Positions 1 to 63,067 are shown, counted from the first letter of the whole stretch. The stretch is DNA of 63,067 nucleotides, filler included, from Anaerolineae bacterium (GCA_029262755.1; 8 parts of 8 records of this genome joined end to end with filler, not necessarily neighbours in it); one strand, 5' to 3'. The notes: generated from the sequence alone by a model not told the origin. Made by a program: numbers and translations.

Positions 1-2773
1 CGTCCAGGAAGGGCAGGCTGATGGCCCATTCGCCGCCGATTTGGATGATGCATTTGTAAAAGAGCGGGCTGGCCGGCCTTTGGATGCCGCCCGTGATTCC
101 GCCGTTCACGCCAAGGCTTAGCGACAGCACGTCCTTCTTGATCGTGCTGGATCCGACGCCCTTCAGGCTGCCGCCGAGGTCGATGCGGGTGTTTTGCAAG
201 GCCCATTGGTCATCAAAGGCCATCGCCCCGGCCAACTCGCCTCCCGCCGCGACGGTGATCTTGGCCACGTCACGCAGCCAGGAGATCAGGCGGCGGAAGA
301 CCGAGAATTTTCCCAACCAATCCAGGCCCTTGCCGAGCCCCGGAAAGGCCGTGGCCGCGTCCTCGATGGTCATCGTGCACGAGCGAGCCGCACCGCCGCG
401 CGCCTCGACCTCGAGCAGGGCGCGGTCGAGGCCGAGCGGCAACAGCCGGCTCTTGCGCGTCGCGGACAGCGTGATTGGGAAGGTCAGGATGAAGACGCTG
501 GCGGTGCCCTTGCCCACGCCTTCTGTGCGCTCGAGCCCCTCGCTGAGGCTGCTGCCGATGTGGGAAGCCAGCGCGTGTTTGACGGTGATCTGCGCACCAA
601 TCAGGCCGAGCTTCGTGCCGTCGACGCAGGGGATCAAGCCCTCCAGGATGGAAGGGAAGGGCGTAGCGATCTCCAGCGGTGCGCCAGGCGGAATCTGGGA
701 GCTGCCCTCCCAATGGGCAGGCTGGTCGTAGAGCGGGCCTGGGGTCTCGGCCTTGGCGGACACGGCGAGCACGAGCGCGGCAGGAATCGGCGCCGCGACG
801 GCCGTGACCTCGAAGGGCGCGCTTCGCACGCCGCGGCTGTCCTCTGCGATGACGCGGATTCGGTTGGTTGAAGGATGAGCGCGCAGCTCCGTGCCCATGT
901 TGATCGAGTGGCGCGTGAGCGGCAGCGTTGCCGAGAGGTCCTTGCCGCTCCCGTTGACCTCGAAGCGCACGAAGCCCGGCGCCTCGCCGTCCCAGTCGAC
1001 GAGTACGTCGTAGGGGTTCGCGTAGGGTTCCCGGTGCGGGAAGATGCCGCCGAACACGGAGCGCACCGACTGGACTTTGGGGAAGGGCGTGGGCGTCGGC
1101 GTTGGGGTGGGCGTCGCGGTTGCGGTCGGGCGCGGGGTGATCGTCGGGCAGGGCGGCAACGGTCCGACGGGCGGCACGGGACCGCCCGTGGTGGGGCAGC
1201 CGCCCGGCGACCAGCTCAGGCTCACCCTACGTCCGCCCAGATCGGCCCAGTAGGGGCAGGGGCTGGAGATCGCGGAGCGCCCCCAATCGCTGATCAAGCT
1301 GCACGTGTGCGCAAAGGCATCGTCACGGCCGGCGAAGGGGCCAAAAAGGAATTGCTTGTCCGCCAGGGGGCTGGGGCACAGTCCGCCGCAGGGATAGCGG
1401 CACCGTTGTTCGTCGGCCAGGAACGTGCGGACCGTGGTTACCCAGACCGTGTTCGCCATATTCACGCCGAGCCACACGAGGTTGGGGCTGTCGCTTTCGT
1501 GGGGCGGGGGGGGGGGGGGGGGGGGGGTGGGCGTCGGCGTGCGGGTCGGCGTTGCGGTCCCGGTGGCTGTCGGCGTGACCGAGGCGGTGCGCGTCGGCGT
1601 CGGCGTGCGGGTCGGTGTCGCGGTCGCGGTGGCGCTCGGCGACGGTGTCGGGGTGCGCGTCGGCGTGCGGGTCGGCGCGCTGCCGAGACCGGGCGGGAGC
1701 GCGTGCGGTTCGCGGCCGACGCCGAGGGAGGTCGGCTCCGGGCCGTAGGGCCAGGTCGTCCACAACTGGCCGATGTGCTCGTAGATCACGCGCTCGTCGG
1801 GCAGCCAGGCCGGCCAGCCGGCGCCGGGTGGCGCGGTGAGGTCGCGACGGAACATGCCGTCCGTCGTCGCCCACGTGAGCGGGCCGTCGCAGGAGGCGCG
1901 GAATACGGCGGAAAGGCCGTTTGGGTGGGCGGCGAGGTGGGGGCCCATGGCGGGTAGCGGCCACGGCTCGGCGCCGGGAAGGGCGACCGCGTAGGTGCCG
2001 GCGCCCGAACGCGCGATGGCGCGTCCGAAGGCCCAGCTCCATCCATCCGAGCCCGCGAGGAGCGCACCGAGATCCAGCTCGGTCTCACCGCTGCCATCCG
2101 TGCGCACGACGTGCAGACGCCACGCGTTCGCGTCGGGTAGCGGCGCACGAGCGGCAAGCAGGAACTCGGCGCCGGCGGGGTGCCAAGACGGGCGGGGCAA
2201 GCGTCCGCAGGCACGGTCACCGTCGCGCCCGTAGGCGAACGCGCCGCCGATCGGCCGCAGTCCGGTGCCGTCGACCTGGACTTCCCAGAGCGATGCCGGG
2301 GCGTCAGGCCCGTCCCGGAAATCGTAGAAGGCGATGCGATGGCCGAGCGGATGGAAGGCCGGCGCGGCCGGCGCGACGGGCTCGCACGTGACGCTTCGCC
2401 GCCCGGCGCCGTCGAGCCCCATCACGTGCAGGCAGTCTTTGCCGGCCGCGGAGTCGCGCGCGACGAAGACGATCGGCTCGCCCAGCTGCGCGCTGGAGCG
2501 CGCGGACAAGGCGGACGCGGACAGGGCGGGGGCGTTGGGTTCGGGCGGGCCGGCGGCGTAGGAAGCGATGTCGGCGGTTACAACGTTGGCGGATGCGACG
2601 TTGCTCAATTCGTTGGAGATAGGGACGGGAGCAGGGGCGGCCGGGGCCAAGGCAGCGGCAGTCGAGGAGCGGGGGGATGAAAGGGCGAGGCCAACGAATG
2701 CGGCTACGGCCAGCGCAAGCCGCGCTACCGCCCGCGCGAGTTCGACGTCGTCCGCCCTTCGTGATTTTCGCAT
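1..2773 (-). CDS. Large secreted/surface protein, 3'-truncated at contig edge: TolB-like propeller, Pro/Thr linkers, Cys-rich module, Ig-like region
   Basis: Missing from the ORF track because it has no stop. Manual translation from ATG 2773 is open to base 2: MRKSRRADDVELARAVARLALAVAAFVGLALSS... signal; IVFVARD..LHVMGLDG, PAFHPLGHRIAF and PSWHPAG (PD40/TolB-like repeats); TPTRTPTP linkers; CRYPCGGLC..C..CP..GGC module. The overlapping + ORFs are its antisense shadows. Confidence 0.8.
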   Translation of the reverse strand, partial: MRKSRRADDVELARAVARLALAVAAFVGLALSSPRSSTAAALAPAAPAPVPISNELSNVASANVVTADIASYAAGPPEPNAPALSASALSARSSAQLGEPIVFVARDSAAGKDCLHVMGLDGAGRRSVTCEPVAPAAPAFHPLGHRIAFYDFRDGPDAPASLWEVQVDGTGLRPIGGAFAYGRDGDRACGRLPRPSWHPAGAEFLLAARAPLPDANAWRLHVVRTDGSGETELDLGALLAGSDGWSWAFGRAIARSGAGTYAVALPGAEPWPLPAMGPHLAAHPNGLSAVFRASCDGPLTWATTDGMFRRDLTAPPGAGWPAWLPDERVIYEHIGQLWTTWPYGPEPTSLGVGREPHALPPGLGSAPTRTPTRTPTPSPSATATATPTRTPTPTRTASVTPTATGTATPTRTPTPTPPPPPPPPHESDSPNLVWLGVNMANTVWVTTVRTFLADEQRCRYPCGGLCPSPLADKQFLFGPFAGRDDAFAHTCSLISDWGRSAISSPCPYWADLGGRRVSLSWSPGGCPTTGGPVPPVGPLPPCPTITPRPTATATPTPTPTPTPFPKVQSVRSVFGGIFPHREPYANPYDVLVDWDGEAPGFVRFEVNGSGKDLSATLPLTRHSINMGTELRAHPSTNRIRVIAEDSRGVRSAPFEVTAVAAPIPAALVLAVSAKAETPGPLYDQPAHWEGSSQIPPGAPLEIATPFPSILEGLIPCVDGTKLGLIGAQITVKHALASHIGSSLSEGLERTEGVGKGTASVFILTFPITLSATRKSRLLPLGLDRALLEVEARGGAARSCTMTIEDAATAFPGLGKGLDWLGKFSVFRRLISWLRDVAKITVAAGGELAGAMAFDDQWALQNTRIDLGGSLKGVGSSTIKKDVLSLSLGVNGGITGGIQRPASPLFYKCIIQIGGEWAISLPFLD
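1506..1527 (+). repeat. G22 homopolymer inside the CDS (poly-Pro on the minus strand)
   Basis: 22 consecutive G counted directly; the minus-strand reading frame is preserved across it. Confidence 0.9.
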
Positions 2774-2915
2774 GCCCAGCCCCCCCCGGAACGCCCGTGT
2801 TCCGCACCCAGTAGCCTATGCGCGGCCAGCATACGCCCACAACGGGAGTACCGCAATGGCGCCTTCGCGGGCGCCGGGTTGACCGGGTCGCGCCCACCCG
2901 GCAGCATCCCCAGCC

Positions 2916-4142
2916 ATGAGCGAGTTCACCGAAGCCTCCGACCGCACCAACGACCGGTCCCAGGACCGAACCCAGGACATCGCAGACGGATCCACCCGCT
3001 TACGGGTCACGCTCGACGTGACCCCCGCGCTGCGCCAACGCGGCGGGATCGGGCGCTACACGCGCGAGCTCGCGCGAGCGCTCCTTGCGCGTGGGACGCA
3101 CGACTATCAGTTGTTCGTAGCGGACCGCGTGCTCAACTCCGCTGCGGCGCTCGAGACCTTGGGTTGGCCACGCGGCGACGGAGAGGAAAGGCCGGATCTG
3201 CGCGGTGCGATGCTTTCGGCCCGCGTGTTGACGATCCTGTGGCATCGACTCGGCCTGCGGGTGCCGGTGGAGCGCTGGGCGGGGCCCTCCGACATCTACC
3301 ATGCCACCGACTTTCTGGCGCCCCCGACACGAGACGCGCGCAGCGTCATCACCGTGCACGATCTCTCCTTCCTGGTTCATCCGGAACGGGCAGAGCCCGC
3401 GCTCGCGCGCTTCTTGGGCGCGCGCATCGCGTCCGCGGTGGGCCGAGCGGCGATGGTCGTGGCGGACTCGCAGAGCACACGGCGCGATCTGGCTGCGCGG
3501 CTCGGCGTCGCCGACGCCCGGCTGCACGTCGCGTTGCCCGGCGTCGATCCCGCGCGCTTCGTGGTTACGGAGCAGGATCGGACTCGGGTGCGCGCACGCT
3601 ACGGCCTCACGCGGCCCTTCGTGCTCGGCGTAGGCACCTTGGAGCCGCGCAAGGACTGGCCGACGCTGGTGGCCGCCTTCGAAGCGGCCCAGCTCGACGG
3701 CCACGAGCTGTTGCTCGCCGGCGGTCGCGGCTGGGGGATGGATGGCCTCGATGCAGCGCTGGCCGCGACGCACGCCCCTGTACGCGCGCTGGGTTTCGTC
3801 CCGGACGATGATCTGGCCTCGCTATATCACGAGGCCGACGTATTCGCGTACCCGAGCGTGTACGAGGGCTTCGGCCTGCCGCCGCTGGAGGCCATGGCCT
3901 GCGGGACACCGACGGCGGTCGCGGATAGCTCCAGCCTGCCGGAGGTCGTCGGCGACGCCGCGTTGCGGGTGCCGGTTGGAGATATCGCGGCCTGGGCGGA
4001 CGCATTGCGGCGTTTATCCCGTGACAACGCCTTGCGGGACGCCCTGCGACGGGCGGGGCCGCTTCGTGCAGCCGGTTTCACGTGGGACGCTTGCGCCGCG
4101 GCCGTCGAGGACGCGTACGCCGCCGCGGCCCGCGCACAATAA
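2916..4142 (+). CDS. Glycosyltransferase family 4 (GT-B fold)
   Basis: [47 protein letters not shown] (EX7E motif). Confidence 0.95.
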
Positions 4143-4326
4143 GCGAAACGCACGCACCCACGTGACGCTTGAACGCCCTTCATCCCGCGCTCATCCCGTG
4201 CGGCCATCATCCCCGCCGGACGCTCGAACGCGCCGCCGAATCGATTGGATGGGCAGGGGGCCTCAGGCTATGATCGAAACGTTGACAACCACGCTACACA
4301 ACCCACAAGAAAGAGAGGAGGCGCGC

Positions 4327-5025
4327 GTGACGACCGAGCGCATCCTGATCGTTGAAGACGATGAGCGCATCGCCAATATGTTGCGCCGCGGTCTGATCTT
4401 CGAAGGATTCGAGGCAGAGGCGGCCCACACCGGTACCGCCGGGTTGGAGAAGGCGCGCGAGAAGATGCCCGATCTGGTCATCTTGGATCTCATGTTGCCC
4501 GAGATGGATGGCATGGAGGTTTGCCGTCGGCTCCGCGCCGCAAGCGACGTGCCGATCCTCATGCTGACGGCCAAGGAGTCGGTGCCGGACCGGGTCGCGG
4601 GCCTGGAAGCGGGTGCGGACGACTACATGCCCAAGCCCTTCGCCTTCGAAGAACTCCTGGCGCGGGTACGGGCGCTGCTGCGTCGAGCGCATACGACCCC
4701 GACCGGCGACGCGCCCGAGGTCCTGGAATTCGCGGGACTCGAGTTGGACACGGGCACCCGGCAGGCGCGGCGCGGCGATCGCGTGATCGACCTGACCGCC
4801 AAGGAATATGACCTGCTCTACCTGTTCATGCGGCATCCGCGTCAGGTCCTCACACGCGACCAGATCTTCGACGACGTATGGGGCTACGATTTTGGTGGCG
4901 AGAGCAACATCATCGAGGTCTACGTTCGCTATCTGCGTCTGAAGTTGGAAGCCGGTGACGAGACGCGCTTGATCCATACCTCCCGCGGTGTCGGCTATGT
5001 CCTTCGGGAGCCGAACCCGGCATGA
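4327..5025 (+). CDS. OmpR/PhoB-family response regulator (MprA-like)
   Basis: [30 protein letters not shown], winged helix ending [11 protein letters not shown] start follows GAGGAG; alternative ATG at 4270. Confidence 0.95.
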
Positions 5026-6713
5026 ACTTGCCTCAGGTGGGACTGCCGCGACGCGTTATCGGGGACCGGATCGGGGCACCGCCAAGCCGTCAAGATCACG
5101 TGGCCACCGAAGCGCAGCCAGGGCGCGTCGGCAGGCGCATGTGGCGCGGGCCGCTGTCCGGAGTGTCGCTACGCTGGCGGCTGACCCTCGCCTATTCGCT
5201 GATGCTGTTTACGATGCTCAGCTCCTTCAGTCTTGGCATCTATTGGTACGTCGGAAATCGACGCATGGACGAGCTCGTACGCGAGAGCGAAGCCCGCGCG
5301 GAGCAGTTTTCGGCTGACCTACGGCAATACCAGCAAAACATGGCCGTCTTCCAAGATATGGCCGCCGGCTTTAGCGTCGGCCCCATCATCTCGGCCATGT
5401 TGCTCGAATCGCGGCTCATAGAAGATGTGTTCAACCCCTTCTTGGCGCCAGGCGCGGGGCTGCGCGTATTCGACCGCAAGCACAACCTGGTTTTCCCGCC
5501 CGAGGCGGAAGTCGCCGACAACAGTCCGGGCATCGCAGCTTTGCCCAATCGCGCGCAGGTCCTGCGAACGGTCCCCAACCGCCTGGCGATGGTCATGGCG
5601 CTACGCGGGCATCGGCACCGGGAGGTCGTGACCGCGGCCGAAGGCGATCAGGTGCTGGTCTATACAGTCCCGCTCTATCAACAAAACGTAGGCGTTGCGC
5701 ACCCGCATGTCCCCGGCCTGACCACCGATGTGGTCGGGGCCATGCAAATCCTCACGTCGCTCAAGCCCTATAACGACACGTTGGCGGCGTTGCGAAAAAT
5801 TCTGATCTTCGGCACGGTCGCCGCAACCGCATTGGCCGCGCTAACCGGCGCCGCGCTTGCACAGACGGCCATCGCGCCGATCCATCGCATCGCGAACACG
5901 GCCGAGACGATCAACCGCGCCCAAGACCTCGGTCGCCGCATAGCGGTGGACTGTCCGCGGGACGAGATCGGCCATCTAGCCGTCACGGTCAACGACATGC
6001 TGGACCGAATCGAGGGTATGTTTGACCGACAGCGGACCTTTTTGGCCGATGTGTCGCACGAGCTTCGCACACCGCTGACGACCATTCGCGGTGAGGTGGA
6101 GCTCATGCAGCGCACCGGCCACGTGGACGCGGACGTCCTTGCGGCGGTACTCGGCGAGTCCGAGCGCATGTCGCGCATGATCGACGATCTGCTGCTCCTG
6201 GCGCGCGCCGATACGGCGACCGCGGCAACGGGCGAGCTCGCACCCATGGAGCTCGATCAGCTGGTGATGGACGTGTTCCAACAGGCCCAGCGCTTGGCTC
6301 GATCCAACGGGGAGCACAAGGTCGCGTTGGGCGATGTAGATCCCGTAACCGTCCTCGGCGACGCGGACCGGCTCAAGCAGCTGTTGCTCAACCTCGTCGC
6401 CAACGGTCTCAAGCACACGCCCCCCGACACGACCGTGACCATCGCGCTTCAGCGCGAGGCCGATGTCGCCCGCTTGTTGATCAGCGACGACGGCCCCGGC
6501 ATTCCCGAAACCGACGTACCGCACGTGTTTGATCGCTTCTATCGAGTGGACAAAGCGCGCTCACGTGCAAGCGGCGGCACGGGCCTCGGCCTGGCCATCG
6601 TGCGCTCGATCGCGCGTGCGCACGGCGGCGACGTTGCGCTCGCGTGTCCCGCGAACGGCGGGACCACGTTCACCGTCACGATCCCACTTCCGGACGTTCG
6701 CCATGGAGCATGA
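5022..6713 (+). CDS. HAMP-containing sensor histidine kinase
   Basis: Two TM segments, HAMP ([14 protein letters not shown]), H-box [12 protein letters not shown]-box [10 protein letters not shown] boxes DDGPGI and [12 protein letters not shown] overlap with the regulator. Confidence 0.95.
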
Positions 6714-8106
6714 TCCGCTCGAGGGCCCGCCGGATTCCGAGCTTCAGCACGCGGACTCGTCCGGCGCGGACTCGTCGCGCGCCGACTCGTCGGGCGCGGA
6801 GTCACCCGCCCCGGTGCCGGAAGGGTCTGCGCTTTCGCTCTCGGCGTCCCGAGTCCCGGCACCGCAAGGGCCTGCGTCGTTTCACGCTAGCGCCCCTCGC
6901 TCCACGCCCCCCGGCGCAACGCAACCGGCGGCGCGGCGTGGACTCGCGTTCGTGGCGGTTGGCGCCGCGTTGGTGTTCGGCGCGTTGGCGGCCGGCGCGG
7001 TGGCCGGCGCGGTAAGCGCGGCCATGTGGCTCGAAGCCCGCGATCAAGCGGCGGAGACGCCGGCGAACAGCGCGCTCGTTGCGGAGTTGGCGGCAGCGCG
7101 TTCCGGTCTGGGCCAGCACATGCCGCGCGAAGAAGAGCTCGTGGTCGGCGCTGTGCGTGCGACACGACCGGCCGTCGTGACGATCTGGAACCTGCAACAC
7201 GTCCGGCAGCGCTTCGGCCCGATCACCCTGGCGCCGGCAGCCACGGGATCCGGCGTGATCTTCGACGAGCGCGGCTATATCGCGACGAACCATCACGTCA
7301 TTGCCAACGCGAAGGCCATCGAGGTGATCTTCTTGGACGGTCGCCGCGTATCCGCCCGCGTGGTCAACAGCAACCCGGACGTCGACATCGCGATCCTCTC
7401 GGTCGATCCCGACATCGAACTACCCGCGGTTGCGCCCCTGGCCGATTCATCGCGGCTCGAGCCGGGCATGCGTGTGCTCGCCATCGGCAGCCCGCTGGGC
7501 ACCGACTACCAGAATACCGTGACCAACGGGATTATCGCCGGCCTCAACCGCAGAGTGCGGGGCCGCGGGTTCAACTGGTTCTCCTTCTCCGAGTTCGAGT
7601 TCGATCTGAACGCAGCGCCCTTGATCCAGACGGACGCAGCGATCAATACGGGCAACTCCGGCGGCCCGCTGGTCAACCTCGACGGCGAGGTCGTGGGCCT
7701 CAACACGTTGATCGTCCGCCAGAACGGCGGCTCGGAAGTCGAGGGGCTCGGCTTCTCGGTGCCGAGCAATGTCGTGGGTGCATTGGCGGCGGAGTGGATT
7801 GACGGAGAGGTGCGCGGCGTACCCGATTTCGAGTTCGAGTTCGTGACGCCGGAGCTCGCGCGCCGCAGCGGCCTCGCGCGCGCCGGTGGCGTCGTCGTGA
7901 AGACCGTGCCGCCCGGCAGCGTATCGAGACAGGCCGGCCTACGTGTCGGCGACCGGATCACGGCCATCGACGGCCTGGAGCTAAACCTGGATCGCGCGCT
8001 GGCCGATGTGCTCTGGGGCTACCGCGCCGGCGAGACCGTGCGTCTGACGGTTGTGCGCGATGGCGCGTCCCGCACCTTGGAGCTCACGCTCCAGCCCCCG
8101 CCGTAG
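6703..8106 (+). CDS. HtrA/DegP-like trypsin serine protease with one PDZ domain
   Basis: GSGVI, TNHHV, DIAIL, IQTDAAINTGNSGGPL, C-terminal PDZ (GLRVGDRITAIDG); N-terminal TM anchor. Confidence 0.95.
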   Translation: MEHDPLEGPPDSELQHADSSGADSSRADSSGAESPAPVPEGSALSLSASRVPAPQGPASFHASAPRSTPPGATQPAARRGLAFVAVGAALVFGALAAGAVAGAVSAAMWLEARDQAAETPANSALVAELAAARSGLGQHMPREEELVVGAVRATRPAVVTIWNLQHVRQRFGPITLAPAATGSGVIFDERGYIATNHHVIANAKAIEVIFLDGRRVSARVVNSNPDVDIAILSVDPDIELPAVAPLADSSRLEPGMRVLAIGSPLGTDYQNTVTNGIIAGLNRRVRGRGFNWFSFSEFEFDLNAAPLIQTDAAINTGNSGGPLVNLDGEVVGLNTLIVRQNGGSEVEGLGFSVPSNVVGALAAEWIDGEVRGVPDFEFEFVTPELARRSGLARAGGVVVKTVPPGSVSRQAGLRVGDRITAIDGLELNLDRALADVLWGYRAGETVRLTVVRDGASRTLELTLQPPP

Positions 8107-8152
8107 CGTGCGCTTCCGCCCCGATCACCACAAGGCATCTACGTCGCGCGCC

Positions 8153-9502
8153 ATGTCATGGACCGTCGTTCTCCTGGTCTTGTTGCTCGGTTCCGTGAGC
8201 GCGTTGGGCGGTTGCTCGCGCACGTCCGGCGGGTCGGATGTGCCGGATGCCGCCGATGGAAGCGACCCTTCCGCGGGTGACGAGGACGGCGGGCGGACGC
8301 TGGCGCCCTCCGCGGCACCCCTGCTCGGCGACGACGGTGAGGTTCTCGATGCACGCGCGCTGGCGGACGAGGTATCGCGCCGTCTGGCCGTAGATCCGCT
8401 CACGCTGCTGCGTGACGAGCCTCCGGAGCGCGATCTGGGCGACCTGGCCGTGCGACTGGGTCGGGCCGAAGGCGCACTTCGCCGATCGGCGCGCGGGACA
8501 CCGCAGGCAACGGGGCCACGGACCGTAGGCGACTCGGAGTTCTTCTGGGTCCATGACATCGTGGGCGACCGCTACTTCCAGATTGAAGCCACACTGCGCG
8601 AGATCACGGACGTCGCGTACTTCTGGGTCCAAAACGATCAGCCCTTCGATGCAGCGGGCCTCGCGCGCGGCGCGGCCGCGTTCACCGATCCGATCTACCC
8701 CACCTTGCGCCATGTCTTCGGCTCCGAGTGGTCGCCCGGCGTCGACGACGACCCGCGCGTCCACGTCCTTCACCACGAGTCGATTCCCGGCGTGGCGGGC
8801 TTCTACTCGAGCGCGGACGAGTACCCGGCCGAGGTCGAGCCATACTCCAACCAGCGCGAGATGTTCTATATCAACCTCAGCACCTATGCGCCGGGCTCCC
8901 AGGACTACCTGCAGCTACTTGCGCACGAGTACCAGCACATGATCCATTGGCATCGCGATCGGGGTGAGCCGGTCTGGGTCAACGAGGGCCTCTCCGAGCT
9001 CGCACCCTACTTGGTAGGCTACGGACGCCAAACGGGCGGCGCGCTGATCTCGCGCCCGGATACGCAGCTTACGCGGTGGGAAGACACCGGCAGCGGTAAC
9101 AGCGAGCACTACGCCGCATCGTTCCTGTTTTTTGCCTGGTTGTGGGGTCAACACGGCGAGCCGGTGCTTGGCGAACTGCTCGGCGCCTCCGGCAACGGCG
9201 AGGTGGGCGTGGAGCAGGCCCTTGAAGCCTTGGGCACACCTCGATCCTTCGGCGCACTGTTCGACGATTGGACGATTGCCAATCTGGTCAACGATCCGTC
9301 CCTCGAAGATGGTCGCTTCGGCTACACGGGCGTGTCCGTCCGTCGCGTCACCCCGCGCCCGCTGCCCGCGATGGGCGTGGACGGCAGCGTGCAGCAATTC
9401 GGTGGAGATTACTGGGACGTGACGGAGCGTGTCGCAGACGCTGCGCTCGCATTGCGCTTCGAGGGCGCGACCACCGTGCCGCTTCTCGACCCCTTCCCCG
9501 AC
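8153..9502 (+). CDS. Lipoprotein zinc metallopeptidase (M6/M30-like), 3'-truncated
   Basis: Lipobox ALGGC; LAHEYQHMIH (HExxH) followed by WVNEGLSE. Confidence 0.8.
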
Positions 9503-9602
9503 NNNNNNNNNNNNNNNNNNNNNNNNNNNNNNNNNNNNNNNNNNNNTTAATTAATTAANNNNNNNNNNNNNNNNNNNNNNNNNNNNNNNNNNNNNNNNNN
9601 NN
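9503..9602. other. Artificial contig spacer
   Basis: 44 N + TTAATTAATTAA (stops in all six frames) + 44 N. Confidence 0.99.
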
Positions 9603-9946
9603 CCGTTGAAGCAGTAGGTAATCGGCCTTTCCGAGGGCTCGTGCGCGCCGTCGCGTGTATAGGCAACGTAGAAGATCCGCGCCTTGCCGGTCTTTTCATC
9701 ATCCTCGATATCGATGGTGTAGTGCCCGGCGCGCGCGGTATAGGCAAGCTCCTCGCCGCCGATCGTGACGACATGCTGCGTCACGCTCTCCTCGTTGGCA
9801 TCGGCCCCCGCGTCAGCACCGTCATCATCGCGATCACCCGCGCCGCGCGCGGCCGTCGCGGCCTTCGCGATATCGCCCGCTGCTTGGACGACCACGACGG
9901 CGCCGCTGCCCTTTATGATCTGCACGTCTTTGTCGGCTGCGCTCAC
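9603..9946 (-). CDS. Peptidase S10 (serine carboxypeptidase) N-terminus, truncated
   Basis: SVTQHVVTIGGEELAYTARAG...ARIFYVAYT...RPITYCFNG matches the bacterial S10 N-terminus that precedes NGGPG. Confidence 0.8.
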
Positions 9947-10091
9947 GAGTTGCTCCTAATGGGCACCGGGCGGGGAAGAGAGGCGTCCCTCGACGGGAAC
10001 GCGAGAGTTCGCGTGAGGCGCACGGATACATCGGAATCGACGTTCGAACCGCCCTTTGAGCGCGCCGAACATCGGCAAACTTCAAACCCGG

Positions 10092-11222
10092 CTACTTGAG
10101 GATCGGTTTCAGGTTGCGCCCGAAGCGGTTGGCGATCAGGTCCTCGTAGTCGACCTGTTCCTGGCGAATAAAGCCGTGCTCGGGCAGCTTGCCGGCGGCG
10201 TGCAGATCCAGCATCGCACAGACACCGCTTGCGGTCGTGACCTGGATGGCGCCCCAATGACGTCCGCCGAGCTCCCGGTGGTAGTTCTTGTCCGCGAAGG
10301 CCTCCTGCGCATAGATGCCGTTGCGCCAGCCCGTCACCGTTACGAACACCAAGACCACGTCCTGGTGCGTGTGGGGAATGGCGCGCTCCAAGATTCGCTT
10401 GAGCGTGTCGCGGTCGTCGTTGAGCTTGAAGTCGAACATGAGCAGGGCCATCGCGTCCCTGTGCCCGGGATAGCGGATGGTCTTGTAGTTGAGCGTGCGC
10501 ACCTTGCCGGCAAGGGTCTCTGCCAACGTGCCCAAGCCTCCGGAGGTGTTGAAGGCTTCGTAGTCGACCCCGTCGATCGAAAACGTCTCATGTTCCCGCA
10601 GCGGCTGCACCCACGTCTTTTCGCCGTCGATGATCGATTCGCAGGGGTTGCCGTACTCGTTGATGAGGCCGTCGGTGCTCCAAGTGAGGTTGTATTTCAG
10701 CCGGTTGTGCGGATAGAGCGGCAGTGCCCCCACCCGCATCTTCACCTCGTCGAGCTTCTCGAAGCGGCGTGCGAGATGCGCCGCCACGATCTGAATGAAG
10801 CCCGGCGCGAGGCCGCTTTGGGGCATGAACGCGACCTCCGCGTCCTCCGCGAGCGCCATGATCGCCTTGGTGGTGGTCACGTCTTCCGTGAGGTCGAGAT
10901 AGTGCACGCCCAACACGCGTGCCGTGCTCGCGATCGTGACGTTGCACCAATAGGGCGCGCACGAAACGACATAACGCCGGCCCTCCATCACGGCTTTGAG
11001 TTCTTCTGCGTTGGAGAAGTCCGCGGTTGCGGGTGTCAGGCCTTCCAGTGCTTCACCATCGGGGCCGGTGGCGGCGCGGCGCGCGGTCTCGGGATCATGA
11101 TCGACCGCCGTCACGTCGTACGCGCCGCTGTCCGCCAAGAGCCACGCGACCAGCGTGCCGATGCGGCCGCAGCCCAGCACGACGACGGGAATGCGCGCGG
11201 CGGTGGAAGAAACGTCGGTCAT
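10092..11222 (-). CDS. Saccharopine dehydrogenase-family NAD(P)-dependent oxidoreductase
   Basis: VVVLGCGRIG Rossmann motif, HYLDLTED, GLAPG, TWSTDGLINEY, YKTIRYPGH; GGAG RBS before ATG 11222. Confidence 0.9.
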   Translation of the reverse strand: MTDVSSTAARIPVVVLGCGRIGTLVAWLLADSGAYDVTAVDHDPETARRAATGPDGEALEGLTPATADFSNAEELKAVMEGRRYVVSCAPYWCNVTIASTARVLGVHYLDLTEDVTTTKAIMALAEDAEVAFMPQSGLAPGFIQIVAAHLARRFEKLDEVKMRVGALPLYPHNRLKYNLTWSTDGLINEYGNPCESIIDGEKTWVQPLREHETFSIDGVDYEAFNTSGGLGTLAETLAGKVRTLNYKTIRYPGHRDAMALLMFDFKLNDDRDTLKRILERAIPHTHQDVVLVFVTVTGWRNGIYAQEAFADKNYHRELGGRHWGAIQVTTASGVCAMLDLHAAGKLPEHGFIRQEQVDYEDLIANRFGRNLKPILK

Positions 11223-11416
11223 CGGTAGCTCCGAAGGCTGGGTTCGACGCAAGAATCCGGTCGAGATGGGGTGCGCGCGCAAGCCAAGCAGGCGTCGCGC
11301 GGCGGGCCGGATATTGTCGGTCGGCGGGCGGGGGGGGTCAAGGACTGCCATTGCCGACATGACCCCGCCCTGCCATCATCACCCCGCCCGAGGGCCGGGG
11401 CATACGGGAGCGGTGC

Positions 11417-12814
11417 ATGAGCCTGACTGTGGTGGCCAACCGGCTACCTGTCGAACGTCTCGACGATGGCTGGGCGGTCTCGCCCGGCGGCCTCGTGACG
11501 GCCCTGCGTCCCGTGCTCCGCGAGAGCGAGGGAACCTGGATTGGGTGGTCCGGCGAAGCCGGTGACGCGCCCGAGCCCTTCTCCGCGGACGGTATTCGGA
11601 TGGTGGCCGTACCGTTGGACGAGACGGAGTTGGAGCACTACTACGAGGGCTTCAGCAACAGCACCCTTTGGCCGCTCTACCACGATCGCATCCGCCCGCC
11701 GGAGTTCCACAGACATTGGTGGCGTGCGTATTCGGCGGTCAACCGGCGCTTTGCGCAGGCCGCGGCACGCCATACGCCGCACGACGGCACGGTCTGGGTA
11801 CACGATTATCATCTCAGCCTCGTGCCCAACATGCTGCGCAGCCTTCGCCCGGACCTGCGGATCGGATTTTTTCTGCACATTCCCTTTCCGCCGCTTGAGC
11901 TCTTCGCCCAACTTCCGTGGCGCGAGGACATCATGGTCGGGATGCTCGGCGCCGATGCCATCGGCTTCCAGTCCGTCGGCGGCGCCCGGATCTTCCGGCG
12001 CACGGCACGTCACTTCCTGGACGTGAGCCTGCGCGGCAAGACGGTGCGCTACGGCGAGCGCTCCGTAAGGGTCGAGCCGCAACCCATCGCAATCGACACG
12101 GGAGCCTTCGTCGCCCAAGCGAGCACAGCGGAGGTCGATCGCCGCACCGCGGAGCTGCGCGCGGAGCTCGGCGACCGGAAGGTGCTCCTCGGGGTCGATC
12201 GCCTCGACTACACCAAGGGCATCCGCACACGCCTGCGTGCCTTCGAGACCTTGCTCGATCGCGAGCCGGAGTGGGCGCGCGACGCCGTGTTCGTGCAAAT
12301 CGCCGTGCCGAGCCGGGCGAACATCGGCCTCTACCGCGAAATGCGCGAAGCGATCGAATCGACGATCGGGCGCATCAACGGCCGCTACTCCAGCTCGACG
12401 CACGTGCCCGTCCACTACCACTACGCGTCCATGGAATTCACGGAGCTCCTCGCCCACTACCGCGCCGCGGACGTGATGGTTGTGACGCCGCCCCGCGACG
12501 GGATGAACCTGGTCGCCATGGAGTTCTGCGCATGCCGGCTGCAGGACGACGGCGTGCTCGTGCTTTCCGAACTCGCGGGCGCCGCGCACCAGCTGCGCCA
12601 GTCGCTGCTGGTCAACCCCTACGACCTCGATGGAATCGCCGACGCCTACGGCCGTGCGCTGCGCATGCCCCTTGACGAACAACGCCGGCGCATGCGGTCC
12701 ATGCGCGCCCGTTTGCGACGCCGCGACGTGCACGTTTGGGCCCGTGACGCCCTGGCGACTATCGGCGCAGGGACTGGCGCCCGGAGCCCCAATCCTGCCG
12801 ATGGAAGCCAATAG
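11417..12814 (+). CDS. otsA: Trehalose-6-phosphate synthase
   Basis: [49 protein letters not shown]. Confidence 0.95.
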
Positions 12815-12841
12815 GCCGCAGACCCCTACCCGGAGACATCG

Positions 12842-13160
12842 ATGACCTCGGACCTGGACGGCGCGCTCGACCGGCTCGCCGCGACACCCGTGCTGCTCGT
12901 CGCCGTCGATTTCGACGGCACGCTGGCCCCCATCGTGGACGACCCCGATGCAGCCGCACCGCTACCGCGTGCCCGTCGCGCGCTGGCGGCCCTCGCACGG
13001 CAATCTCATACGCGTATCGCCGTCATCAGCGGCCGGGCGTTGGTCGACCTCGCCGAACGCCTCGGTCCGGTCGAGGACGGCACGCTCCTGGTCGGCGGTC
13101 ACGGCTCGGAGTTCGAGCCGGACCGCGAAGGCCGCCTGGACGAGACGCAGCGCACCTTGC
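12842..13160 (+). CDS. otsB: Trehalose-6-phosphate phosphatase, truncated
   Basis: HAD motif DFDGTLAP, ISGR, GGHGSE; directly follows otsA. Confidence 0.92.
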
Positions 13161-13260
13161 NNNNNNNNNNNNNNNNNNNNNNNNNNNNNNNNNNNNNNNN
13201 NNNNTTAATTAATTAANNNNNNNNNNNNNNNNNNNNNNNNNNNNNNNNNNNNNNNNNNNN
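13161..13260. other. Artificial contig spacer
   Basis: N44-TTAATTAATTAA-N44. Confidence 0.99.
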
Positions 13261-13369
13261 TTCAAATAAGTTCCGATATTCAAATAGATGATTTAATTTA
13301 AAACTAAAGATGGCCTGCAAATAATTGTAGGCCGCCTTAGCGGGCAGAGCTTCAGTCCTCTGTAAGTTG

Positions 13370-13427
13370 AAGGCGCAATTGGAATGTTCTCTTTATTGAG
13401 ACGTATTTCGATTGCGCTTTTTTTTTT
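13370..13427 (+). terminator. Probable intrinsic terminator upstream of the receiver gene
   Basis: Long imperfect stem AAGGCGCAATT...GATTGCGCTTT running into a 10-T tract. Confidence 0.6.
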
Positions 13428-13480
13428 GGTTTTGTTTCATGTACATGCTTTTGTAGTGAATAATCTGGATGTAAATACGA

Positions 13481-13867
13481 ATGGTGAATAACGGTAAGAT
13501 TCTGGTGATGGATGATGAAGAGGATATAAGATATATTTTCACAAAAATGCTGAATCGTATTTATTATGAGGCAGAGGTTGCTGGAGATGGCAACGAAGCA
13601 ATAAAGATATTCAAGGGAGCAAGAGACTCAAATGAACCTTTTGATGCTGTAATAATGGATTTAGAAGTGGCTGACGGTATGGGAGGAGAGGAGGCAATTA
13701 AAAGGCTGCTTGAAATTGATCCTGGAACGAAAATAATTTTGTCCAGCGGCAGTATCGATAATCAGATTATGAAGGATTTCAGGAAGTACGGTATAAGCGC
13801 TGTTCTTCGCAAGCCATTTAAAAACGATGATCTGAAAAAAGTATTAGGAAAAGTGATAAGTGAATAG
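13481..13867 (+). CDS. Single-domain response regulator (CheY-like receiver)
   Basis: ILVMDDE, VIMDL, SSG, KPF; 128 aa with no output domain. Confidence 0.92.
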   Translation: MVNNGKILVMDDEEDIRYIFTKMLNRIYYEAEVAGDGNEAIKIFKGARDSNEPFDAVIMDLEVADGMGGEEAIKRLLEIDPGTKIILSSGSIDNQIMKDFRKYGISAVLRKPFKNDDLKKVLGKVISE

Positions 13868-13949
13868 AAATGTTATGAAAACAATAATATGCTGAATCAA
13901 CAAACTTTAGCATTTATTTTTTTAAATTTAGTATTGAGGATTATTGAAA

Positions 13950-15932
13950 ATGTTCAAAAATATGACGATAGGAGTAAAAATGTCATTAGGGTTTGGCTTA
14001 ATGACGCTGATACTTACCGCGGCGGTGTTGACAACTATATGGCAGGTAGACAAGACGAATAAAATAACAAACCAGGTCATTGATCTAAGGGTGCCAACTG
14101 CCCAGACAAGTCTTTCAATGCAGAATGGGGTTAACCACTCTCTGGCCGCACTTCGGGGATGGATCATACTGGGTAAGGACAAGTTTAAAGACGAGCGGGC
14201 AAAGGCGTGGTCTAAAGAGTTGGATAGCTCATTGGTTGATATGAAGGCATATGCAACCAATTGGACCAACCCTAAGAACGTAGAAAGACTCAAGATTTTA
14301 GAGAAAAAACTGAAAGATTTTAAGGTATACCAGCAGGAGATCGAAAACATAGCCCAGACAGTGGACAACACACCGGCTATAAAGATACTATTTGAAGAGG
14401 CAGCGCCAAAGGCAAGCATAATGGTAACTAATATAACCAGGCTGATAGACCTGGAGGCAGATCAGGCAGCAACAGCAGAGAGAAAGGCATTGCTTGGTAT
14501 GATGGCGGATGTGCGGGGTACTACAGGTCTGGGGCTTGCAAACATACGCGCGTATCTGCTCTCCGGAGATGAAAAGTTCAAAACGAAGTTTGACAAATTA
14601 TGGGCTAAGAATGTAAAGAGGTTTAGTGATCTTTCAGACAATGCCGCACTTCTTACACCTGAGCAGGCTGAGGCATTTAGTGTATTCAGCAGTGCAAGAG
14701 AAGTATTCAGCCCACTGCCGTCAAAGATGTTCGAGATCAGAGGAGGTGACGCATGGAACCTGGCCAATCTATGGCTGGGAACTAAGGCCGCCCCTACAGC
14801 TGCTGCGATAATGGAACAGCTTGACGGTATGGTTGCAAATCAACAACAACTGATGGCAACTGATGTAGCAAAAGCGAAAAGTCTTACCGCCTCACTTATG
14901 AACCTGGAGTGGATACTGCTTGCAGGCGGTTTAACTTTTTCCATAATAATAACTGTCTTCCTGCCAAAGAATATTACTCGTCAGATTACCGAACCCATTA
15001 AAAAAGTGGTTAAGGAGTTGACATCCGCGTTTTCACAACTCGCAGATGCAGCTGGGCAGATATCGGGATCAAGTCAGAGCCTCGCGGAGGGTTCATCAGA
15101 GCAGGCATCTTCGTTGGAGGAGACATCGGCAACGATGGAAGAGATGGCATCAGTGACGGTACAGAATGCTAATAATGCCGGAGAGGCAGCTAAGCTTGTA
15201 CAGATGTGCAGTGCGTCCGCAGATAATGGCAACAAGGCTGTTGGAGAGATGAACACTTCAATGGATGAGATAAACATAAGCAGTAAGAAGATAGCAGAGA
15301 TTACGAAGGTAATAGATGGTATAGCGTTTCAGACAAATCTTCTGGCACTAAATGCTGCAGTAGAAGCGGCCCGGGCAGGTGAGCAGGGGAAAGGTTTCGC
15401 GGTAGTGGCAGAGGAAGTTCGTAATCTTGCACAGCGAAGCGCGGCTGCGGCAAAAGATACGACAGCACTGATAGATGATTGTGTCAACAAGACAGGTAAA
15501 GGAGCCGAACTTGCTGGTAAATGTAATGATTCGTTGCAGGAGATAGTTGTCAATGTCAAGAAAGCAGCAGACTTGACTCAGGAAATTACAAATGCTTCTA
15601 CGGAACAATCTGAGGGAATAAGCCAGGTAAATAACGCAGTACAACAGATGGATCAGATCACACAGCAGATTGCTGCTAACGCAGAGGAAACGGCATCAGC
15701 CAGCGAGGAAATGTCCGCACAGGCACACACTCTGAAGGAACAGGTCGATATATTGTCTAAACTGGTTGGCTATGATATTGAAGAAGATGAATTAAAAACC
15801 AGCCGGAATAAAGTCGCTCGGACAACGGTAAGAGTAGATGAAAACGGGGGTTCTACACAAAAACAGGTGAAGGACAATGATGACACTTTTGCACTGATTC
15901 CGTTAGGAGAAGAAAGATTTAAGGGCTTTTAA
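13950..15932 (+). CDS. Methyl-accepting chemotaxis protein
   Basis: Two TM segments; hairpin tip [35 protein letters not shown]-terminal RFKGF. Alternative TTG start at 13944. Confidence 0.97.
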
Positions 15933-16246
15933 CCATATAATTTTCAAAGCCCCTCTTTATTCCCATTCTTTTTCTCTCCTCTTCCTTAAAAGAAGGGGAA
16001 ATAAAGGGGGGAGGGCATTTGTTTAAAGGGTGAATAGCGCCGCTCATTACAGGATTAACCGTTGGTGTTGGTGGGCAATGCCTATCCTGAGTACTGTTAA
16101 GCGTTCACGGCTCGTAATCGGTAGCACTTGCTGGCTCCCCTCATCCTCCTCTCCCATTCCGGGGTGAGGGGAGTTAGTTGGGTTCAATTTCGTAATTAAA
16201 AACATTTATGCAATGGAAGATTTCAATAAAATAAAGGAGAAATGAA

Positions 16247-16732
16247 ATGGATGCAGTTGCAACAAAGAAAGAAGTAACTGAAGGGAAATTTTTAACGTTT
16301 GCCCTAAGCAATGAAGAATATGGTATTGAGATACTAAGGGCTAGAGAGATCATCGGTCTTATGGATATTACTACCGTACCTCAGACTCCGGATTATATGA
16401 AAGGAGTTATTAATCTGAGAGGAAAGGTCATACCCGTAATAGATCTGAGATTGAAATTTTCAATGTCGGAAGAGGTACACACAAAGGAAACATGTGTAAT
16501 TGTCGTAGAAGTAAACAACACGCAAATAGGGATCATAGTTGACAGCGTTTCTGAAGTGTTGGACATCAAGAGCGGAGAGATAGAAGAAGCTCCCAGTTTC
16601 GGGCAGGGGATAGATACAGACTTTATTATGGGCATGGGTAAGACTAAGGAACAGATAATAATTCTCCTTGACATCGAGGAGGTACTGTCACCAGAAGAGT
16701 TAGAGATGGTTAATCAACATGCCGCAGAATAA
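16247..16732 (+). CDS. cheW: Chemotaxis coupling protein CheW
   Basis: FLTFALSNEEYGIEI, GVINLRGKVIPVIDLR, GIIVDSVSEV; AAGGAG RBS. Confidence 0.97.
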   Translation: MDAVATKKEVTEGKFLTFALSNEEYGIEILRAREIIGLMDITTVPQTPDYMKGVINLRGKVIPVIDLRLKFSMSEEVHTKETCVIVVEVNNTQIGIIVDSVSEVLDIKSGEIEEAPSFGQGIDTDFIMGMGKTKEQIIILLDIEEVLSPEELEMVNQHAAE

Positions 16733-16793
16733 CCATAAGTTATAACGTAAAGTAATTTTATAAATTTCATTTTTAAGAAGGAGAAATAGGAAA

Positions 16794-17387
16794 ATGAAGA
16801 TAGGAATGGGTGCAAAGGTAATTACATTATTTTTAATAGCAGGTTTAGTCCCTCTTGCCGTAATGGGAATTCTTAGTCTCAATTCATCCAGTAAGGCATT
16901 AAAACAGCAGGCATTTAATCAATTGGTTTCCGTAAGGGAGACAAAAAAGAAACAGATAGAAGACTATTTTTCTACTATCAGAAAACAGGTACGCACACTT
17001 TCTGAAAACGGGATGGTAGTAGACGCAATGAAGGAATTCAAGACTGCCTTTAAAGATGTCAGAAAACAGAATGATATAACGGATTCCAAGCTGGAAGAAT
17101 ATCGTACAGCCTTAAAGACATATTATACGAGTGATTTCAGCAATGAATACAAGCAGCAAAACAATGGGCAAGGGTCTGATGCGGTCGGTTATTTTAATCA
17201 GCTTGATGATGATTCCCTGGCGTTACAATATTACTACATAAAGGCAAATTATAATCAATTAGGTGAAAAACATAAACTGGATGCTGCTGATGAAGAATCC
17301 ACCTACAGTAAGCTCCACGCCAAATACCATCCTCCTATCAGGGATTTCCTGGAACAGTTCGGATACTATGACATATTTCTTGTAGAC
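16794..17387 (+). CDS. Second chemoreceptor (MCP) N-terminal sensor region, truncated
   Basis: N-terminal TM, AFNQLVSVRETKKKQIEDYF, YSKLHAKYHP..FLEQFGYYDIFLVD (Cache-type sensor); follows cheW. Confidence 0.8.
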
Positions 17388-17487
17388 NNNNNNNNNNNNN
17401 NNNNNNNNNNNNNNNNNNNNNNNNNNNNNNNTTAATTAATTAANNNNNNNNNNNNNNNNNNNNNNNNNNNNNNNNNNNNNNNNNNNN
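17388..17487. other. Artificial contig spacer
   Basis: N44-TTAATTAATTAA-N44. Confidence 0.99.
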
Positions 17488-17566
17488 CAGGCCGCGGATT
17501 CGTGTTGTCCACGCCCTCAAGGTCAGATCAGGCCGCGGATTCGTGTTGTCCACGCCCTCAAGGTCA
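17488..17566. repeat. Perfect 38-bp direct repeat (period 41) at contig end
   Basis: CAGGCCGCGGATTCGTGTTGTCCACGCCCTCAAGGTCA at 17488-17525 and 17529-17566, separated by GAT. Confidence 0.95.
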
Positions 17567-19168
17567 CTAGGGCGCGCAGAAGTACTTGCCGCTTTCGTCC
17601 CAGCAGAAGCGGTCGCGGACGTTGCGGAAGTCGTCGAGGAGCTGCGCTTCATCGCCGTTTTGCAGGAAGATGTAGTTTCGGCCGTCGCCGCAGACCTTGC
17701 TGTTGAGCGGGTCTTCGTCGACGACTTCTTCGGCTCGCCGGCCGGCATAGAACGAGAACTCGGCATCCGGTTCGAGGATGAAGCCCGCGCTAAATCGGCA
17801 GGCCGTGACGGGCACTTTGCGCATCGGGAATATGGTCCAGCCGGACATGTCCTGCGGTCCGGTGCCGTAGTTCTTGACGTGGATTTCCTGCACCTGCGCG
17901 CGCTGCTGCGGGATCCAGACGATGTCCTTGATGCGCACGTCCGGCACCGGTTCCGGCGTCCACGTCGGCGTGACCGTGGGCAACGGCGTGTCGCTCGGCC
18001 GCGGCGTGTCGCTCGGGCGCGGCGTGTAGGTCGCGCTCGGCAGGGGCGTCGGCGACTTCGTGGGCGAAGGCACCGTCGGCGGGCTGAAAAGGCGGCCCAT
18101 GTCGTGGTCCTTGAGCGCCATCGGCACGAATTTGTGGCGGATGCGCGTCGGGCCGGGCGTCGGCACGAGCGTGGGCGGCGGCGGCGCCGTGAGGCGTGGT
18201 ATCGTCGGCGTCGCGGTCGGGACGGTCGGGATCGGCGTCGGCGGCGACGGGCAGGGGGCGGTCGTTCCGTCGAACAAGAAGTCGATGTGGATGTTATCCA
18301 GCATCACACCGAATCCGTCGGACGAAGTGGCCGGATCGTGACGGTAGGCCAGCGTGAGCATCAGTTCCTTGTAGCCCTCGCCACCCGGCTTGTTGACACC
18401 GTTGAACATCACCTGCACACCGCGTTCCCACTGGCCGCCCGTGTCGGCGGGGAAGCCGGGCGAAACGCCGGCCTCATAGAGCTCGTGGATCGTAATGCTG
18501 CCGTCCGAGCCGCGCGCGTCCAACGCGAAGTCCCCGATGCCCGCGAAGAAGCGGGCGCCGTCGGCCACCGGGACGTCGGCCATGAGGTCCATCGTGACAC
18601 GCATGCCGGTGATGCGGCTGCTGACGGTCGTATCGAACGAGATGAACTGGAGGCTGGTGTTGATCCGACAACCGCCCAGGGCGCGACAGTTATCGCCCAG
18701 GTCGGGCGGGTATTGCTTCGCCGAACACGAGAGCTGGGTGCCGGACGTGCCACCGCCGACCGACCACGCCGACGCGCCACCCGTCGAACCCTCGCAGCTG
18801 GCAAGGCCCCATTGGATTTCATCGTTGCGGCCGGGCGCAGAGGCCAGGGCGTCAAAGGTTCGCCAGTTGGGATACTTGCGGTTCGGGAAATCGGACGCAC
18901 TGCCTTCCCAACTCTCCGCCTGGATGATGCGGGTCACACCGGCTGGGCAGGTGGTACCCTCCTGGCTCGGCGCGAGGACGGCCACCGGTTCCAGACCGGT
19001 TGCGTCGAAGTCGGCCGGCACAATGATCGAGTCCGGCGGAAGAGAGGGACCCGTAACCGTCCGCAGGGTGTCTGGGCGTGAGGCGCCCTGCACCGAGACG
19101 ACCATGGCCGCCACCAAAAAGCCGAGGGCCAGGATGCTGCCTGTTTCAACTAATCGTCTCGTGTCCAT
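17567..19168 (-). CDS. Secreted protein with Cys-containing N-terminal domain, Pro/Thr linkers and C-terminal lamin-tail-like domain
   Basis: Signal-like N-terminus (ILALGFLVAAMVVSVQG); VQEIHVKNYGTGPQDMSGWTI and IFLQNGDEAQLLD resemble lamin tail domains; internal KFVPMALK motif. Confidence 0.75.
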   Translation of the reverse strand: MDTRRLVETGSILALGFLVAAMVVSVQGASRPDTLRTVTGPSLPPDSIIVPADFDATGLEPVAVLAPSQEGTTCPAGVTRIIQAESWEGSASDFPNRKYPNWRTFDALASAPGRNDEIQWGLASCEGSTGGASAWSVGGGTSGTQLSCSAKQYPPDLGDNCRALGGCRINTSLQFISFDTTVSSRITGMRVTMDLMADVPVADGARFFAGIGDFALDARGSDGSITIHELYEAGVSPGFPADTGGQWERGVQVMFNGVNKPGGEGYKELMLTLAYRHDPATSSDGFGVMLDNIHIDFLFDGTTAPCPSPPTPIPTVPTATPTIPRLTAPPPPTLVPTPGPTRIRHKFVPMALKDHDMGRLFSPPTVPSPTKSPTPLPSATYTPRPSDTPRPSDTPLPTVTPTWTPEPVPDVRIKDIVWIPQQRAQVQEIHVKNYGTGPQDMSGWTIFPMRKVPVTACRFSAGFILEPDAEFSFYAGRRAEEVVDEDPLNSKVCGDGRNYIFLQNGDEAQLLDDFRNVRDRFCWDESGKYFCAP

Positions 19169-19403
19169 CGGGCGTTCCCTCACGTCTAGGTTATTCGTAG
19201 TCTTGGGAGAGCATGCATACCACTGATTCGCGACGCTCGATTGTAGCGGCGGCCCCGCACCCGCGCCAGGGTTCGGGGACGCTCGTGCTGTCTCGCGACT
19301 CCGTGGCCCAGGCACGGTTGGTCGGCGGGGTCACGAAGCATGTGCGCCCGCCGTATACCTACCAGACAACCCGCAACCCCTTCAGGGGACGGAAGGCGAC
19401 GCC

Positions 19404-20228
19404 GTGAGCGCATCGCGCGCCGAGCGCGTCTATCTGGAGCTGGTTCGTCAGCATCAAGCCGCCATCCTCGGTTTCATATGGCGGCGTGTTGGTGACCATC
19501 CATTGGCCGAGGACCTCACCCAGGAGACATTCGTGAAGGCGTGGCGTGCCTTGGGGCGCCTCGAGCTGGCGGACGACGCGGCCGATCGCAGACGGGCGTG
19601 GCTCTATCGTATCGCCCGCAACACGGTGACCGATCATATGCGGCGGCGCGCACGCCTCCAATGGCTCTCGCTGGACGCGGTCCGCGAGCGGGGCGGGGGC
19701 GATCCCTCCGGCTCCGTTGCCCAACGCGAACCCGTGCAGCGCGCCCTGGCCGCGCTCGACCCGGACCAGCGCGAGGTCCTACTGCTCTTCGGCCATATCG
19801 GCATGTCGGCGGTGGAGGTGGGTGAGGTGCTGGGGATCAGCGAGGTTGCCGCCCGGAAGCGGCGGCAGCGTGCAAAGGCGGCCTTCGAAGCGCATTGGAA
19901 CGCCATCGAAGCGGCCGCGGACGTCGCGGATGCGGACGACACGGAGGAAGACGCCGAGGAAGGCCGAGCGGGCGTCGACGATCTCGCGCAGGACATGGAT
20001 GTTGCGCACGATATGACCTTCACGTCTCCGTTCGCGGTGTCCACCGACACCGACACGGACACGAGCGCGAGCGTTCGCGGCACGACGCGCGGGGGCGCCG
20101 ATTCCACGGGCGATCACGACCCAAGTGCTCACGGCAACCGCAACGGCACGCCACGCACGTCGCAGCCCGAACCCAGTCCTGCCGACCGGAGCGAGCGCTC
20201 CGACGCCCAGGACAAGAGCCGATCATGA
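19404..20228 (+). CDS. ECF sigma-70 factor with acidic/low-complexity C-terminal extension
   Basis: AEDLTQETFVKAWR, AWLYRIARNTVTDHMRR (region 2); LDPDQREVLLL..EVGEVLGIS (region 4). Confidence 0.92.
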   Translation: MSASRAERVYLELVRQHQAAILGFIWRRVGDHPLAEDLTQETFVKAWRALGRLELADDAADRRRAWLYRIARNTVTDHMRRRARLQWLSLDAVRERGGGDPSGSVAQREPVQRALAALDPDQREVLLLFGHIGMSAVEVGEVLGISEVAARKRRQRAKAAFEAHWNAIEAAADVADADDTEEDAEEGRAGVDDLAQDMDVAHDMTFTSPFAVSTDTDTDTSASVRGTTRGGADSTGDHDPSAHGNRNGTPRTSQPEPSPADRSERSDAQDKSRS

Positions 20229-21832
20229 GCATCGACGACCGCACGCCGCCGGTCCCGCCCGAGGAGGCCGGCAACTCGGTCCACGGGACAGGCGACGCGA
20301 CTCGCGACGCGGCGACCAAGAGGACCGGCACTGGGTCCGACATCGCGACCAGTGACGACGCTGTTGACGCCACGGACCGTCGGATCGCGGCGGCCTTTGC
20401 GGCCGAACGCATGCCGCGGCCGAGCGCGGACCTACAGCGCGCGCTACTCGAGGTGCCGCGCGGGCGCGAGTCCCGCCGCGCGCTCGCGCCGCTGGCCCTC
20501 GGCCTCGCGCTCTTGATGTGCATGTGCGGTTCGGTGGGCATGTGGTGGGACGTCGGCGGGCTTGGCACGCGCCTGGTTCGCGGTCCGGCCGGCACCGCGA
20601 CGGCGGTCGCGCTCGAAGGCGCCGAGAGCCCCAACGGCGACGATCCGGATGCGACGGACGAGGAGCGAGCAGCGGCCGGCGCGGATGCGACGAGCACGGC
20701 GCTGGCCGACCAATCGCCGGGTGACAGTGACGGCGACGATGACGGCGACGATGACGGCGACGACCGCGATGATGCGGGCGATGGCGCCGTCGCGCGCGCC
20801 GACGCTACCCGTACCGCAGCGGCGGCGCGCGGCGGTGCGCGCAACGCCACGCCGACCGGTCCACCGGGCGCGCGTCGCGGTTCCACCGCGATCGCGTTCG
20901 CGGCACCCGCTACGGCTACGCCCGCTGGATTGCGCAGCGCCGGCCCGCCTGCGCGCCGGCCCGGTGAACCGGCTGATCCGCCGGGCGGCGACGATCCACG
21001 CAACCCCCGCTTGCCGGCACTACCAGGCGACCCGAACCCACCCAACCCCCCCGGCGATCCGGACGATCCCAGCCGGCCGGGACGTGGCGGCGGAGCCCCG
21101 ACACCAGCGGAGACCGTGCCGCCAGGGCCCGGCGGAAGCGGCCCCGCGCCGGGCACACCCTTCCCGCCGGGCATCGAGCCTCCGCCGGACCCAACGGCCG
21201 ATCCCACGGGCGATCCGGGCGCGGACCTGCCCGAACCGACGCCGACCGGCAGCGGCCAACGCGTGCCCAGCACGCCGACCGTCGAGCCCACGCCGACACC
21301 CCCTGGACCAGGCGGCGCAATCGCGCCCACCCGCACGCCGACGATCATGGCCCGCTCCACGCCGCGGCTCCCAAGCGCGACACCGCCGATGGGAACGCCT
21401 CCGCCGGAGATGCCGCCGCCCGGCGTGCCTACAACGCCGACGATCATGCCCGTCGTGCCGGCCTCCGCAACGCCGACGGTTGCGGGTGATCTCGGGGCCA
21501 CGGCCACCGCCACCATCAGCGGCACGGCGACGATCACCGTGACCGCCACGATCACACCGACGGGCACGGCGACGGCAACGCCTGTCGCCGGATCGGACGC
21601 GGCGGGGAGCCGCGGCGCCCGCGAATACCAGCCGGAAGGACGCACCCTAGTCGCAGGGCAGCCCCAGCGCGATGCCGCGGTAGATGTCGTACAGGCCGAT
21701 CGCCCGGGGCGCGTAGCGGTAGCGCTCCGCCGCGCCCGCGATCGCGACGAGGAAGCCGCCGTCCACGTTCGCGCCCAGGCCGACCGCAAAGATGGTCGCG
21801 CCCGCGGCCCGCAGGCTTTCCGCGCCCTCTAG
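20225..21832 (+). CDS. Putative anti-sigma factor: single TM plus long Pro/Thr/Asp-rich extracytoplasmic tail
   Basis: ATGA-coupled to the ECF gene; PRPSADLQRALL then a TM (LAPLALGLALLMCMCGSVGMWW). The last ~60 codons overlap the convergent gene. Confidence 0.65.
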   Translation: MSIDDRTPPVPPEEAGNSVHGTGDATRDAATKRTGTGSDIATSDDAVDATDRRIAAAFAAERMPRPSADLQRALLEVPRGRESRRALAPLALGLALLMCMCGSVGMWWDVGGLGTRLVRGPAGTATAVALEGAESPNGDDPDATDEERAAAGADATSTALADQSPGDSDGDDDGDDDGDDRDDAGDGAVARADATRTAAAARGGARNATPTGPPGARRGSTAIAFAAPATATPAGLRSAGPPARRPGEPADPPGGDDPRNPRLPALPGDPNPPNPPGDPDDPSRPGRGGGAPTPAETVPPGPGGSGPAPGTPFPPGIEPPPDPTADPTGDPGADLPEPTPTGSGQRVPSTPTVEPTPTPPGPGGAIAPTRTPTIMARSTPRLPSATPPMGTPPPEMPPPGVPTTPTIMPVVPASATPTVAGDLGATATATISGTATITVTATITPTGTATATPVAGSDAAGSRGAREYQPEGRTLVAGQPQRDAAVDVVQADRPGRVAVALRRARDRDEEAAVHVRAQADRKDGRARGPQAFRAL

Positions 21833-24800
21833 CGCCGCATCCGCGCTGCCCGGCGACGTCCTTCCGTCCGTGAGCAGCACGACGACCGGCACGGCGCCCT
21901 GCCGGCGCCCTGCGTTCAAGAGCTCGGCCGCCGCCGCGAGGCCGCGGTCGATGCGCGTGCCCTGGTCCGAGGCGATCGCGTCGATGGCGCGCTCCAAGGA
22001 TGCCCGGTTGCCGGAAAGCGGGTGGACGGCATGGGCGTGGTCGTCGAAGGCCACGACGCCGGCGCGATCGGCCGGCAGCGCGAGGTAGCCCACGAAGGCG
22101 CGCGCCGCGCGACGGGCCGCATCGAGCTTCGTGGGCGATGCCGAGTCGCCGCCCGCTTCGGCGGGGATCAGCATGCTCGACGAAGCGTCCAGCACCACGA
22201 TCACGTCCACCCGGCGCGCCGGGCAGCGGTTCTGCATCGCGATCGGCAGCCAGATCGCACGGTCGCCCGCGACGCGCACGCGGGGCACGGGGAACGCGAA
22301 GCGGCCCGCGTAGCCGACGCCGTCCACGTAGTCGCCGGCGGCCGTCACGTTGGTCGGACGCAGGCCGGCGCGGGTAGGACGTACCCGATAACGAAGGCGG
22401 ACGCCCGCGGCCGGCACGTCGGTCAACGACCAGCGCAGCGTCCGTCCGTCCCAGGACGCGGGCGGGACCGCCGAGCCCTCTTCGTAGGCCATGTCGGCGG
22501 GCAGCTCGTCCGCGATCTCGATGGTGCGCAGTAGGGTCGCGGTGGCGAGGCGGCGCGCGATCCGAACGTAGGCGCGGCCGAGCTCCGCCTCGTTGGGCAC
22601 CGCGAAGACCTGGTCGATTGAACCCGTCAGCTCGGCGAGGAAGGCGGCATCGACGTCATCGCCCAACCCGATCGCGTAGATCGCGACGCCGGCGGCGCGC
22701 GCCGCCGCCGCGGCGAGGCGGGCGGCGCGCGGGCTCTCGGGCAGTCCGGCGGTCAGCAGCACGATCACCGGCGCCGCCTCGGCGCGCGATCGTGCTCCGG
22801 AAAGCTCCGCCGTCGCACGCTCGAGCGCATCGCCGATGTCCGTACCGCCTGAGGCCGTGATGCCCGCCACGGCACGCACGATCGCCTGCCGGTCCGCGCT
22901 CAGCCCAAGCGCCAGCTCTCCCTCGTCCGAGAAGGGCAGCACGGCAACACGCACCGTGGCCAGATCGAGCTCCGCCGTGAATCCGATCGCCGCGGCGCGC
23001 GACGCGGCCAGCTTCGGGCCTTCCATGGACCCGGAACGGTCGAGCACGAGGGCGATGTCCAGCACCGCGCTCTCCGTGGGACAGTCGCCGTCCAAGGTCA
23101 ACGTCACAGTGATGAGCTCGCCGACGCGCACCGCACCCGGCGCCGCGCGTTTGCCCGGTCGCAGCGCACAGCGGTCGTCGCCGAGCGGCGGCGCGGACCG
23201 GGGCGCGTCCGGCGCGACGTCGGGACCCCACCAGAGGAGTCGTCCGGAGCTGGCGCCGACGCCGCTATCTGCTTCGTCGCCGCCCGGTCCCGCTGGCTCG
23301 TCGGCGGCTTCGCCCGTGCCCCCGCGCTCGCCCTCGCCGTCGACGACCACCACGCGGCCCAGCGTGTCCATGTCCAGGTCGATCGCCGTACCACCGGGTG
23401 CGCCCACGAAGGCGGCGACGAGCGTGCCGGCGTCGATTGGCGTCTCTCCCCCGCCGGAGCCGCCATCGCCGCCGCCGGATCGCCCACCAGTGGCGAGCAC
23501 GCGCACCCAGCCATCGTCGCCAAGCACCGCTACACGGGCGCCGTCCGCGCTCGCCGCGATGCGGTCGATGCGCACGGTCACCGCGATGCGCGCCGTCTCG
23601 CGCCCGTCGCGGTCCAGCCGGCGCAGCGCGCGGGCGCTTCGGTCCGCCACCCACCAGCCCGGCCGCCCGTCGTCCGAACCGTCCGCTGCGACGCCGACTT
23701 CCGCCGCCGCGATATCCACGATAACGCCGCCCAGCCCCGTCATCCGCACGGTGCCGTCGGGCGCGCGTTGCACGAGCCGGCCGTGCCCGGCATCGATCGC
23801 CCCGACCGTGCCGTCCGCCGCCACGGCCCCGGCGACGAGCCAGGTGCCGTCGCTCGGCACGAGTTCGCCGGGCGCGGGCGGCGGCGAGCCGGGTACGATG
23901 CCCGCCTGCCAGCGGCGCTCGACGGCGCCGTCCGCGTCCAACGTGAGCAACGCGTCCGGGGCGACGAGCCACGCGCCGCGTGGGTCGGCAGGATAGTCGG
24001 CGCCGTCGGGTGCGACGGGTTCGGTCGGGTCCGGTTCCGTCGGATCGCCGCGCATCGTCGCGACATCCACCACCTCGGGCAAGGGCCATTGTCCGGCCGG
24101 TCGGCCCAAGCCGTCCCAGCCTTGCATGCGCGGCCAGCGGTCCAGCACCACGACACCTGCGGGGACGGCGTCCGGCGCAAAGGGATCGGGCGGATCCGAG
24201 GGATCGAAGGGCTCCTGCCCGCCGTCGCCACGACCCGGTGCTTGCCCCGTTCCGGGCAACGCCGCTACGCGCCTCGCGCCGGCCAACGCACCGAGGGCGG
24301 CCGGCACGTTGCCCCAGCGCCCGTCCGGCTCGACGCCCGCGCGCGGCTCCGGAGCCGCGTAGTGCAGCACGCCGCTCCACGCCGCGCGAGCGTCCTGCAC
24401 GGTCGCCACAATCCCGCCGTCCGGAACAAGCGCCAGGCCGACGCCGCCGTAGTGATAGGGCCCGGGCACCGGCAGGCGCACGAAGCGCCCTTCGCGCAGG
24501 CCGTACAAACGACGGAAGGTCGTGGTCAGCACAAAGCCGCCGCCGGGCGTTACCACCACGTCACGCGGTGCATCGTAGGCGGGCGTCGCGGATTCGCGAT
24601 CGATCTGCTCGACGACCGCCCCATCCGCGCCGAGCACCCAAACCCGCGCCGCGCCGGGATCGGCCACATACACGCGCACCGCCGCCTCGTCCGCGGCCCC
24701 TCCCGCACCGCCGCCGGAACCATCGCTGGAACCATCATCCGCGCCCTCATCCACGTCGATCCCGGTCGGCGCGCTGAAGCCCACGCGCGCGTTGGGCGAT

Positions 24801-25807
24801 CCGCCCGCCCCGTCCTCAGCCCCGACGTCCGGTCCCCACCGCCCCACGACCGTGCCGGCCGCATCGAACACCGTCACCCGCGCCGCCGCGGCGTCCGCAA
24901 CGTACACGCGCGAGCCGTCCGCCCGTGCCGCGATGCCGCCGGGCGCGCCGCCCATCGGCCAGCTCGCCAAGAACCCACCGCTCTCCACGTCGAAGACCTG
25001 CACCCGCCCGTTCCCCGTATCGCTGACAAACACACGCCCGGCTGCGATCGCCACGTCGGCGGGCGCGTGCAGGCGACCGGGCGCGTCGGAGGGGCCGGCG
25101 GCGGCCGCGGCGGACGGCCCGACGGGCGCCGCGCCGATCGTCCGCACACCGGTGCCCGCGGCATCGAGCACGTGGACGACGTGCTCGGCGCGGTCCGCCA
25201 CCCAGATCTGCCCCGCCTCGTCGACATCCACGCCCGCCGCCGCGCCGAAAACGCCGGCCGGACGCCGCTGCGGCCGCGCGGGCTGCTCGGCGAGCAGGCG
25301 CCACGCGGCGAGCGGCGTCGCGGCGGGGGCGGGCGAAGGGACGGGGGTCGCGGCTTGGGCGCCGGGACGGAGCGCGGAGGCGGCGGCGGCGCGGTGCGCA
25401 GGGGCGGCGGCCGCGGCGACGGGGCGGGGGCCGGCGGGGCGTGCGACGGGTCGAGCGGAGACGGCGACTCCCGAGTGGCTCGCGAACTCCGTGAGTCCCG
25501 CGAATTCGGTACGTCCTGCGTGCCCCGTGTGGCCGGCGGCGCTCGCGAAGGCAAGCGCGAAGGCGACGAGTGGGCGGGTGGCGCGCCGGATCTGCCGGTC
25601 GGCGCGGCTGGTGGGTCGCGCGATGCCACGAGTCGACATGAACGAGGTCCCGACGGAGGTCGCGACGGACGTCGCCTCAGGGATCGCGACCGAGGTCGCG
25701 CTAGAGCGCGAGACGGGGATCGCGCAGTGAGGCGCGACCTTGCTCGCACTGGCGGTTGCGCAGGAGTTCGCGACCGGGCTTGTGGACGTTTCGGGCCGTG
25801 TGACCAT
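21647..25807 (-). CDS. Secreted NHL/beta-propeller protein with two VWA domains
   Basis: NHL repeats (PADVAIAAGRVFVSDTGNGRVQVFD, VYVADPG); VWA1 DIALVLDRSGSM; DUF11-like IEIADELPADMAY; IWLPIAMQ motif; VWA2 DVIVVLDASSSM..LLTDG. Start is 25807 or 25639. Confidence 0.88.
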   Translation of the reverse strand: MVTRPETSTSPVANSCATASASKVAPHCAIPVSRSSATSVAIPEATSVATSVGTSFMSTRGIARPTSRADRQIRRATRPLVAFALAFASAAGHTGHAGRTEFAGLTEFASHSGVAVSARPVARPAGPRPVAAAAAPAHRAAAASALRPGAQAATPVPSPAPAATPLAAWRLLAEQPARPQRRPAGVFGAAAGVDVDEAGQIWVADRAEHVVHVLDAAGTGVRTIGAAPVGPSAAAAAGPSDAPGRLHAPADVAIAAGRVFVSDTGNGRVQVFDVESGGFLASWPMGGAPGGIAARADGSRVYVADAAAARVTVFDAAGTVVGRWGPDVGAEDGAGGSPNARVGFSAPTGIDVDEGADDGSSDGSGGGAGGAADEAAVRVYVADPGAARVWVLGADGAVVEQIDRESATPAYDAPRDVVVTPGGGFVLTTTFRRLYGLREGRFVRLPVPGPYHYGGVGLALVPDGGIVATVQDARAAWSGVLHYAAPEPRAGVEPDGRWGNVPAALGALAGARRVAALPGTGQAPGRGDGGQEPFDPSDPPDPFAPDAVPAGVVVLDRWPRMQGWDGLGRPAGQWPLPEVVDVATMRGDPTEPDPTEPVAPDGADYPADPRGAWLVAPDALLTLDADGAVERRWQAGIVPGSPPPAPGELVPSDGTWLVAGAVAADGTVGAIDAGHGRLVQRAPDGTVRMTGLGGVIVDIAAAEVGVAADGSDDGRPGWWVADRSARALRRLDRDGRETARIAVTVRIDRIAASADGARVAVLGDDGWVRVLATGGRSGGGDGGSGGGETPIDAGTLVAAFVGAPGGTAIDLDMDTLGRVVVVDGEGERGGTGEAADEPAGPGGDEADSGVGASSGRLLWWGPDVAPDAPRSAPPLGDDRCALRPGKRAAPGAVRVGELITVTLTLDGDCPTESAVLDIALVLDRSGSMEGPKLAASRAAAIGFTAELDLATVRVAVLPFSDEGELALGLSADRQAIVRAVAGITASGGTDIGDALERATAELSGARSRAEAAPVIVLLTAGLPESPRAARLAAAAARAAGVAIYAIGLGDDVDAAFLAELTGSIDQVFAVPNEAELGRAYVRIARRLATATLLRTIEIADELPADMAYEEGSAVPPASWDGRTLRWSLTDVPAAGVRLRYRVRPTRAGLRPTNVTAAGDYVDGVGYAGRFAFPVPRVRVAGDRAIWLPIAMQNRCPARRVDVIVVLDASSSMLIPAEAGGDSASPTKLDAARRAARAFVGYLALPADRAGVVAFDDHAHAVHPLSGNRASLERAIDAIASDQGTRIDRGLAAAAELLNAGRRQGAVPVVVLLTDGRTSPGSADAALEGAESLRAAGATIFAVGLGANVDGGFLVAIAGAAERYRYAPRAIGLYDIYRGIALGLPCD

Positions 25808-26180
25808 CGTGGCATCTCTTCGGTTGGCAGCGGATGCGGATCCTACCAGGCGCGTCGTCGGCCGCGGGACTGCCCATCACGGCGCGAGTGTACCGCGCAT
25901 GGCGCATCCCCGAACAACGATTTCGACGATGCGGCACGCGTACACATGGCGAGCAACGTCGGTCCGGGAAGCGATGGGCAGGACGTCTATCGTCAAATTG
26001 TCTCGCGTACTCGCTGACGCGCCGGAGCCCTGCATCGCGGTGTCACCGCCACACCCTCTCGGCCTCCACCACGCTGCGCCGGCTTCGCTGCCCCAGCGTC
26101 AATGCACCAGCATCGCTAGACCGTTCTCGCTACAACGTGGTGATATCCCAGATAGAACACTGCTTCGACCCGCGCCGAGT

Positions 26181-27518
26181 TTAGGGACCCGCATCTCCGG
26201 CCGGCTCGAAGTCCATGAGCTCGTGGACGTCGAAGTGGCCGCGATTCGAGTACTCCTCCGTCCGCACGTAGCCGATGCCGGGGCAGAACCATCGGTAGCT
26301 GCCCCACCCCGCACCGCCTACGAAGTGAATGATGGTGCAGACCGCCCGCAGGCCGCCGGGCAGCACCATAGGCTCCGCGACGCTGGCTATCTCGTAGGGA
26401 AACGTCTCTCGTGAGGCCTCGACGACGATATTCAGATCCGGCGGAAGTTTATCCTCAAAGAACGAGCGGAACTGAGGCTCCTGCGCGGCCTCGAGCGCGT
26501 TCGGCCAGCCGCCGCCGTGTAGTGCAGCGAGGCGCGGGAACAGCGACCGCCAGCTCACGCCCGTCGCAGGGCTTTGGTCGCCGGCTTCGTGCTTCAATCC
26601 CTGTCTGAGCGCCCCGCGTTCGATCGCGCTGCGAACCAAGAGGCTGCCGTCCGCCACCAGCCAGGCTGCCTCTACGGTCTCGGTTGTCCATTGCCGCTGC
26701 CATATCACACCATACTGTCGCGCCGTCGATCGCCATACCCAACGGGTTCCGGGACGCAGCGGATAGACGTCCAGAGAGGAAGCAAGATCGCTTGGCAGCA
26801 CCGTCGTAGGTGAGAGAGGCTCACCTAGGGGTGGCATCATCGGCAGCTCCGGCCCCATAAAGTGCTCGGAGAAACGTGAGAAGCGCTCTTCCCCATCCGC
26901 AGCGAACATGACAGGATGTCTGTCATCTCTAGGCCAGTCTCGAGCATCGGCGGACGCGACGGCCGCGATACGATCGGCCACGGCCGACGGAAACCTTGCG
27001 TAGGGAATCGACGCGAGGCGGTCACCCCGATGCGCGTCGAACACAACTAGAAATCGGGCACGTACGGTTGGCTCTTCGTAGAGCCTGTCTCTTGGGGTGA
27101 CCGTGGCTCCCATGCGCATGAGGACAGGCCAAGACGGCGCAACGTCCAGCGTAGACGCCTCCACGACTGCCACCCGCGCTGGCACGGTCACCTCCATGGC
27201 ATTGCCGAGAAAATTCCGAATCTCGCTACTCTGCCCGTCCCACTCCTCTCCGTGGTACGCCTCGACGACCGCGGCGCCGTCCAGGTAGCGTGACCACTCG
27301 ATGCGCCCGTCGAGCTCCGGCAGCATGAATTCCTTCGCGCGCTCTTCGAAGGCGGACAAGGGGAACACGGCGGTCGAAGTGGGCGATGGCGTCACGGTAA
27401 CGGTCGAGCTCGGGTGCGGTGTGGGCGAGTGCCGAGGGAGCGGCGTCGCGGTCGGACGCGGGGTCGCGGTTGGGCGCGGGGTCGGTGGGGTGTTTGGGTT
27501 CGGGTAGGCGACCGAGGA
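26181..27518 (-). CDS. Hypothetical exported protein with Pro/Thr linker, 5'-truncated
   Basis: Frame is open to the contig edge (PNTPPTPRPTATPRPTATP...); C-terminal domain with YPLRPGTRWVW and WFCPGIGYVR. Confidence 0.7.
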   Translation of the reverse strand, partial: SSVAYPNPNTPPTPRPTATPRPTATPLPRHSPTPHPSSTVTVTPSPTSTAVFPLSAFEERAKEFMLPELDGRIEWSRYLDGAAVVEAYHGEEWDGQSSEIRNFLGNAMEVTVPARVAVVEASTLDVAPSWPVLMRMGATVTPRDRLYEEPTVRARFLVVFDAHRGDRLASIPYARFPSAVADRIAAVASADARDWPRDDRHPVMFAADGEERFSRFSEHFMGPELPMMPPLGEPLSPTTVLPSDLASSLDVYPLRPGTRWVWRSTARQYGVIWQRQWTTETVEAAWLVADGSLLVRSAIERGALRQGLKHEAGDQSPATGVSWRSLFPRLAALHGGGWPNALEAAQEPQFRSFFEDKLPPDLNIVVEASRETFPYEIASVAEPMVLPGGLRAVCTIIHFVGGAGWGSYRWFCPGIGYVRTEEYSNRGHFDVHELMDFEPAGDAGP

Positions 27519-27618
27519 NNNNNNNNNNNNNNNNNNNNNNNNNNNNNNNNNNNNNNNNNNNNTTAATTAATTAANNNNNNNNNNNNNNNNNNNNNNNNNN
27601 NNNNNNNNNNNNNNNNNN
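27519..27618. other. Artificial contig spacer
   Basis: N44-TTAATTAATTAA-N44. Confidence 0.99.
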
Positions 27619-27957
27619 ATGCACGAGCGCGCAAGCCCCGATCAAGAGCAGGGGAGCGGCGAGAATCTCCACCGCGGCCGAAGTCGTTGCGGACTCCATT
27701 ACCATCGGCCAAGCCGACGCAACAACCACGGCGCCGGAGAGGAACAGCAGCAATGCCTCCATCGGGCGCGCCCTGTGGCGCAAAGGCAATAGACGCGCAC
27801 CGGTCGGAACGCTCGACGCACGGGGCGGACGATCCGTCGTTGCAGCCCGTTGCAACCGCGGTGCTGCGCGACGCCGCCTCGCGTCGCCTTCGCTGACCCT
27901 ATCCCCGGCAACGCCTTCGCGCGTCACACCACGCCCCGCCGTACCACGCCCGGCCAC
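27619..27957 (-). CDS. Membrane protein N-terminus, truncated; possibly FtsW/RodA family
   Basis: Two hydrophobic segments (MEALLLFLSGAVVVASAW; ILAAPLLLIGACALVH) downstream of an fhaA/fhaB-like pair, where rodA often lies. Start is uncertain. Confidence 0.4.
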
Positions 27958-28032
27958 ACAACGACGCGCCGCATCACGACGCGCCAGAAAACGCCGAATG
28001 CGACTGGTCGGATCAAGAGATCAGTCCGTGCA

Positions 28033-28956
28033 TCAGCCATCGTCCGGCTCCCGATTCGCTTGCATCGAACGCGAGGATACCGTCTCTCGGGGAAGGTGTC
28101 GGCCGACCAGCGTCTCGAGACGCGTGCGCATCGCCGGATCGACGGCCGTTGGATCGGTCTGGATGGCGCCGGCGAGCGCGCTGTGCGCCGGTTGCTCCCC
28201 CAATGCGGCAATGGCGGGCAGCGCCGCGGCCAACAAGGCCTGCGCGCTGCCGGCGGCCGCGCGCATCGTGGCCAACACGTGGGCTACCGAAACGTCGCCG
28301 TGCGTCGGATGCCACACGTCGTAGTCCGTCACGACCGCCAGGGAGGCGTAGGGCAACTCGGCCTCGCGTGCGAGGGCCGCCTCGGGTAACGCTGTCATCC
28401 CCACGAGGTCGCCGCCCACCGTGCGATGGAATTCGCTCTCGGCACGCGTAGAGAATCGCGGTCCATCGATGACCACCAGCGTCCCGCCATCGTGGACCGG
28501 TCGTTCCGCAGCGGGGGCGGCATCCAGCAAGCAACGGCGGCCGGCTTCGCAAAAGGCGGGTGCCAGACCGACGTGGGCGACAAGGCCCGGACCAAAGAAC
28601 GTCCGCACGCGGCGGGTCGTGCGATCGAGAAGATCGTGCGGCACCACGAGATCGCCGGGGCGAAGTTCTTCGCGCAGGCTGCCGACCGCGGTGACGGCCA
28701 CCAAGAATCGCGCCCCGAGCTGCTTGAAGGCAAGGATGTTGGCTCGATTCGGAATGGATTCCGGCGGGAAGGTGTGTCCGTCACCGTGGCGCCCTAGGAA
28801 CCCGACCCGAACGCCGGATAACGTACCGATACGCACGTCGCCGGAGGGCAGACCGAAGGTTGTGGCCGGACGGACCTCGCTCGTGATGTCTAGGCCAGGC
28901 ATGCCCGCCAAGCCGCTGCCGCCCAATACGCCGACATCGATCCGAGGCACGATCAT
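28033..28956 (-). CDS. mtnP: S-methyl-5'-thioadenosine phosphorylase
   Basis: GVLGGSGL, RHGDGH, AVGSLRE, GPRFSTRAES, VGMTALPEAALAREAEL, VTDYDVW. Confidence 0.93.
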   Translation of the reverse strand: MIVPRIDVGVLGGSGLAGMPGLDITSEVRPATTFGLPSGDVRIGTLSGVRVGFLGRHGDGHTFPPESIPNRANILAFKQLGARFLVAVTAVGSLREELRPGDLVVPHDLLDRTTRRVRTFFGPGLVAHVGLAPAFCEAGRRCLLDAAPAAERPVHDGGTLVVIDGPRFSTRAESEFHRTVGGDLVGMTALPEAALAREAELPYASLAVVTDYDVWHPTHGDVSVAHVLATMRAAAGSAQALLAAALPAIAALGEQPAHSALAGAIQTDPTAVDPAMRTRLETLVGRHLPRETVSSRSMQANREPDDG

Positions 28957-29075
28957 GACTTCTCCCTGGTGAAAGTAGGGGCTAAACGCGTCCGAGCTGG
29001 CATTGGCACAGGACGATGCTTCGGTTTCGTGGGCTCGCGTACACGCCTACGATCACCCGGCGCGTCAAAGCGCCC

Positions 29076-29546
29076 TCACAGTTCATGATGGACCAGGCGC
29101 ATTCGCAATCCACCGACCTGAACCAGATCGCCTGAACGTGCCAACACCGGCGTGCCGCTTGCAAGCGATTCGCCGTTGAGCCAACTGCCGTTGGTGCTTG
29201 CCAGATCCTCGACCCACCAGGCGCCATCCCGGCGCACGATCACGGCGTGATGAGCGGACACGCTCGGGTCCCGTAGCACGACGTCGTTGTCCAGCTCGCG
29301 CCCGACGCGGGTTGCCTGCATCACGGGAAACGCAGTGCCAGGGGCCAGCGTAGATGCGCCACCATCGAGCAGGATGAGGCGCGCGGGATCGGGACGGGGC
29401 GTCGGCGCGCCCGTGCTACGCGAGGCAGTGGGATCCTGCGCCCGCAACTCACGCCAACTGACCCACGCCACGGCTCCAAGAAAGGAGTAGAAGAGAATCA
29501 GCAGCAACGCACGCGAGAAAAACAGCTGCGCTTCCCATGCGCTCAT
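29076..29546 (-). CDS. Membrane-anchored FHA domain protein (FhaB-like)
   Basis: N-terminal TM; FHA motifs VGRELDND, SVSAHHA, EDLASTNGS. Confidence 0.9.
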   Translation of the reverse strand: MSAWEAQLFFSRALLLILFYSFLGAVAWVSWRELRAQDPTASRSTGAPTPRPDPARLILLDGGASTLAPGTAFPVMQATRVGRELDNDVVLRDPSVSAHHAVIVRRDGAWWVEDLASTNGSWLNGESLASGTPVLARSGDLVQVGGLRMRLVHHEL

Positions 29547-30358
29547 CGCGGGGCGCGCGCGTCGAATGGGCTCGTTGCCTGTCGATCGGCGTCCGGGCCC
29601 GCGTCCTCTTCGCTCGGTTCGTCGCGCCCAGGGTCGCCCGCCTCGACGACCCGCAAGGCAGCGCGCCCGAGCCGCAGGTCGTCCTTCGGCCGCAGCAGTC
29701 CCGAAACAACGCGGCGATCGTTGACAAACACGCCGTGCCGGCTTCCCTGATCCTCTACGAGCCAATGCACGCCGTGCGGCATCAACAACGCATGGTGACG
29801 CGACACGGACGGCTCCTCTAGGATGAGATCGTTGTCCAGGGCCCGACCGATTCGAACGCCCCCGCTTTCCGCCTGCAGCACGAGGCGCGCACCGTCTCCG
29901 ACGAGGATCAGCGGCGGTGGCGTGCCGGCATGCTCAGGCTGCACGGCGATGGCCATCGTGGCGCCCCCGGGCTCGCTAAGCCCCGCGCCGCCGCCGACCA
30001 GATCGCTCTCGATGCGCATATGCGTCCGCCCGAGACGTGGATCGGGTAGCACGGACACGACGACCTTGCCGAGAAACCCGGCGCCGAGCGCGTCGGCGTG
30101 CTGCCGGAGCGTGGCGGCGAGTTCGCGTTCCAGCTCGTCGCGGTAGGCCGACATATGCTCGGCGGTGGGGAGCGCCAGGTACACCCGATAGCGATTGGGC
30201 GCGTAGCGTGTTCCAGCCCCCACGATGAGGTGGTCCTCGAGGTGCGCGTCCAACCGACGCGTGATGTCGGCCGGTTCGAGGCGACCGCCAAGCGCCGCAC
30301 CGAGACGGCCCTCAAGCCATCCGGCGACCCAATCCTCGAAACGTCGCAACCATTGCAT
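29543..30358 (-). CDS. DUF3662 + FHA domain protein (FhaA-like)
   Basis: LRRFEDWVAGWLEG..LEPADITRRL..YAPNRYRVYL N-terminal domain; FHA IGRALDND, VSRHHA. Confidence 0.9.
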   Translation of the reverse strand: MQWLRRFEDWVAGWLEGRLGAALGGRLEPADITRRLDAHLEDHLIVGAGTRYAPNRYRVYLALPTAEHMSAYRDELERELAATLRQHADALGAGFLGKVVVSVLPDPRLGRTHMRIESDLVGGGAGLSEPGGATMAIAVQPEHAGTPPPLILVGDGARLVLQAESGGVRIGRALDNDLILEEPSVSRHHALLMPHGVHWLVEDQGSRHGVFVNDRRVVSGLLRPKDDLRLGRAALRVVEAGDPGRDEPSEEDAGPDADRQATSPFDARAPR

Positions 30359-30498
30359 GGCCGACAGTATAGACGGTGCCCCCCGCACCTTGAGCGGTCC
30401 ACCCATAAATCGCAACGATCAGACGGCGACCCTACCAGAATCAACAGCACCGCCCGATCGGGCTTGCCGGCCGCGGGGAGCCGGCTATCGTTGCCGCC

Positions 30499-30897
30499 AT
30501 GAACGAGACATGGCTTGGCTGGGTAGTGGCGCACGCGCTGCTGCAAGCGGGGATCGAAGCGGGTGCCGACTCCGGCGGCCCGGGCGGCTGGCGCATCCTG
30601 CTGACGTTCTTCTTGATCGTCACTCCGATCTACCTTTTCATGCTCTTTTTTGTGCGCATCGTGCGCGAGTCCTACGGCTTTGTCGGCGTACGGGACGACG
30701 ACGGGCCCCCCATCCGTGTCTGCTACCAATGCAACAACACCGTATTGGAACCGGGCTACGTTCACTGCCCCTACTGCGGAGAACCGCTGCCCGAGGAGTT
30801 GCCGGCGGATGAGGACTGCGGGGATGCGCCGGATGCGGGCGACGATCCGGAGAGCAGGGTCGCTGAAGACGGCAGCGTTCCTGCACACGATGCGTGA
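30499..30897 (+). CDS. Small membrane protein with zinc-ribbon
   Basis: TM helix, then CYQC-x9-HCPYCG and an acidic tail. Confidence 0.7.
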   Translation: MNETWLGWVVAHALLQAGIEAGADSGGPGGWRILLTFFLIVTPIYLFMLFFVRIVRESYGFVGVRDDDGPPIRVCYQCNNTVLEPGYVHCPYCGEPLPEELPADEDCGDAPDAGDDPESRVAEDGSVPAHDA

Positions 30898-30993
30898 CCA
30901 CAAGGGATGGGCCGCCGAGGTGTTCGACGTTCCCGGGCTGCGATCCTGCATCTCGTTGGGCCGTGCCCGTTGCGCCCCCTATACTCCGAAGCC

Positions 30994-31578
30994 ATGACGG
31001 AAACTGGTGTCGGCCCGCGAATCGGGGCCCTGATACGGGATGTGCTGGAGGCGGTCGCGCTCGCGGTCGTGCTCTTCTTCGTGCTGCAGTTTGCCGTCCA
31101 GAGCACGGTCGTCGAAGGCTTGAGCATGGCGCCGAATTTTGTGGACGGCGAGTGGGTGCTGGTGAACAAGCTGGCCTACCGGAGCGCTCAGCCGAGCCGC
31201 GGCGATGTCGTCGTATTCCACGCGCCCGGTGAGACGGACAAGGACTACATCAAACGCGTGATTGCGACCGCGGGCGAGACGGTCCGAATTCGCGACCAGG
31301 TCGTGCATGTCGATGGCCGGCCCATAGACGAGTTGTGGCAGCCACGCTCGGACGCGACGGCTTTTGGCCCGTACACCGTTGCACCGGGCCGTGTGTTTGT
31401 CATGGGCGATAATCGGCCCAACAGCAACGACTCTCGTTCGTGGCCGGACGCCGGCCTTCCCGTGGATTCCATCGTAGGCAAAGTGTGGATCTCGGTGTGG
31501 CCGCCGCGCACCTTCGGTCTGGTCCGCAGCGACTCGCCGGGGCCGGCCAGCCGCGGTGCGGCCGCGGCCGAACGCTAG
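30994..31578 (+). CDS. lepB: Signal peptidase I
   Basis: GLSMAPN (Ser), DYIKRVIA (Lys), GDNRPNSNDSR. Confidence 0.96.
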   Translation: MTETGVGPRIGALIRDVLEAVALAVVLFFVLQFAVQSTVVEGLSMAPNFVDGEWVLVNKLAYRSAQPSRGDVVVFHAPGETDKDYIKRVIATAGETVRIRDQVVHVDGRPIDELWQPRSDATAFGPYTVAPGRVFVMGDNRPNSNDSRSWPDAGLPVDSIVGKVWISVWPPRTFGLVRSDSPGPASRGAAAAER

Positions 31579-31603
31579 CGCTGCGACGTCCGAAGGCTTC
31601 CGG

Positions 31604-32398
31604 ATGCGGATCACCGTGCTCGGCGCCGACGCCGTGCGACCGGAGGCGGGAGGTGCGTGTGCGGCGTTCCTGTGCGAGACGGCGAGTGCGCGCTTCCTCG
31701 TGGATTGTGGCGCAGGTGCGGCGGCTCGCCTGCGAAGGCATACGCGCTTGGTGGACCTGGACGGCGTGTTCATATCCCACGCCCATCCGGATCACGCCCT
31801 CGATCTCGTGATGCTGCGGCAGGCTTTGGCCCATGCCCCCGACGATCGGCGCACGGAGCCGCTGCCGATTTGGGCCGGCCCAGAGTGCGTCCGCCGACTC
31901 GAAGCAATCGGGTCGGCATTCCGGTCCGAAGGCGGAGCGGAACGCTACTGGTGGCCGCATCTGGACATACAGACGCTGGATCCCGAGCGCGAGCTGCGTG
32001 TCGGCGACTGTCGGTTGACCTTCGCGCGAACCGAGCACGGCGAACCGTGCCTCGCGCTGCGGGTGGAGGCGACGGAAGTCGCTGACGGCTCGAGGCACTC
32101 GTCCTGGGCGTATACCGCAGACACCGGTCCGAGCGGCGCGGTGACGGCCTTTGTGACGGGTGTCGACGTGCTCGTCGCCGAGGCTACTCTGCCTCATCGT
32201 TCGGGCAACGAGCACGTGAAGGGCCACCTGAGCGCACGCGAGGCCGGCGAAATGGCGGCGCGCGCGGGTGTCGGCCGGCTCGTGCTTTGCCATACCTTTG
32301 CCTCTCACGATCGAAGCGCACTGCGGGCGCGTGCCGCGCAGGCGTGCCCCGGAATCGCGGTCGATGTAGCCGAAGCGGACGACGCGTGGACGCTGTAG
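31604..32398 (+). CDS. MBL-fold metallohydrolase (RNase Z/BN-like)
   Basis: LVDCG, SHAHPDH (HxHxDH), YTADTG, EAT, GHLS, LVLCH. Confidence 0.9.
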   Translation: MRITVLGADAVRPEAGGACAAFLCETASARFLVDCGAGAAARLRRHTRLVDLDGVFISHAHPDHALDLVMLRQALAHAPDDRRTEPLPIWAGPECVRRLEAIGSAFRSEGGAERYWWPHLDIQTLDPERELRVGDCRLTFARTEHGEPCLALRVEATEVADGSRHSSWAYTADTGPSGAVTAFVTGVDVLVAEATLPHRSGNEHVKGHLSAREAGEMAARAGVGRLVLCHTFASHDRSALRARAAQACPGIAVDVAEADDAWTL

Positions 32399-32646
32399 CC
32401 GGCCCGGGCGAGCGCACCATAACTCGTATGGAGCTCGGTCTGCACGATGGGGATCGTCGCCCCGCTTGGATCGCCTGTTTCGGCGTGGTCTACGACGTCA
32501 GCCAGAGCCCCGAATGGCGGGGAGGCCTCCATCGATCGCTCCATTGGGCGGGCCAGGTGCTCGACGAAGAACTCGCGGATGCGCCGCACGGCATCGAGAC
32601 GGTGCAACGCTGCCCGGTCGTAGGCCGCCTGGAAGAGTTCGGCTAA
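32386..32646 (+). CDS. Cytochrome b5-like heme/steroid-binding protein
   Basis: HDG..PAWIACFGVVYDVS..W.GG.H..HWAG..L..APHG..PVVGRL; GTG start overlaps the upstream stop. Confidence 0.85.
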   Translation: MDAVAGPGERTITRMELGLHDGDRRPAWIACFGVVYDVSQSPEWRGGLHRSLHWAGQVLDEELADAPHGIETVQRCPVVGRLEEFG

Positions 32647-32738
32647 GACCGGCACAAAGAACCGGCACGATCGGCCGACCGAACGGCGATTCCAGTCGAC
32701 TGAATCGGCTCGCCGAAGAGCGCGCTCGATGCGTGAAC

Positions 32739-32792
32739 GCGCGTCTCGATTGGGGCGCGCGTCTCAATCGGGCTGCGCATCTCGATCGGGAG
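32739..32792. repeat. Three imperfect 18-bp tandem repeats
   Basis: GCGCGTCTCGATTGGGGC / GCGCGTCTCAATCGGGCT / GCGCATCTCGATCGGGAG. Confidence 0.8.
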
Positions 32793-32889
32793 AAGCAAAA
32801 TTCGTCTCGTGCCGATGTCTGCCGAAGTTCGAAGGCACGAGACTCAGGCCCACCAACCGACCCGCGGACTAAGGAGCGGCTACCGGAGC

Positions 32890-32989
32890 NNNNNNNNNNN
32901 NNNNNNNNNNNNNNNNNNNNNNNNNNNNNNNNNTTAATTAATTAANNNNNNNNNNNNNNNNNNNNNNNNNNNNNNNNNNNNNNNNNNNN
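32890..32989. other. Artificial contig spacer
   Basis: N44-TTAATTAATTAA-N44. Confidence 0.99.
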
Positions 32990-33143
32990 AGAGTGCGCGC
33001 CACCGAGCCGGGTCATCGGATCCGGCGAGTAGCACGTCAGCCGGCGCCGGAGCGATCGCGACCCGCGGACGGTTCCGCGCTCCGTTCGGCTCGCGTGCCG
33101 GATCGACCGGGCTACCTCGCGCCGCGGTCCTCCGATGAGCTTC

Positions 33144-34637
33144 TCACGGCTGGCGTTCGCCCGACAACCGTACCGCGCCCATGCCAAGCCCGACGATCAG
33201 CCACAGGAGGGCGAAGGCATGGGGATAGGTGAAGAAGTAGTGATCGAAGACGCCGCTGACCATGGCCGCGGTGACGGCGGCCATGCAGCCAAGCACGACG
33301 GCGCGCATGCCGTCGGCGTCCATGGTGCGCCAAGCGTGGGTCCAGCGGGCGAAGGCGGCGCCGAGCACGCCGACGAAGATCGTCAAGCCGATGAGCCCCA
33401 TGGACTCCGCGACGATCAGGTACAGGCTCGAGACGCCGCGGTAGATGTCGACGTCGCGCACACCGCCGAAGCCGACGCCGAAGAGCGGATAGCGTCGGAT
33501 GAGGATCATCGCGTCCTTGTACTCGCCAAGGCGCATGATCGTCGATTGGTCCTCCATGCGCAGGCCGTCGGTGAAGTTGGCGACGTAGGCGGCCGTCCAG
33601 GGCAGGAAGCCGGCCACGATCAAGAAGAAGATCCCCGCGGCGGCCGCGATGGCCAGCAGCCGCCGGTCGCGTGCCAGGCCGACCACGCCGAGGCCCGCAG
33701 CCAGCCCGAGCATCGATCCGCGCGAGACCGTCAGCAGGATGGCCGCCGCGATCAGCGCCGCCGCGGCGATGGCGAGGCCGCGTGGCACGATGGGCCGGCG
33801 GCTGACGATCTGCGGCGCGACGAGCGCAGCCATCACGGCCAGGAGGCCGCCGAAGGAATTGGGGTCGATGGAGGTGCCCGTGGCGCGCTGGAGACCAGCG
33901 GGATCGTCGTTGACGTAGCGGATGACGCCGGAGCCCGTGGGGTAGTCGACCACGCGCAGGGAGGAGAGCACGCGCATCTCCAGGGCGTCGGGCAGCCCGT
34001 AGAGGACGAGACCGACGGCCGCCGCCACCGCGCCGAGCCCAACCAGGGCCAAGAACACCCGGCGCAGGGAGGCGCGGTCCGTGATCAGGTTCGCGACGAT
34101 CAGGAACAGGCCCGCGCCCAAGATCAGCTCGCCGAAGACACGGAGTTGGTTGCGGCTCGGCATTCCCTGGCCGAGCCCGGCGAGAAGGCTGACGACCATC
34201 CAGCCGACGAGCAACAGCAGGCCCGCGGACAGGGGGGGCCAACGCAGCGTGGCCTGCTCGCGCGTGGCGAGGCGCCACGCCCAGATGAGGTACAGGGCGC
34301 CCAAGGTGAGATCGAGAAAGGTGGGGTTGAAGCCGACGCCAAGCGGGATCGCGGCGAAGGGCAGCAAGGTGATCACGGCGACCACGCCGAGGAAGGCCAG
34401 GTCGATGCGGCTGAGGATCAGCAGGCCGGCCGAAAGGCCGACCAGCAGCACGAGGGAGATCGCCGGGTGGATCAGGGCGCCGAGCGCGGCCAGCAGCACG
34501 ACGAGCAAGGCGGCGACCGACAGGATCCAGCGCGCCTGCCGTGCCGGCGGCGCGTCGAGCAAACGGTCGAGCACGATCACCCGCGGGCCCTTGAGCGACG
34601 CAACGTCAATGGTACAATCGAGACGCGCGAGCGCCAC
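33144..34637 (-). CDS. O-antigen ligase/Wzy_C-family polytopic membrane protein
   Basis: Many TM helices; RATGTSIDPNSFG, LTVSRGS, RLGEY..A..LI..YPLFGVGFG. True start may be slightly downstream. Confidence 0.88.
   Translation of the reverse strand: MALARLDCTIDVASLKGPRVIVLDRLLDAPPARQARWILSVAALLVVLLAALGALIHPAISLVLLVGLSAGLLILSRIDLAFLGVVAVITLLPFAAIPLGVGFNPTFLDLTLGALYLIWAWRLATREQATLRWPPLSAGLLLLVGWMVVSLLAGLGQGMPSRNQLRVFGELILGAGLFLIVANLITDRASLRRVFLALVGLGAVAAAVGLVLYGLPDALEMRVLSSLRVVDYPTGSGVIRYVNDDPAGLQRATGTSIDPNSFGGLLAVMAALVAPQIVSRRPIVPRGLAIAAAALIAAAILLTVSRGSMLGLAAGLGVVGLARDRRLLAIAAAAGIFFLIVAGFLPWTAAYVANFTDGLRMEDQSTIMRLGEYKDAMILIRRYPLFGVGFGGVRDVDIYRGVSSLYLIVAESMGLIGLTIFVGVLGAAFARWTHAWRTMDADGMRAVVLGCMAAVTAAMVSGVFDHYFFTYPHAFALLWLIVGLGMGAVRLSGERQP
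34610..34618 (+). promoter_or_regulatory. Candidate extended -10 promoter for the S8 protease gene
   Basis: TG-G-TACAAT about 150 nt upstream of ATG 34767. Confidence 0.4.
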
Positions 34638-34766
34638 GCGCTCGGCTTCTGTTCAACCTCCGTCGGACTGGGCACCATCGCACGTTCCTCCGGGCCGGAT
34701 CAAGGACCCATGGTAGCCCAGGAAGCGCGCACCGTCGTCCCCCCGTACCCCTCCCAAGGAGCCACC

Positions 34767-37700
34767 ATGACCAGCCGTCGCTTCGTCGGAATCGTCCTCT
34801 TTGTGTTGCTTGCTTCGGCGATCGTGGGCGCGTCCGGGGTTGCGGCGCAGTCGCCCGGTTCGGAGCCCGCCGCGGCGCCCGCCGCGGGCGACGTGTCGGG
34901 GGCGCCTTCCGCGCAGCAGTCCTTGCGGCGTATCGACCGGGACGAGGGGCCGGCCGGCGGTATGCCCGGCGAGGTGGAGGGGCGGGCTTCCCGCGCGCCG
35001 GAGGCCGCGCCGCGGTCCAGCGCGACGGCGCTCGACCCATGGGGCCCAACGATCGCTGCACTCGGTGTGGCCGAGCGGCCGCTCGGGACAGAGGCGCGGC
35101 GGAAGCTTGGTCCGGGCCTGCAGCTGGCGTATCTGCGGCTGCAGCGCCAAGCGGAGCTCGCGGGGGGACGGCCGGACGCGTCCCACGACGGATCCGAAGA
35201 AGCCCTTGCCGCTCCGCCCGACCAGCCGCGGCATCTCGATCTGGACGGCTGGTCGTCCGGCGGCCGTTCGCGACCCGCAGCGCCGTTGCCCATGGACCCG
35301 AACGCGCCCCTGCGTGTGCTCGTGACCGGCGGCGACGACGCGGAGTTGCGCGGCGCCGGCATGCGCGTTCGTGCGCGTGTCGGCGCCGTCGCGGCCGGTT
35401 GGATTCCAACGGGACAGCTCGACGAGCTGGCGCGCCTTGGCTCGGTGCGGCGCATCGAGCGCCCGGTCCATGATCTCGCGCTCAACGATGAGGGCCGTAT
35501 CGACGTTCGTGCACCGCAGGCCGTGGCAGTGGGCGGCTCACGCGGCGAGGGCGCGCTGATCGGCGTGATCGACAGCGGCATCGACTTCACGCACCCGGCC
35601 TTCCGAGCCGGCGACGGATCCACACGCATCGCGGGGCTGCTGGACCTGGCCTATCCGGGCGACCTGGATGCCGACGGCGTGCTTGACGGACCCGATGCGG
35701 GCGGCGGTACCGTGTATACCCGTGCGGCGATCGATCGAGCGCTGCGGGAAGGCAACGGCAGCGCGTGGCGGTGGGAAGGCCTGCCGGAATCCGTGGCGGC
35801 ACAGGATTTCGTCGCGGCCGAGGTATGGGTGCGCGATCGTACGCCCGTCGAGACCGTCCACGTGCACCTGGACATCTACCACGAAGACCTGGCAGAGCTC
35901 GCCATCACGATCGAGGATCCTGACGGCAACCTCTATGTGCCGGATGCGCTGGCCGCGGCCACGGAACCGCATGTCTTCGCGACCTACTCCGTGCCGCTCG
36001 AGCAAGGAGCTTCCGCCGCGGGCCGGTGGTACCTCTATGTCGACAACCAAACCTCGGAGCAAGGATGGTTGGACTCGTGGGCCGTGTTCATCAACCGCGA
36101 AGTCCATCAGCAGGACTGGAACGGCCACGGCACGCACGTGGCCGCCACGGCCGCCGGTTCCGGCCGCGACGGGCAAGACGATGGGCCGTTGCTCGGGATC
36201 GCGCCGGGTGCGGAGCTACTCGTCGTGCGCGGCGAGCGCTCCGCCGACGGCTTTGCGACCGACGACCAGATCGCGAGCCTGGCGTGGATCGACCGCCAGG
36301 CCGCCGCGTTGGGCCGGCCCTACGTCACGAACATGAGCCTCGGCGGCCACGGCGGGTCCGCGCACGATGGCAGCACGGCGGTCGAGGTCGCGATCGACGG
36401 ACTCGTCGGTCCCGGCCGGCCAGGCAAAGCGGTGGTGATCGCGGCGGGCAACGAGGGCGCCGACTTTCTCCATGCGGGAGAGGCGCTGGGACCGGGCAGC
36501 CCGAGCATCCCCTTCTGGATCGAGGCGGCGGAGGACGAAGACGGCGTTGGGACGACGTGGGCCGAGCTGTGGATCGAGGCCGACGGTCGCACGACGCCGG
36601 GGCTCGGCTTTCCGCACAGCGATTCGGTCCGCTGTTACACGGGCTCGATCCAGGACGGACAGCTCGTGGATGCTAGAGAGGACTGCGACGCCATCACGCG
36701 CTTCGTGGCAGGCAGCACGATCGATATCGTCCTCTTCGACGAAGACGGCGTGGTCAACGTGCTCTGGATGGCGTGGGAGGAAGGACCGACCGCCGATCTG
36801 CTGAGCGTGGAGTGGTACGACTCCGAGAGTTGGTGGGTGCTGTCCGGCGCGTGGTCCTTGCACCTGCCGGGTCTGCGCGGCCGGTGGGACTCCTGGACCT
36901 CCGCCGGGCCCGCCTGTCGTCCCCTCGCCCGCTGCGACAACGAGTCCTCGGTCTCGTCGCCGGGAACCGCGCGCAACGCGCTGACCGTGGGCGCGCACGT
37001 GACGCGCACGGGCTGGCGGGACGAGATGGGCCGCGAACAGGAGATCGAGGAGACGCGCCACGACGTGGCCAGCTTCTCCGCACGCGGACCGACGCGCGAC
37101 GGGCGCATGAAACCGGACCTGAGCGCTCCCGGCGCTGCCATCCTCTCCGCCCGCTCTTCTGCGATCGTGCCATGCCCCTATGGCGCGATGCTCTACTGCT
37201 TCGAGCCGGACGCCGCCATCGCCAGCTCCGTGGATCCCTTGACGTCCCAAAGCGACGGCACGTCGATGGCCGCGCCCATGGCAGCCGGTGCGGTCGCGCT
37301 CATGCTCTCTCTTGAGCCCACGCTCGATGCCGGACAGATCGGCCGGCGGCTGCGCGAAGGGGCCCGTCATGATGCGTTCACGGGCAGTCCTCCGCGGGCC
37401 AACGACTGGGGCGCGGGCAAGCTCGACCTGACGAACGTAATCCAGCCGGCCAGCGGGCCGACGCCGCCCGCGCCGCCCCCGAGCACGCCGACGCCCGATA
37501 TCGGCCCGCGACGGATCGTCGAAACGGCGGGCCTGACCTTCACGGCCATGGAGGACGTGGTCTTCGACGGCCCCGCCACGGGTCGGGGCACGGGCAGGGA
37601 GCCGATCGTGTTGCGCGAGCGGATCACGGGTCCGCGGCCCGTGATTTGGGTGCAGGGCATGGAGGGCATCGAGAACCGTGCCGGCTACGATCCCGAGTTC

Positions 37701-38774
37701 GACGATGACGACGAGGATTGGGTTCTGCCTTCCGTGTGGCTGCGTATGGACGTGGCCAACGCGAGCGGCGAGGCCTGCATCCACTACGATCACGAGCTCC
37801 AGATCCAGCTCGGCCTGCCGAGCGCGGACGACGACGGGGTGTCCTTCGGCCAGGGCGACGCGTGGTTGCGCCCCTACCGCTCCGATCGCTTCGCCTCCGT
37901 CATCGAGGAAACCGAGGCGCGCGACTTCGTGAACTTCACGGACGGTTTGCTACCGGACGGTGAGCGCGGCCTCTTTGAGCTGGTGGCCAGCATGTCCTGG
38001 TTCGGCGAGGCACCCGGCTACGACGGCATCTTCCTCGTCCAGTCCTGCAATCGGGCCGTGGCCACGCCGGACGCGCCGCCCACGGCGGCACCGACACCAC
38101 GCCCCCCTTCGGTGCGCAAGCACGTGGCCTTCCTCCCGGTTGCCCTGAGCGGGCAGCAGTGTCCGCCCGCGGACGTCTTCACGGACATCGCCCTGATCCT
38201 CGATGCGTCGACGACGATGCTCGAGACCGACCCGAGCGGCCGGACGAAGAACGAGCTATCCGTGCAGGCCGCCCGTGCCTTCGTAGACGGTCTGCGCCTG
38301 CGGGACCGCGGACCGAGCGACCAGGTCTCCCTGGTGGCCTTCAACGCGACGAGCACCGTGCTCTCGCCGCTCACCCCGCGCCGCGCAGAGCTCCAATCCG
38401 CGCTCGATACCTTCACACCGATCCAGATGCAGAGCCGCGTCGAGCTGGGCATCTACACGGGCCTTGCCCAACTGGTCGGCGCCAAGCACCGTCGGGCGAA
38501 CCGGCAGGTGATGGTGGTCATCAGCGACGGCAAGGCGAACCCCGTGCCCGGGGAGGAGGCCGTCCAGGCGTCACGCGGCGCGCAGGAGGCCGGTATCGAT
38601 GTCGTGGTGCTCGGGATCGGGCCCGACATGGACGTCGATGTGCTGCGCCGCATGGCCAGCCGGCCGACGGACTTCCACATCGCGCCGAACGCCGCCGCCC
38701 TGACCGGCATCCTCCAACGTATGGCAGCGCATACGATTCCCTGCGATGACCGCATGTACTGGCCGCACCGCTGA
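34767..38774 (+). CDS. Secreted S8 subtilase with inserted P-domain-like module and C-terminal VWA domain
   Basis: AAGGAG RBS; signal peptide ending VAA-Q; triad IGVIDSGID / GHGTHVAATAAG / GTSMAAP; oxyanion AAGNEG; KPDLSAPG; Pro/Thr linkers; AFLPVALS motif; VWA DIALILDASTTM..ISDG. Confidence 0.92.
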   Translation: MTSRRFVGIVLFVLLASAIVGASGVAAQSPGSEPAAAPAAGDVSGAPSAQQSLRRIDRDEGPAGGMPGEVEGRASRAPEAAPRSSATALDPWGPTIAALGVAERPLGTEARRKLGPGLQLAYLRLQRQAELAGGRPDASHDGSEEALAAPPDQPRHLDLDGWSSGGRSRPAAPLPMDPNAPLRVLVTGGDDAELRGAGMRVRARVGAVAAGWIPTGQLDELARLGSVRRIERPVHDLALNDEGRIDVRAPQAVAVGGSRGEGALIGVIDSGIDFTHPAFRAGDGSTRIAGLLDLAYPGDLDADGVLDGPDAGGGTVYTRAAIDRALREGNGSAWRWEGLPESVAAQDFVAAEVWVRDRTPVETVHVHLDIYHEDLAELAITIEDPDGNLYVPDALAAATEPHVFATYSVPLEQGASAAGRWYLYVDNQTSEQGWLDSWAVFINREVHQQDWNGHGTHVAATAAGSGRDGQDDGPLLGIAPGAELLVVRGERSADGFATDDQIASLAWIDRQAAALGRPYVTNMSLGGHGGSAHDGSTAVEVAIDGLVGPGRPGKAVVIAAGNEGADFLHAGEALGPGSPSIPFWIEAAEDEDGVGTTWAELWIEADGRTTPGLGFPHSDSVRCYTGSIQDGQLVDAREDCDAITRFVAGSTIDIVLFDEDGVVNVLWMAWEEGPTADLLSVEWYDSESWWVLSGAWSLHLPGLRGRWDSWTSAGPACRPLARCDNESSVSSPGTARNALTVGAHVTRTGWRDEMGREQEIEETRHDVASFSARGPTRDGRMKPDLSAPGAAILSARSSAIVPCPYGAMLYCFEPDAAIASSVDPLTSQSDGTSMAAPMAAGAVALMLSLEPTLDAGQIGRRLREGARHDAFTGSPPRANDWGAGKLDLTNVIQPASGPTPPAPPPSTPTPDIGPRRIVETAGLTFTAMEDVVFDGPATGRGTGREPIVLRERITGPRPVIWVQGMEGIENRAGYDPEFDDDDEDWVLPSVWLRMDVANASGEACIHYDHELQIQLGLPSADDDGVSFGQGDAWLRPYRSDRFASVIEETEARDFVNFTDGLLPDGERGLFELVASMSWFGEAPGYDGIFLVQSCNRAVATPDAPPTAAPTPRPPSVRKHVAFLPVALSGQQCPPADVFTDIALILDASTTMLETDPSGRTKNELSVQAARAFVDGLRLRDRGPSDQVSLVAFNATSTVLSPLTPRRAELQSALDTFTPIQMQSRVELGIYTGLAQLVGAKHRRANRQVMVVISDGKANPVPGEEAVQASRGAQEAGIDVVVLGIGPDMDVDVLRRMASRPTDFHIAPNAAALTGILQRMAAHTIPCDDRMYWPHR

Positions 38775-39046
38775 GGTTGCCCTGCCGTTCCGACCGCGCC
38801 AAGGGGCGCGGGCGGGACCGCGGCGGGGATGGCGGGTCGAGGGCGCGCAGAGAGGGCATCCGGCTCGGCCCCGTGCGTGGATCGGATGCGAGCGTAGTTC
38901 CTGTGGCCCCGCAACGTCCTGAGTCCGCAGGATGGGAACCGAAGCCCACGAGACCGGGCGCCGCGCAATGAGTCCACCCCCGTGCGGCACCTCTCGTCCC
39001 CGCGGCCGTCCCCGCGTCGGCTTCCGCGGGCATTCGTGGCGTGCTC

Positions 39047-39052
39047 TATAAT
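39047..39052 (+). promoter_or_regulatory. Candidate -10 box for the glutaminyl cyclase pair
   Basis: Perfect TATAAT in GC-rich DNA, 25 nt before ATG 39078, which has a GGAGG RBS. Confidence 0.5.
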
Positions 39053-39077
39053 CGCTCTCCCAACGCGGGAGGAAGGC

Positions 39078-40118
39078 ATGGCCGACGAAGAGGCGGGGCG
39101 TACTCTGGACGATGGCTCGGGGCGCGCGGCGTCGCAGAGCGAAGAGACAGATGCCGCGGCCTCGTCGCAGCGTGCCAAACCATGGCGCGCGACGTTGCCC
39201 ATCGGCCTGCTCGTCTTTGCGGTGGCCGCCGCGCTCGTGTGGTTCCTCGTCGATTCGATCGGCAGCGAGCGTGATCCGGCCGGAGACGGCGCCGAACAGG
39301 CGGACGGCAGCGGGGTCGCCGACGACGCGCCCGACGTGGTCGTGACGCCCTCCGGCCCGGACGAGGCGGGGCGTGCGGCGCGCCTTGTGCCCGAGATCAT
39401 CGCCGAGCACCCGCATGATGCGACCGCCTTTACGCAAGGCCTGCTGCTGCACGATGGTCTGCTCTACGAGAGCACGGGCCTACGCGGGCGCTCGAGCTTG
39501 CGCGAGGTGGAGCTCACCACGGGCAACATTCGCCGCGCCGAGCGCTTGGATGACAGCTTCTTCGGCGAGGGTCTTGCGCTGGCCGGGGAATCCTTCTGGC
39601 AGCTGACGTGGCAGAGCGGCGTTGCCATCCGCTACGACCGCGCGAGCTTCGGGCGCATCGAGATCGTGCGCTACGAGGGTGAAGGCTGGGGCCTTTGCCA
39701 TGACGGAGAGCGCCTGATCATGAGCGACGGCAGCGGCAGCCTCTTCTTCCGCGACCCCGACACCTTCGCCCTCGAAGGCGAGATCGCCGTCACGGTGAAC
39801 GGCGAGCCGACCGAGCGCTTGAACGAGCTGGAGTGCGTCGGCAGCCTGGTTTACGCCAACGTCTGGCAGACGAACAACATCCTCGAGATCGATCCCGGCA
39901 CCGGCGTCGCCGCGGCCGTCATCGATGCAAGCGCGCTCACGGCCCGTGCCGTGGAGCTGGCGACGGCGGACATGGACGTGCTCAACGGCATCGCCTGGGA
40001 CCCGGCCGACGGCGACTTCTACGTCACGGGCAAGCTCTGGCCGGTGATCTTCGAGGTCGACTTCCGCCCCGCGGGCCCAGAATCCAATCCCGACGCCGGC
40101 GGCGCGGCGGACGGATGA
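39078..40118 (+). CDS. Glutaminyl-peptide cyclotransferase (type I, beta-propeller), N-terminal TM anchor
   Basis: PHD..AFTQGL, LYESTG, FGEGL, QLTW, EGWGL, SDGS, LNELE, YANVW, VLNGIAW, VTGKLWP. Confidence 0.95.
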   Translation: MADEEAGRTLDDGSGRAASQSEETDAAASSQRAKPWRATLPIGLLVFAVAAALVWFLVDSIGSERDPAGDGAEQADGSGVADDAPDVVVTPSGPDEAGRAARLVPEIIAEHPHDATAFTQGLLLHDGLLYESTGLRGRSSLREVELTTGNIRRAERLDDSFFGEGLALAGESFWQLTWQSGVAIRYDRASFGRIEIVRYEGEGWGLCHDGERLIMSDGSGSLFFRDPDTFALEGEIAVTVNGEPTERLNELECVGSLVYANVWQTNNILEIDPGTGVAAAVIDASALTARAVELATADMDVLNGIAWDPADGDFYVTGKLWPVIFEVDFRPAGPESNPDAGGAADG

Positions 40119-41245
40119 GCCGGGCCGCGGGAATCGCGCTGGCCGTTGCCGTCGCGTCCGCGTGGTCGGCGGCCGGCGCTGCGGGTCACGTGGATCCCGC
40201 GCACGTTGCGCGTGCACACGCCGGCTCCGTGGGCCTCGCGAACGCCGCGCGCGTTGCGGGCGCACCCGCCGAGGTCGCGACGGTCGACGTCCGCATCCTG
40301 GGCCACGACTCTCGTAGCGCCGGCATCCGCAACGCCGGCATCCGCGACGTCGGCTTCCTCGATGCCGCGCAAGAGCCCACGCAACACACGATCGAGATCG
40401 TGTCGATCCGTCCGCACGACGGCGACGCCTTCACCCAAGGTCTGCTGCTCCACGAGGGTCGCCTGTTCGAAAGCACCGGCCGGCGTGGCACGTCGACGGT
40501 GCGCGAGGTTGATCCCGTCTCGGGCGCCGTGCTGCGCCAACAGGCGCTGCCGGCTTCGGACTTCGGCGAAGGGCTCGCGCGCGTCGACGACCGGCTGATC
40601 CAGATCACGTGGCAGGCGGGCATCGCCCATGTCTGGGATCTCGAGAGCTTCGCACCGCGCACCACATTCGCCTACGAGGGTGAGGGTTGGGGCCTGTGCT
40701 ACGACGGGGCGCGGCTGGCGATGACGGACGGCGGCAGCAGGCTGATCTTTCGCGATCCCGCCACCTTCGCCGAGCTCGGTCGCGTCACGATCTGGCTGCG
40801 CGGAGCCGCGCTGCGCCGGGTCAACGAGCTGGAGTGCGTCGGCGATCGGGTCTGGGGCAACGTGTGGTTCGAGGACTTCATCGTCGCCATCGATCCCGTG
40901 ACCGGGAACGTGACCGACATCGTCGACGCATCGGCGCTCATGGAACGCATCCGCACCGAGTACCCCACCCACCCGAGCAACGTGCTCAACGGCATCGCCT
41001 TCGATCCGGACACCGGCCACTGGCTGCTGACGGGCAAGTTGTGGCCCGAGCTATACGAGGTCCGCTTTGTGCCCGTCGGTGCCGCGCCTTCGGCGACGCC
41101 CGTAGGGCCGGCGACGCCCTCCGCGACGCCGGTGCTGGATGCGACACCGACGGCGACGGCGACGCCGCTATCGACCGCGACGGCGACGCCGACCGCCACG
41201 GAGCCGGCATCGTTGTGGATGCCCTTCGCGTGGAAAGGCCGCTGA
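40115..41245 (+). CDS. Second glutaminyl-peptide cyclotransferase, with signal peptide, Pro/Thr tail and C-terminal LWMPFAWKGR
   Basis: Same motif series (AFTQGL, FESTG, FGEGL, EGWGL, VNELE, VLNGIAF, TGKLWP); ATGA-coupled to the first copy. Confidence 0.95.
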   Translation: MSRAAGIALAVAVASAWSAAGAAGHVDPAHVARAHAGSVGLANAARVAGAPAEVATVDVRILGHDSRSAGIRNAGIRDVGFLDAAQEPTQHTIEIVSIRPHDGDAFTQGLLLHEGRLFESTGRRGTSTVREVDPVSGAVLRQQALPASDFGEGLARVDDRLIQITWQAGIAHVWDLESFAPRTTFAYEGEGWGLCYDGARLAMTDGGSRLIFRDPATFAELGRVTIWLRGAALRRVNELECVGDRVWGNVWFEDFIVAIDPVTGNVTDIVDASALMERIRTEYPTHPSNVLNGIAFDPDTGHWLLTGKLWPELYEVRFVPVGAAPSATPVGPATPSATPVLDATPTATATPLSTATATPTATEPASLWMPFAWKGR

Positions 41246-41400
41246 TTGCGGGTCCGGTGAAGGCAGCAGGGCAGCGTCACGGATCGCAGCGCCACCGATC
41301 GCAGGGCCGTCGAATGTAGGACCAAGAAAAACATCCGCCAAGAATCGCCATCTCGTCGGCCACCGCCATACGAGATGCGCCCCCGACTAAGGAGTCTCGC

Positions 41401-41841
41401 ATGAACTTGCCCGAATACATCAGCCGTGACGAAGTGCAGCGCGTTTGCCGGGAGCTGGGACTCACGGATTGGACGCTCCCCGGCGCCGACGTCTCGCTTG
41501 AAGAGAGCCGCGTGCTACAAGCATTGCTCGGCGCCGAAGCGGCCGCGGTTTCGGACGCCGCCTTCCGCAAGGGGCTACAGGTGGAGCTTGAGCACGGCTT
41601 GGAATTCTCCGACGCCAACGTGACGAACAACCACCCCGTGCTGACCGCCAAGATCGTGCTGGCCCATCTCAAAGAGATGCTGGACTACTACGAACGACTC
41701 GAGGTGGCCGAGTTGGAAGGGGACATGCTGAAGGCGGCCGTTGCCGGCGAGGACGCCAAGCTACGGCAAATCTACGCCAAGCTGGTTCGTGCCCGAGCAG
41801 CGCTTGCACAGCACGAACTCGAGCAGCTCGCTAAAGGCTAA
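41401..41841 (+). CDS. DUF5661-family protein
   Basis: FRKGLQVELEHG..NVTNNHP..TAKIVLAHLKE..DYYERL; AAGGAG RBS. Confidence 0.8.
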   Translation: MNLPEYISRDEVQRVCRELGLTDWTLPGADVSLEESRVLQALLGAEAAAVSDAAFRKGLQVELEHGLEFSDANVTNNHPVLTAKIVLAHLKEMLDYYERLEVAELEGDMLKAAVAGEDAKLRQIYAKLVRARAALAQHELEQLAKG

Positions 41842-41856
41842 GGATCTGCTGAGCTC

Positions 41857-41898
41857 ACAACCTGCGGCCTGCAAACTGCGGCCTACAACCTACAAGAC
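41857..41898. repeat. Degenerate heptamer tandem repeat between convergent genes
   Basis: ACAACCT GCGGCCT GCAAACT GCGGCCT ACAACCT ACAAGAC. Confidence 0.7.
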
Positions 41899-41905
41899 CC
41901 GCAGC

Positions 41906-43117
41906 TTACAACCCCGCCGCGCTGCGCAGCTCGTCGGCGCGGTCGGTGGACTCCCACGGGAGGCTGATGTCGGGGCGGCCGAAGTGGCCGTAGGCGGCCG
42001 TCTGGCGGAAGATGGGCTTGCGCAGGCCGAGGTCGCGGATGATCGCGCCGGGGCGGAGGTCGAAGCGGTCGATGACGAGGCTGCGGATCTTGAGCGGGTC
42101 GATGGCTTCGGTGCCGAAGGTCTCGATGTTGAAGGAGACCGGTTCCGCGACACCGATAGCGTAGGCCACCTGGATCTCGACGCGATCGGCCAGGCCGGCG
42201 GCCACGATGTTCTTGGCCACCCAGCGGGCGGCGTAAGCGCCGGAGCGGTCGACCTTGGTGGCGTCCTTGCCGCTGAACGCGCCGCCGCCGTGGCTGGCCA
42301 TGCCGCCGTAGGTGTCGACGATGATCTTGCGGCCGGTCAGGCCCGCGTCGCCGACGGGGCCGCCGATGACGAAGCGGCCCGTGGGGTTGACCAGGAAGCG
42401 GGTGGCTTCGCTCAGGTACTGGTCGGGCACCGTCGGACGAATGACCGACTCGATGAGGTCATTCTCGATCTGGGCCAGGCTCACGTCGGGGTCGTGCTGC
42501 GTGGAGATCAGGACCGTGGGCACCCGCTTGGGCACGCCGTGGTCATACTCGACCGTCACCTGGCTCTTGCCGTCCGGACGCAGGTAGCTCACCTCGCCGC
42601 TCTTGCGCACCTCGGCCAGCTTGCGCGTCAGTGCGTGGGACAGGGCGATGGGCAGCGGCATGAGCTCCGGCGTCTCGCGGCAGGCGAAGCCGATCATCAT
42701 GCCCTGGTCGCCGGCGCCGACAGCTTCGACATCCGCATCGGACATTGCGCCCTCGCGGTGCTCCAGCGCGTCGTCCACACCCATGGCGATGTCCGGGCTC
42801 TGGCCCTTGAGCACCGTCAGGATGCCGCAGCTGCGGTAGTCCATACCGCGGTCCTCGTGGTCGTAGCCGATGTCGCGCACGACCTCGCGCGCGACCCGGG
42901 ACACATCGACGTAGCCCTTGGACGTGATCTCGCCGGTGATGAAGAGCAGACCGCTCGTGGCCGTGGTCTCACAGGCCACCCGCGAGCGCGGGTCCTCGGC
43001 GAGGTAGGCGTCGAGGATGCCGTCGGAGACCTGGTCGCATAGCTTGTCAGGATGACCCTCGGTCACGGACTCGCTGGTGTACAGGTAGCTGGGCGAGCTG
43101 AGGAACGCAGTGCTCAT
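41906..43117 (-). CDS. metK: S-adenosylmethionine synthetase
   Basis: [49 protein letters not shown]. Confidence 0.98.
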
Positions 43118-43127
43118 GGCGGTTCTC

Positions 43128-44114
43128 CTAGGCGTTGCGGCGGACGAGCAGGTCGGCCAGCGCGGCGGGCGCCGGACCGAAATGCGCGGCGTATCGTTCG
43201 AGGAAGGAAGCAGCGTCGAAGGCGTGGTTCTGCGTGCCGAGGCTCTCGAGGCAGTACGTGGCACACAAGGCGCCGACGCGGCCCGCTACAGGCCACGGGA
43301 TATCGTGTTGGAGTCCGACGAGCACGCCGGCTCGGTAGGCGTCGCCGACGCCGGTCGGGTCCGCTTCCACGTCGGCCGGCACCACCGGCACCGCATGGCT
43401 CACACCGTCGTGGACGATGATGGAGCCCTGCTCGCCGTGCGTGATGATGAGCGTCTCCACGGTGTCGCGTAGGTCGGCTTCGCCCATGCCCGTCTTGTCG
43501 CGGATCAGCTCCGCCTCGTACTCGTTGGCGATCAGCAGCCGGCAGCCCTCGATACCCGCGCGTAGCGCGTCGCCGTCGAGGCGTACGATCTGCTGGCTGG
43601 GGTCATAGACGTAGGGGAGTTTCAGCGCGATGCATTCGCGCACCAGCTTGTCCATGGCTTCCGGCGCGTTGGGGGCAATGATCACGCTGCCGATCTCCGC
43701 CCGATCCGCTGCGGAAAGGTCGTGCAGCGAAAGGTCCGTCGCGCCGCCCATCGCGCCGATGTAGAAGCTGGCGATCTGGCGATTGCCTTGGTCCGTAGAG
43801 ACGAAGAAGCTCGCGGTGTGCTCCTCGGCCATCGAATGCACGAGCGAGCAATCCACGCCGAAGGCCTCCAGACGCGCACGATCCGGCGCCCAGTCTGCGC
43901 CAACCGTGGCCATGACCCTGGGGCGTTCGCCGAGCAGCGCGAGGTTGAAGCCGATGTTGGCCGCGCAGCCACCCGGCTCGCGTCGCAAACTGTCCACGAG
44001 GAAGCTGACCGAGAGTACCTCGATCTTGTCGGGCAAGATGTGCTCCCGAAAGTCGCCGGGGAAGCCCATGATGAAGTCGTTGGCCACGGAGCCCGTGACA
44101 AGAACATGGCTCAT
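43128..44114 (-). CDS. PfkB-family kinase, adenosine kinase-like
   Basis: [26 protein letters not shown]-like [29 protein letters not shown]; lies between mtnA and metK. Confidence 0.88.
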
Positions 44115-44658
44115 GCAGGTCGGTCCTGGTTGGAGGCGGCGGGCGTCTCGGCCCGCGCGGCGGCGACGGCGGCGCGTAGGCCGGCGTCGAAGGGCGCACG
44201 CACGACGCCCTGTTCGGTGACGATGGCGCTGATGTAGCGATGCGGGGTGATGTCGAAGGCCGGGTTGGCCGCGGCCACGCCCTCAGGCGCGATGCGGGTG
44301 CCCGACAGTGAAGTGACCTCGTCGGCGCTGCGTTCCTCGATCGGAATCTCGTCGCCGGTCGGGGTCGCCAGATCGACCGTCGAGGTCGGCGCGACGACGT
44401 ACACCGGCACGCCGTTCTCGCGTGCGACCACCGCCAACGGGTACGTGCCGATCTTGTTGGCGACGTCGCCGTTCGCGGCAACCCGGTCCGCGCCGACGAG
44501 CACCGCGTCGATGCCGCCGCGGCGCAGGTGGTAGCCGGCCGCGCTATCCGCGATGAGCGTCTGCGGCACGCCGAGGCGCGCAAGCTCCCACGTGGTCAGC
44601 CGCGCGCCTTGGAGGCGCGGCCGGGTTTCGTCGACCAGGACGTGCAGGTTCTTGCCGG
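44111..44658 (-). CDS. mtnA: S-methyl-5-thioribose-1-phosphate isomerase, 5'-truncated
   Basis: [45 protein letters not shown]. Confidence 0.95.
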
Positions 44659-44758
44659 NNNNNNNNNNNNNNNNNNNNNNNNNNNNNNNNNNNNNNNNNN
44701 NNTTAATTAATTAANNNNNNNNNNNNNNNNNNNNNNNNNNNNNNNNNNNNNNNNNNNN
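44659..44758. other. Artificial contig spacer
   Basis: N44-TTAATTAATTAA-N44. Confidence 0.99.
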
Positions 44759-45575
44759 GCATGAGCAGGCCGATCACGGTTATGGCGCCGCCCCATGCGA
44801 GCACCTTGCCCCAAGCAACGTCTTCTCCGCGGGGTTCGGGCGCAGTGGGTAGTGGCCGGCTCGCGCTGTCAAGAGGTGCTGCAACCAGGGCCGTGATGTT
44901 GTCCCAGCCGCCCCGAGCATTGGCCTGACTGACCAGCGCGTCGGCGGCCTCCTGCGGCGTCTTGCCCGCAGTCGCCGCGGCGATCTGCTCGTCGCGCAGC
45001 AATTGGTGAACCCCATCGGAGCACAAGAGGATGCGATCGCCGGGGCCCAAAGGGATGGGGTCGGACAGGACGGGGCGGGGCGCGTCGCCGCGACCAAGGT
45101 GCGCGGCCTCGACGGTGCCTTCGTCGGTCAGCCGGTACGCTCGGCCCTCTCGGACGAGGTATCCGCGACAGTCCCCGACATGGCCGATTCGCAACTCGTC
45201 GCCACGGACCACGGCTGCCACGACGGTGGCGCCTGCGTCCGACTCATCCGGGGTGTCCGCCAACGAGCGGCGAAGCTCCCTGTCGGCGGCCGAAAGCGCG
45301 ACGGCGAGCGCGTCGCCGCGCCCGTGTTCGGCGACGGCCGCATAGTACGCGCGCACTACGACGCGGATCGCTTCGTCCGCAAGGGCCGCGCCGCGTTCAC
45401 GCGTGCCCATGCCGTCGGCGACGACATAGATCGAGCCGGCGAGATCGGCCAGTCTCGGATCATCCGGGACGTAGAAGCCGAGCTTGTCTTGGTTGAAGTT
45501 GCCGCCGCGGCCAACGTCGGTGGCGTAGCCGAGCGTGGCATCCGATTGCGAGGCCAAGGGGCAATCCCCGAGCAT
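44759..45575 (-). CDS. PP2C-type Ser/Thr protein phosphatase with C-terminal TM, 3'-truncated
   Basis: TDVGR..NQD, VVADGMG, HVGDCR, LLCSDGV, GGWDNIT. Confidence 0.9.
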
Positions 45576-45845
45576 GGGTGGTCGTGCTGTCCGGACCGCC
45601 TCCGGCGGTGGCTGCAGGTCCGCGAAATCCGGGCACGACGAGAGAGCCCCCGCATTGGGGGGCGAGCAAGTCTATACGGCCCGCCGACGCAGGGTCAAGG
45701 ACTCGGCCCCCGAATCCGGTTCTTCCGCGGATCGCTCAAGCGGCCCTTGTGCTATCATCAGCGCCGCTGGAAAGGCTTCCAGCACGGTCCCCACCAAAGC
45801 GGACCGGCTTATAGCATCACGTTGTGCGTTCCACGGAGGACCCAC

Positions 45846-46079
45846 TTGACGACCAATGAGAAGATTGAGGTAGAAGGTGTGGTCACCGAGGCCCTACCCA
45901 ACACCATGTTTAAGGTAAAGCTGGATACGGGCCAGGACGTTCTGGCCTATCTGTCCGGCCGTATGAAGAAGTACTATATCAAGGTCCTTTTGGGCGACCG
46001 CGTGCGTGTTGAGTTGTCGCCGTACGACATCACGCGTGGTCGCATCACGTACCGCCACCGGGTCGCTCGAGCGAACTAG
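45846..46079 (+). CDS. infA: Translation initiation factor IF-1
   Basis: TTG start after [50 protein letters not shown]. Confidence 0.97.
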
Positions 46080-46204
46080 GCGCACGTGGCTGGGATCCGG
46101 GCGCGCCATCGAAGGTGGTGGGCGATGCTTAGGGCTAGCCCGATCATAGTATCCGCGATTCGGCTATTCACGCGCGACATTGCCCACGTCCAAGGCACAG
46201 ATCC

Positions 46205-47890
46205 GTGAGCCCGACGACCCCGTCGGGCGCCTCGGTCGTTAAGCACACCGCCGGACACGACGACGCGGTCGCAATGTGTGCGGTGGGGCTCGGCAAACGC
46301 TTCGAACATTCGTGGGCGTTGCGGTCGGTAGATCTACGGATCGCGTACGGCCGGGTCACCGCCTTGCTCGGCCCGAATGGGGCCGGCAAGTCTACCCTCC
46401 TCGCCTTGGCTTCCACCCATTTACGACCGACCACCGGACGTCTCGAGATCGCGGGACACGACGCGCAGCGCGCCGGCGCTGCCGTTCGCGCGCACATCGG
46501 GCTGGTGTCGCATCGGCCCATGCTGTATCCGGATCTCAGCGCGGCGGAGAATCTCGCCTATGTCGTGCGAATGTACGGCCTCGATCGCGTCGAAGAGCGC
46601 GTCGAGGCCGCGCTCCGTGACGTAGACCTCTTTCCACGCCGTCGGGAGCGTGTCAGCACCTTGTCACGAGGCATGCAACAACGGTTGGCCTTGGCGCGCG
46701 CGATGGTCCACACCCCCGACATGGTGCTACTCGACGAGCCCTTTGCCGGTCTCGATCGTGCCGCGGCCGTCGGTCTGGACGAGCGGGTCGCCGCAGCAGC
46801 CGGCCGCGGTGCGGCCGTGCTGGTCGCGACCCACGATTTGGAACGCGCAGCCATCCTCGCCGACGACGCTGTTATCCTCGTGAAGGGCCGTGTCGCATGG
46901 TCCGGCCCGATCGAGGGTACGGACCCACGGCCGTTGCGCCGGCGATACGAAGACGCCCTGAACGTCGGCGCTCCGAAGCGCGGAATTGCGGGCAAGAGAG
47001 AAGAAGACCTCACCTTCGCCCCGACCTCGCCCCGCCATGAGCGCTCCGCGGATGCCAACCGTGGGATCGGCACGGAGCCCGCGATTCCACCGACGGCCAT
47101 GCAAGCTGGTGCCCTGTCGTCGACGAACGAGCCCGTTGCGGTGTTCCGTACGCCGGCTGGTCTGGACGATTCACACGTCGCGGGTGCGCCGCGTCCGGTT
47201 GCCGGTGTGCTCGCCGTTGCACGTGCCGTCGCCGCCAAGAACATTCGGGTGGAATGGCGAACCCGTGAGGTGATGCCTTCCGTGATCTTGTTTGCCGTCG
47301 TATCCATGGTGCTCCTCGGTAGAGCCCTGCTTGCGACCGGTCCGGAACTCCACCGGATTGCGCCCAGCGCGCTGTGGATCTCGTTGTTGCTCGGCTCGAC
47401 CCTCGGCCTCACCCGCACGCTGTCCGGCGAAGCATCCCACGGTGGCCTGGCGGGTACTTTGGTGAGCCCTGCCGATCGGGGCGGTATCTTCTTGGGTACC
47501 TGGTGGACAGCGTGGGCCTACACGACCGTTTTGGGGTGGCTGTTGCTGCCCATCGCGGTGGCCCTCTTTCGACTCTCTCCCGATCCGCGTAATCTGGCCG
47601 CCGCGGCGGGCGTTGTGCTCCTGGGCGCCGCCGGCTGGTCTGCCGCGGGCGTCCTGCTCTCTGCCGCCGCACTCGGTGCTCGAGCACGCGAGATTCTGCT
47701 ACCGGTGTTGCTTTACCCGCTGGCGCTGCCCCTCGTCGTGCCGGCCGTCGATGAAACATCGCGACTCCTTGTCACGAACGCCACCTCCGAGGCGAGCCCG
47801 GGAGCCGCCATCGTGCTGCTTGCGGCCTACGCGCTGATCTACGTCGTCGGTGGCTTCCTACTCTTCGGCATCGTCATCGACCAAGGCTAA
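46205..47890 (+). CDS. Fused heme-export ABC ATPase CcmA plus permease CcmB
   Basis: GPNGAGKST, LSRGMQQRL, LLDEPF; then KNIRVEWRTRE, ALWISLLLG, SPADRGGIFLG, REILLPVLLYPLALP (CcmB). There is no intervening stop. Confidence 0.85.
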   Translation: MSPTTPSGASVVKHTAGHDDAVAMCAVGLGKRFEHSWALRSVDLRIAYGRVTALLGPNGAGKSTLLALASTHLRPTTGRLEIAGHDAQRAGAAVRAHIGLVSHRPMLYPDLSAAENLAYVVRMYGLDRVEERVEAALRDVDLFPRRRERVSTLSRGMQQRLALARAMVHTPDMVLLDEPFAGLDRAAAVGLDERVAAAAGRGAAVLVATHDLERAAILADDAVILVKGRVAWSGPIEGTDPRPLRRRYEDALNVGAPKRGIAGKREEDLTFAPTSPRHERSADANRGIGTEPAIPPTAMQAGALSSTNEPVAVFRTPAGLDDSHVAGAPRPVAGVLAVARAVAAKNIRVEWRTREVMPSVILFAVVSMVLLGRALLATGPELHRIAPSALWISLLLGSTLGLTRTLSGEASHGGLAGTLVSPADRGGIFLGTWWTAWAYTTVLGWLLLPIAVALFRLSPDPRNLAAAAGVVLLGAAGWSAAGVLLSAAALGARAREILLPVLLYPLALPLVVPAVDETSRLLVTNATSEASPGAAIVLLAAYALIYVVGGFLLFGIVIDQG

Positions 47891-47982
47891 GGGCAAGCTG
47901 CCATACGAATCGCACCGTACTCGGACACCATCGGGTGGCGTACCGGTACACTACCCGCAATCGGATCGTCAGGAGCCCTGCC

Positions 47983-48672
47983 ATGGATCTGCGCCGCCTA
48001 TCCCGTGCACTCGCTGCGCTCAGCCTCGGGCTGGTCGTTGTTTCGTTGTACGTCGTGTTCGTGCGGACGCCGGAGGAGCGCGTCATGGGCGAACGCATTC
48101 GCATCCTCTTCGTGCACGTCGGGGCTGCGTGGGTCGCGTACCTCTCCTACGCGGTTACGATGGTGGGTGCAGTGCTCTTTTTGGTGCGCCGCGACGTTCG
48201 ATGGGATCGGCTGGCTGCTGCGTCCGCGGAGTGGGGCGTTGTGTTGACCTCGATCACCTTGCTGACGGGCAGCATTTGGGCTCGAAGCGTGAACGGTTGG
48301 TGGTGGCGCTGGGACGATTCGCGGCTCAACCTGACCCTCATCCTCTGGTTTCTTTACGTCGGCTACCTGATCCTCCGACGCGCCTTGGACGGCGAGGCGA
48401 GAGCGGCCGTCACCGCCGTCGTTGCGATCGCCGGTCTGCCCGCGGCCGTGCTGAACCACTTCGCGACGCTTTTGTTTCGAACCTTTCATCCGGATCCGAT
48501 CATTAGCCGACCTGATCAAGCCGCGGCGGACGATCCCTTCTTATGGGCGCTCATGTTGTCGTTGGCGGCGTACACGGCGATCTACGCCTGGCTCCTCGTC
48601 GAACGGGTTCGCGTGTCCGAGGTGCGTCAGTCGGTCCGCGATGCACGTGCGGATCTCGACGGCGCGACCTAG
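47983..48672 (+). CDS. ccmC: Cytochrome c biogenesis heme exporter CcmC
   Basis: RILFVHV (His), Trp-rich TGSIWARSVNGWWWRWDDSRL, second His in LNHFA. Confidence 0.9.
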   Translation: MDLRRLSRALAALSLGLVVVSLYVVFVRTPEERVMGERIRILFVHVGAAWVAYLSYAVTMVGAVLFLVRRDVRWDRLAAASAEWGVVLTSITLLTGSIWARSVNGWWWRWDDSRLNLTLILWFLYVGYLILRRALDGEARAAVTAVVAIAGLPAAVLNHFATLLFRTFHPDPIISRPDQAAADDPFLWALMLSLAAYTAIYAWLLVERVRVSEVRQSVRDARADLDGAT

Positions 48673-48805
48673 GCTCGGGCCGGATGGAAACGGGTGCTGC
48701 TCGCCCCACAATCGATCGGGAGCGCCTCTACGCTTCCCGTGTGCGCATCCCGGTCGGGCCATGGCCTTTTTCGCAGCGATCTTCCGGTGCGATCACGGCT
48801 AACCC

Positions 48806-48835
48806 TAGACAGCGGGCCGCGGCGCTCGGTATAAT
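48806..48835 (+). promoter_or_regulatory. Candidate sigma70 promoter for the liv operon
   Basis: TAGACA-N18-TATAAT. Confidence 0.55.
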
Positions 48836-48958
48836 CACGATGTTGCGGTGACGACACGTCGGGCGAACCGGCGCCGTCGCCGCGCGCCCCGCGAGCGAAT
48901 GCGGGCGATGGGCCGGCTTCGGGTCGGCCCACGTTTCCCCACAGTGAGGAGAGTACCA

Positions 48959-50371
48959 ATGCGCAGTATTCGATGGCTTAGCCTGTTGATGGCGATCGTC
49001 CTGCTTGGCGGCGTCGTGGTGGCTTGTAGCTCGGACGACGAGCCCGAGGACACGGGATCGGACGTCGAGCAGGTCGACGATTCCACGAACGCCGACGACG
49101 GCGAGATGGACGACGAGGATGCGGACGAGGACGACGACGTGGCCGAGGGCGATGTCGAAGACGTCGATGGCGAAGAGATGGACGAGGACATGGCCGGCGG
49201 TATGTCGGTCGAAGATGTCATGGCCGACTCGCTGGGCGTGATCGAGCTCGGGCCGGATGACCCGATCGAGATCGGGGCGATGTTTGTGCTCTCGGGCCCG
49301 AACGAGTCGCTCGGTGTCGACTCGCGCGATGGCGTAGAGCTGGCCATCGACACGATCGGCGACCTGCTCGGTCACCAGGTCGTGCTGACCGCAGAGGATT
49401 CGCAGTGCAGCCCGGAGGGCGGCCAGACGGCCGCGACCCGCCTTGCGGCTGACGAAAACCTCGTCGGCGTGATCGGGACCAACTGCTCCGGCGCCGCGGA
49501 GCCGGCCATTCCGATCGTCTGCGACGCGGGCATGGTCATGATCTCCCCGTCGAACACGGCGCCCAAGCTGACCGCGTCGGATCGCCCGGCGAGCTTCGGA
49601 TGCTACCTCCGCACGGCTCACAACGACCTGTTCCAGGGTCGCGTAGCAGCCGATTTCGCCTACACGGAGCAGGGTCTGCGCAAGGCCGCGACGATCCACG
49701 ACGGTAGCCCCTACGCCGAGGAACTGCAGAACGTTTTCGCGCTGCGCTTCCAAGAACTGGGCGGCGAGATCACGGCGCAGGAAGCCGTGAACGTCAACGA
49801 CACGGACATGGCGCCGGTGTTGACCGCGATCGCGGCCACGGAGCCGGACGTCATCTACTACCCGATCTTCACCGCCGAGGGCGGCTTCGTGACGGCGCAG
49901 GCGCGCGACACGGCCGGTCTTGAAGACGTGACGCTCATGGGCGCGGACGGCCTCTTCTCGGCCGACTTCGTCGATGCCGCGGGTGAAGCCGCAACGGGCA
50001 TGTTCCTGTCGGGCCCCTTCGTGGGCGACAGCGACCTGTACGACGATTTCCTCCTCGCACTGGAGGACAAGTACGGCCGCGGCCCGCTCTCGGGCTTCCA
50101 CGCGCATGCCTACGATGCCACGATGATGTTGCTCAACGCGGCGGTCGCCGCCGCGGCCGTGACCGAGGACGGTGGGCTTGTGATCGGTCGTCAGGCGCTG
50201 CGCGATGCGCTGTACGCCACCACGAGCTATGAAGGTCTGACGGGCAGCTTGACCTGCGACGAGCAGGGCGACTGCGCGACGGGCGAGGCCCTCGCGGTCT
50301 TCGAGATCACGGCGGACGTCGCCGCGGATCCGGAAGGCACCTGGCCGCCGGGAACGGTGTACCAGCCGTAG
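48959..50371 (+). CDS. Branched-chain amino acid ABC transporter substrate-binding lipoprotein (LivK/LivJ family)
   Basis: Lipobox VVAC, acidic linker, GVELAI, VIGTNCSGAA, ISPSNTAP, AYDAT, GLTG. Confidence 0.92.
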   Translation: MRSIRWLSLLMAIVLLGGVVVACSSDDEPEDTGSDVEQVDDSTNADDGEMDDEDADEDDDVAEGDVEDVDGEEMDEDMAGGMSVEDVMADSLGVIELGPDDPIEIGAMFVLSGPNESLGVDSRDGVELAIDTIGDLLGHQVVLTAEDSQCSPEGGQTAATRLAADENLVGVIGTNCSGAAEPAIPIVCDAGMVMISPSNTAPKLTASDRPASFGCYLRTAHNDLFQGRVAADFAYTEQGLRKAATIHDGSPYAEELQNVFALRFQELGGEITAQEAVNVNDTDMAPVLTAIAATEPDVIYYPIFTAEGGFVTAQARDTAGLEDVTLMGADGLFSADFVDAAGEAATGMFLSGPFVGDSDLYDDFLLALEDKYGRGPLSGFHAHAYDATMMLLNAAVAAAAVTEDGGLVIGRQALRDALYATTSYEGLTGSLTCDEQGDCATGEALAVFEITADVAADPEGTWPPGTVYQP

Positions 50372-50666
50372 CATTCGCGCGTGAGCGGCAACTGCCGCCG
50401 CCGCGCCGTTGAACCCAGCATGAGGGGCGGAGCCGCAAGGCTTCGCCCCTTGCTCGTTCGCCGCCTCTTCCGACCGCGGGGTCGTGTCCGGTTCCCGACC
50501 CGACCCGGGGTCCACGGGACGCATTCCATCCGGCGACACGGCTTCGGCCGATCCGAGGCACGGCAACCCGGTGGTTTGTCGCTCCTTGACAAGGCCGCTG
50601 CCCCTCCCGATAGTACGGCGATTCAATCGCAGCGCGCGCCGCGCGCACCGCCCTTGGGAGTTGCTG

Positions 50667-51758
50667 ATGCCGTGGTCGCGCCGGCTCCGTCGGCTGCATC
50701 CGACCGATGTGATCATGGGCATCGTCGGTGCGTCCGTGATCGCGGTCGTGCTATACGGCTCTTACGAGACGCTCCGATCCGGCCGCTACGATGGCACGGA
50801 TTGGTTCAGCTTCCTGGTGGCCGGCCTAACCCAGGGCAGCATCTACGCGCTGATCGCTCTGGGCTATACGCTCGTGTACGGCATCCTGCGCATGATCAAC
50901 TTCGCCCATGGCGAGATCTTCACCGCGGGCGCCATGACCACGTTCTACTTGGCCACGTGGTTATCGGGCAAGGGCTGGCTCACGGCCGACCGTTTGGGTT
51001 CCGCCGCCGGGGCCCGGGTGCTCGGCACGATCGTGCTATTGATCGTCTTCTCCGCTCTCATCTCCTCGATCGTGGCCGTCGTGCTCGAACGGGTCGCCTA
51101 CCGGCCGCTTCGTGGCGCCCCGCGCCTGATCCCCTTGATCACCGCGATCGGCGCCAGCTTCTTCCTGCAATACACGTTGCGCGGCCTCTACGGCTCGGGG
51201 ATCCGCCCCTACCCGGACGTTTCCGTGCTCAACCGCGAGCTCACCTTCGGCGGCGGCTATTCCATCGCCATGGACGAGGTCGTGGTCATCGGGAGCGCGT
51301 TCGTGCTCATGCTTGCACTTGTAGCCTTCGTGCAAGGCACCCGCACGGGTATGGCCATGCGCGCCGTCGCGGAAGACCGGCAGGCCGCGGCTTTGATGGG
51401 CATCGATGTCGACCGTACGATCGCAACGACGTTTGCCGTCGGTGGCGCGCTCGCCGGCGCCGCGGGCGTGCTCTATGCGTTGCTCTTCCGCCAAACCCAG
51501 TTCTTCATGGGCTTCATCCCCGGCCTGAAAGCATTCACGGCCGCGGTGCTCGGCGGAATCGGCAACATTCCGGGTGCCATGCTCGGCGGTCTGTTCTTGG
51601 GCATCGCCGAATCGATCGGTCCCTTCTTGTTCTTGGAGGGCCTCGGCATCCCGTCGCCCAATCAGCTAAAGGACGCGATCGCGTTCACGATGCTCGTCTT
51701 GGTGCTGATCTTCCGTCCGACGGGCATCCTCGGTGAGCGCGTGAGCAAGCGGGCGTGA
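50667..51758 (+). CDS. livH: Branched-chain amino acid ABC permease
   Basis: GSIYALIALGYTLVYGILRMINFAHGE, KAFTAAVLGGIGNIPGA. Confidence 0.93.
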   Translation: MPWSRRLRRLHPTDVIMGIVGASVIAVVLYGSYETLRSGRYDGTDWFSFLVAGLTQGSIYALIALGYTLVYGILRMINFAHGEIFTAGAMTTFYLATWLSGKGWLTADRLGSAAGARVLGTIVLLIVFSALISSIVAVVLERVAYRPLRGAPRLIPLITAIGASFFLQYTLRGLYGSGIRPYPDVSVLNRELTFGGGYSIAMDEVVVIGSAFVLMLALVAFVQGTRTGMAMRAVAEDRQAAALMGIDVDRTIATTFAVGGALAGAAGVLYALLFRQTQFFMGFIPGLKAFTAAVLGGIGNIPGAMLGGLFLGIAESIGPFLFLEGLGIPSPNQLKDAIAFTMLVLVLIFRPTGILGERVSKRA

Positions 51759-53593
51759 GCGCGCTCCTGGAGCGCGGCGCCGCGCGGGTGGGGCTGCGAC
51801 GAGGGTTGATCGGCGGGGCTGTCGTGTTGCTGGTCTCCCTGGTCGGGATGGTCGAAGCCTTCGCAAAGCGCTCGATCGTCCATGAATTGCTCGGTCCCCT
51901 CGGGGCCGGCCTGCCCATTCAGCTGCTCGATCTCGGGCAGGTTGCGTGGATCGGCGCCGTATTGCTTTCCGGCTTCGCCGCTGCACGTGAGCTGCTGGAC
52001 CACGGCGAGGATCGCCCGCCCGCCGGTCCCGCGCTTTTGGCCGGAGGGATCACCGGCGCGGTGGCCGGAGCGATGCCGGCGCTGCTCGTTCTCCTGGGTA
52101 CGCGCTTCGATCTAGCCGAAGTCTTCGACAAGGCGCGGCCGCAGCTCTATGCCCTGCTCTCATGGGGGCTGGTCGAGCGCGGCACCCCGAGCGGGGTGGA
52201 CGCCTTTCTCGCTACGATTCTGATGTGCGTGTTGGCCGGCGTCGTCGGCGCCGCGGTTCACCTTATGCCCCCTGCGCATCGCAAGGCGTTGGGCGTCGGC
52301 GTGTTGACGGTGTTGGTCATGGGCACGATCCAGGACCTGTTGCAGAAGATCGATTTCGTCGAGCGGACGGCCTGGTTGTCTGGGCTTTACGACGCCCTGT
52401 ATACCCGGGAGGGCATGGAACCGCTCGGCGCGGCGCTCTTGCTGGCGGCGGCGTCCGGCCTGCATCTCGTGGCCCCGGGGATTCGCGCCGCACGCGAGCG
52501 ACGTCGCGGCGATGCCGACGCCGCTGGTGACTACGGCGACGCGCCGCCGTCCGCGCGGGAACGAACGATGCGCTGGCTGGGGCTGGGGGGCATCGCGCTG
52601 CTCTTGATCTGGTTCCCCTTCGGCTTCGGTAAAGTGCCCGCGGACGTGATGGATCTGGTCGGTATCTACATCTTGATGGGTCTTGGGCTCAACATCGTGG
52701 TCGGCTTCGCCGGGTTGCTGGACCTGGGCTACGTGGCCTTCTTCGCCATCGGCGCGTACACGGTCGGCATCTTGACCACGACGGACCCGGATGTAGGGCT
52801 GCAGTTCGGGTGGTCGCTGTGGCAAGCACTTCCGCTCGTCGTGCTGTTTACGATCGTCGCCGGCGTGATCTTGGGTGTTCCCGTCCTGAAGACCCATGGC
52901 GACTACCTGGCCATCATCACGCTCGGCTTCGGCGAAATCATCCGCATCTTGGCCATCAGCGACGCGCTCAAGCCGTTCATGGGCGGTGCCCAAGGCATAA
53001 CGTTGATTCCCAAGCCCTTCGACCTCCCCGAAATCCCCATGCCCTTTGCCGGCAATCCATCCGAGGCGCTCATCGGGCGCCTGAACCCCGGCATTCAGCA
53101 AGAGATCTACTTTCCCATCTTGTTCGCCGTGATCGCGGCCGCCTACGTCTCGTGGCGGCTGCGCCACTCGCGCTTCGGCCGCGCCTGGATGGCCTTGCGT
53201 GAGGACGAAAACATCGCGGAGGCCATGGGCATCAACTTGGTGAGCACGAAGCTGCTCGCCTTCGCCACGGGGGCCGTGTTTGCCGGTATCGGAGGCGCGC
53301 TCTTCGCCGCCAAATTGGGCTCGATCTACCCGAGTTCCTTCGGCTTGCTCGTCTCCATCAACGTGCTTGTACTGATCATCGTAGGCGGGATGGGAAGCAT
53401 CCCCGGCGTTTTCGTCGGCGCGTTGGCCATCGTTGGTTTGCCGGAGTTGCTGCGTGAGTTTGAGGACTTTCGCCTGCTGCTCTACGGTGCGGTACTCGTG
53501 GTGATGATGTTGAAACGGCCGGAAGGCTTGTGGCCGGCCGCCATCGTCCAGCGCGAGCTTCAGCGCGAGTCGGACGCGACGGTGCTGCCATGA
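51755..53593 (+). CDS. livM: Branched-chain amino acid ABC permease with extended N-terminal TM region
   Basis: GLNIVVGFAGLLDLGYVAFFAIGAY, GDYLAIITLGFGEIIR, GGMGSIPG. Confidence 0.92.
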   Translation: MSALLERGAARVGLRRGLIGGAVVLLVSLVGMVEAFAKRSIVHELLGPLGAGLPIQLLDLGQVAWIGAVLLSGFAAARELLDHGEDRPPAGPALLAGGITGAVAGAMPALLVLLGTRFDLAEVFDKARPQLYALLSWGLVERGTPSGVDAFLATILMCVLAGVVGAAVHLMPPAHRKALGVGVLTVLVMGTIQDLLQKIDFVERTAWLSGLYDALYTREGMEPLGAALLLAAASGLHLVAPGIRAARERRRGDADAAGDYGDAPPSARERTMRWLGLGGIALLLIWFPFGFGKVPADVMDLVGIYILMGLGLNIVVGFAGLLDLGYVAFFAIGAYTVGILTTTDPDVGLQFGWSLWQALPLVVLFTIVAGVILGVPVLKTHGDYLAIITLGFGEIIRILAISDALKPFMGGAQGITLIPKPFDLPEIPMPFAGNPSEALIGRLNPGIQQEIYFPILFAVIAAAYVSWRLRHSRFGRAWMALREDENIAEAMGINLVSTKLLAFATGAVFAGIGGALFAAKLGSIYPSSFGLLVSINVLVLIIVGGMGSIPGVFVGALAIVGLPELLREFEDFRLLLYGAVLVVMMLKRPEGLWPAAIVQRELQRESDATVLP

Positions 53594-54546
53594 GCGATCT
53601 ATTGCTGGATTGTCGTGGAATCACGAAGCGCTTCGGCGGCCTCGTTGCGGTCAACGCACTCGATCTCCAGATTCCTGCGGGCTCGATCCACAGCGTGATC
53701 GGTCCCAACGGGGCCGGCAAGACGACGCTGTTCAACTGCATCACAGGTTTCTACCATCCGGAAGAAGGCGAGATCTTGTTGGGCGGCTCGCACCATCTCG
53801 AGTTCTTGCGCACCGACGAGATCACGCGCTTGGGCGTTGCACGCACCTACCAGAACATTCGCCTGTTCCCGGAGCTGACAGCCGTCGAAAACGTGATGGT
53901 CGGATTGCATGCGCGGCTAGAGTCTTCGCTGCTCGGCGTGCTCTTCTCCAGCCCTGCCACGCGCAAGGAAGAACGGTGGGCGACCGAAGAGGCGTTGCGT
54001 CTCCTGGAGGTCGTCGGTCTGGGCGGTAAGGGCGACGGGCTGGCCAGCAACCTGCCCTACGGCGATCAGCGGAGGCTCGAGATCGCCCGCGCTCTGGCCA
54101 CGGACCCCAAACTGCTCTTGCTGGACGAACCGACCGCCGGCATGAACACGGGCGAGACGGCATCGATGATCCGATTCATTCGCCGACTACGCGATGATCT
54201 CGATATCACGATCTTGCTCATCGAACATGACATGAAGCTGGTCATGGAGATCTCCGAGTTGATCACCGTGGTCGACTTCGGCCAAAAGATCGCCGAGGGC
54301 AAGCCGTCGGAGATTCTCGCCAACCCACGCGTCATCGAAGCGTACCTGGGGCGAGGCGCGGCCGAGGCCCTCGATGTGCGAACAGCGGCGGCGGCGCCCG
54401 GAGCCGCGCACGACGCGACGTCCGATGCGGATGCCGATGCGGCGGCCGACACGGCGTCCGATAGCGGCACGCCGCCCGGTCCCGAACCCACGTCGAGCGC
54501 CGGCTCGCAACCGGATCCGGTGGACGAAGGCGGAGGCAGCGCATGA
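53590..54546 (+). CDS. livG: Branched-chain amino acid ABC ATPase
   Basis: KRFGGLVAV, GPNGAGKTT, LPYGDQRRLEIARAL, LLDEPTAG, VIEAYLG. Confidence 0.95.
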   Translation: MSDLLLDCRGITKRFGGLVAVNALDLQIPAGSIHSVIGPNGAGKTTLFNCITGFYHPEEGEILLGGSHHLEFLRTDEITRLGVARTYQNIRLFPELTAVENVMVGLHARLESSLLGVLFSSPATRKEERWATEEALRLLEVVGLGGKGDGLASNLPYGDQRRLEIARALATDPKLLLLDEPTAGMNTGETASMIRFIRRLRDDLDITILLIEHDMKLVMEISELITVVDFGQKIAEGKPSEILANPRVIEAYLGRGAAEALDVRTAAAAPGAAHDATSDADADAAADTASDSGTPPGPEPTSSAGSQPDPVDEGGGSA

Positions 54547-55256
54547 GCCTGCTCGAAGTGGCCGGCGTCCATACCTACTACGGGAACATACACGCGTTGA
54601 AGGGCATATCTCTCGCCGTCGAGGCAGGCGAGATCGTCACGTTGATCGGCGCCAACGGCGCAGGCAAGAGCACGACACTCAAGACGATCAGCGGTCTTCT
54701 TCGCCCACGAGAAGGCGCGGTCCACCTCGAAGGCACCGACCTCCTGCGTGAACCGGCCCACGAAATCGTGCGGCGCGGAATCGTGCACGTACCCGAAGGC
54801 CGTCGCATCTTCGCCCGGCTTTCCGTGCGTGACAATCTGGCCGCCGGTGCTATCACCCGTGACGATAAGGCGGGGGTCGCGGCCGATATGGAGATGGTCT
54901 ACGAGACCTTTCCGCGCTTGCGTGAACGCAGACGCCAGGCCGGGGGCACGCTCTCCGGCGGCGAGCAGCAGATGCTGGCCATCGGGCGCGGCCTTATGGG
55001 CAAGCCGCGCGTCTTGCTCCTCGACGAGCCGTCGATGGGCCTTGCACCGATTCTGGTCGAGGAGATCTTCGACATCATCCGGCGCCTAAACGGCGACCAG
55101 GGGGTGACGATCCTGCTCGTCGAGCAGAACGCGCTGGCCGCCCTCGACGTCGCCGACCGCGGCTACGTGCTTGAGACGGGCGCGATCCGCTTGGAGGGCC
55201 CCGCAGCCGAGCTGCGAACCAACCCCGAGGTCATCGAGGCCTACCTCGGCGGCTGA
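54543..55256 (+). CDS. livF: Branched-chain amino acid ABC ATPase
   Basis: GANGAGKST, VPEGRRIF, LSGGEQQMLAIGR, LLVEQNA. Confidence 0.96.
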   Translation: MSLLEVAGVHTYYGNIHALKGISLAVEAGEIVTLIGANGAGKSTTLKTISGLLRPREGAVHLEGTDLLREPAHEIVRRGIVHVPEGRRIFARLSVRDNLAAGAITRDDKAGVAADMEMVYETFPRLRERRRQAGGTLSGGEQQMLAIGRGLMGKPRVLLLDEPSMGLAPILVEEIFDIIRRLNGDQGVTILLVEQNALAALDVADRGYVLETGAIRLEGPAAELRTNPEVIEAYLGG

Positions 55257-55366
55257 GCCTCGGAAGGTCCGCCCGCTCGGTTGCTGAAGGAATCTAGCAT
55301 CGCGATGGATCCGGCTTCGCCCTACAAACCGGGCGAACCCCAACGAGTCACAGCCCGCTACGCCGG

Positions 55367-56101
55367 CTACCAGCCGTACGTGAGGCGTGCGGCGAGTCGC
55401 GGCGGCAGCCCGGCGTCGAGGATCTTGGCCTGTGTACGCTCGATATCGTAGGTCACGCGCCGCAACGTGAAGGTGCGAGTCGCGGTGTCGAGCAGCATGT
55501 AGCTTGCGCGGGGATCGCCATCGCGCGGCTGACCAACCCCACCGGGATTGACCAACCAACGCGCGTCTTCTTCGGGACACTGCCCCTCATCCGGTGCAAC
55601 GGGTAAGCGCAGGGTGCCGTCGAGTCCCTGCTCGTAGAGAGCGGGCACGTGGGTGTGGCCGAAGAGACAGATCGCGGTCGCAAAGGCGTCGAAGCTCTCG
55701 TGCGCCACTTGTGCGTTGAGGATGTACTCCCAAACAGGGTGACGGGGGCTACCGTGCACGAGCGTAATGCCCAAGGTGGGGATGTCGGCCCGGGGCTCAC
55801 AGGCGAGGAGCACTTCGCGCCGCGCGCCGAGCAAGCGCTCGCCGGTCCAGTCCGCGGCGCGACGCGCGTCCGGATTGAAGTCGGAGACGTCCAGCCGACC
55901 CAATGCCGCCCAATCATGGTTGCCGGCCAACCAATGGCGCGGCGCCAACTCGAGCAGACGGTCGACACAGGCTTCGGGATCCGGACCGTAGCCGACGGCG
56001 TCGCCGAGGAACCACGTCTCGTCGCAAGCGCCCGCGTCTTCGAGCACGGCGTCGAGTGCTTCCAAGTTGGCGTGGATGTCCGAGAGGACGAGCACCTTCA
56101 T
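55367..56101 (-). CDS. Calcineurin-like metallophosphoesterase
   Basis: SDIHAN, GDAVGYG, GNHD, VHGSP, GHTH, NPGGVGQPRDGD. Confidence 0.93.
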   Translation of the reverse strand: MKVLVLSDIHANLEALDAVLEDAGACDETWFLGDAVGYGPDPEACVDRLLELAPRHWLAGNHDWAALGRLDVSDFNPDARRAADWTGERLLGARREVLLACEPRADIPTLGITLVHGSPRHPVWEYILNAQVAHESFDAFATAICLFGHTHVPALYEQGLDGTLRLPVAPDEGQCPEEDARWLVNPGGVGQPRDGDPRASYMLLDTATRTFTLRRVTYDIERTQAKILDAGLPPRLAARLTYGW

Positions 56102-56237
56102 CGGGCCTCCGGCCGGGAAGGACGACGGCGGTGTCGTCCCGGCCCGGCGTACATCCGGGCTCGCGCTAGGGTAGCACACGCACTGGGTCGATGCACGAGT
56201 CGTTCGTTTCTTGTTAAGTTGGCCTATACTCTCGGCC

Positions 56238-57065
56238 ATGGAAGCTCTCTTCGCGACCTTTGCTGATGCCGCACAGACCCGCGCCGCGGGCCGCCGCGTT
56301 GCCGCTGCGTTGCCCGCCGGATTGCTCGTTGGGCTGAGCGGGCCTCTCGGCGCAGGCAAGACCACGTTCGTCCAAGGCGTGGCGGAGGGCCTCGGCGTGG
56401 CGGGACCTGTGCAAAGCCCCACGTATGTGCTGGTCCGCGAGTACGGTGTCGTCGGAGGGGCCCATCCAAACAGCCGCGGCGTCGCACCGGATCCGATCGG
56501 TGAAGACAATCCGGCTACGGTCCGGGTAGGTGGTGTCGCCCCATTGCAAGCGGTCACGTCTCAAGGCGCGGCCGAGCCCGGGCTACCCACGCCGGAAAAT
56601 CCGCAGCGGACGAGTGCGCCCAGCCGGCTTGTGCACGCCGACCTGTACCGGCTCGGACCCGCCGACGTGGAGCACTTGGCACTAGACGAGACGGCCGATG
56701 AGGGCGCGTTGGTGCTCGTCGAGTGGCCCGATCGAGCCGGTGCTGCGCTGCAGCTCGATCTTCGGTTCGAGATCCTGCCTGTCCCGGGCACGGAGCGAGA
56801 GACCGATCAACCTGCGCCTTCGACGGACGACGAATCGAAGTCATCCGAATCTCACAACGGTGACGTTGAATTCGAGGCGTCGGAACCACGAATGATCCGC
56901 CTCATCGCCCTGAGCGAAAGAGGCCGCCGGGTTTGCGCACAGATTGCAGCGCAGCGGCTACTTGCGGAGCACGAACCAAGCGGGGCGGCCGCCGGAGGCG
57001 CAACAGCCGCGTCCGGCGCGTCCAGACGAGCGATTGCGGATGCCGGCACGGGGCGCCGGGCATGA
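56238..57065 (+). CDS. tsaE: tRNA t6A biosynthesis ATPase TsaE, with large insertions
   Basis: GPLGAGKTT, VQSPTY, HADLYRL, LVEWP; upstream of tsaB. Confidence 0.9.
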   Translation: MEALFATFADAAQTRAAGRRVAAALPAGLLVGLSGPLGAGKTTFVQGVAEGLGVAGPVQSPTYVLVREYGVVGGAHPNSRGVAPDPIGEDNPATVRVGGVAPLQAVTSQGAAEPGLPTPENPQRTSAPSRLVHADLYRLGPADVEHLALDETADEGALVLVEWPDRAGAALQLDLRFEILPVPGTERETDQPAPSTDDESKSSESHNGDVEFEASEPRMIRLIALSERGRRVCAQIAAQRLLAEHEPSGAAAGGATAASGASRRAIADAGTGRRA

Positions 57066-57751
57066 TCAGCGATTCCGATCTTTGGCTCGCCATCGATACC
57101 GCGAGTGCGGAAGCGTCCGTGGCGCTATGCAACGGCCACTCGATCCTCGCGGAACAGAATTGGCGCAGTCGACGCAACCACACACGCGAGCTAGGCCCAC
57201 GTGTCCAAGCGATGCTCACCGAAAACGAGCTGCCCGCGACGGCCCTGCGCGGTATCGCGGTCGCGGTAGGGCCCGGTTCCTACACTGGGCTTCGAATCGG
57301 CCTGTCGCTGGCCAAGGGCTTGGCTCTCGCCGCGGACGCGAAGCTCGTCGGCGTGCCCACGCTGCACGCGCTTGCCGCCCCGCTTTCGCCACCCTGGTCG
57401 TCGCGAACCACGACCTTGTGGTCCGTACTCCAGGCAGGACGCGGCCGCGTGGTCGCCGCCGCCTACCCGCCGGTCGGCCCCAGCCATGACGCTTGGCCCG
57501 ACCCGTCTACGCTGACCGTCAGCACCGTTCCCGCGTTGGCCGGTTTGGTTGCTCCCGGCGACTGGGTGGCCGGAGAGCTCGGCGCCGACGACGCTCAGCG
57601 GCTCGCGGAAGCGGGCGCACGTGTGGTTGCGCCGCCGCTCGCCGTGCGCCGCGCTGCATGGCTTGCCACGCTCGGGCGGGTTGCGGTGGCCAACGGCGAC
57701 GGAGGCGATCCCGCCACCGTCGAACCAATCTACCCCGGCGGCGCGCCGTGA
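57062..57751 (+). CDS. tsaB: tRNA t6A biosynthesis protein TsaB
   Basis: LAIDTAS, GPGSYTGLRIG, VEPIY. Confidence 0.94.
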   Translation: MISDSDLWLAIDTASAEASVALCNGHSILAEQNWRSRRNHTRELGPRVQAMLTENELPATALRGIAVAVGPGSYTGLRIGLSLAKGLALAADAKLVGVPTLHALAAPLSPPWSSRTTTLWSVLQAGRGRVVAAAYPPVGPSHDAWPDPSTLTVSTVPALAGLVAPGDWVAGELGADDAQRLAEAGARVVAPPLAVRRAAWLATLGRVAVANGDGGDPATVEPIYPGGAP

Positions 57752-58347
57752 CGTCGGGTCAACGCGCTACGCCGCCAGCTGAATCTGCCGCGTCCTGCCG
57801 CGTGCGCTCAGCGACAGCCGACGATCTCGACGCGGTCGTTGCACTGCATGCACGCTGCTTTCCGAGCCCCCTGCCCGAGGCCTATCTTCGCCGTGAGCTG
57901 GTGGAAAATCCGCTGACCCAGTATTGGGTTGCGGAAACCATGGCAAGCACGACAAACGAAGCGAGCGAGGAATCGCCGGTGGAGGTGTCCCTACTTGCTC
58001 CCGCTCGCTCGACCACCCGATCCGCCGATGAGCACGGCGCAACGGTGATCGGATACCTTTCGACCTGGTGGCTGGTGGACGAAGCGCACATCTCCGCGAT
58101 TGCGGTCTACCCTGCGCACCGTCGGAGAGGCACCGCGCGGGCGTTGGTGGCGGCCCTGATCGCCGAGGCTCGGCGGCGCAACATGGTGCTGGTCACACTC
58201 GAAGTCCGGGAGGGCAACACGGCCGCCTTGCGCTTGTATCGAGGCCTGGGCCTCAGCCTTGTCGGTCGGCGCGCAGGGTATTACCAGGATACCGGCGAAG
58301 ACGCGCTCATCCTGACGCTGCAATTGCCCGTGCTCGCTTCCGGCTAA
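57748..58347 (+). CDS. rimI: Ribosomal-protein-alanine N-acetyltransferase
   Basis: VDEAHISAIAV..HRRRGTA, TLEVREGN..A..LY, RRAGYYQDTGEDA. Confidence 0.92.
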   Translation: MTSGQRATPPAESAASCRVRSATADDLDAVVALHARCFPSPLPEAYLRRELVENPLTQYWVAETMASTTNEASEESPVEVSLLAPARSTTRSADEHGATVIGYLSTWWLVDEAHISAIAVYPAHRRRGTARALVAALIAEARRRNMVLVTLEVREGNTAALRLYRGLGLSLVGRRAGYYQDTGEDALILTLQLPVLASG

Positions 58348-58376
58348 ATCCGGGCTCGGCAACCCAACGGCGTGAG

Positions 58377-58727
58377 CTACAAGCCGAGAAAGGGCGGATA
58401 GAAGGCCGACGCGAGCAGCGTGAGCCCGGCGATAAACCACGGGCTGTCGAAGGGTACGAGACGGTCGATCCAGCGAAATGCGCCGAGACGCTCGACGCGA
58501 TCGCCTTGCGTGCGGCGCAGGAACACGCCGACAAGCCCTGGTGGGTCCGCAGCGTCACTCACGCGGATGATGGCGGCGATACACACCACGCCCAGCCCCA
58601 CCAAGAATATTCGGCCACCCGTCTCGGCCGGCGGCGTTCCGCGCATCCAGCCGAAGGAGGTGAGCGCTACCGCGAGCGCAAAACCGGTCGCGACGCCGTC
58701 GCCCAAGGACTCCGTGTAGCTTCGCAT
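58377..58727 (-). CDS. Hypothetical small membrane protein
   Basis: 116 aa with three hydrophobic segments; fills the gap convergent to rimI. Confidence 0.55.
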   Translation of the reverse strand: MRSYTESLGDGVATGFALAVALTSFGWMRGTPPAETGGRIFLVGLGVVCIAAIIRVSDAADPPGLVGVFLRRTQGDRVERLGAFRWIDRLVPFDSPWFIAGLTLLASAFYPPFLGL

Positions 58728-58839
58728 CGCGCGATCGTATCGCCGGCCATCACTCGTGGCAAGGCGGCCGGGGGCCGGGCGTCGGCTTCGGATGCCGGGG
58801 CACCCTTGCTTCGGTCATCGTTGTGTTGGCCGAGCCTTA

Positions 58840-58874
58840 ACGAAAGACCGGCGCCGAAGATTCGACGCCGGTCT
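58840..58874 (-). terminator. Probable intrinsic terminator
   Basis: Minus strand AGACCGGCGTCGAA-TC-TTCGGCGCCGGTCT hairpin followed by TTCGTT. Confidence 0.55.
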
Positions 58875-58937
58875 AGGTTGATTGGGTGATTGCTCTGTGT
58901 CGTGGCCAAGAGTCGGGTCTTGCCCGTGTCATCGGCC

Positions 58938-59015
58938 TCAACCGCGCGAAAGACCGAGGGTTTCACACCAAGCCAAGAGCAACATCACGCTGAGAATCAA
59001 GATTCCGGTACTCAT
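58938..59015 (-). CDS. Putative 25-aa hydrophobic small protein (MSTGILILSVMLLLAWCETLGLSRG)
   Basis: GGAGG 7 nt before the ATG; downstream terminator-like hairpin; below the ORF-track size cutoff. Confidence 0.45.
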   Translation of the reverse strand: MSTGILILSVMLLLAWCETLGLSRG

Positions 59016-59577
59016 GATCAAGCCTCCAAGATGGGGTCCAAGTGCGTTTCAACTACTGGATAGGACGCGCTGGTCTGCAAAAGGGTACGGCCGACTTGCA
59101 AATTGGTTCCGGCTACTCGGATATTGGTCCGTAAGGGAGAGACCATTGGGGGCGCAGTAGGAGCACATTGGGCACTTTCACACCCACGCCGCGACAGACG
59201 CACCGTCGGTCCTTCGCGATCGACGCTCGTTCGCATTGCGACTCTCCCGGGCCTTGGGAGTCGAATGGTCTCTCCGGAAGCAACGCACGCACCCCGAAAT
59301 GGCACGTCGCCGGGCTTGGAGGCCCGGCGACGGCGCAATGGAGGAGGAGAGGAACTCGCTCTGTTCGAGGGTGTCAAGCGGGGCCGTTTCAGCCTCGGCC
59401 GCACCGCTCACACCACACCAGGGTAAGCGCGATTCCAAAAAGGAACATGCTACTAACCATGTTGTGCCTCCCTGCCCGAGGGCACCGCAAACAAGAGCGA
59501 ATCCAATCTAAAGCCTATGACGAACCAATCTTCAAAACGATACGGGAGAACCTCGCCTGCCCCTCAGCCTTCGCCGT

Positions 59578-59677
59578 NNNNNNNNNNNNNNNNNNNNNNN
59601 NNNNNNNNNNNNNNNNNNNNNTTAATTAATTAANNNNNNNNNNNNNNNNNNNNNNNNNNNNNNNNNNNNNNNNNNNN
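59578..59677. other. Artificial contig spacer
   Basis: N44-TTAATTAATTAA-N44. Confidence 0.99.
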
Positions 59678-59769
59678 CCGAGGATGATGTAGAGCGAAAG
59701 TTGCTCAAACGAATCCAGTTGTACGTCGATAGAGCCGCCTTCTACGGCGAGATACAAAGGTCCAGGCAT
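59678..59769 (-). CDS. N-terminus of a truncated membrane protein (MPGPLYLAVEGGSIDVQLDSFEQLSLYIILG)
   Basis: GGAGG RBS and a frame open to the contig edge. It loosely recalls actinobacterial membrane pyrophosphatase N-termini but is too short to call. Confidence 0.45.
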
Positions 59770-59945
59770 GCGGGGTGAGCCTCCGTCGGTTTGCGATTGA
59801 TGCTTAGCAGCCCTATTAGGGCGCAGGATGGTTTCCGCCGGGGCCGATTATACCTACGTTGCTCCGGCGCATTGTCCCCAACACTTCCCAATTTCCCCGG
59901 CCCGGGTTGAGTCTTGGTCCGGCATTGGGGCAGAATGCATTCCCC

Positions 59946-60554
59946 TTGGCGAACAACCGACTCCTCCGGCTCTTCCCGCTGCTCGTTCTCTTCGCGCTGC
60001 TGCTCGGGGCGTGCGAGCAGGTCAAAGAGGTCGTGCCCGATGCGATCGAACCTGAACCCAAGCTCGCGGCGGCGAACTTCCACCTGGGGACGGTTACCGC
60101 CGTCGACCCTCAGAACCGCCCCGACTCCGCACAGAAGGCCAACGAAGAAGCCGCCAAAGTCATCGCCCTCATGAACGCCTTCTACTCGGCGGCCTTCCTC
60201 GACCCCGCCAAGTGGGACGGTGGCCGGCACCCCGACCTTGCTCCCCTGTTCACCGCCGAGGCCCAACCCGGGTTGGCGGCCAACCTGACCGGCCTGGCCA
60301 TGTCCGACCTCTCGGACAAGATCGAAAACGTCGAGTCCGGCGTGCAGAACGTCGACCGGCTCACCATGTTCGTCGACGACGACGGCAGCCTGCCGGCGGG
60401 GCTCGCTTCGGTCAGCTTCGAAGCGGTCGCCGAGCCTGCGGACGGCGGCGACGAGGTGACCATCCGCCACGCCGCCAGCTACTGGCTGCAGCGGGAGGGC
60501 GACGGCTACCGGATCTCCGCTTTCACCGCCGACTTGAAAGCAGGCGCCGAGTGA
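59946..60554 (+). CDS. Hypothetical lipoprotein
   Basis: TTG start, basic and hydrophobic leader, lipobox LLGAC; TGATG-coupled to the LCP gene. Confidence 0.75.
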   Translation: MANNRLLRLFPLLVLFALLLGACEQVKEVVPDAIEPEPKLAAANFHLGTVTAVDPQNRPDSAQKANEEAAKVIALMNAFYSAAFLDPAKWDGGRHPDLAPLFTAEAQPGLAANLTGLAMSDLSDKIENVESGVQNVDRLTMFVDDDGSLPAGLASVSFEAVAEPADGGDEVTIRHAASYWLQREGDGYRISAFTADLKAGAE

Positions 60555-61453
60555 TGGCCCACCCCCGCCCCCGGCTCCGCCGGGCCTCAATCTCCGGCGC
60601 CGTTTTGTTCTCGATGGTCATCGGGCTGGTCTGGTGGACCCTGGCGCCCATGTTCGGCCGGGCGGAGGCCGCAGAAACCGTGGGCATCTCCAAGGTGGCG
60701 GGCGCCGATTGGCGCCCCGAACTGGGCGAGCCGCTGTTCATTGCAGTCCTGGGCACCGACGTCCGCAACGGCCCCCCGGGTGGTGGGGGCGGGCGGTGCG
60801 ACGCCATCCACATCGTCGCCATCAACCCGCAACTCAAGGCGGGAACCATCCTGAACTTCCCCCGGGACTCGAAGATCGCCGGTTACACCAAGGTCAACGC
60901 CGCCTGCACGGGTGGGGTCGGCCCCATGGTGCAGGCGTTGCGCAGCGCCACCGGGATACCCATCCAGTACTACGTCACCACCGAGTTCACCCACTTCACC
61001 AATCTGATCAACGACCTGGGCGGGGTGGACGTCAACGTCCCGTACAACATGCGGGACTCGTTCTCCGGTGCCGACTTCCGGCCCGGGGTCATCCGGATGG
61101 ACGGCCGGGCGGCGCTGGCATTCAGCCGCAACCGTTACGACACACCCCGGGGCGATTTCAGCCGGACCGACAACCAGGGCTTGTTCATGCTGGCCTCACT
61201 GGCCAAGTTCCGCGCCGAGGCCGCCGACCCGCATCGCATCTTCGACTACCTGCAGGCCGGGCGGCGCCATCTCAAGACCGATGTGCCGATCCACGAGGCG
61301 ATCAAGTTGTTGATGCTGGCCCGCCAGGTCGACCCGGCGGCGGTCAAGAACATCACCATCAACGGTTCCACCGGCAGTTCGGGGGGCGCCAGCGTGGTGT
61401 TTTTGGCCCCCGGCGACACGTACAACCGAGTCAAGGACGACGGCATCTACTAG
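60554..61453 (+). CDS. LytR-CpsA-Psr (LCP) family cell-wall glycopolymer transferase
   Basis: VLGTD, GRCDAI, FPRDS, KVNAA, LINDLGGVDV, ALAFSRNR, GDFSRTDNQ. Confidence 0.92.
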   Translation: MAHPRPRLRRASISGAVLFSMVIGLVWWTLAPMFGRAEAAETVGISKVAGADWRPELGEPLFIAVLGTDVRNGPPGGGGGRCDAIHIVAINPQLKAGTILNFPRDSKIAGYTKVNAACTGGVGPMVQALRSATGIPIQYYVTTEFTHFTNLINDLGGVDVNVPYNMRDSFSGADFRPGVIRMDGRAALAFSRNRYDTPRGDFSRTDNQGLFMLASLAKFRAEAADPHRIFDYLQAGRRHLKTDVPIHEAIKLLMLARQVDPAAVKNITINGSTGSSGGASVVFLAPGDTYNRVKDDGIY

Positions 61454-61517
61454 CCACCTGACGGCCGCTTTTCGGGTCGCTTGAGTTTGAACGGATCCGG
61501 AGCCAGACTTGCCCTCA

Positions 61518-63067
61518 ATGGACCGGATCGTCACCCCCCGCAGTCGTGGCCCGATCCTGGCATCGGCTTACTACATCACCGCGGTCCTCAGCCTCAGAGC
61601 GGCCCTGGTTCAGGACATAGTCACCCCCATCTGGCCGCCCACCGGGATTGCACTGGTCTGCCTTTTGATCTGGGGCCGCCGGTACTGGCCGTGGGTCACC
61701 TTGGCCGCGCTGCTGGTCAACCTCCCCCGGGTCGGGTCACCCCTGGCCGCCGCCGGGCTGGCCCTGGGCAACACGGTGGCGCCGCTGCTGGCGGTCACGT
61801 TGCTGCAGCGTGTCGGTTTCGATCCGCAGTTCAAACGGATTCGCGACGCCATCTCCCTGGTGGTCCTGGGCGCGCTGGCGAGCATGACGGTGAGCGCGAG
61901 CATCGGGACCGCAGTTCTGCGGTGGTCGGGAGCGATTCCGAGCGGCCGGAGCGCCGAGACGTGGTCGGTGTGGTGGACCGGCGACGCGATCGGGGTCCTG
62001 GTTCTCGCCCCCCTGATCCTCAGCCTGCGCGGGGACATCCGGCCCCTGCTGAGCACGCCGTTGAGGCGCCTGGAGGCCGCAGTCCTGGCGGTCCTGGTGT
62101 TCGGCCTGGCGAGCCGGGTGTTCGAGCAAACCGCCCCCCTCCGCTACCTGGTCTTCCCGCTGCTGGTCTGGGCAGCACTCCGCTTCGGCACCGCGGGCGC
62201 CGGGGTCGCCACCCTGGTGGTGGCCAGCTTTGCGGCGGCCGCGGAGACCGCGGGCACGGATCCGCTCGCCGGGTCCGGGGTGGTGGAGCGCATGTTGACG
62301 CTGCAACTGCTAATCGCCACCGCCGCTCTCACCTCCTTCATACTCGCCACCTCGTGGATCCTTCGCCGGGAGGCGGCGGAGCAACTCCGGACCGAGGCGT
62401 CCCGGCTTGAGTCCGCAGTATCGGATCGGACCGGGGACCTGCAGGAGGCGCTGACGGAACTGGCGGAACGGGAACGGCAACTTAACGACGCCGAGGCCCT
62501 GGCGCACGTCGGTTCGTTCAGCTGGGACCTGGCCACCGACGTCATCGCCTGGTCCGACGAGCTGTTCAAGATCTACGGCCTGGAGAAGCAGGACGCCCGC
62601 CTGGCGTACGAAAAGTACCTGACCCTTCAGCACCCGGCGGACCGGGGGGCGCTGGAGAAGCTGGTCAAAGAGGCGCTGGAGAACGGCACGCCGTACCTGA
62701 TCGATCACCGGGTAATCCGGCCCGACGGCGCGGTCAGGTGGATCCGGGGGCAGGGTCGGGTGGTGATGGGAGACCTCGGCCCGGTCCGGTTGGTCGGGGC
62801 GGCGCAGGACATCACCGAGCAGAAACTGGCCGCTGATCTCCTGCGCGAGAGCGAAGAACGGTTCCGCAGACTGGTCGAGGACGCGCCGGAGGCGATCCTG
62901 GTGGTCGACCTGGACACCGGCAAGTTCGTCGAGGTCAACCGGGAGGGCGAACGCCTGCTGGGCCGCAGCCGAACCGAGTTGACCGAATCGACCTACGTAG
63001 AAGCCAGCGCCCCGATCCAACCGGGCGGCCGCTCCCGGGAGGATGCGGCGGCCGAACTGATCAACCG
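61518..63067 (+). CDS. MASE1 + PAS sensor protein, 3'-truncated
   Basis: Missing from the ORF track because it has no stop. Manual translation gives TPIWPPTGIAL, GNTVAPL, WWTGDAIGVLVLAPL (MASE1); GSFSWDL..WSDELFKIYG, HPADR, HRVIRPDG.VRW, QDITEQK (PAS/PAC); then a second PAS. The output domain lies outside the window. Confidence 0.9.
   Translation, partial: MDRIVTPRSRGPILASAYYITAVLSLRAALVQDIVTPIWPPTGIALVCLLIWGRRYWPWVTLAALLVNLPRVGSPLAAAGLALGNTVAPLLAVTLLQRVGFDPQFKRIRDAISLVVLGALASMTVSASIGTAVLRWSGAIPSGRSAETWSVWWTGDAIGVLVLAPLILSLRGDIRPLLSTPLRRLEAAVLAVLVFGLASRVFEQTAPLRYLVFPLLVWAALRFGTAGAGVATLVVASFAAAAETAGTDPLAGSGVVERMLTLQLLIATAALTSFILATSWILRREAAEQLRTEASRLESAVSDRTGDLQEALTELAERERQLNDAEALAHVGSFSWDLATDVIAWSDELFKIYGLEKQDARLAYEKYLTLQHPADRGALEKLVKEALENGTPYLIDHRVIRPDGAVRWIRGQGRVVMGDLGPVRLVGAAQDITEQKLAADLLRESEERFRRLVEDAPEAILVVDLDTGKFVEVNREGERLLGRSRTELTESTYVEASAPIQPGGRSREDAAAELIN

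Follow-up and report, generated by a model that had tools for sequence, protein, structure and literature searches.

Four exported proteins encoded in a 63,067-nucleotide stretch of Anaerolineae DNA, hereafter the window, contain a similar peptide of about eight residues, raising the question of whether the resemblance is fortuitous or reflects a tag shared by unrelated proteins and, if so, what such a tag does. MAG contigs joined in series make up the window, and two of these, C352 and C354, carry the four genes. The first-pass annotation had located the peptides in signal-peptide-bearing proteins with different cargo on two contigs, and translation confirmed all four at the claimed positions, the first two on the minus strand and the last two on the plus strand; plus-strand translation at the first two coordinates gives no motif. 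The different cargo is borne out by the Pfam domains (LTD; NHL and VWA; S8 and VWA; glutaminyl cyclase), and a hydrophobic N-terminal leader was judged by eye to be present in each of the four carriers.

On the minus strand, the lamin-tail-domain protein gene occupies positions 17567..19168 (start at MDTRRL, open frame 17567-19315). Its peptide, KFVPMALK (18110..18133), is flanked by two Pro/Thr linkers and located upstream of the lamin-tail domain, for which the LTD match (E 2.6e-5) is below Pfam's cut-off. The second minus-strand gene (21647..25639 from the gene-caller start, open frame 21647-25807) encodes NHL, VWA and beta-sandwich domains, the peptide IWLPIAMQ (22232..22255) and a second VWA domain, with the peptide placed between the beta-sandwich and this VWA domain, directly before the latter. 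On the plus strand, the S8 protease gene (Pfam S8, P_proprotein and VWA) probably extends from 34767 to 38774; it corresponds to the database protein P0130, which comprises 1335 residues, begins MTSRRF and shows 99% identity over the VWA module, and the 1879-residue open frame from 33135 represents an upstream extension of the gene. AFLPVALS (38127..38150) follows a Pro/Thr linker and is three residues ahead of the Cys opening the C-terminal VWA module, in which the VWA domain (PF00092, E 1.1e-15) spans 38184..38711. The plus-strand gene for the second glutaminyl cyclase (P0008; 40115..41245) encodes a leader, the cyclase domain, a Pro/Thr/Ala-rich linker (41078..41212) and, at the C-terminus, LWMPFAWK with only GR between it and the stop codon (41213..41245). 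The product matches a database protein of 376 residues at 100%; in the 470-residue frame, the Pfam match to the cyclase domain extends to residue 412.

The consensus originally drawn from these peptides, x-[FW]-[LVM]-P-[IVMF]-A-[LMW], proved too narrow. It matches 13 sites in the 3455 predicted proteins of the genome versus 2.5 expected from composition, and six of these sites are located at the very C-terminus. However, the Ala two residues after the Pro and the [LMW] three residues after it are not conserved; an aliphatic residue before the aromatic one and a basic residue four after the Pro are conserved instead. The genome-wide consensus is (I/V/L/A)(Y/W/F/H)(L/M/I)-P-x-x-x-(R/K/N), approximately eight residues long. 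LWMPFAWK fits the core pattern aliphatic-aromatic-Leu-Pro-x3-basic (16.5-17.5 bits against the genome profile), and IWLPIAMQ fits it except that Q replaces the basic residue, with an R two residues later (18.7-19.3 bits). AFLPVALS is without the basic residue (12.2 bits), and KFVPMALK is degenerate, V replacing L and K replacing the aliphatic residue (<8 bits).

The earlier statement that no function had been assigned to such motifs overlooked an NCBIfam entry, NF050076.1 (sort_motif_YLP), named "YLP-box putative sorting motif"-containing protein. The two share the same motif and register, positions 4-11 of the model aligning with the I-Y-L-P-x-x-x-R of local proteins, although the local boxes are more degenerate, with W, F or H for Y, W, F or Y after the Pro, and N, Q or S for the basic residue. 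When the 11-position NF050076 HMM was applied (cut-off, 15 bits), two local boxes passed and 14 were reported at E<=10; none of the four window boxes was among these 14 or was reported by hmmscan of short segments, the filters of which also missed canonical IYLPLILR controls. Pipelines relying on the curated cut-off would thus miss nearly all boxes of this lineage. The NCBIfam accessions adjoining NF050076 are unrelated. No relevant publication on the motif or on sorting signals of Chloroflexota was found in a literature search, and neither 'YLP' nor 'Chloroflex' occurs in the 2023 myxosortase preprint (10.1101/2023.06.07.544157). The motif itself is already catalogued; its great expansion and degeneracy are features of this genome and family.

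A profile scan of the genome returned 325-335 boxes, far in excess of controls: at 12 bits, 335 matches compare with 32 in the shuffled proteome and 16 in the reversed one, and at 20 bits, 63 compare with none in either control. A wider regular expression that makes no use of the profile gave 209 matches versus 26 in the reversed proteome; 106 of the 209 lie within 14 residues of the C-terminus, versus 3.7% expected (p 4e-92). The back-translated DNA pattern gave 17 matches in this genome versus one for the control. About 290 boxes exceed the false-positive expectation. Nearly always there is one box per protein, two matches being present in only 5 of 320 box proteins and all of these being weak; about 290 exported proteins, approximately 8% of the gene calls, carry exactly one box. 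We interpret the four window peptides as copies of the YLP box and as a small sample of a genome-wide tag.

The box is position-independent. Of the 325 boxes, 193 are <15 residues from the C-terminus and the other 132 are farther away; 46 directly precede a C-terminal VWA domain flanked by Cys, and another 23 are placed after a hydrophobic leader. Boxes that fit no class number 34, about as many as the false positives that the controls predict. The internal and terminal use proposed from four examples thus holds genome-wide, with a position before a lamin-tail module as a further variant in the window. Across 24 aligned box-VWA modules, the L and P of the box and the Cys after it hardly vary. 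AQ is present just upstream in 16 of the 23 post-leader boxes, but a crude count did not support a 'Q-rule' that would place Gln behind the cleavage site of the leader.

The carriers are mostly of extracytoplasmic protein types. A leader-like N-terminus was found in 169 of 285 box proteins and 938 of 2962 others (OR 3.1, p 9e-20); gene calls and leader predictions were made with crude custom scripts, and 41% of the box proteins failed the leader heuristic. Pro/Thr linkers, which had been noted beside three of the four window peptides, are present in 182/320 box proteins but in only 224/3135 others. The cargo of the box proteins falls into 144 similarity clusters. Among 60 random cargo representatives, 28 had Pfam domains, 26 of which are typical of surface or secreted proteins (for example, CBM, peptidases, FG-GAP, LVIVD and PhoD); the cargo of the other two annotated representatives (LysE and PPDK_N) is apparently cytoplasmic or membrane-bound.

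Non-conservation among orthologues, which would argue against a tag, was not observed. The box is kept in orthologues of the cyclase, the S8 protease and the lamin-tail protein at 35-84% identity, while the linkers vary, and orthologues carry fuller boxes at the same positions as the window boxes. For the S8 module, all eight non-self database relatives have a box at the same position (13.8-21 bits), as does P0128. Nine relatives of the lamin-tail protein from eight other genomes of the family have x-(F/Q/R/G)-L-P-x-x-x-(R/K/Y) at the box position, and their linkers differ despite the kept box. On the evidence of these alignments, the box is under protein-level selection. Together with the 144 cargo clusters, this conservation supports the view that a portable tag is carried by unrelated exported proteins.

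The claim that the motif is common across Chloroflexota was not upheld. Of 119 non-self homologues of the cyclase, 17 have a C-terminal box, among them 11 of the top 12, but a box is present in none of 39 Chloroflexota-labelled cyclase orthologues; it is also lacking from all 79 complete cyclase orthologues of species-representative genomes, and none of 1423 long frames flanking cyclase orthologues in such genomes has a terminal box. The expansion was seen in 12 of 12 genomes of the same family, whereas, in a phylum-wide sample of 200 genomes, most had box counts close to those of the controls. The expansion of the YLP box is therefore lineage-specific.

A structural objection, that each peptide is simply a core strand of the neighbouring domain, was addressed with AlphaFold2. 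In the NHL-VWA module (mean pLDDT 90), the box (residues 98-105) has a pLDDT of <50 and forms only a 3-residue bridge; in the S8 module (mean pLDDT 88), residues 1-30 have a pLDDT of 55-66 and are coil with no strand. The program thus leaves the box unplaced beside its own VWA domain. The box is modelled as an exposed coil of the lowest confidence and not as a strand of the domain, although low pLDDT is not proof of disorder. That the resemblance is due to chance, compositional bias or a domain strand is now exceedingly improbable: the motif is short, the lamin-tail box scores <8 bits and, at E up to 10, the NF050076 HMM also finds matches in 11 of the 14 unrelated genomes used as controls, but this reading is opposed by the reversed and shuffled controls, the positional bias, the orthologue conservation and the low-confidence coil.

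Exposure in interdomain linkers is also what would be expected of a maturation or shedding site, at which an extracellular protease separates cargo from VWA or lamin-tail modules or trims termini. Many secreted peptidases, S8 and C25 enzymes included, carry the tag themselves, and Arg precedes about 30% of the boxes. Because a cut at the 193 terminal boxes would remove only 0-13 residues and would give no reason for conservation there, we regard this explanation as quite improbable.

The first-pass annotation had proposed that the tag either docks cargo onto an envelope layer or marks it for processing; the portable tag stood, but searches for a receptor or protease, covering C25 peptidases, sortases, cohesins and LPXTG proteins, found none. 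In the processing alternative, the box would be a cleaved sorting signal: a dedicated protease or transpeptidase would cut inside the box or behind it and covalently link the cargo to an acceptor, either wall or lipid, much as sortase acts on LPXTG, exosortase on PEP-CTERM and PorU on the T9SS C-terminal domain. The number of copies, the largely C-terminal location, the leaders, the diverse cargo and the Pro signature are all in keeping with this, as is the end of the box: the tails after C-terminal regex boxes are 0-13 residues long and enriched 2.1-fold in Arg. The genome also encodes four C25 (gingipain/PorU-family) peptidases and two to three sortases. The C-terminal preference, the Arg-enriched tails and the NCBIfam name 'sorting motif' recall cleaved signals and speak against docking. 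However, no TM segment is present between the motif and the basic residue. In N-terminal boxes, acyl transfer would anchor a 15-residue stub, and in pre-VWA boxes the VWA domain would be lost. Three of the four C25 peptidases carry the box themselves. When these two candidate enzymes were profiled in 21 relatives, C25 was found in 20 and sortase in 21, in box-rich and box-poor relatives alike, so neither discriminates. We consider a cleaved signal rather improbable.

We instead favour, with evenly balanced confidence, a role of the box as a non-covalent docking or retention peptide of the envelope. Four features point to docking rather than cleavage. First, the N-terminal arrangement (leader, box, linker, cargo) and the C-terminal one (cargo, linker, box) are mirror images. 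Second, in 39 of the 106 C-terminal regex boxes the basic residue is itself the last of the protein, leaving no tail that could act as a leaving group. Third, the sortases have five separate LPXTG+TM+Arg substrates of their own. Fourth, the adjacent paralogous cyclases are anchored differently, one by an N-terminal TM helix without a box and the other having a leader and a box. In the docking mechanism, the alternating hydrophobic residues of a box at the end of a flexible stalk would pair, as an added strand, with a groove in an envelope component, and a wide range of enzymes and adhesins would thereby be kept on the cell surface. Such a box would resemble, in minimal form, tags of the dockerin or wall-binding type and not a sortase-type cleaved signal.

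The lack of a partner in our searches would be accounted for if the box were an autonomous interfacial anchor, one that needs no protein receptor and partitions into a hydrophobic layer of the wall or the external surface of the cytoplasmic membrane. A basic residue after four to five hydrophobic or aromatic ones, basic tails, position independence and a location on flexible stalk ends are compatible with such an anchor, but the invariant Pro and the fixed Pro-to-basic spacing suggest specific recognition, eight residues provide little membrane affinity, and the motif is lineage-restricted whereas membranes are universal; we therefore consider it improbable. As for the receptor that docking would involve, orphan cohesins were rejected, the genome having four cohesin and five dockerin modules and thus no surplus. 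LPXTG proteins were also rejected as scaffolds; the four that are in tandem have SdrD_B-like domains and one has DUF4397, with nothing suggesting peptide binding.

To our knowledge, the surface retention of exported enzymes and adhesins in single-membrane Chloroflexota is poorly understood. We tentatively suggest, as a possibility that is still doubtful, that the box acts as an 8-residue 'mini-dockerin' on Pro/Thr stalks, constituting a novel lineage-specific display system by which a group of filamentous Chloroflexota-like bacteria would bind approximately 8% of the proteome (enzymes, adhesins and VWA modules) non-covalently to an envelope receptor dedicated to the box, whether the box is at one of the termini or within a linker. 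On this view, the Cys-clamped box-VWA-(Y/F)W(P/G)xR module would represent a further, composite version. A tag borne by approximately one in 12 proteins is probably of central importance for how the envelope of this lineage is organised. With about 290 boxes, three recurrent contexts, and box-rich and box-poor relatives, the family is a rich set for a partner search, and an 8-residue position-independent display tag would be a useful tool.

Among known systems, cohesin-dockerin, SLH, WxL and GW are non-covalent surface-display modules that are folded and comprise 40-190 residues, whereas the YLP box is an 8-residue linear motif and not a folded domain. The likeness to cohesin-dockerin is a functional analogy: one tag per protein, a Pro/Thr stalk, a mostly C-terminal location with N-terminal and internal cases as well, and many enzymes as cargo. 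In chaperone-usher and type V pili, a terminal donor-strand peptide of alternating hydrophobic residues completes the sheet of its partner; the resemblance of the YLP box to such peptides is an analogy only, with no pilin fold or acceptor groove identified here.

A further class is that of the tripartite C-terminal sorting signals, namely LPXTG/sortase, PEP-CTERM/exosortase, PGF-CTERM/archaeosortase, GlyGly-CTERM/rhombosortase and MYXO-CTERM/myxosortase. As described in 10.1101/2023.06.07.544157 (see also PMC11980579), these signals occur in many copies on leader-bearing, unrelated cargo, have a Pro signature and end in a cluster of 2-5 basic residues. The YLP box resembles them in copy number, leaders, cargo and Pro signature, and in part in its C-terminal location (193 of 325 boxes) and its basic end, which has one conserved R/K/N and tails that are enriched 2.1-fold in Arg but absent in 39 of 106 boxes. 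By the same description, a tripartite signal has a hydrophobic segment of TM length after the signature and a co-occurring cognate enzyme, whereas the YLP box has no TM helix, only three residues between the Pro and the basic residue, tails of 0-13 residues, and an abundance that neither sortase nor C25 peptidase tracks. The YLP box further differs in its often absent tail and in its use after leaders and at internal sites; of the four window boxes, only that of the cyclase is near a C-terminus.

Translation confirmed all four peptides that the first-pass annotation had singled out as a motif shared by exported proteins of the window. Their genes lie on two of the eight MAG contigs chained by N spacers, namely C352 (17488-27518) and C354 (32990-44658), the first two on the minus strand. 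According to the translations and Pfam searches, KFVPMALK (18110-18133) is flanked by two Pro/Thr linkers with a weak lamin-tail domain downstream, and IWLPIAMQ (22232-22255) belongs to an NHL/VWA protein, with a beta-sandwich on one side and a second VWA domain on the other. In the S8 protease, AFLPVALS (38127-38150) follows a Pro/Thr linker and precedes a VWA domain, and LWMPFAWKGR-stop (41213-41245) forms the C-terminal end of a glutaminyl cyclase, again behind a Pro/Thr linker. The true start of the S8 gene is probably at 34767, because the database copy has 1335 residues and starts with MTSRRF; a frame of 1879 residues was rejected as the gene extent, being an upstream extension. The open frame upstream of the gene (33135-34766, +) has a low-complexity translation rich in Asp, Glu, Arg, Gly and His and is probably a non-coding extension of a kind typical in high-GC DNA.

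The source genome (5.06 Mb, 428 contigs, 66.8% GC) yielded 3455 proteins with our own codon-score script, of which stop positions are independent; leader calls and context classes likewise come from our own scripts. Among the predicted proteins is one of 11555 residues, and several of the box proteins are longer than 2000. The initially proposed consensus was enriched in this proteome (13 matches against 2.5 expected, 6 at the extreme C-terminus) but was too narrow; a looser pattern revealed dozens of proteins with the same type of ending. An iterated profile converged at (I/V/L/A)(Y/W/F/H)(L/M/I)-P-(L/W/M/F/Y/I/R)-x-x-(R/K/N), hereafter the box, with 325 matches. Rescanning with the final profile gave 335, 196 and 63 matches at 12, 16 and 20 bits, compared with 16, 3 and 0 in the reversed and 32, 4 and 0 in the shuffled proteome. 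Since the profile was trained on the same data that it scanned, independent checks were run. A plain regular expression matched 209 times (26 in the reversed proteome), and 106 of the 209 matches lay no more than 14 residues from the end (3.7% expected, P = 4e-92; 2 of 26 in the reversed control). At the DNA level, a back-translated pattern for IYLPxxxR was found 17 times and the backwards pattern once. An additional profile match in the window, LLMPWSRR (50661-50684, +; 13.9 bits), lies early in a 444-residue frame, with a hydrophobic segment after it and without linker context, and is probably due to chance.

Most of the 325 boxes fall into a few contexts. The C-terminal class comprises 193 boxes located <15 residues from the stop, 111 of which have a Pro/Thr-rich stretch within 40 residues upstream. 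In 46 cases, a VWA domain starts no more than 50 residues after the box (pre-VWA class), and 23 boxes are found in the first 90 residues with a hydrophobic leader ahead (post-leader class), 13 of them with a Pro/Thr stretch downstream. Another 29 are internal with Pro/Thr flanks, as in the lamin-tail protein, and the remaining 34, without any such context, approximate the false-positive expectation. Two matches in the same protein were found in only 5 of 320 box proteins, each of them weak. In 16 of the 23 post-leader boxes, Ala-Gln occurs a few residues upstream, which suggests a mature N-terminal Gln as a possible substrate for pyroglutamate formation by the exported cyclases. Residues following AxA-like sites, counted crudely across the genome, showed no enrichment in Gln.

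With the box removed, the C-terminal set forms 144 similarity clusters. Among 60 random cluster representatives, 28 contained Pfam domains (E<=1e-5) and 32 none. The domains include CBM96, CotH, LTD, LVIVD, beta-lactamase, cohesin and C25, M14, M60 and S9 peptidases, as well as DUF11, fn3, Kelch, PPC, Laminin_G_3, FG-GAP, phytase-like, PhoD and cytochrome c7; two of the 28 (LysE and PPDK_N) appear to be non-secreted. Three of the four C25 peptidases of the genome carry a C-terminal box. When only complete 5' ends were counted, a crude heuristic assigned a leader to 169 of 285 box proteins, compared with 938 of 2962 others (odds ratio 3.1, P = 9e-20), and Pro/Thr linkers were present in 182 of 320 box proteins and 224 of 3135 others.

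The box is also retained among homologues. Of the 119 cyclase homologues other than the protein itself, 17 have a C-terminal box of at least 11 bits, 11 of the 12 best among them; these show 41-73% identity, with the linker present or absent beside the box. In the S8/VWA module, the box stands ahead of the Cys in all eight non-self database relatives, and also in P0128. At the matching place, nine proteins related to the lamin-tail protein, encoded in eight further genomes of this family, read x-(F/Q/R/G)-L-P-x-x-x-(R/K/Y), flanked by linkers that vary in length and sequence. This conserved position argues that KFVPMALK, the weakest instance in the window, is a real but degenerate box.

Twenty pre-VWA box genes were fetched, many of which encode double-VWA proteins of approximately 600 residues and others LVIVD or NHL cargo. 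Alignment of 24 modules showed three features with complete or almost complete invariance: the Leu-Pro of the box, a Cys located seven positions beyond its Pro and another Cys close to the C-terminus. Many modules end behind the last Cys with (Y/F)-W-(P/G)-x1-3-R (MYWPHR in the window). Through a disulfide bond with the Cys behind the box, this end may clamp the VWA domain. This second short terminal motif recurs as C-x3-4-(Y/F)-W-(P/G)-x1-3-R or GRHDWxxxWP in the window (38739-38771, +), in loci L001-L020 and in database proteins P0131-P0137. Two alignment-based AlphaFold2 models were built. In the NHL-VWA module (mean pLDDT 90.0), the box falls below 50 from its Leu-Pro onward (residues 98-105), flanked by a beta-sandwich and a VWA fold that are both modelled with confidence. 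In the S8 module (mean pLDDT 88.0), residues 1-30, including the box (15-22), are coil with pLDDT of 55-66; the C-terminal tail is likewise coil, its terminal motif having low confidence. Low AlphaFold2 confidence does not prove disorder, but in both cases it argues against the box being merely a core strand of a neighbouring domain, the outcome that would have spoken against a tag.

All 12 genomes examined from the same family contain the strict DNA pattern, 2-30 times each (control, 0-1), and eight genomes from other families of the order contain it 1-8 times (control, 0-3). Forty pattern sites from two other genera, with contexts assigned by reading, comprised 5 and 3 C-terminal, 8 and 11 pre-VWA and about 1 and 2 post-leader sites, respectively, so that the three contexts recur; one of the 40 was a false match with an internal stop. 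When 200 genomes were sampled evenly across the phylum, most had counts of 0-3, close to the control, and a few reached 6-11; two unpublished genomes in this tally (G058 and G165) are not relied on for any claim. The box is absent from all 79 complete cyclase orthologues of species-representative genomes (39 labelled Chloroflexota-type, 40 other), and not one of the 1423 long frames flanking them ends in a box. Among named homologues of the cyclase, the closest comes from an Anaerolineae MAG. Contrary to the first-pass annotation, in which similar motifs were called common in exported proteins of Chloroflexota, the expansion is therefore specific to a lineage and does not extend across the phylum in general.

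These data show a tag on exported proteins that is under selection, exposed, present once per protein and independent of position. Its mode of action is inferred, and non-covalent docking or retention is our preferred reading. In the order of its elements, the post-leader form (leader, box, linker, cargo) is a mirror image of the C-terminal one (cargo, linker, box), and a cleavage coupled to acyl transfer would be pointless in post-leader proteins. Many boxes also lack a leaving group, and the two or three sortases already have five canonical LPXTG proteins with a transmembrane segment and Arg cluster. In addition, adjacent cyclase paralogues carry either an N-terminal transmembrane helix without a box (38982-40118, +) or a leader, Pro/Thr linker and C-terminal box (40115-41245, +), and thus possibly differ in how they are held at the membrane. 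If the chain is extended, the I, the L and the residues one and three positions behind the Pro would share a single hydrophobic face, similar to that of strand-addition ligands. Less probably, the box is a cleaved signal, which would fit the C-terminal bias, the Arg tails and the four C25 peptidases of the source genome; against this, both C25 and sortase are present in relatives whether these are rich or poor in boxes. Lesser rivals to docking are an anchor that acts autonomously at an interface and a shedding site. Outside the window, four tandem genes (C376:738-6584, locus L161) encode proteins with SdrD_B-like domains, in which a terminal LP(S/A)TG is followed by a hydrophobic helix and a cluster of Arg, and a fifth protein, on C393, combines LPKTG with DUF4397; all five are likely sortase substrates. 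In one relative, a C-terminal-box gene lies tail-to-tail with a sortase gene approximately 190 bases apart (G008:C9:160438-161079, locus L200), a single case.

Scanning the C-terminal tails against NCBIfam identified NF050076.1 (sort_motif_YLP, 'YLP-box putative sorting motif-containing protein'; 11 positions, 15-bit cut-off), positions 4-11 of which align with the local I-Y-L-P-x-x-x-R. It matched the source genome 14 times at E<=10, with two matches reaching the cut-off, and the 14 matches include none of the four window boxes. In hmmscan, the filters lose even canonical boxes. Because the model also matches in 11 of 14 unrelated control genomes (two above the cut-off), a single match carries little meaning. 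We found no literature on the YLP-box motif, and the accessible portion of the myxosortase preprint (10.1101/2023.06.07.544157) does not mention it. The motif is thus a variant, degenerate and massively expanded, of a putative sorting motif that had been catalogued before. The initial interpretation is supported in part, the portable tag holding with a broader consensus and docking being a putative mechanism. Compared with the attributes of small C-terminal sorting signals set out in the accessible portion of that preprint, the box shares their multiplicity, leaders and diverse cargo, and 193 of the 325 boxes agree with them in lying at the C-terminus. The box differs in having no transmembrane segment, and its basic end consists of one basic residue, which is the last residue in 39 of the 106 C-terminal regular-expression boxes, together with Arg-enriched tails.
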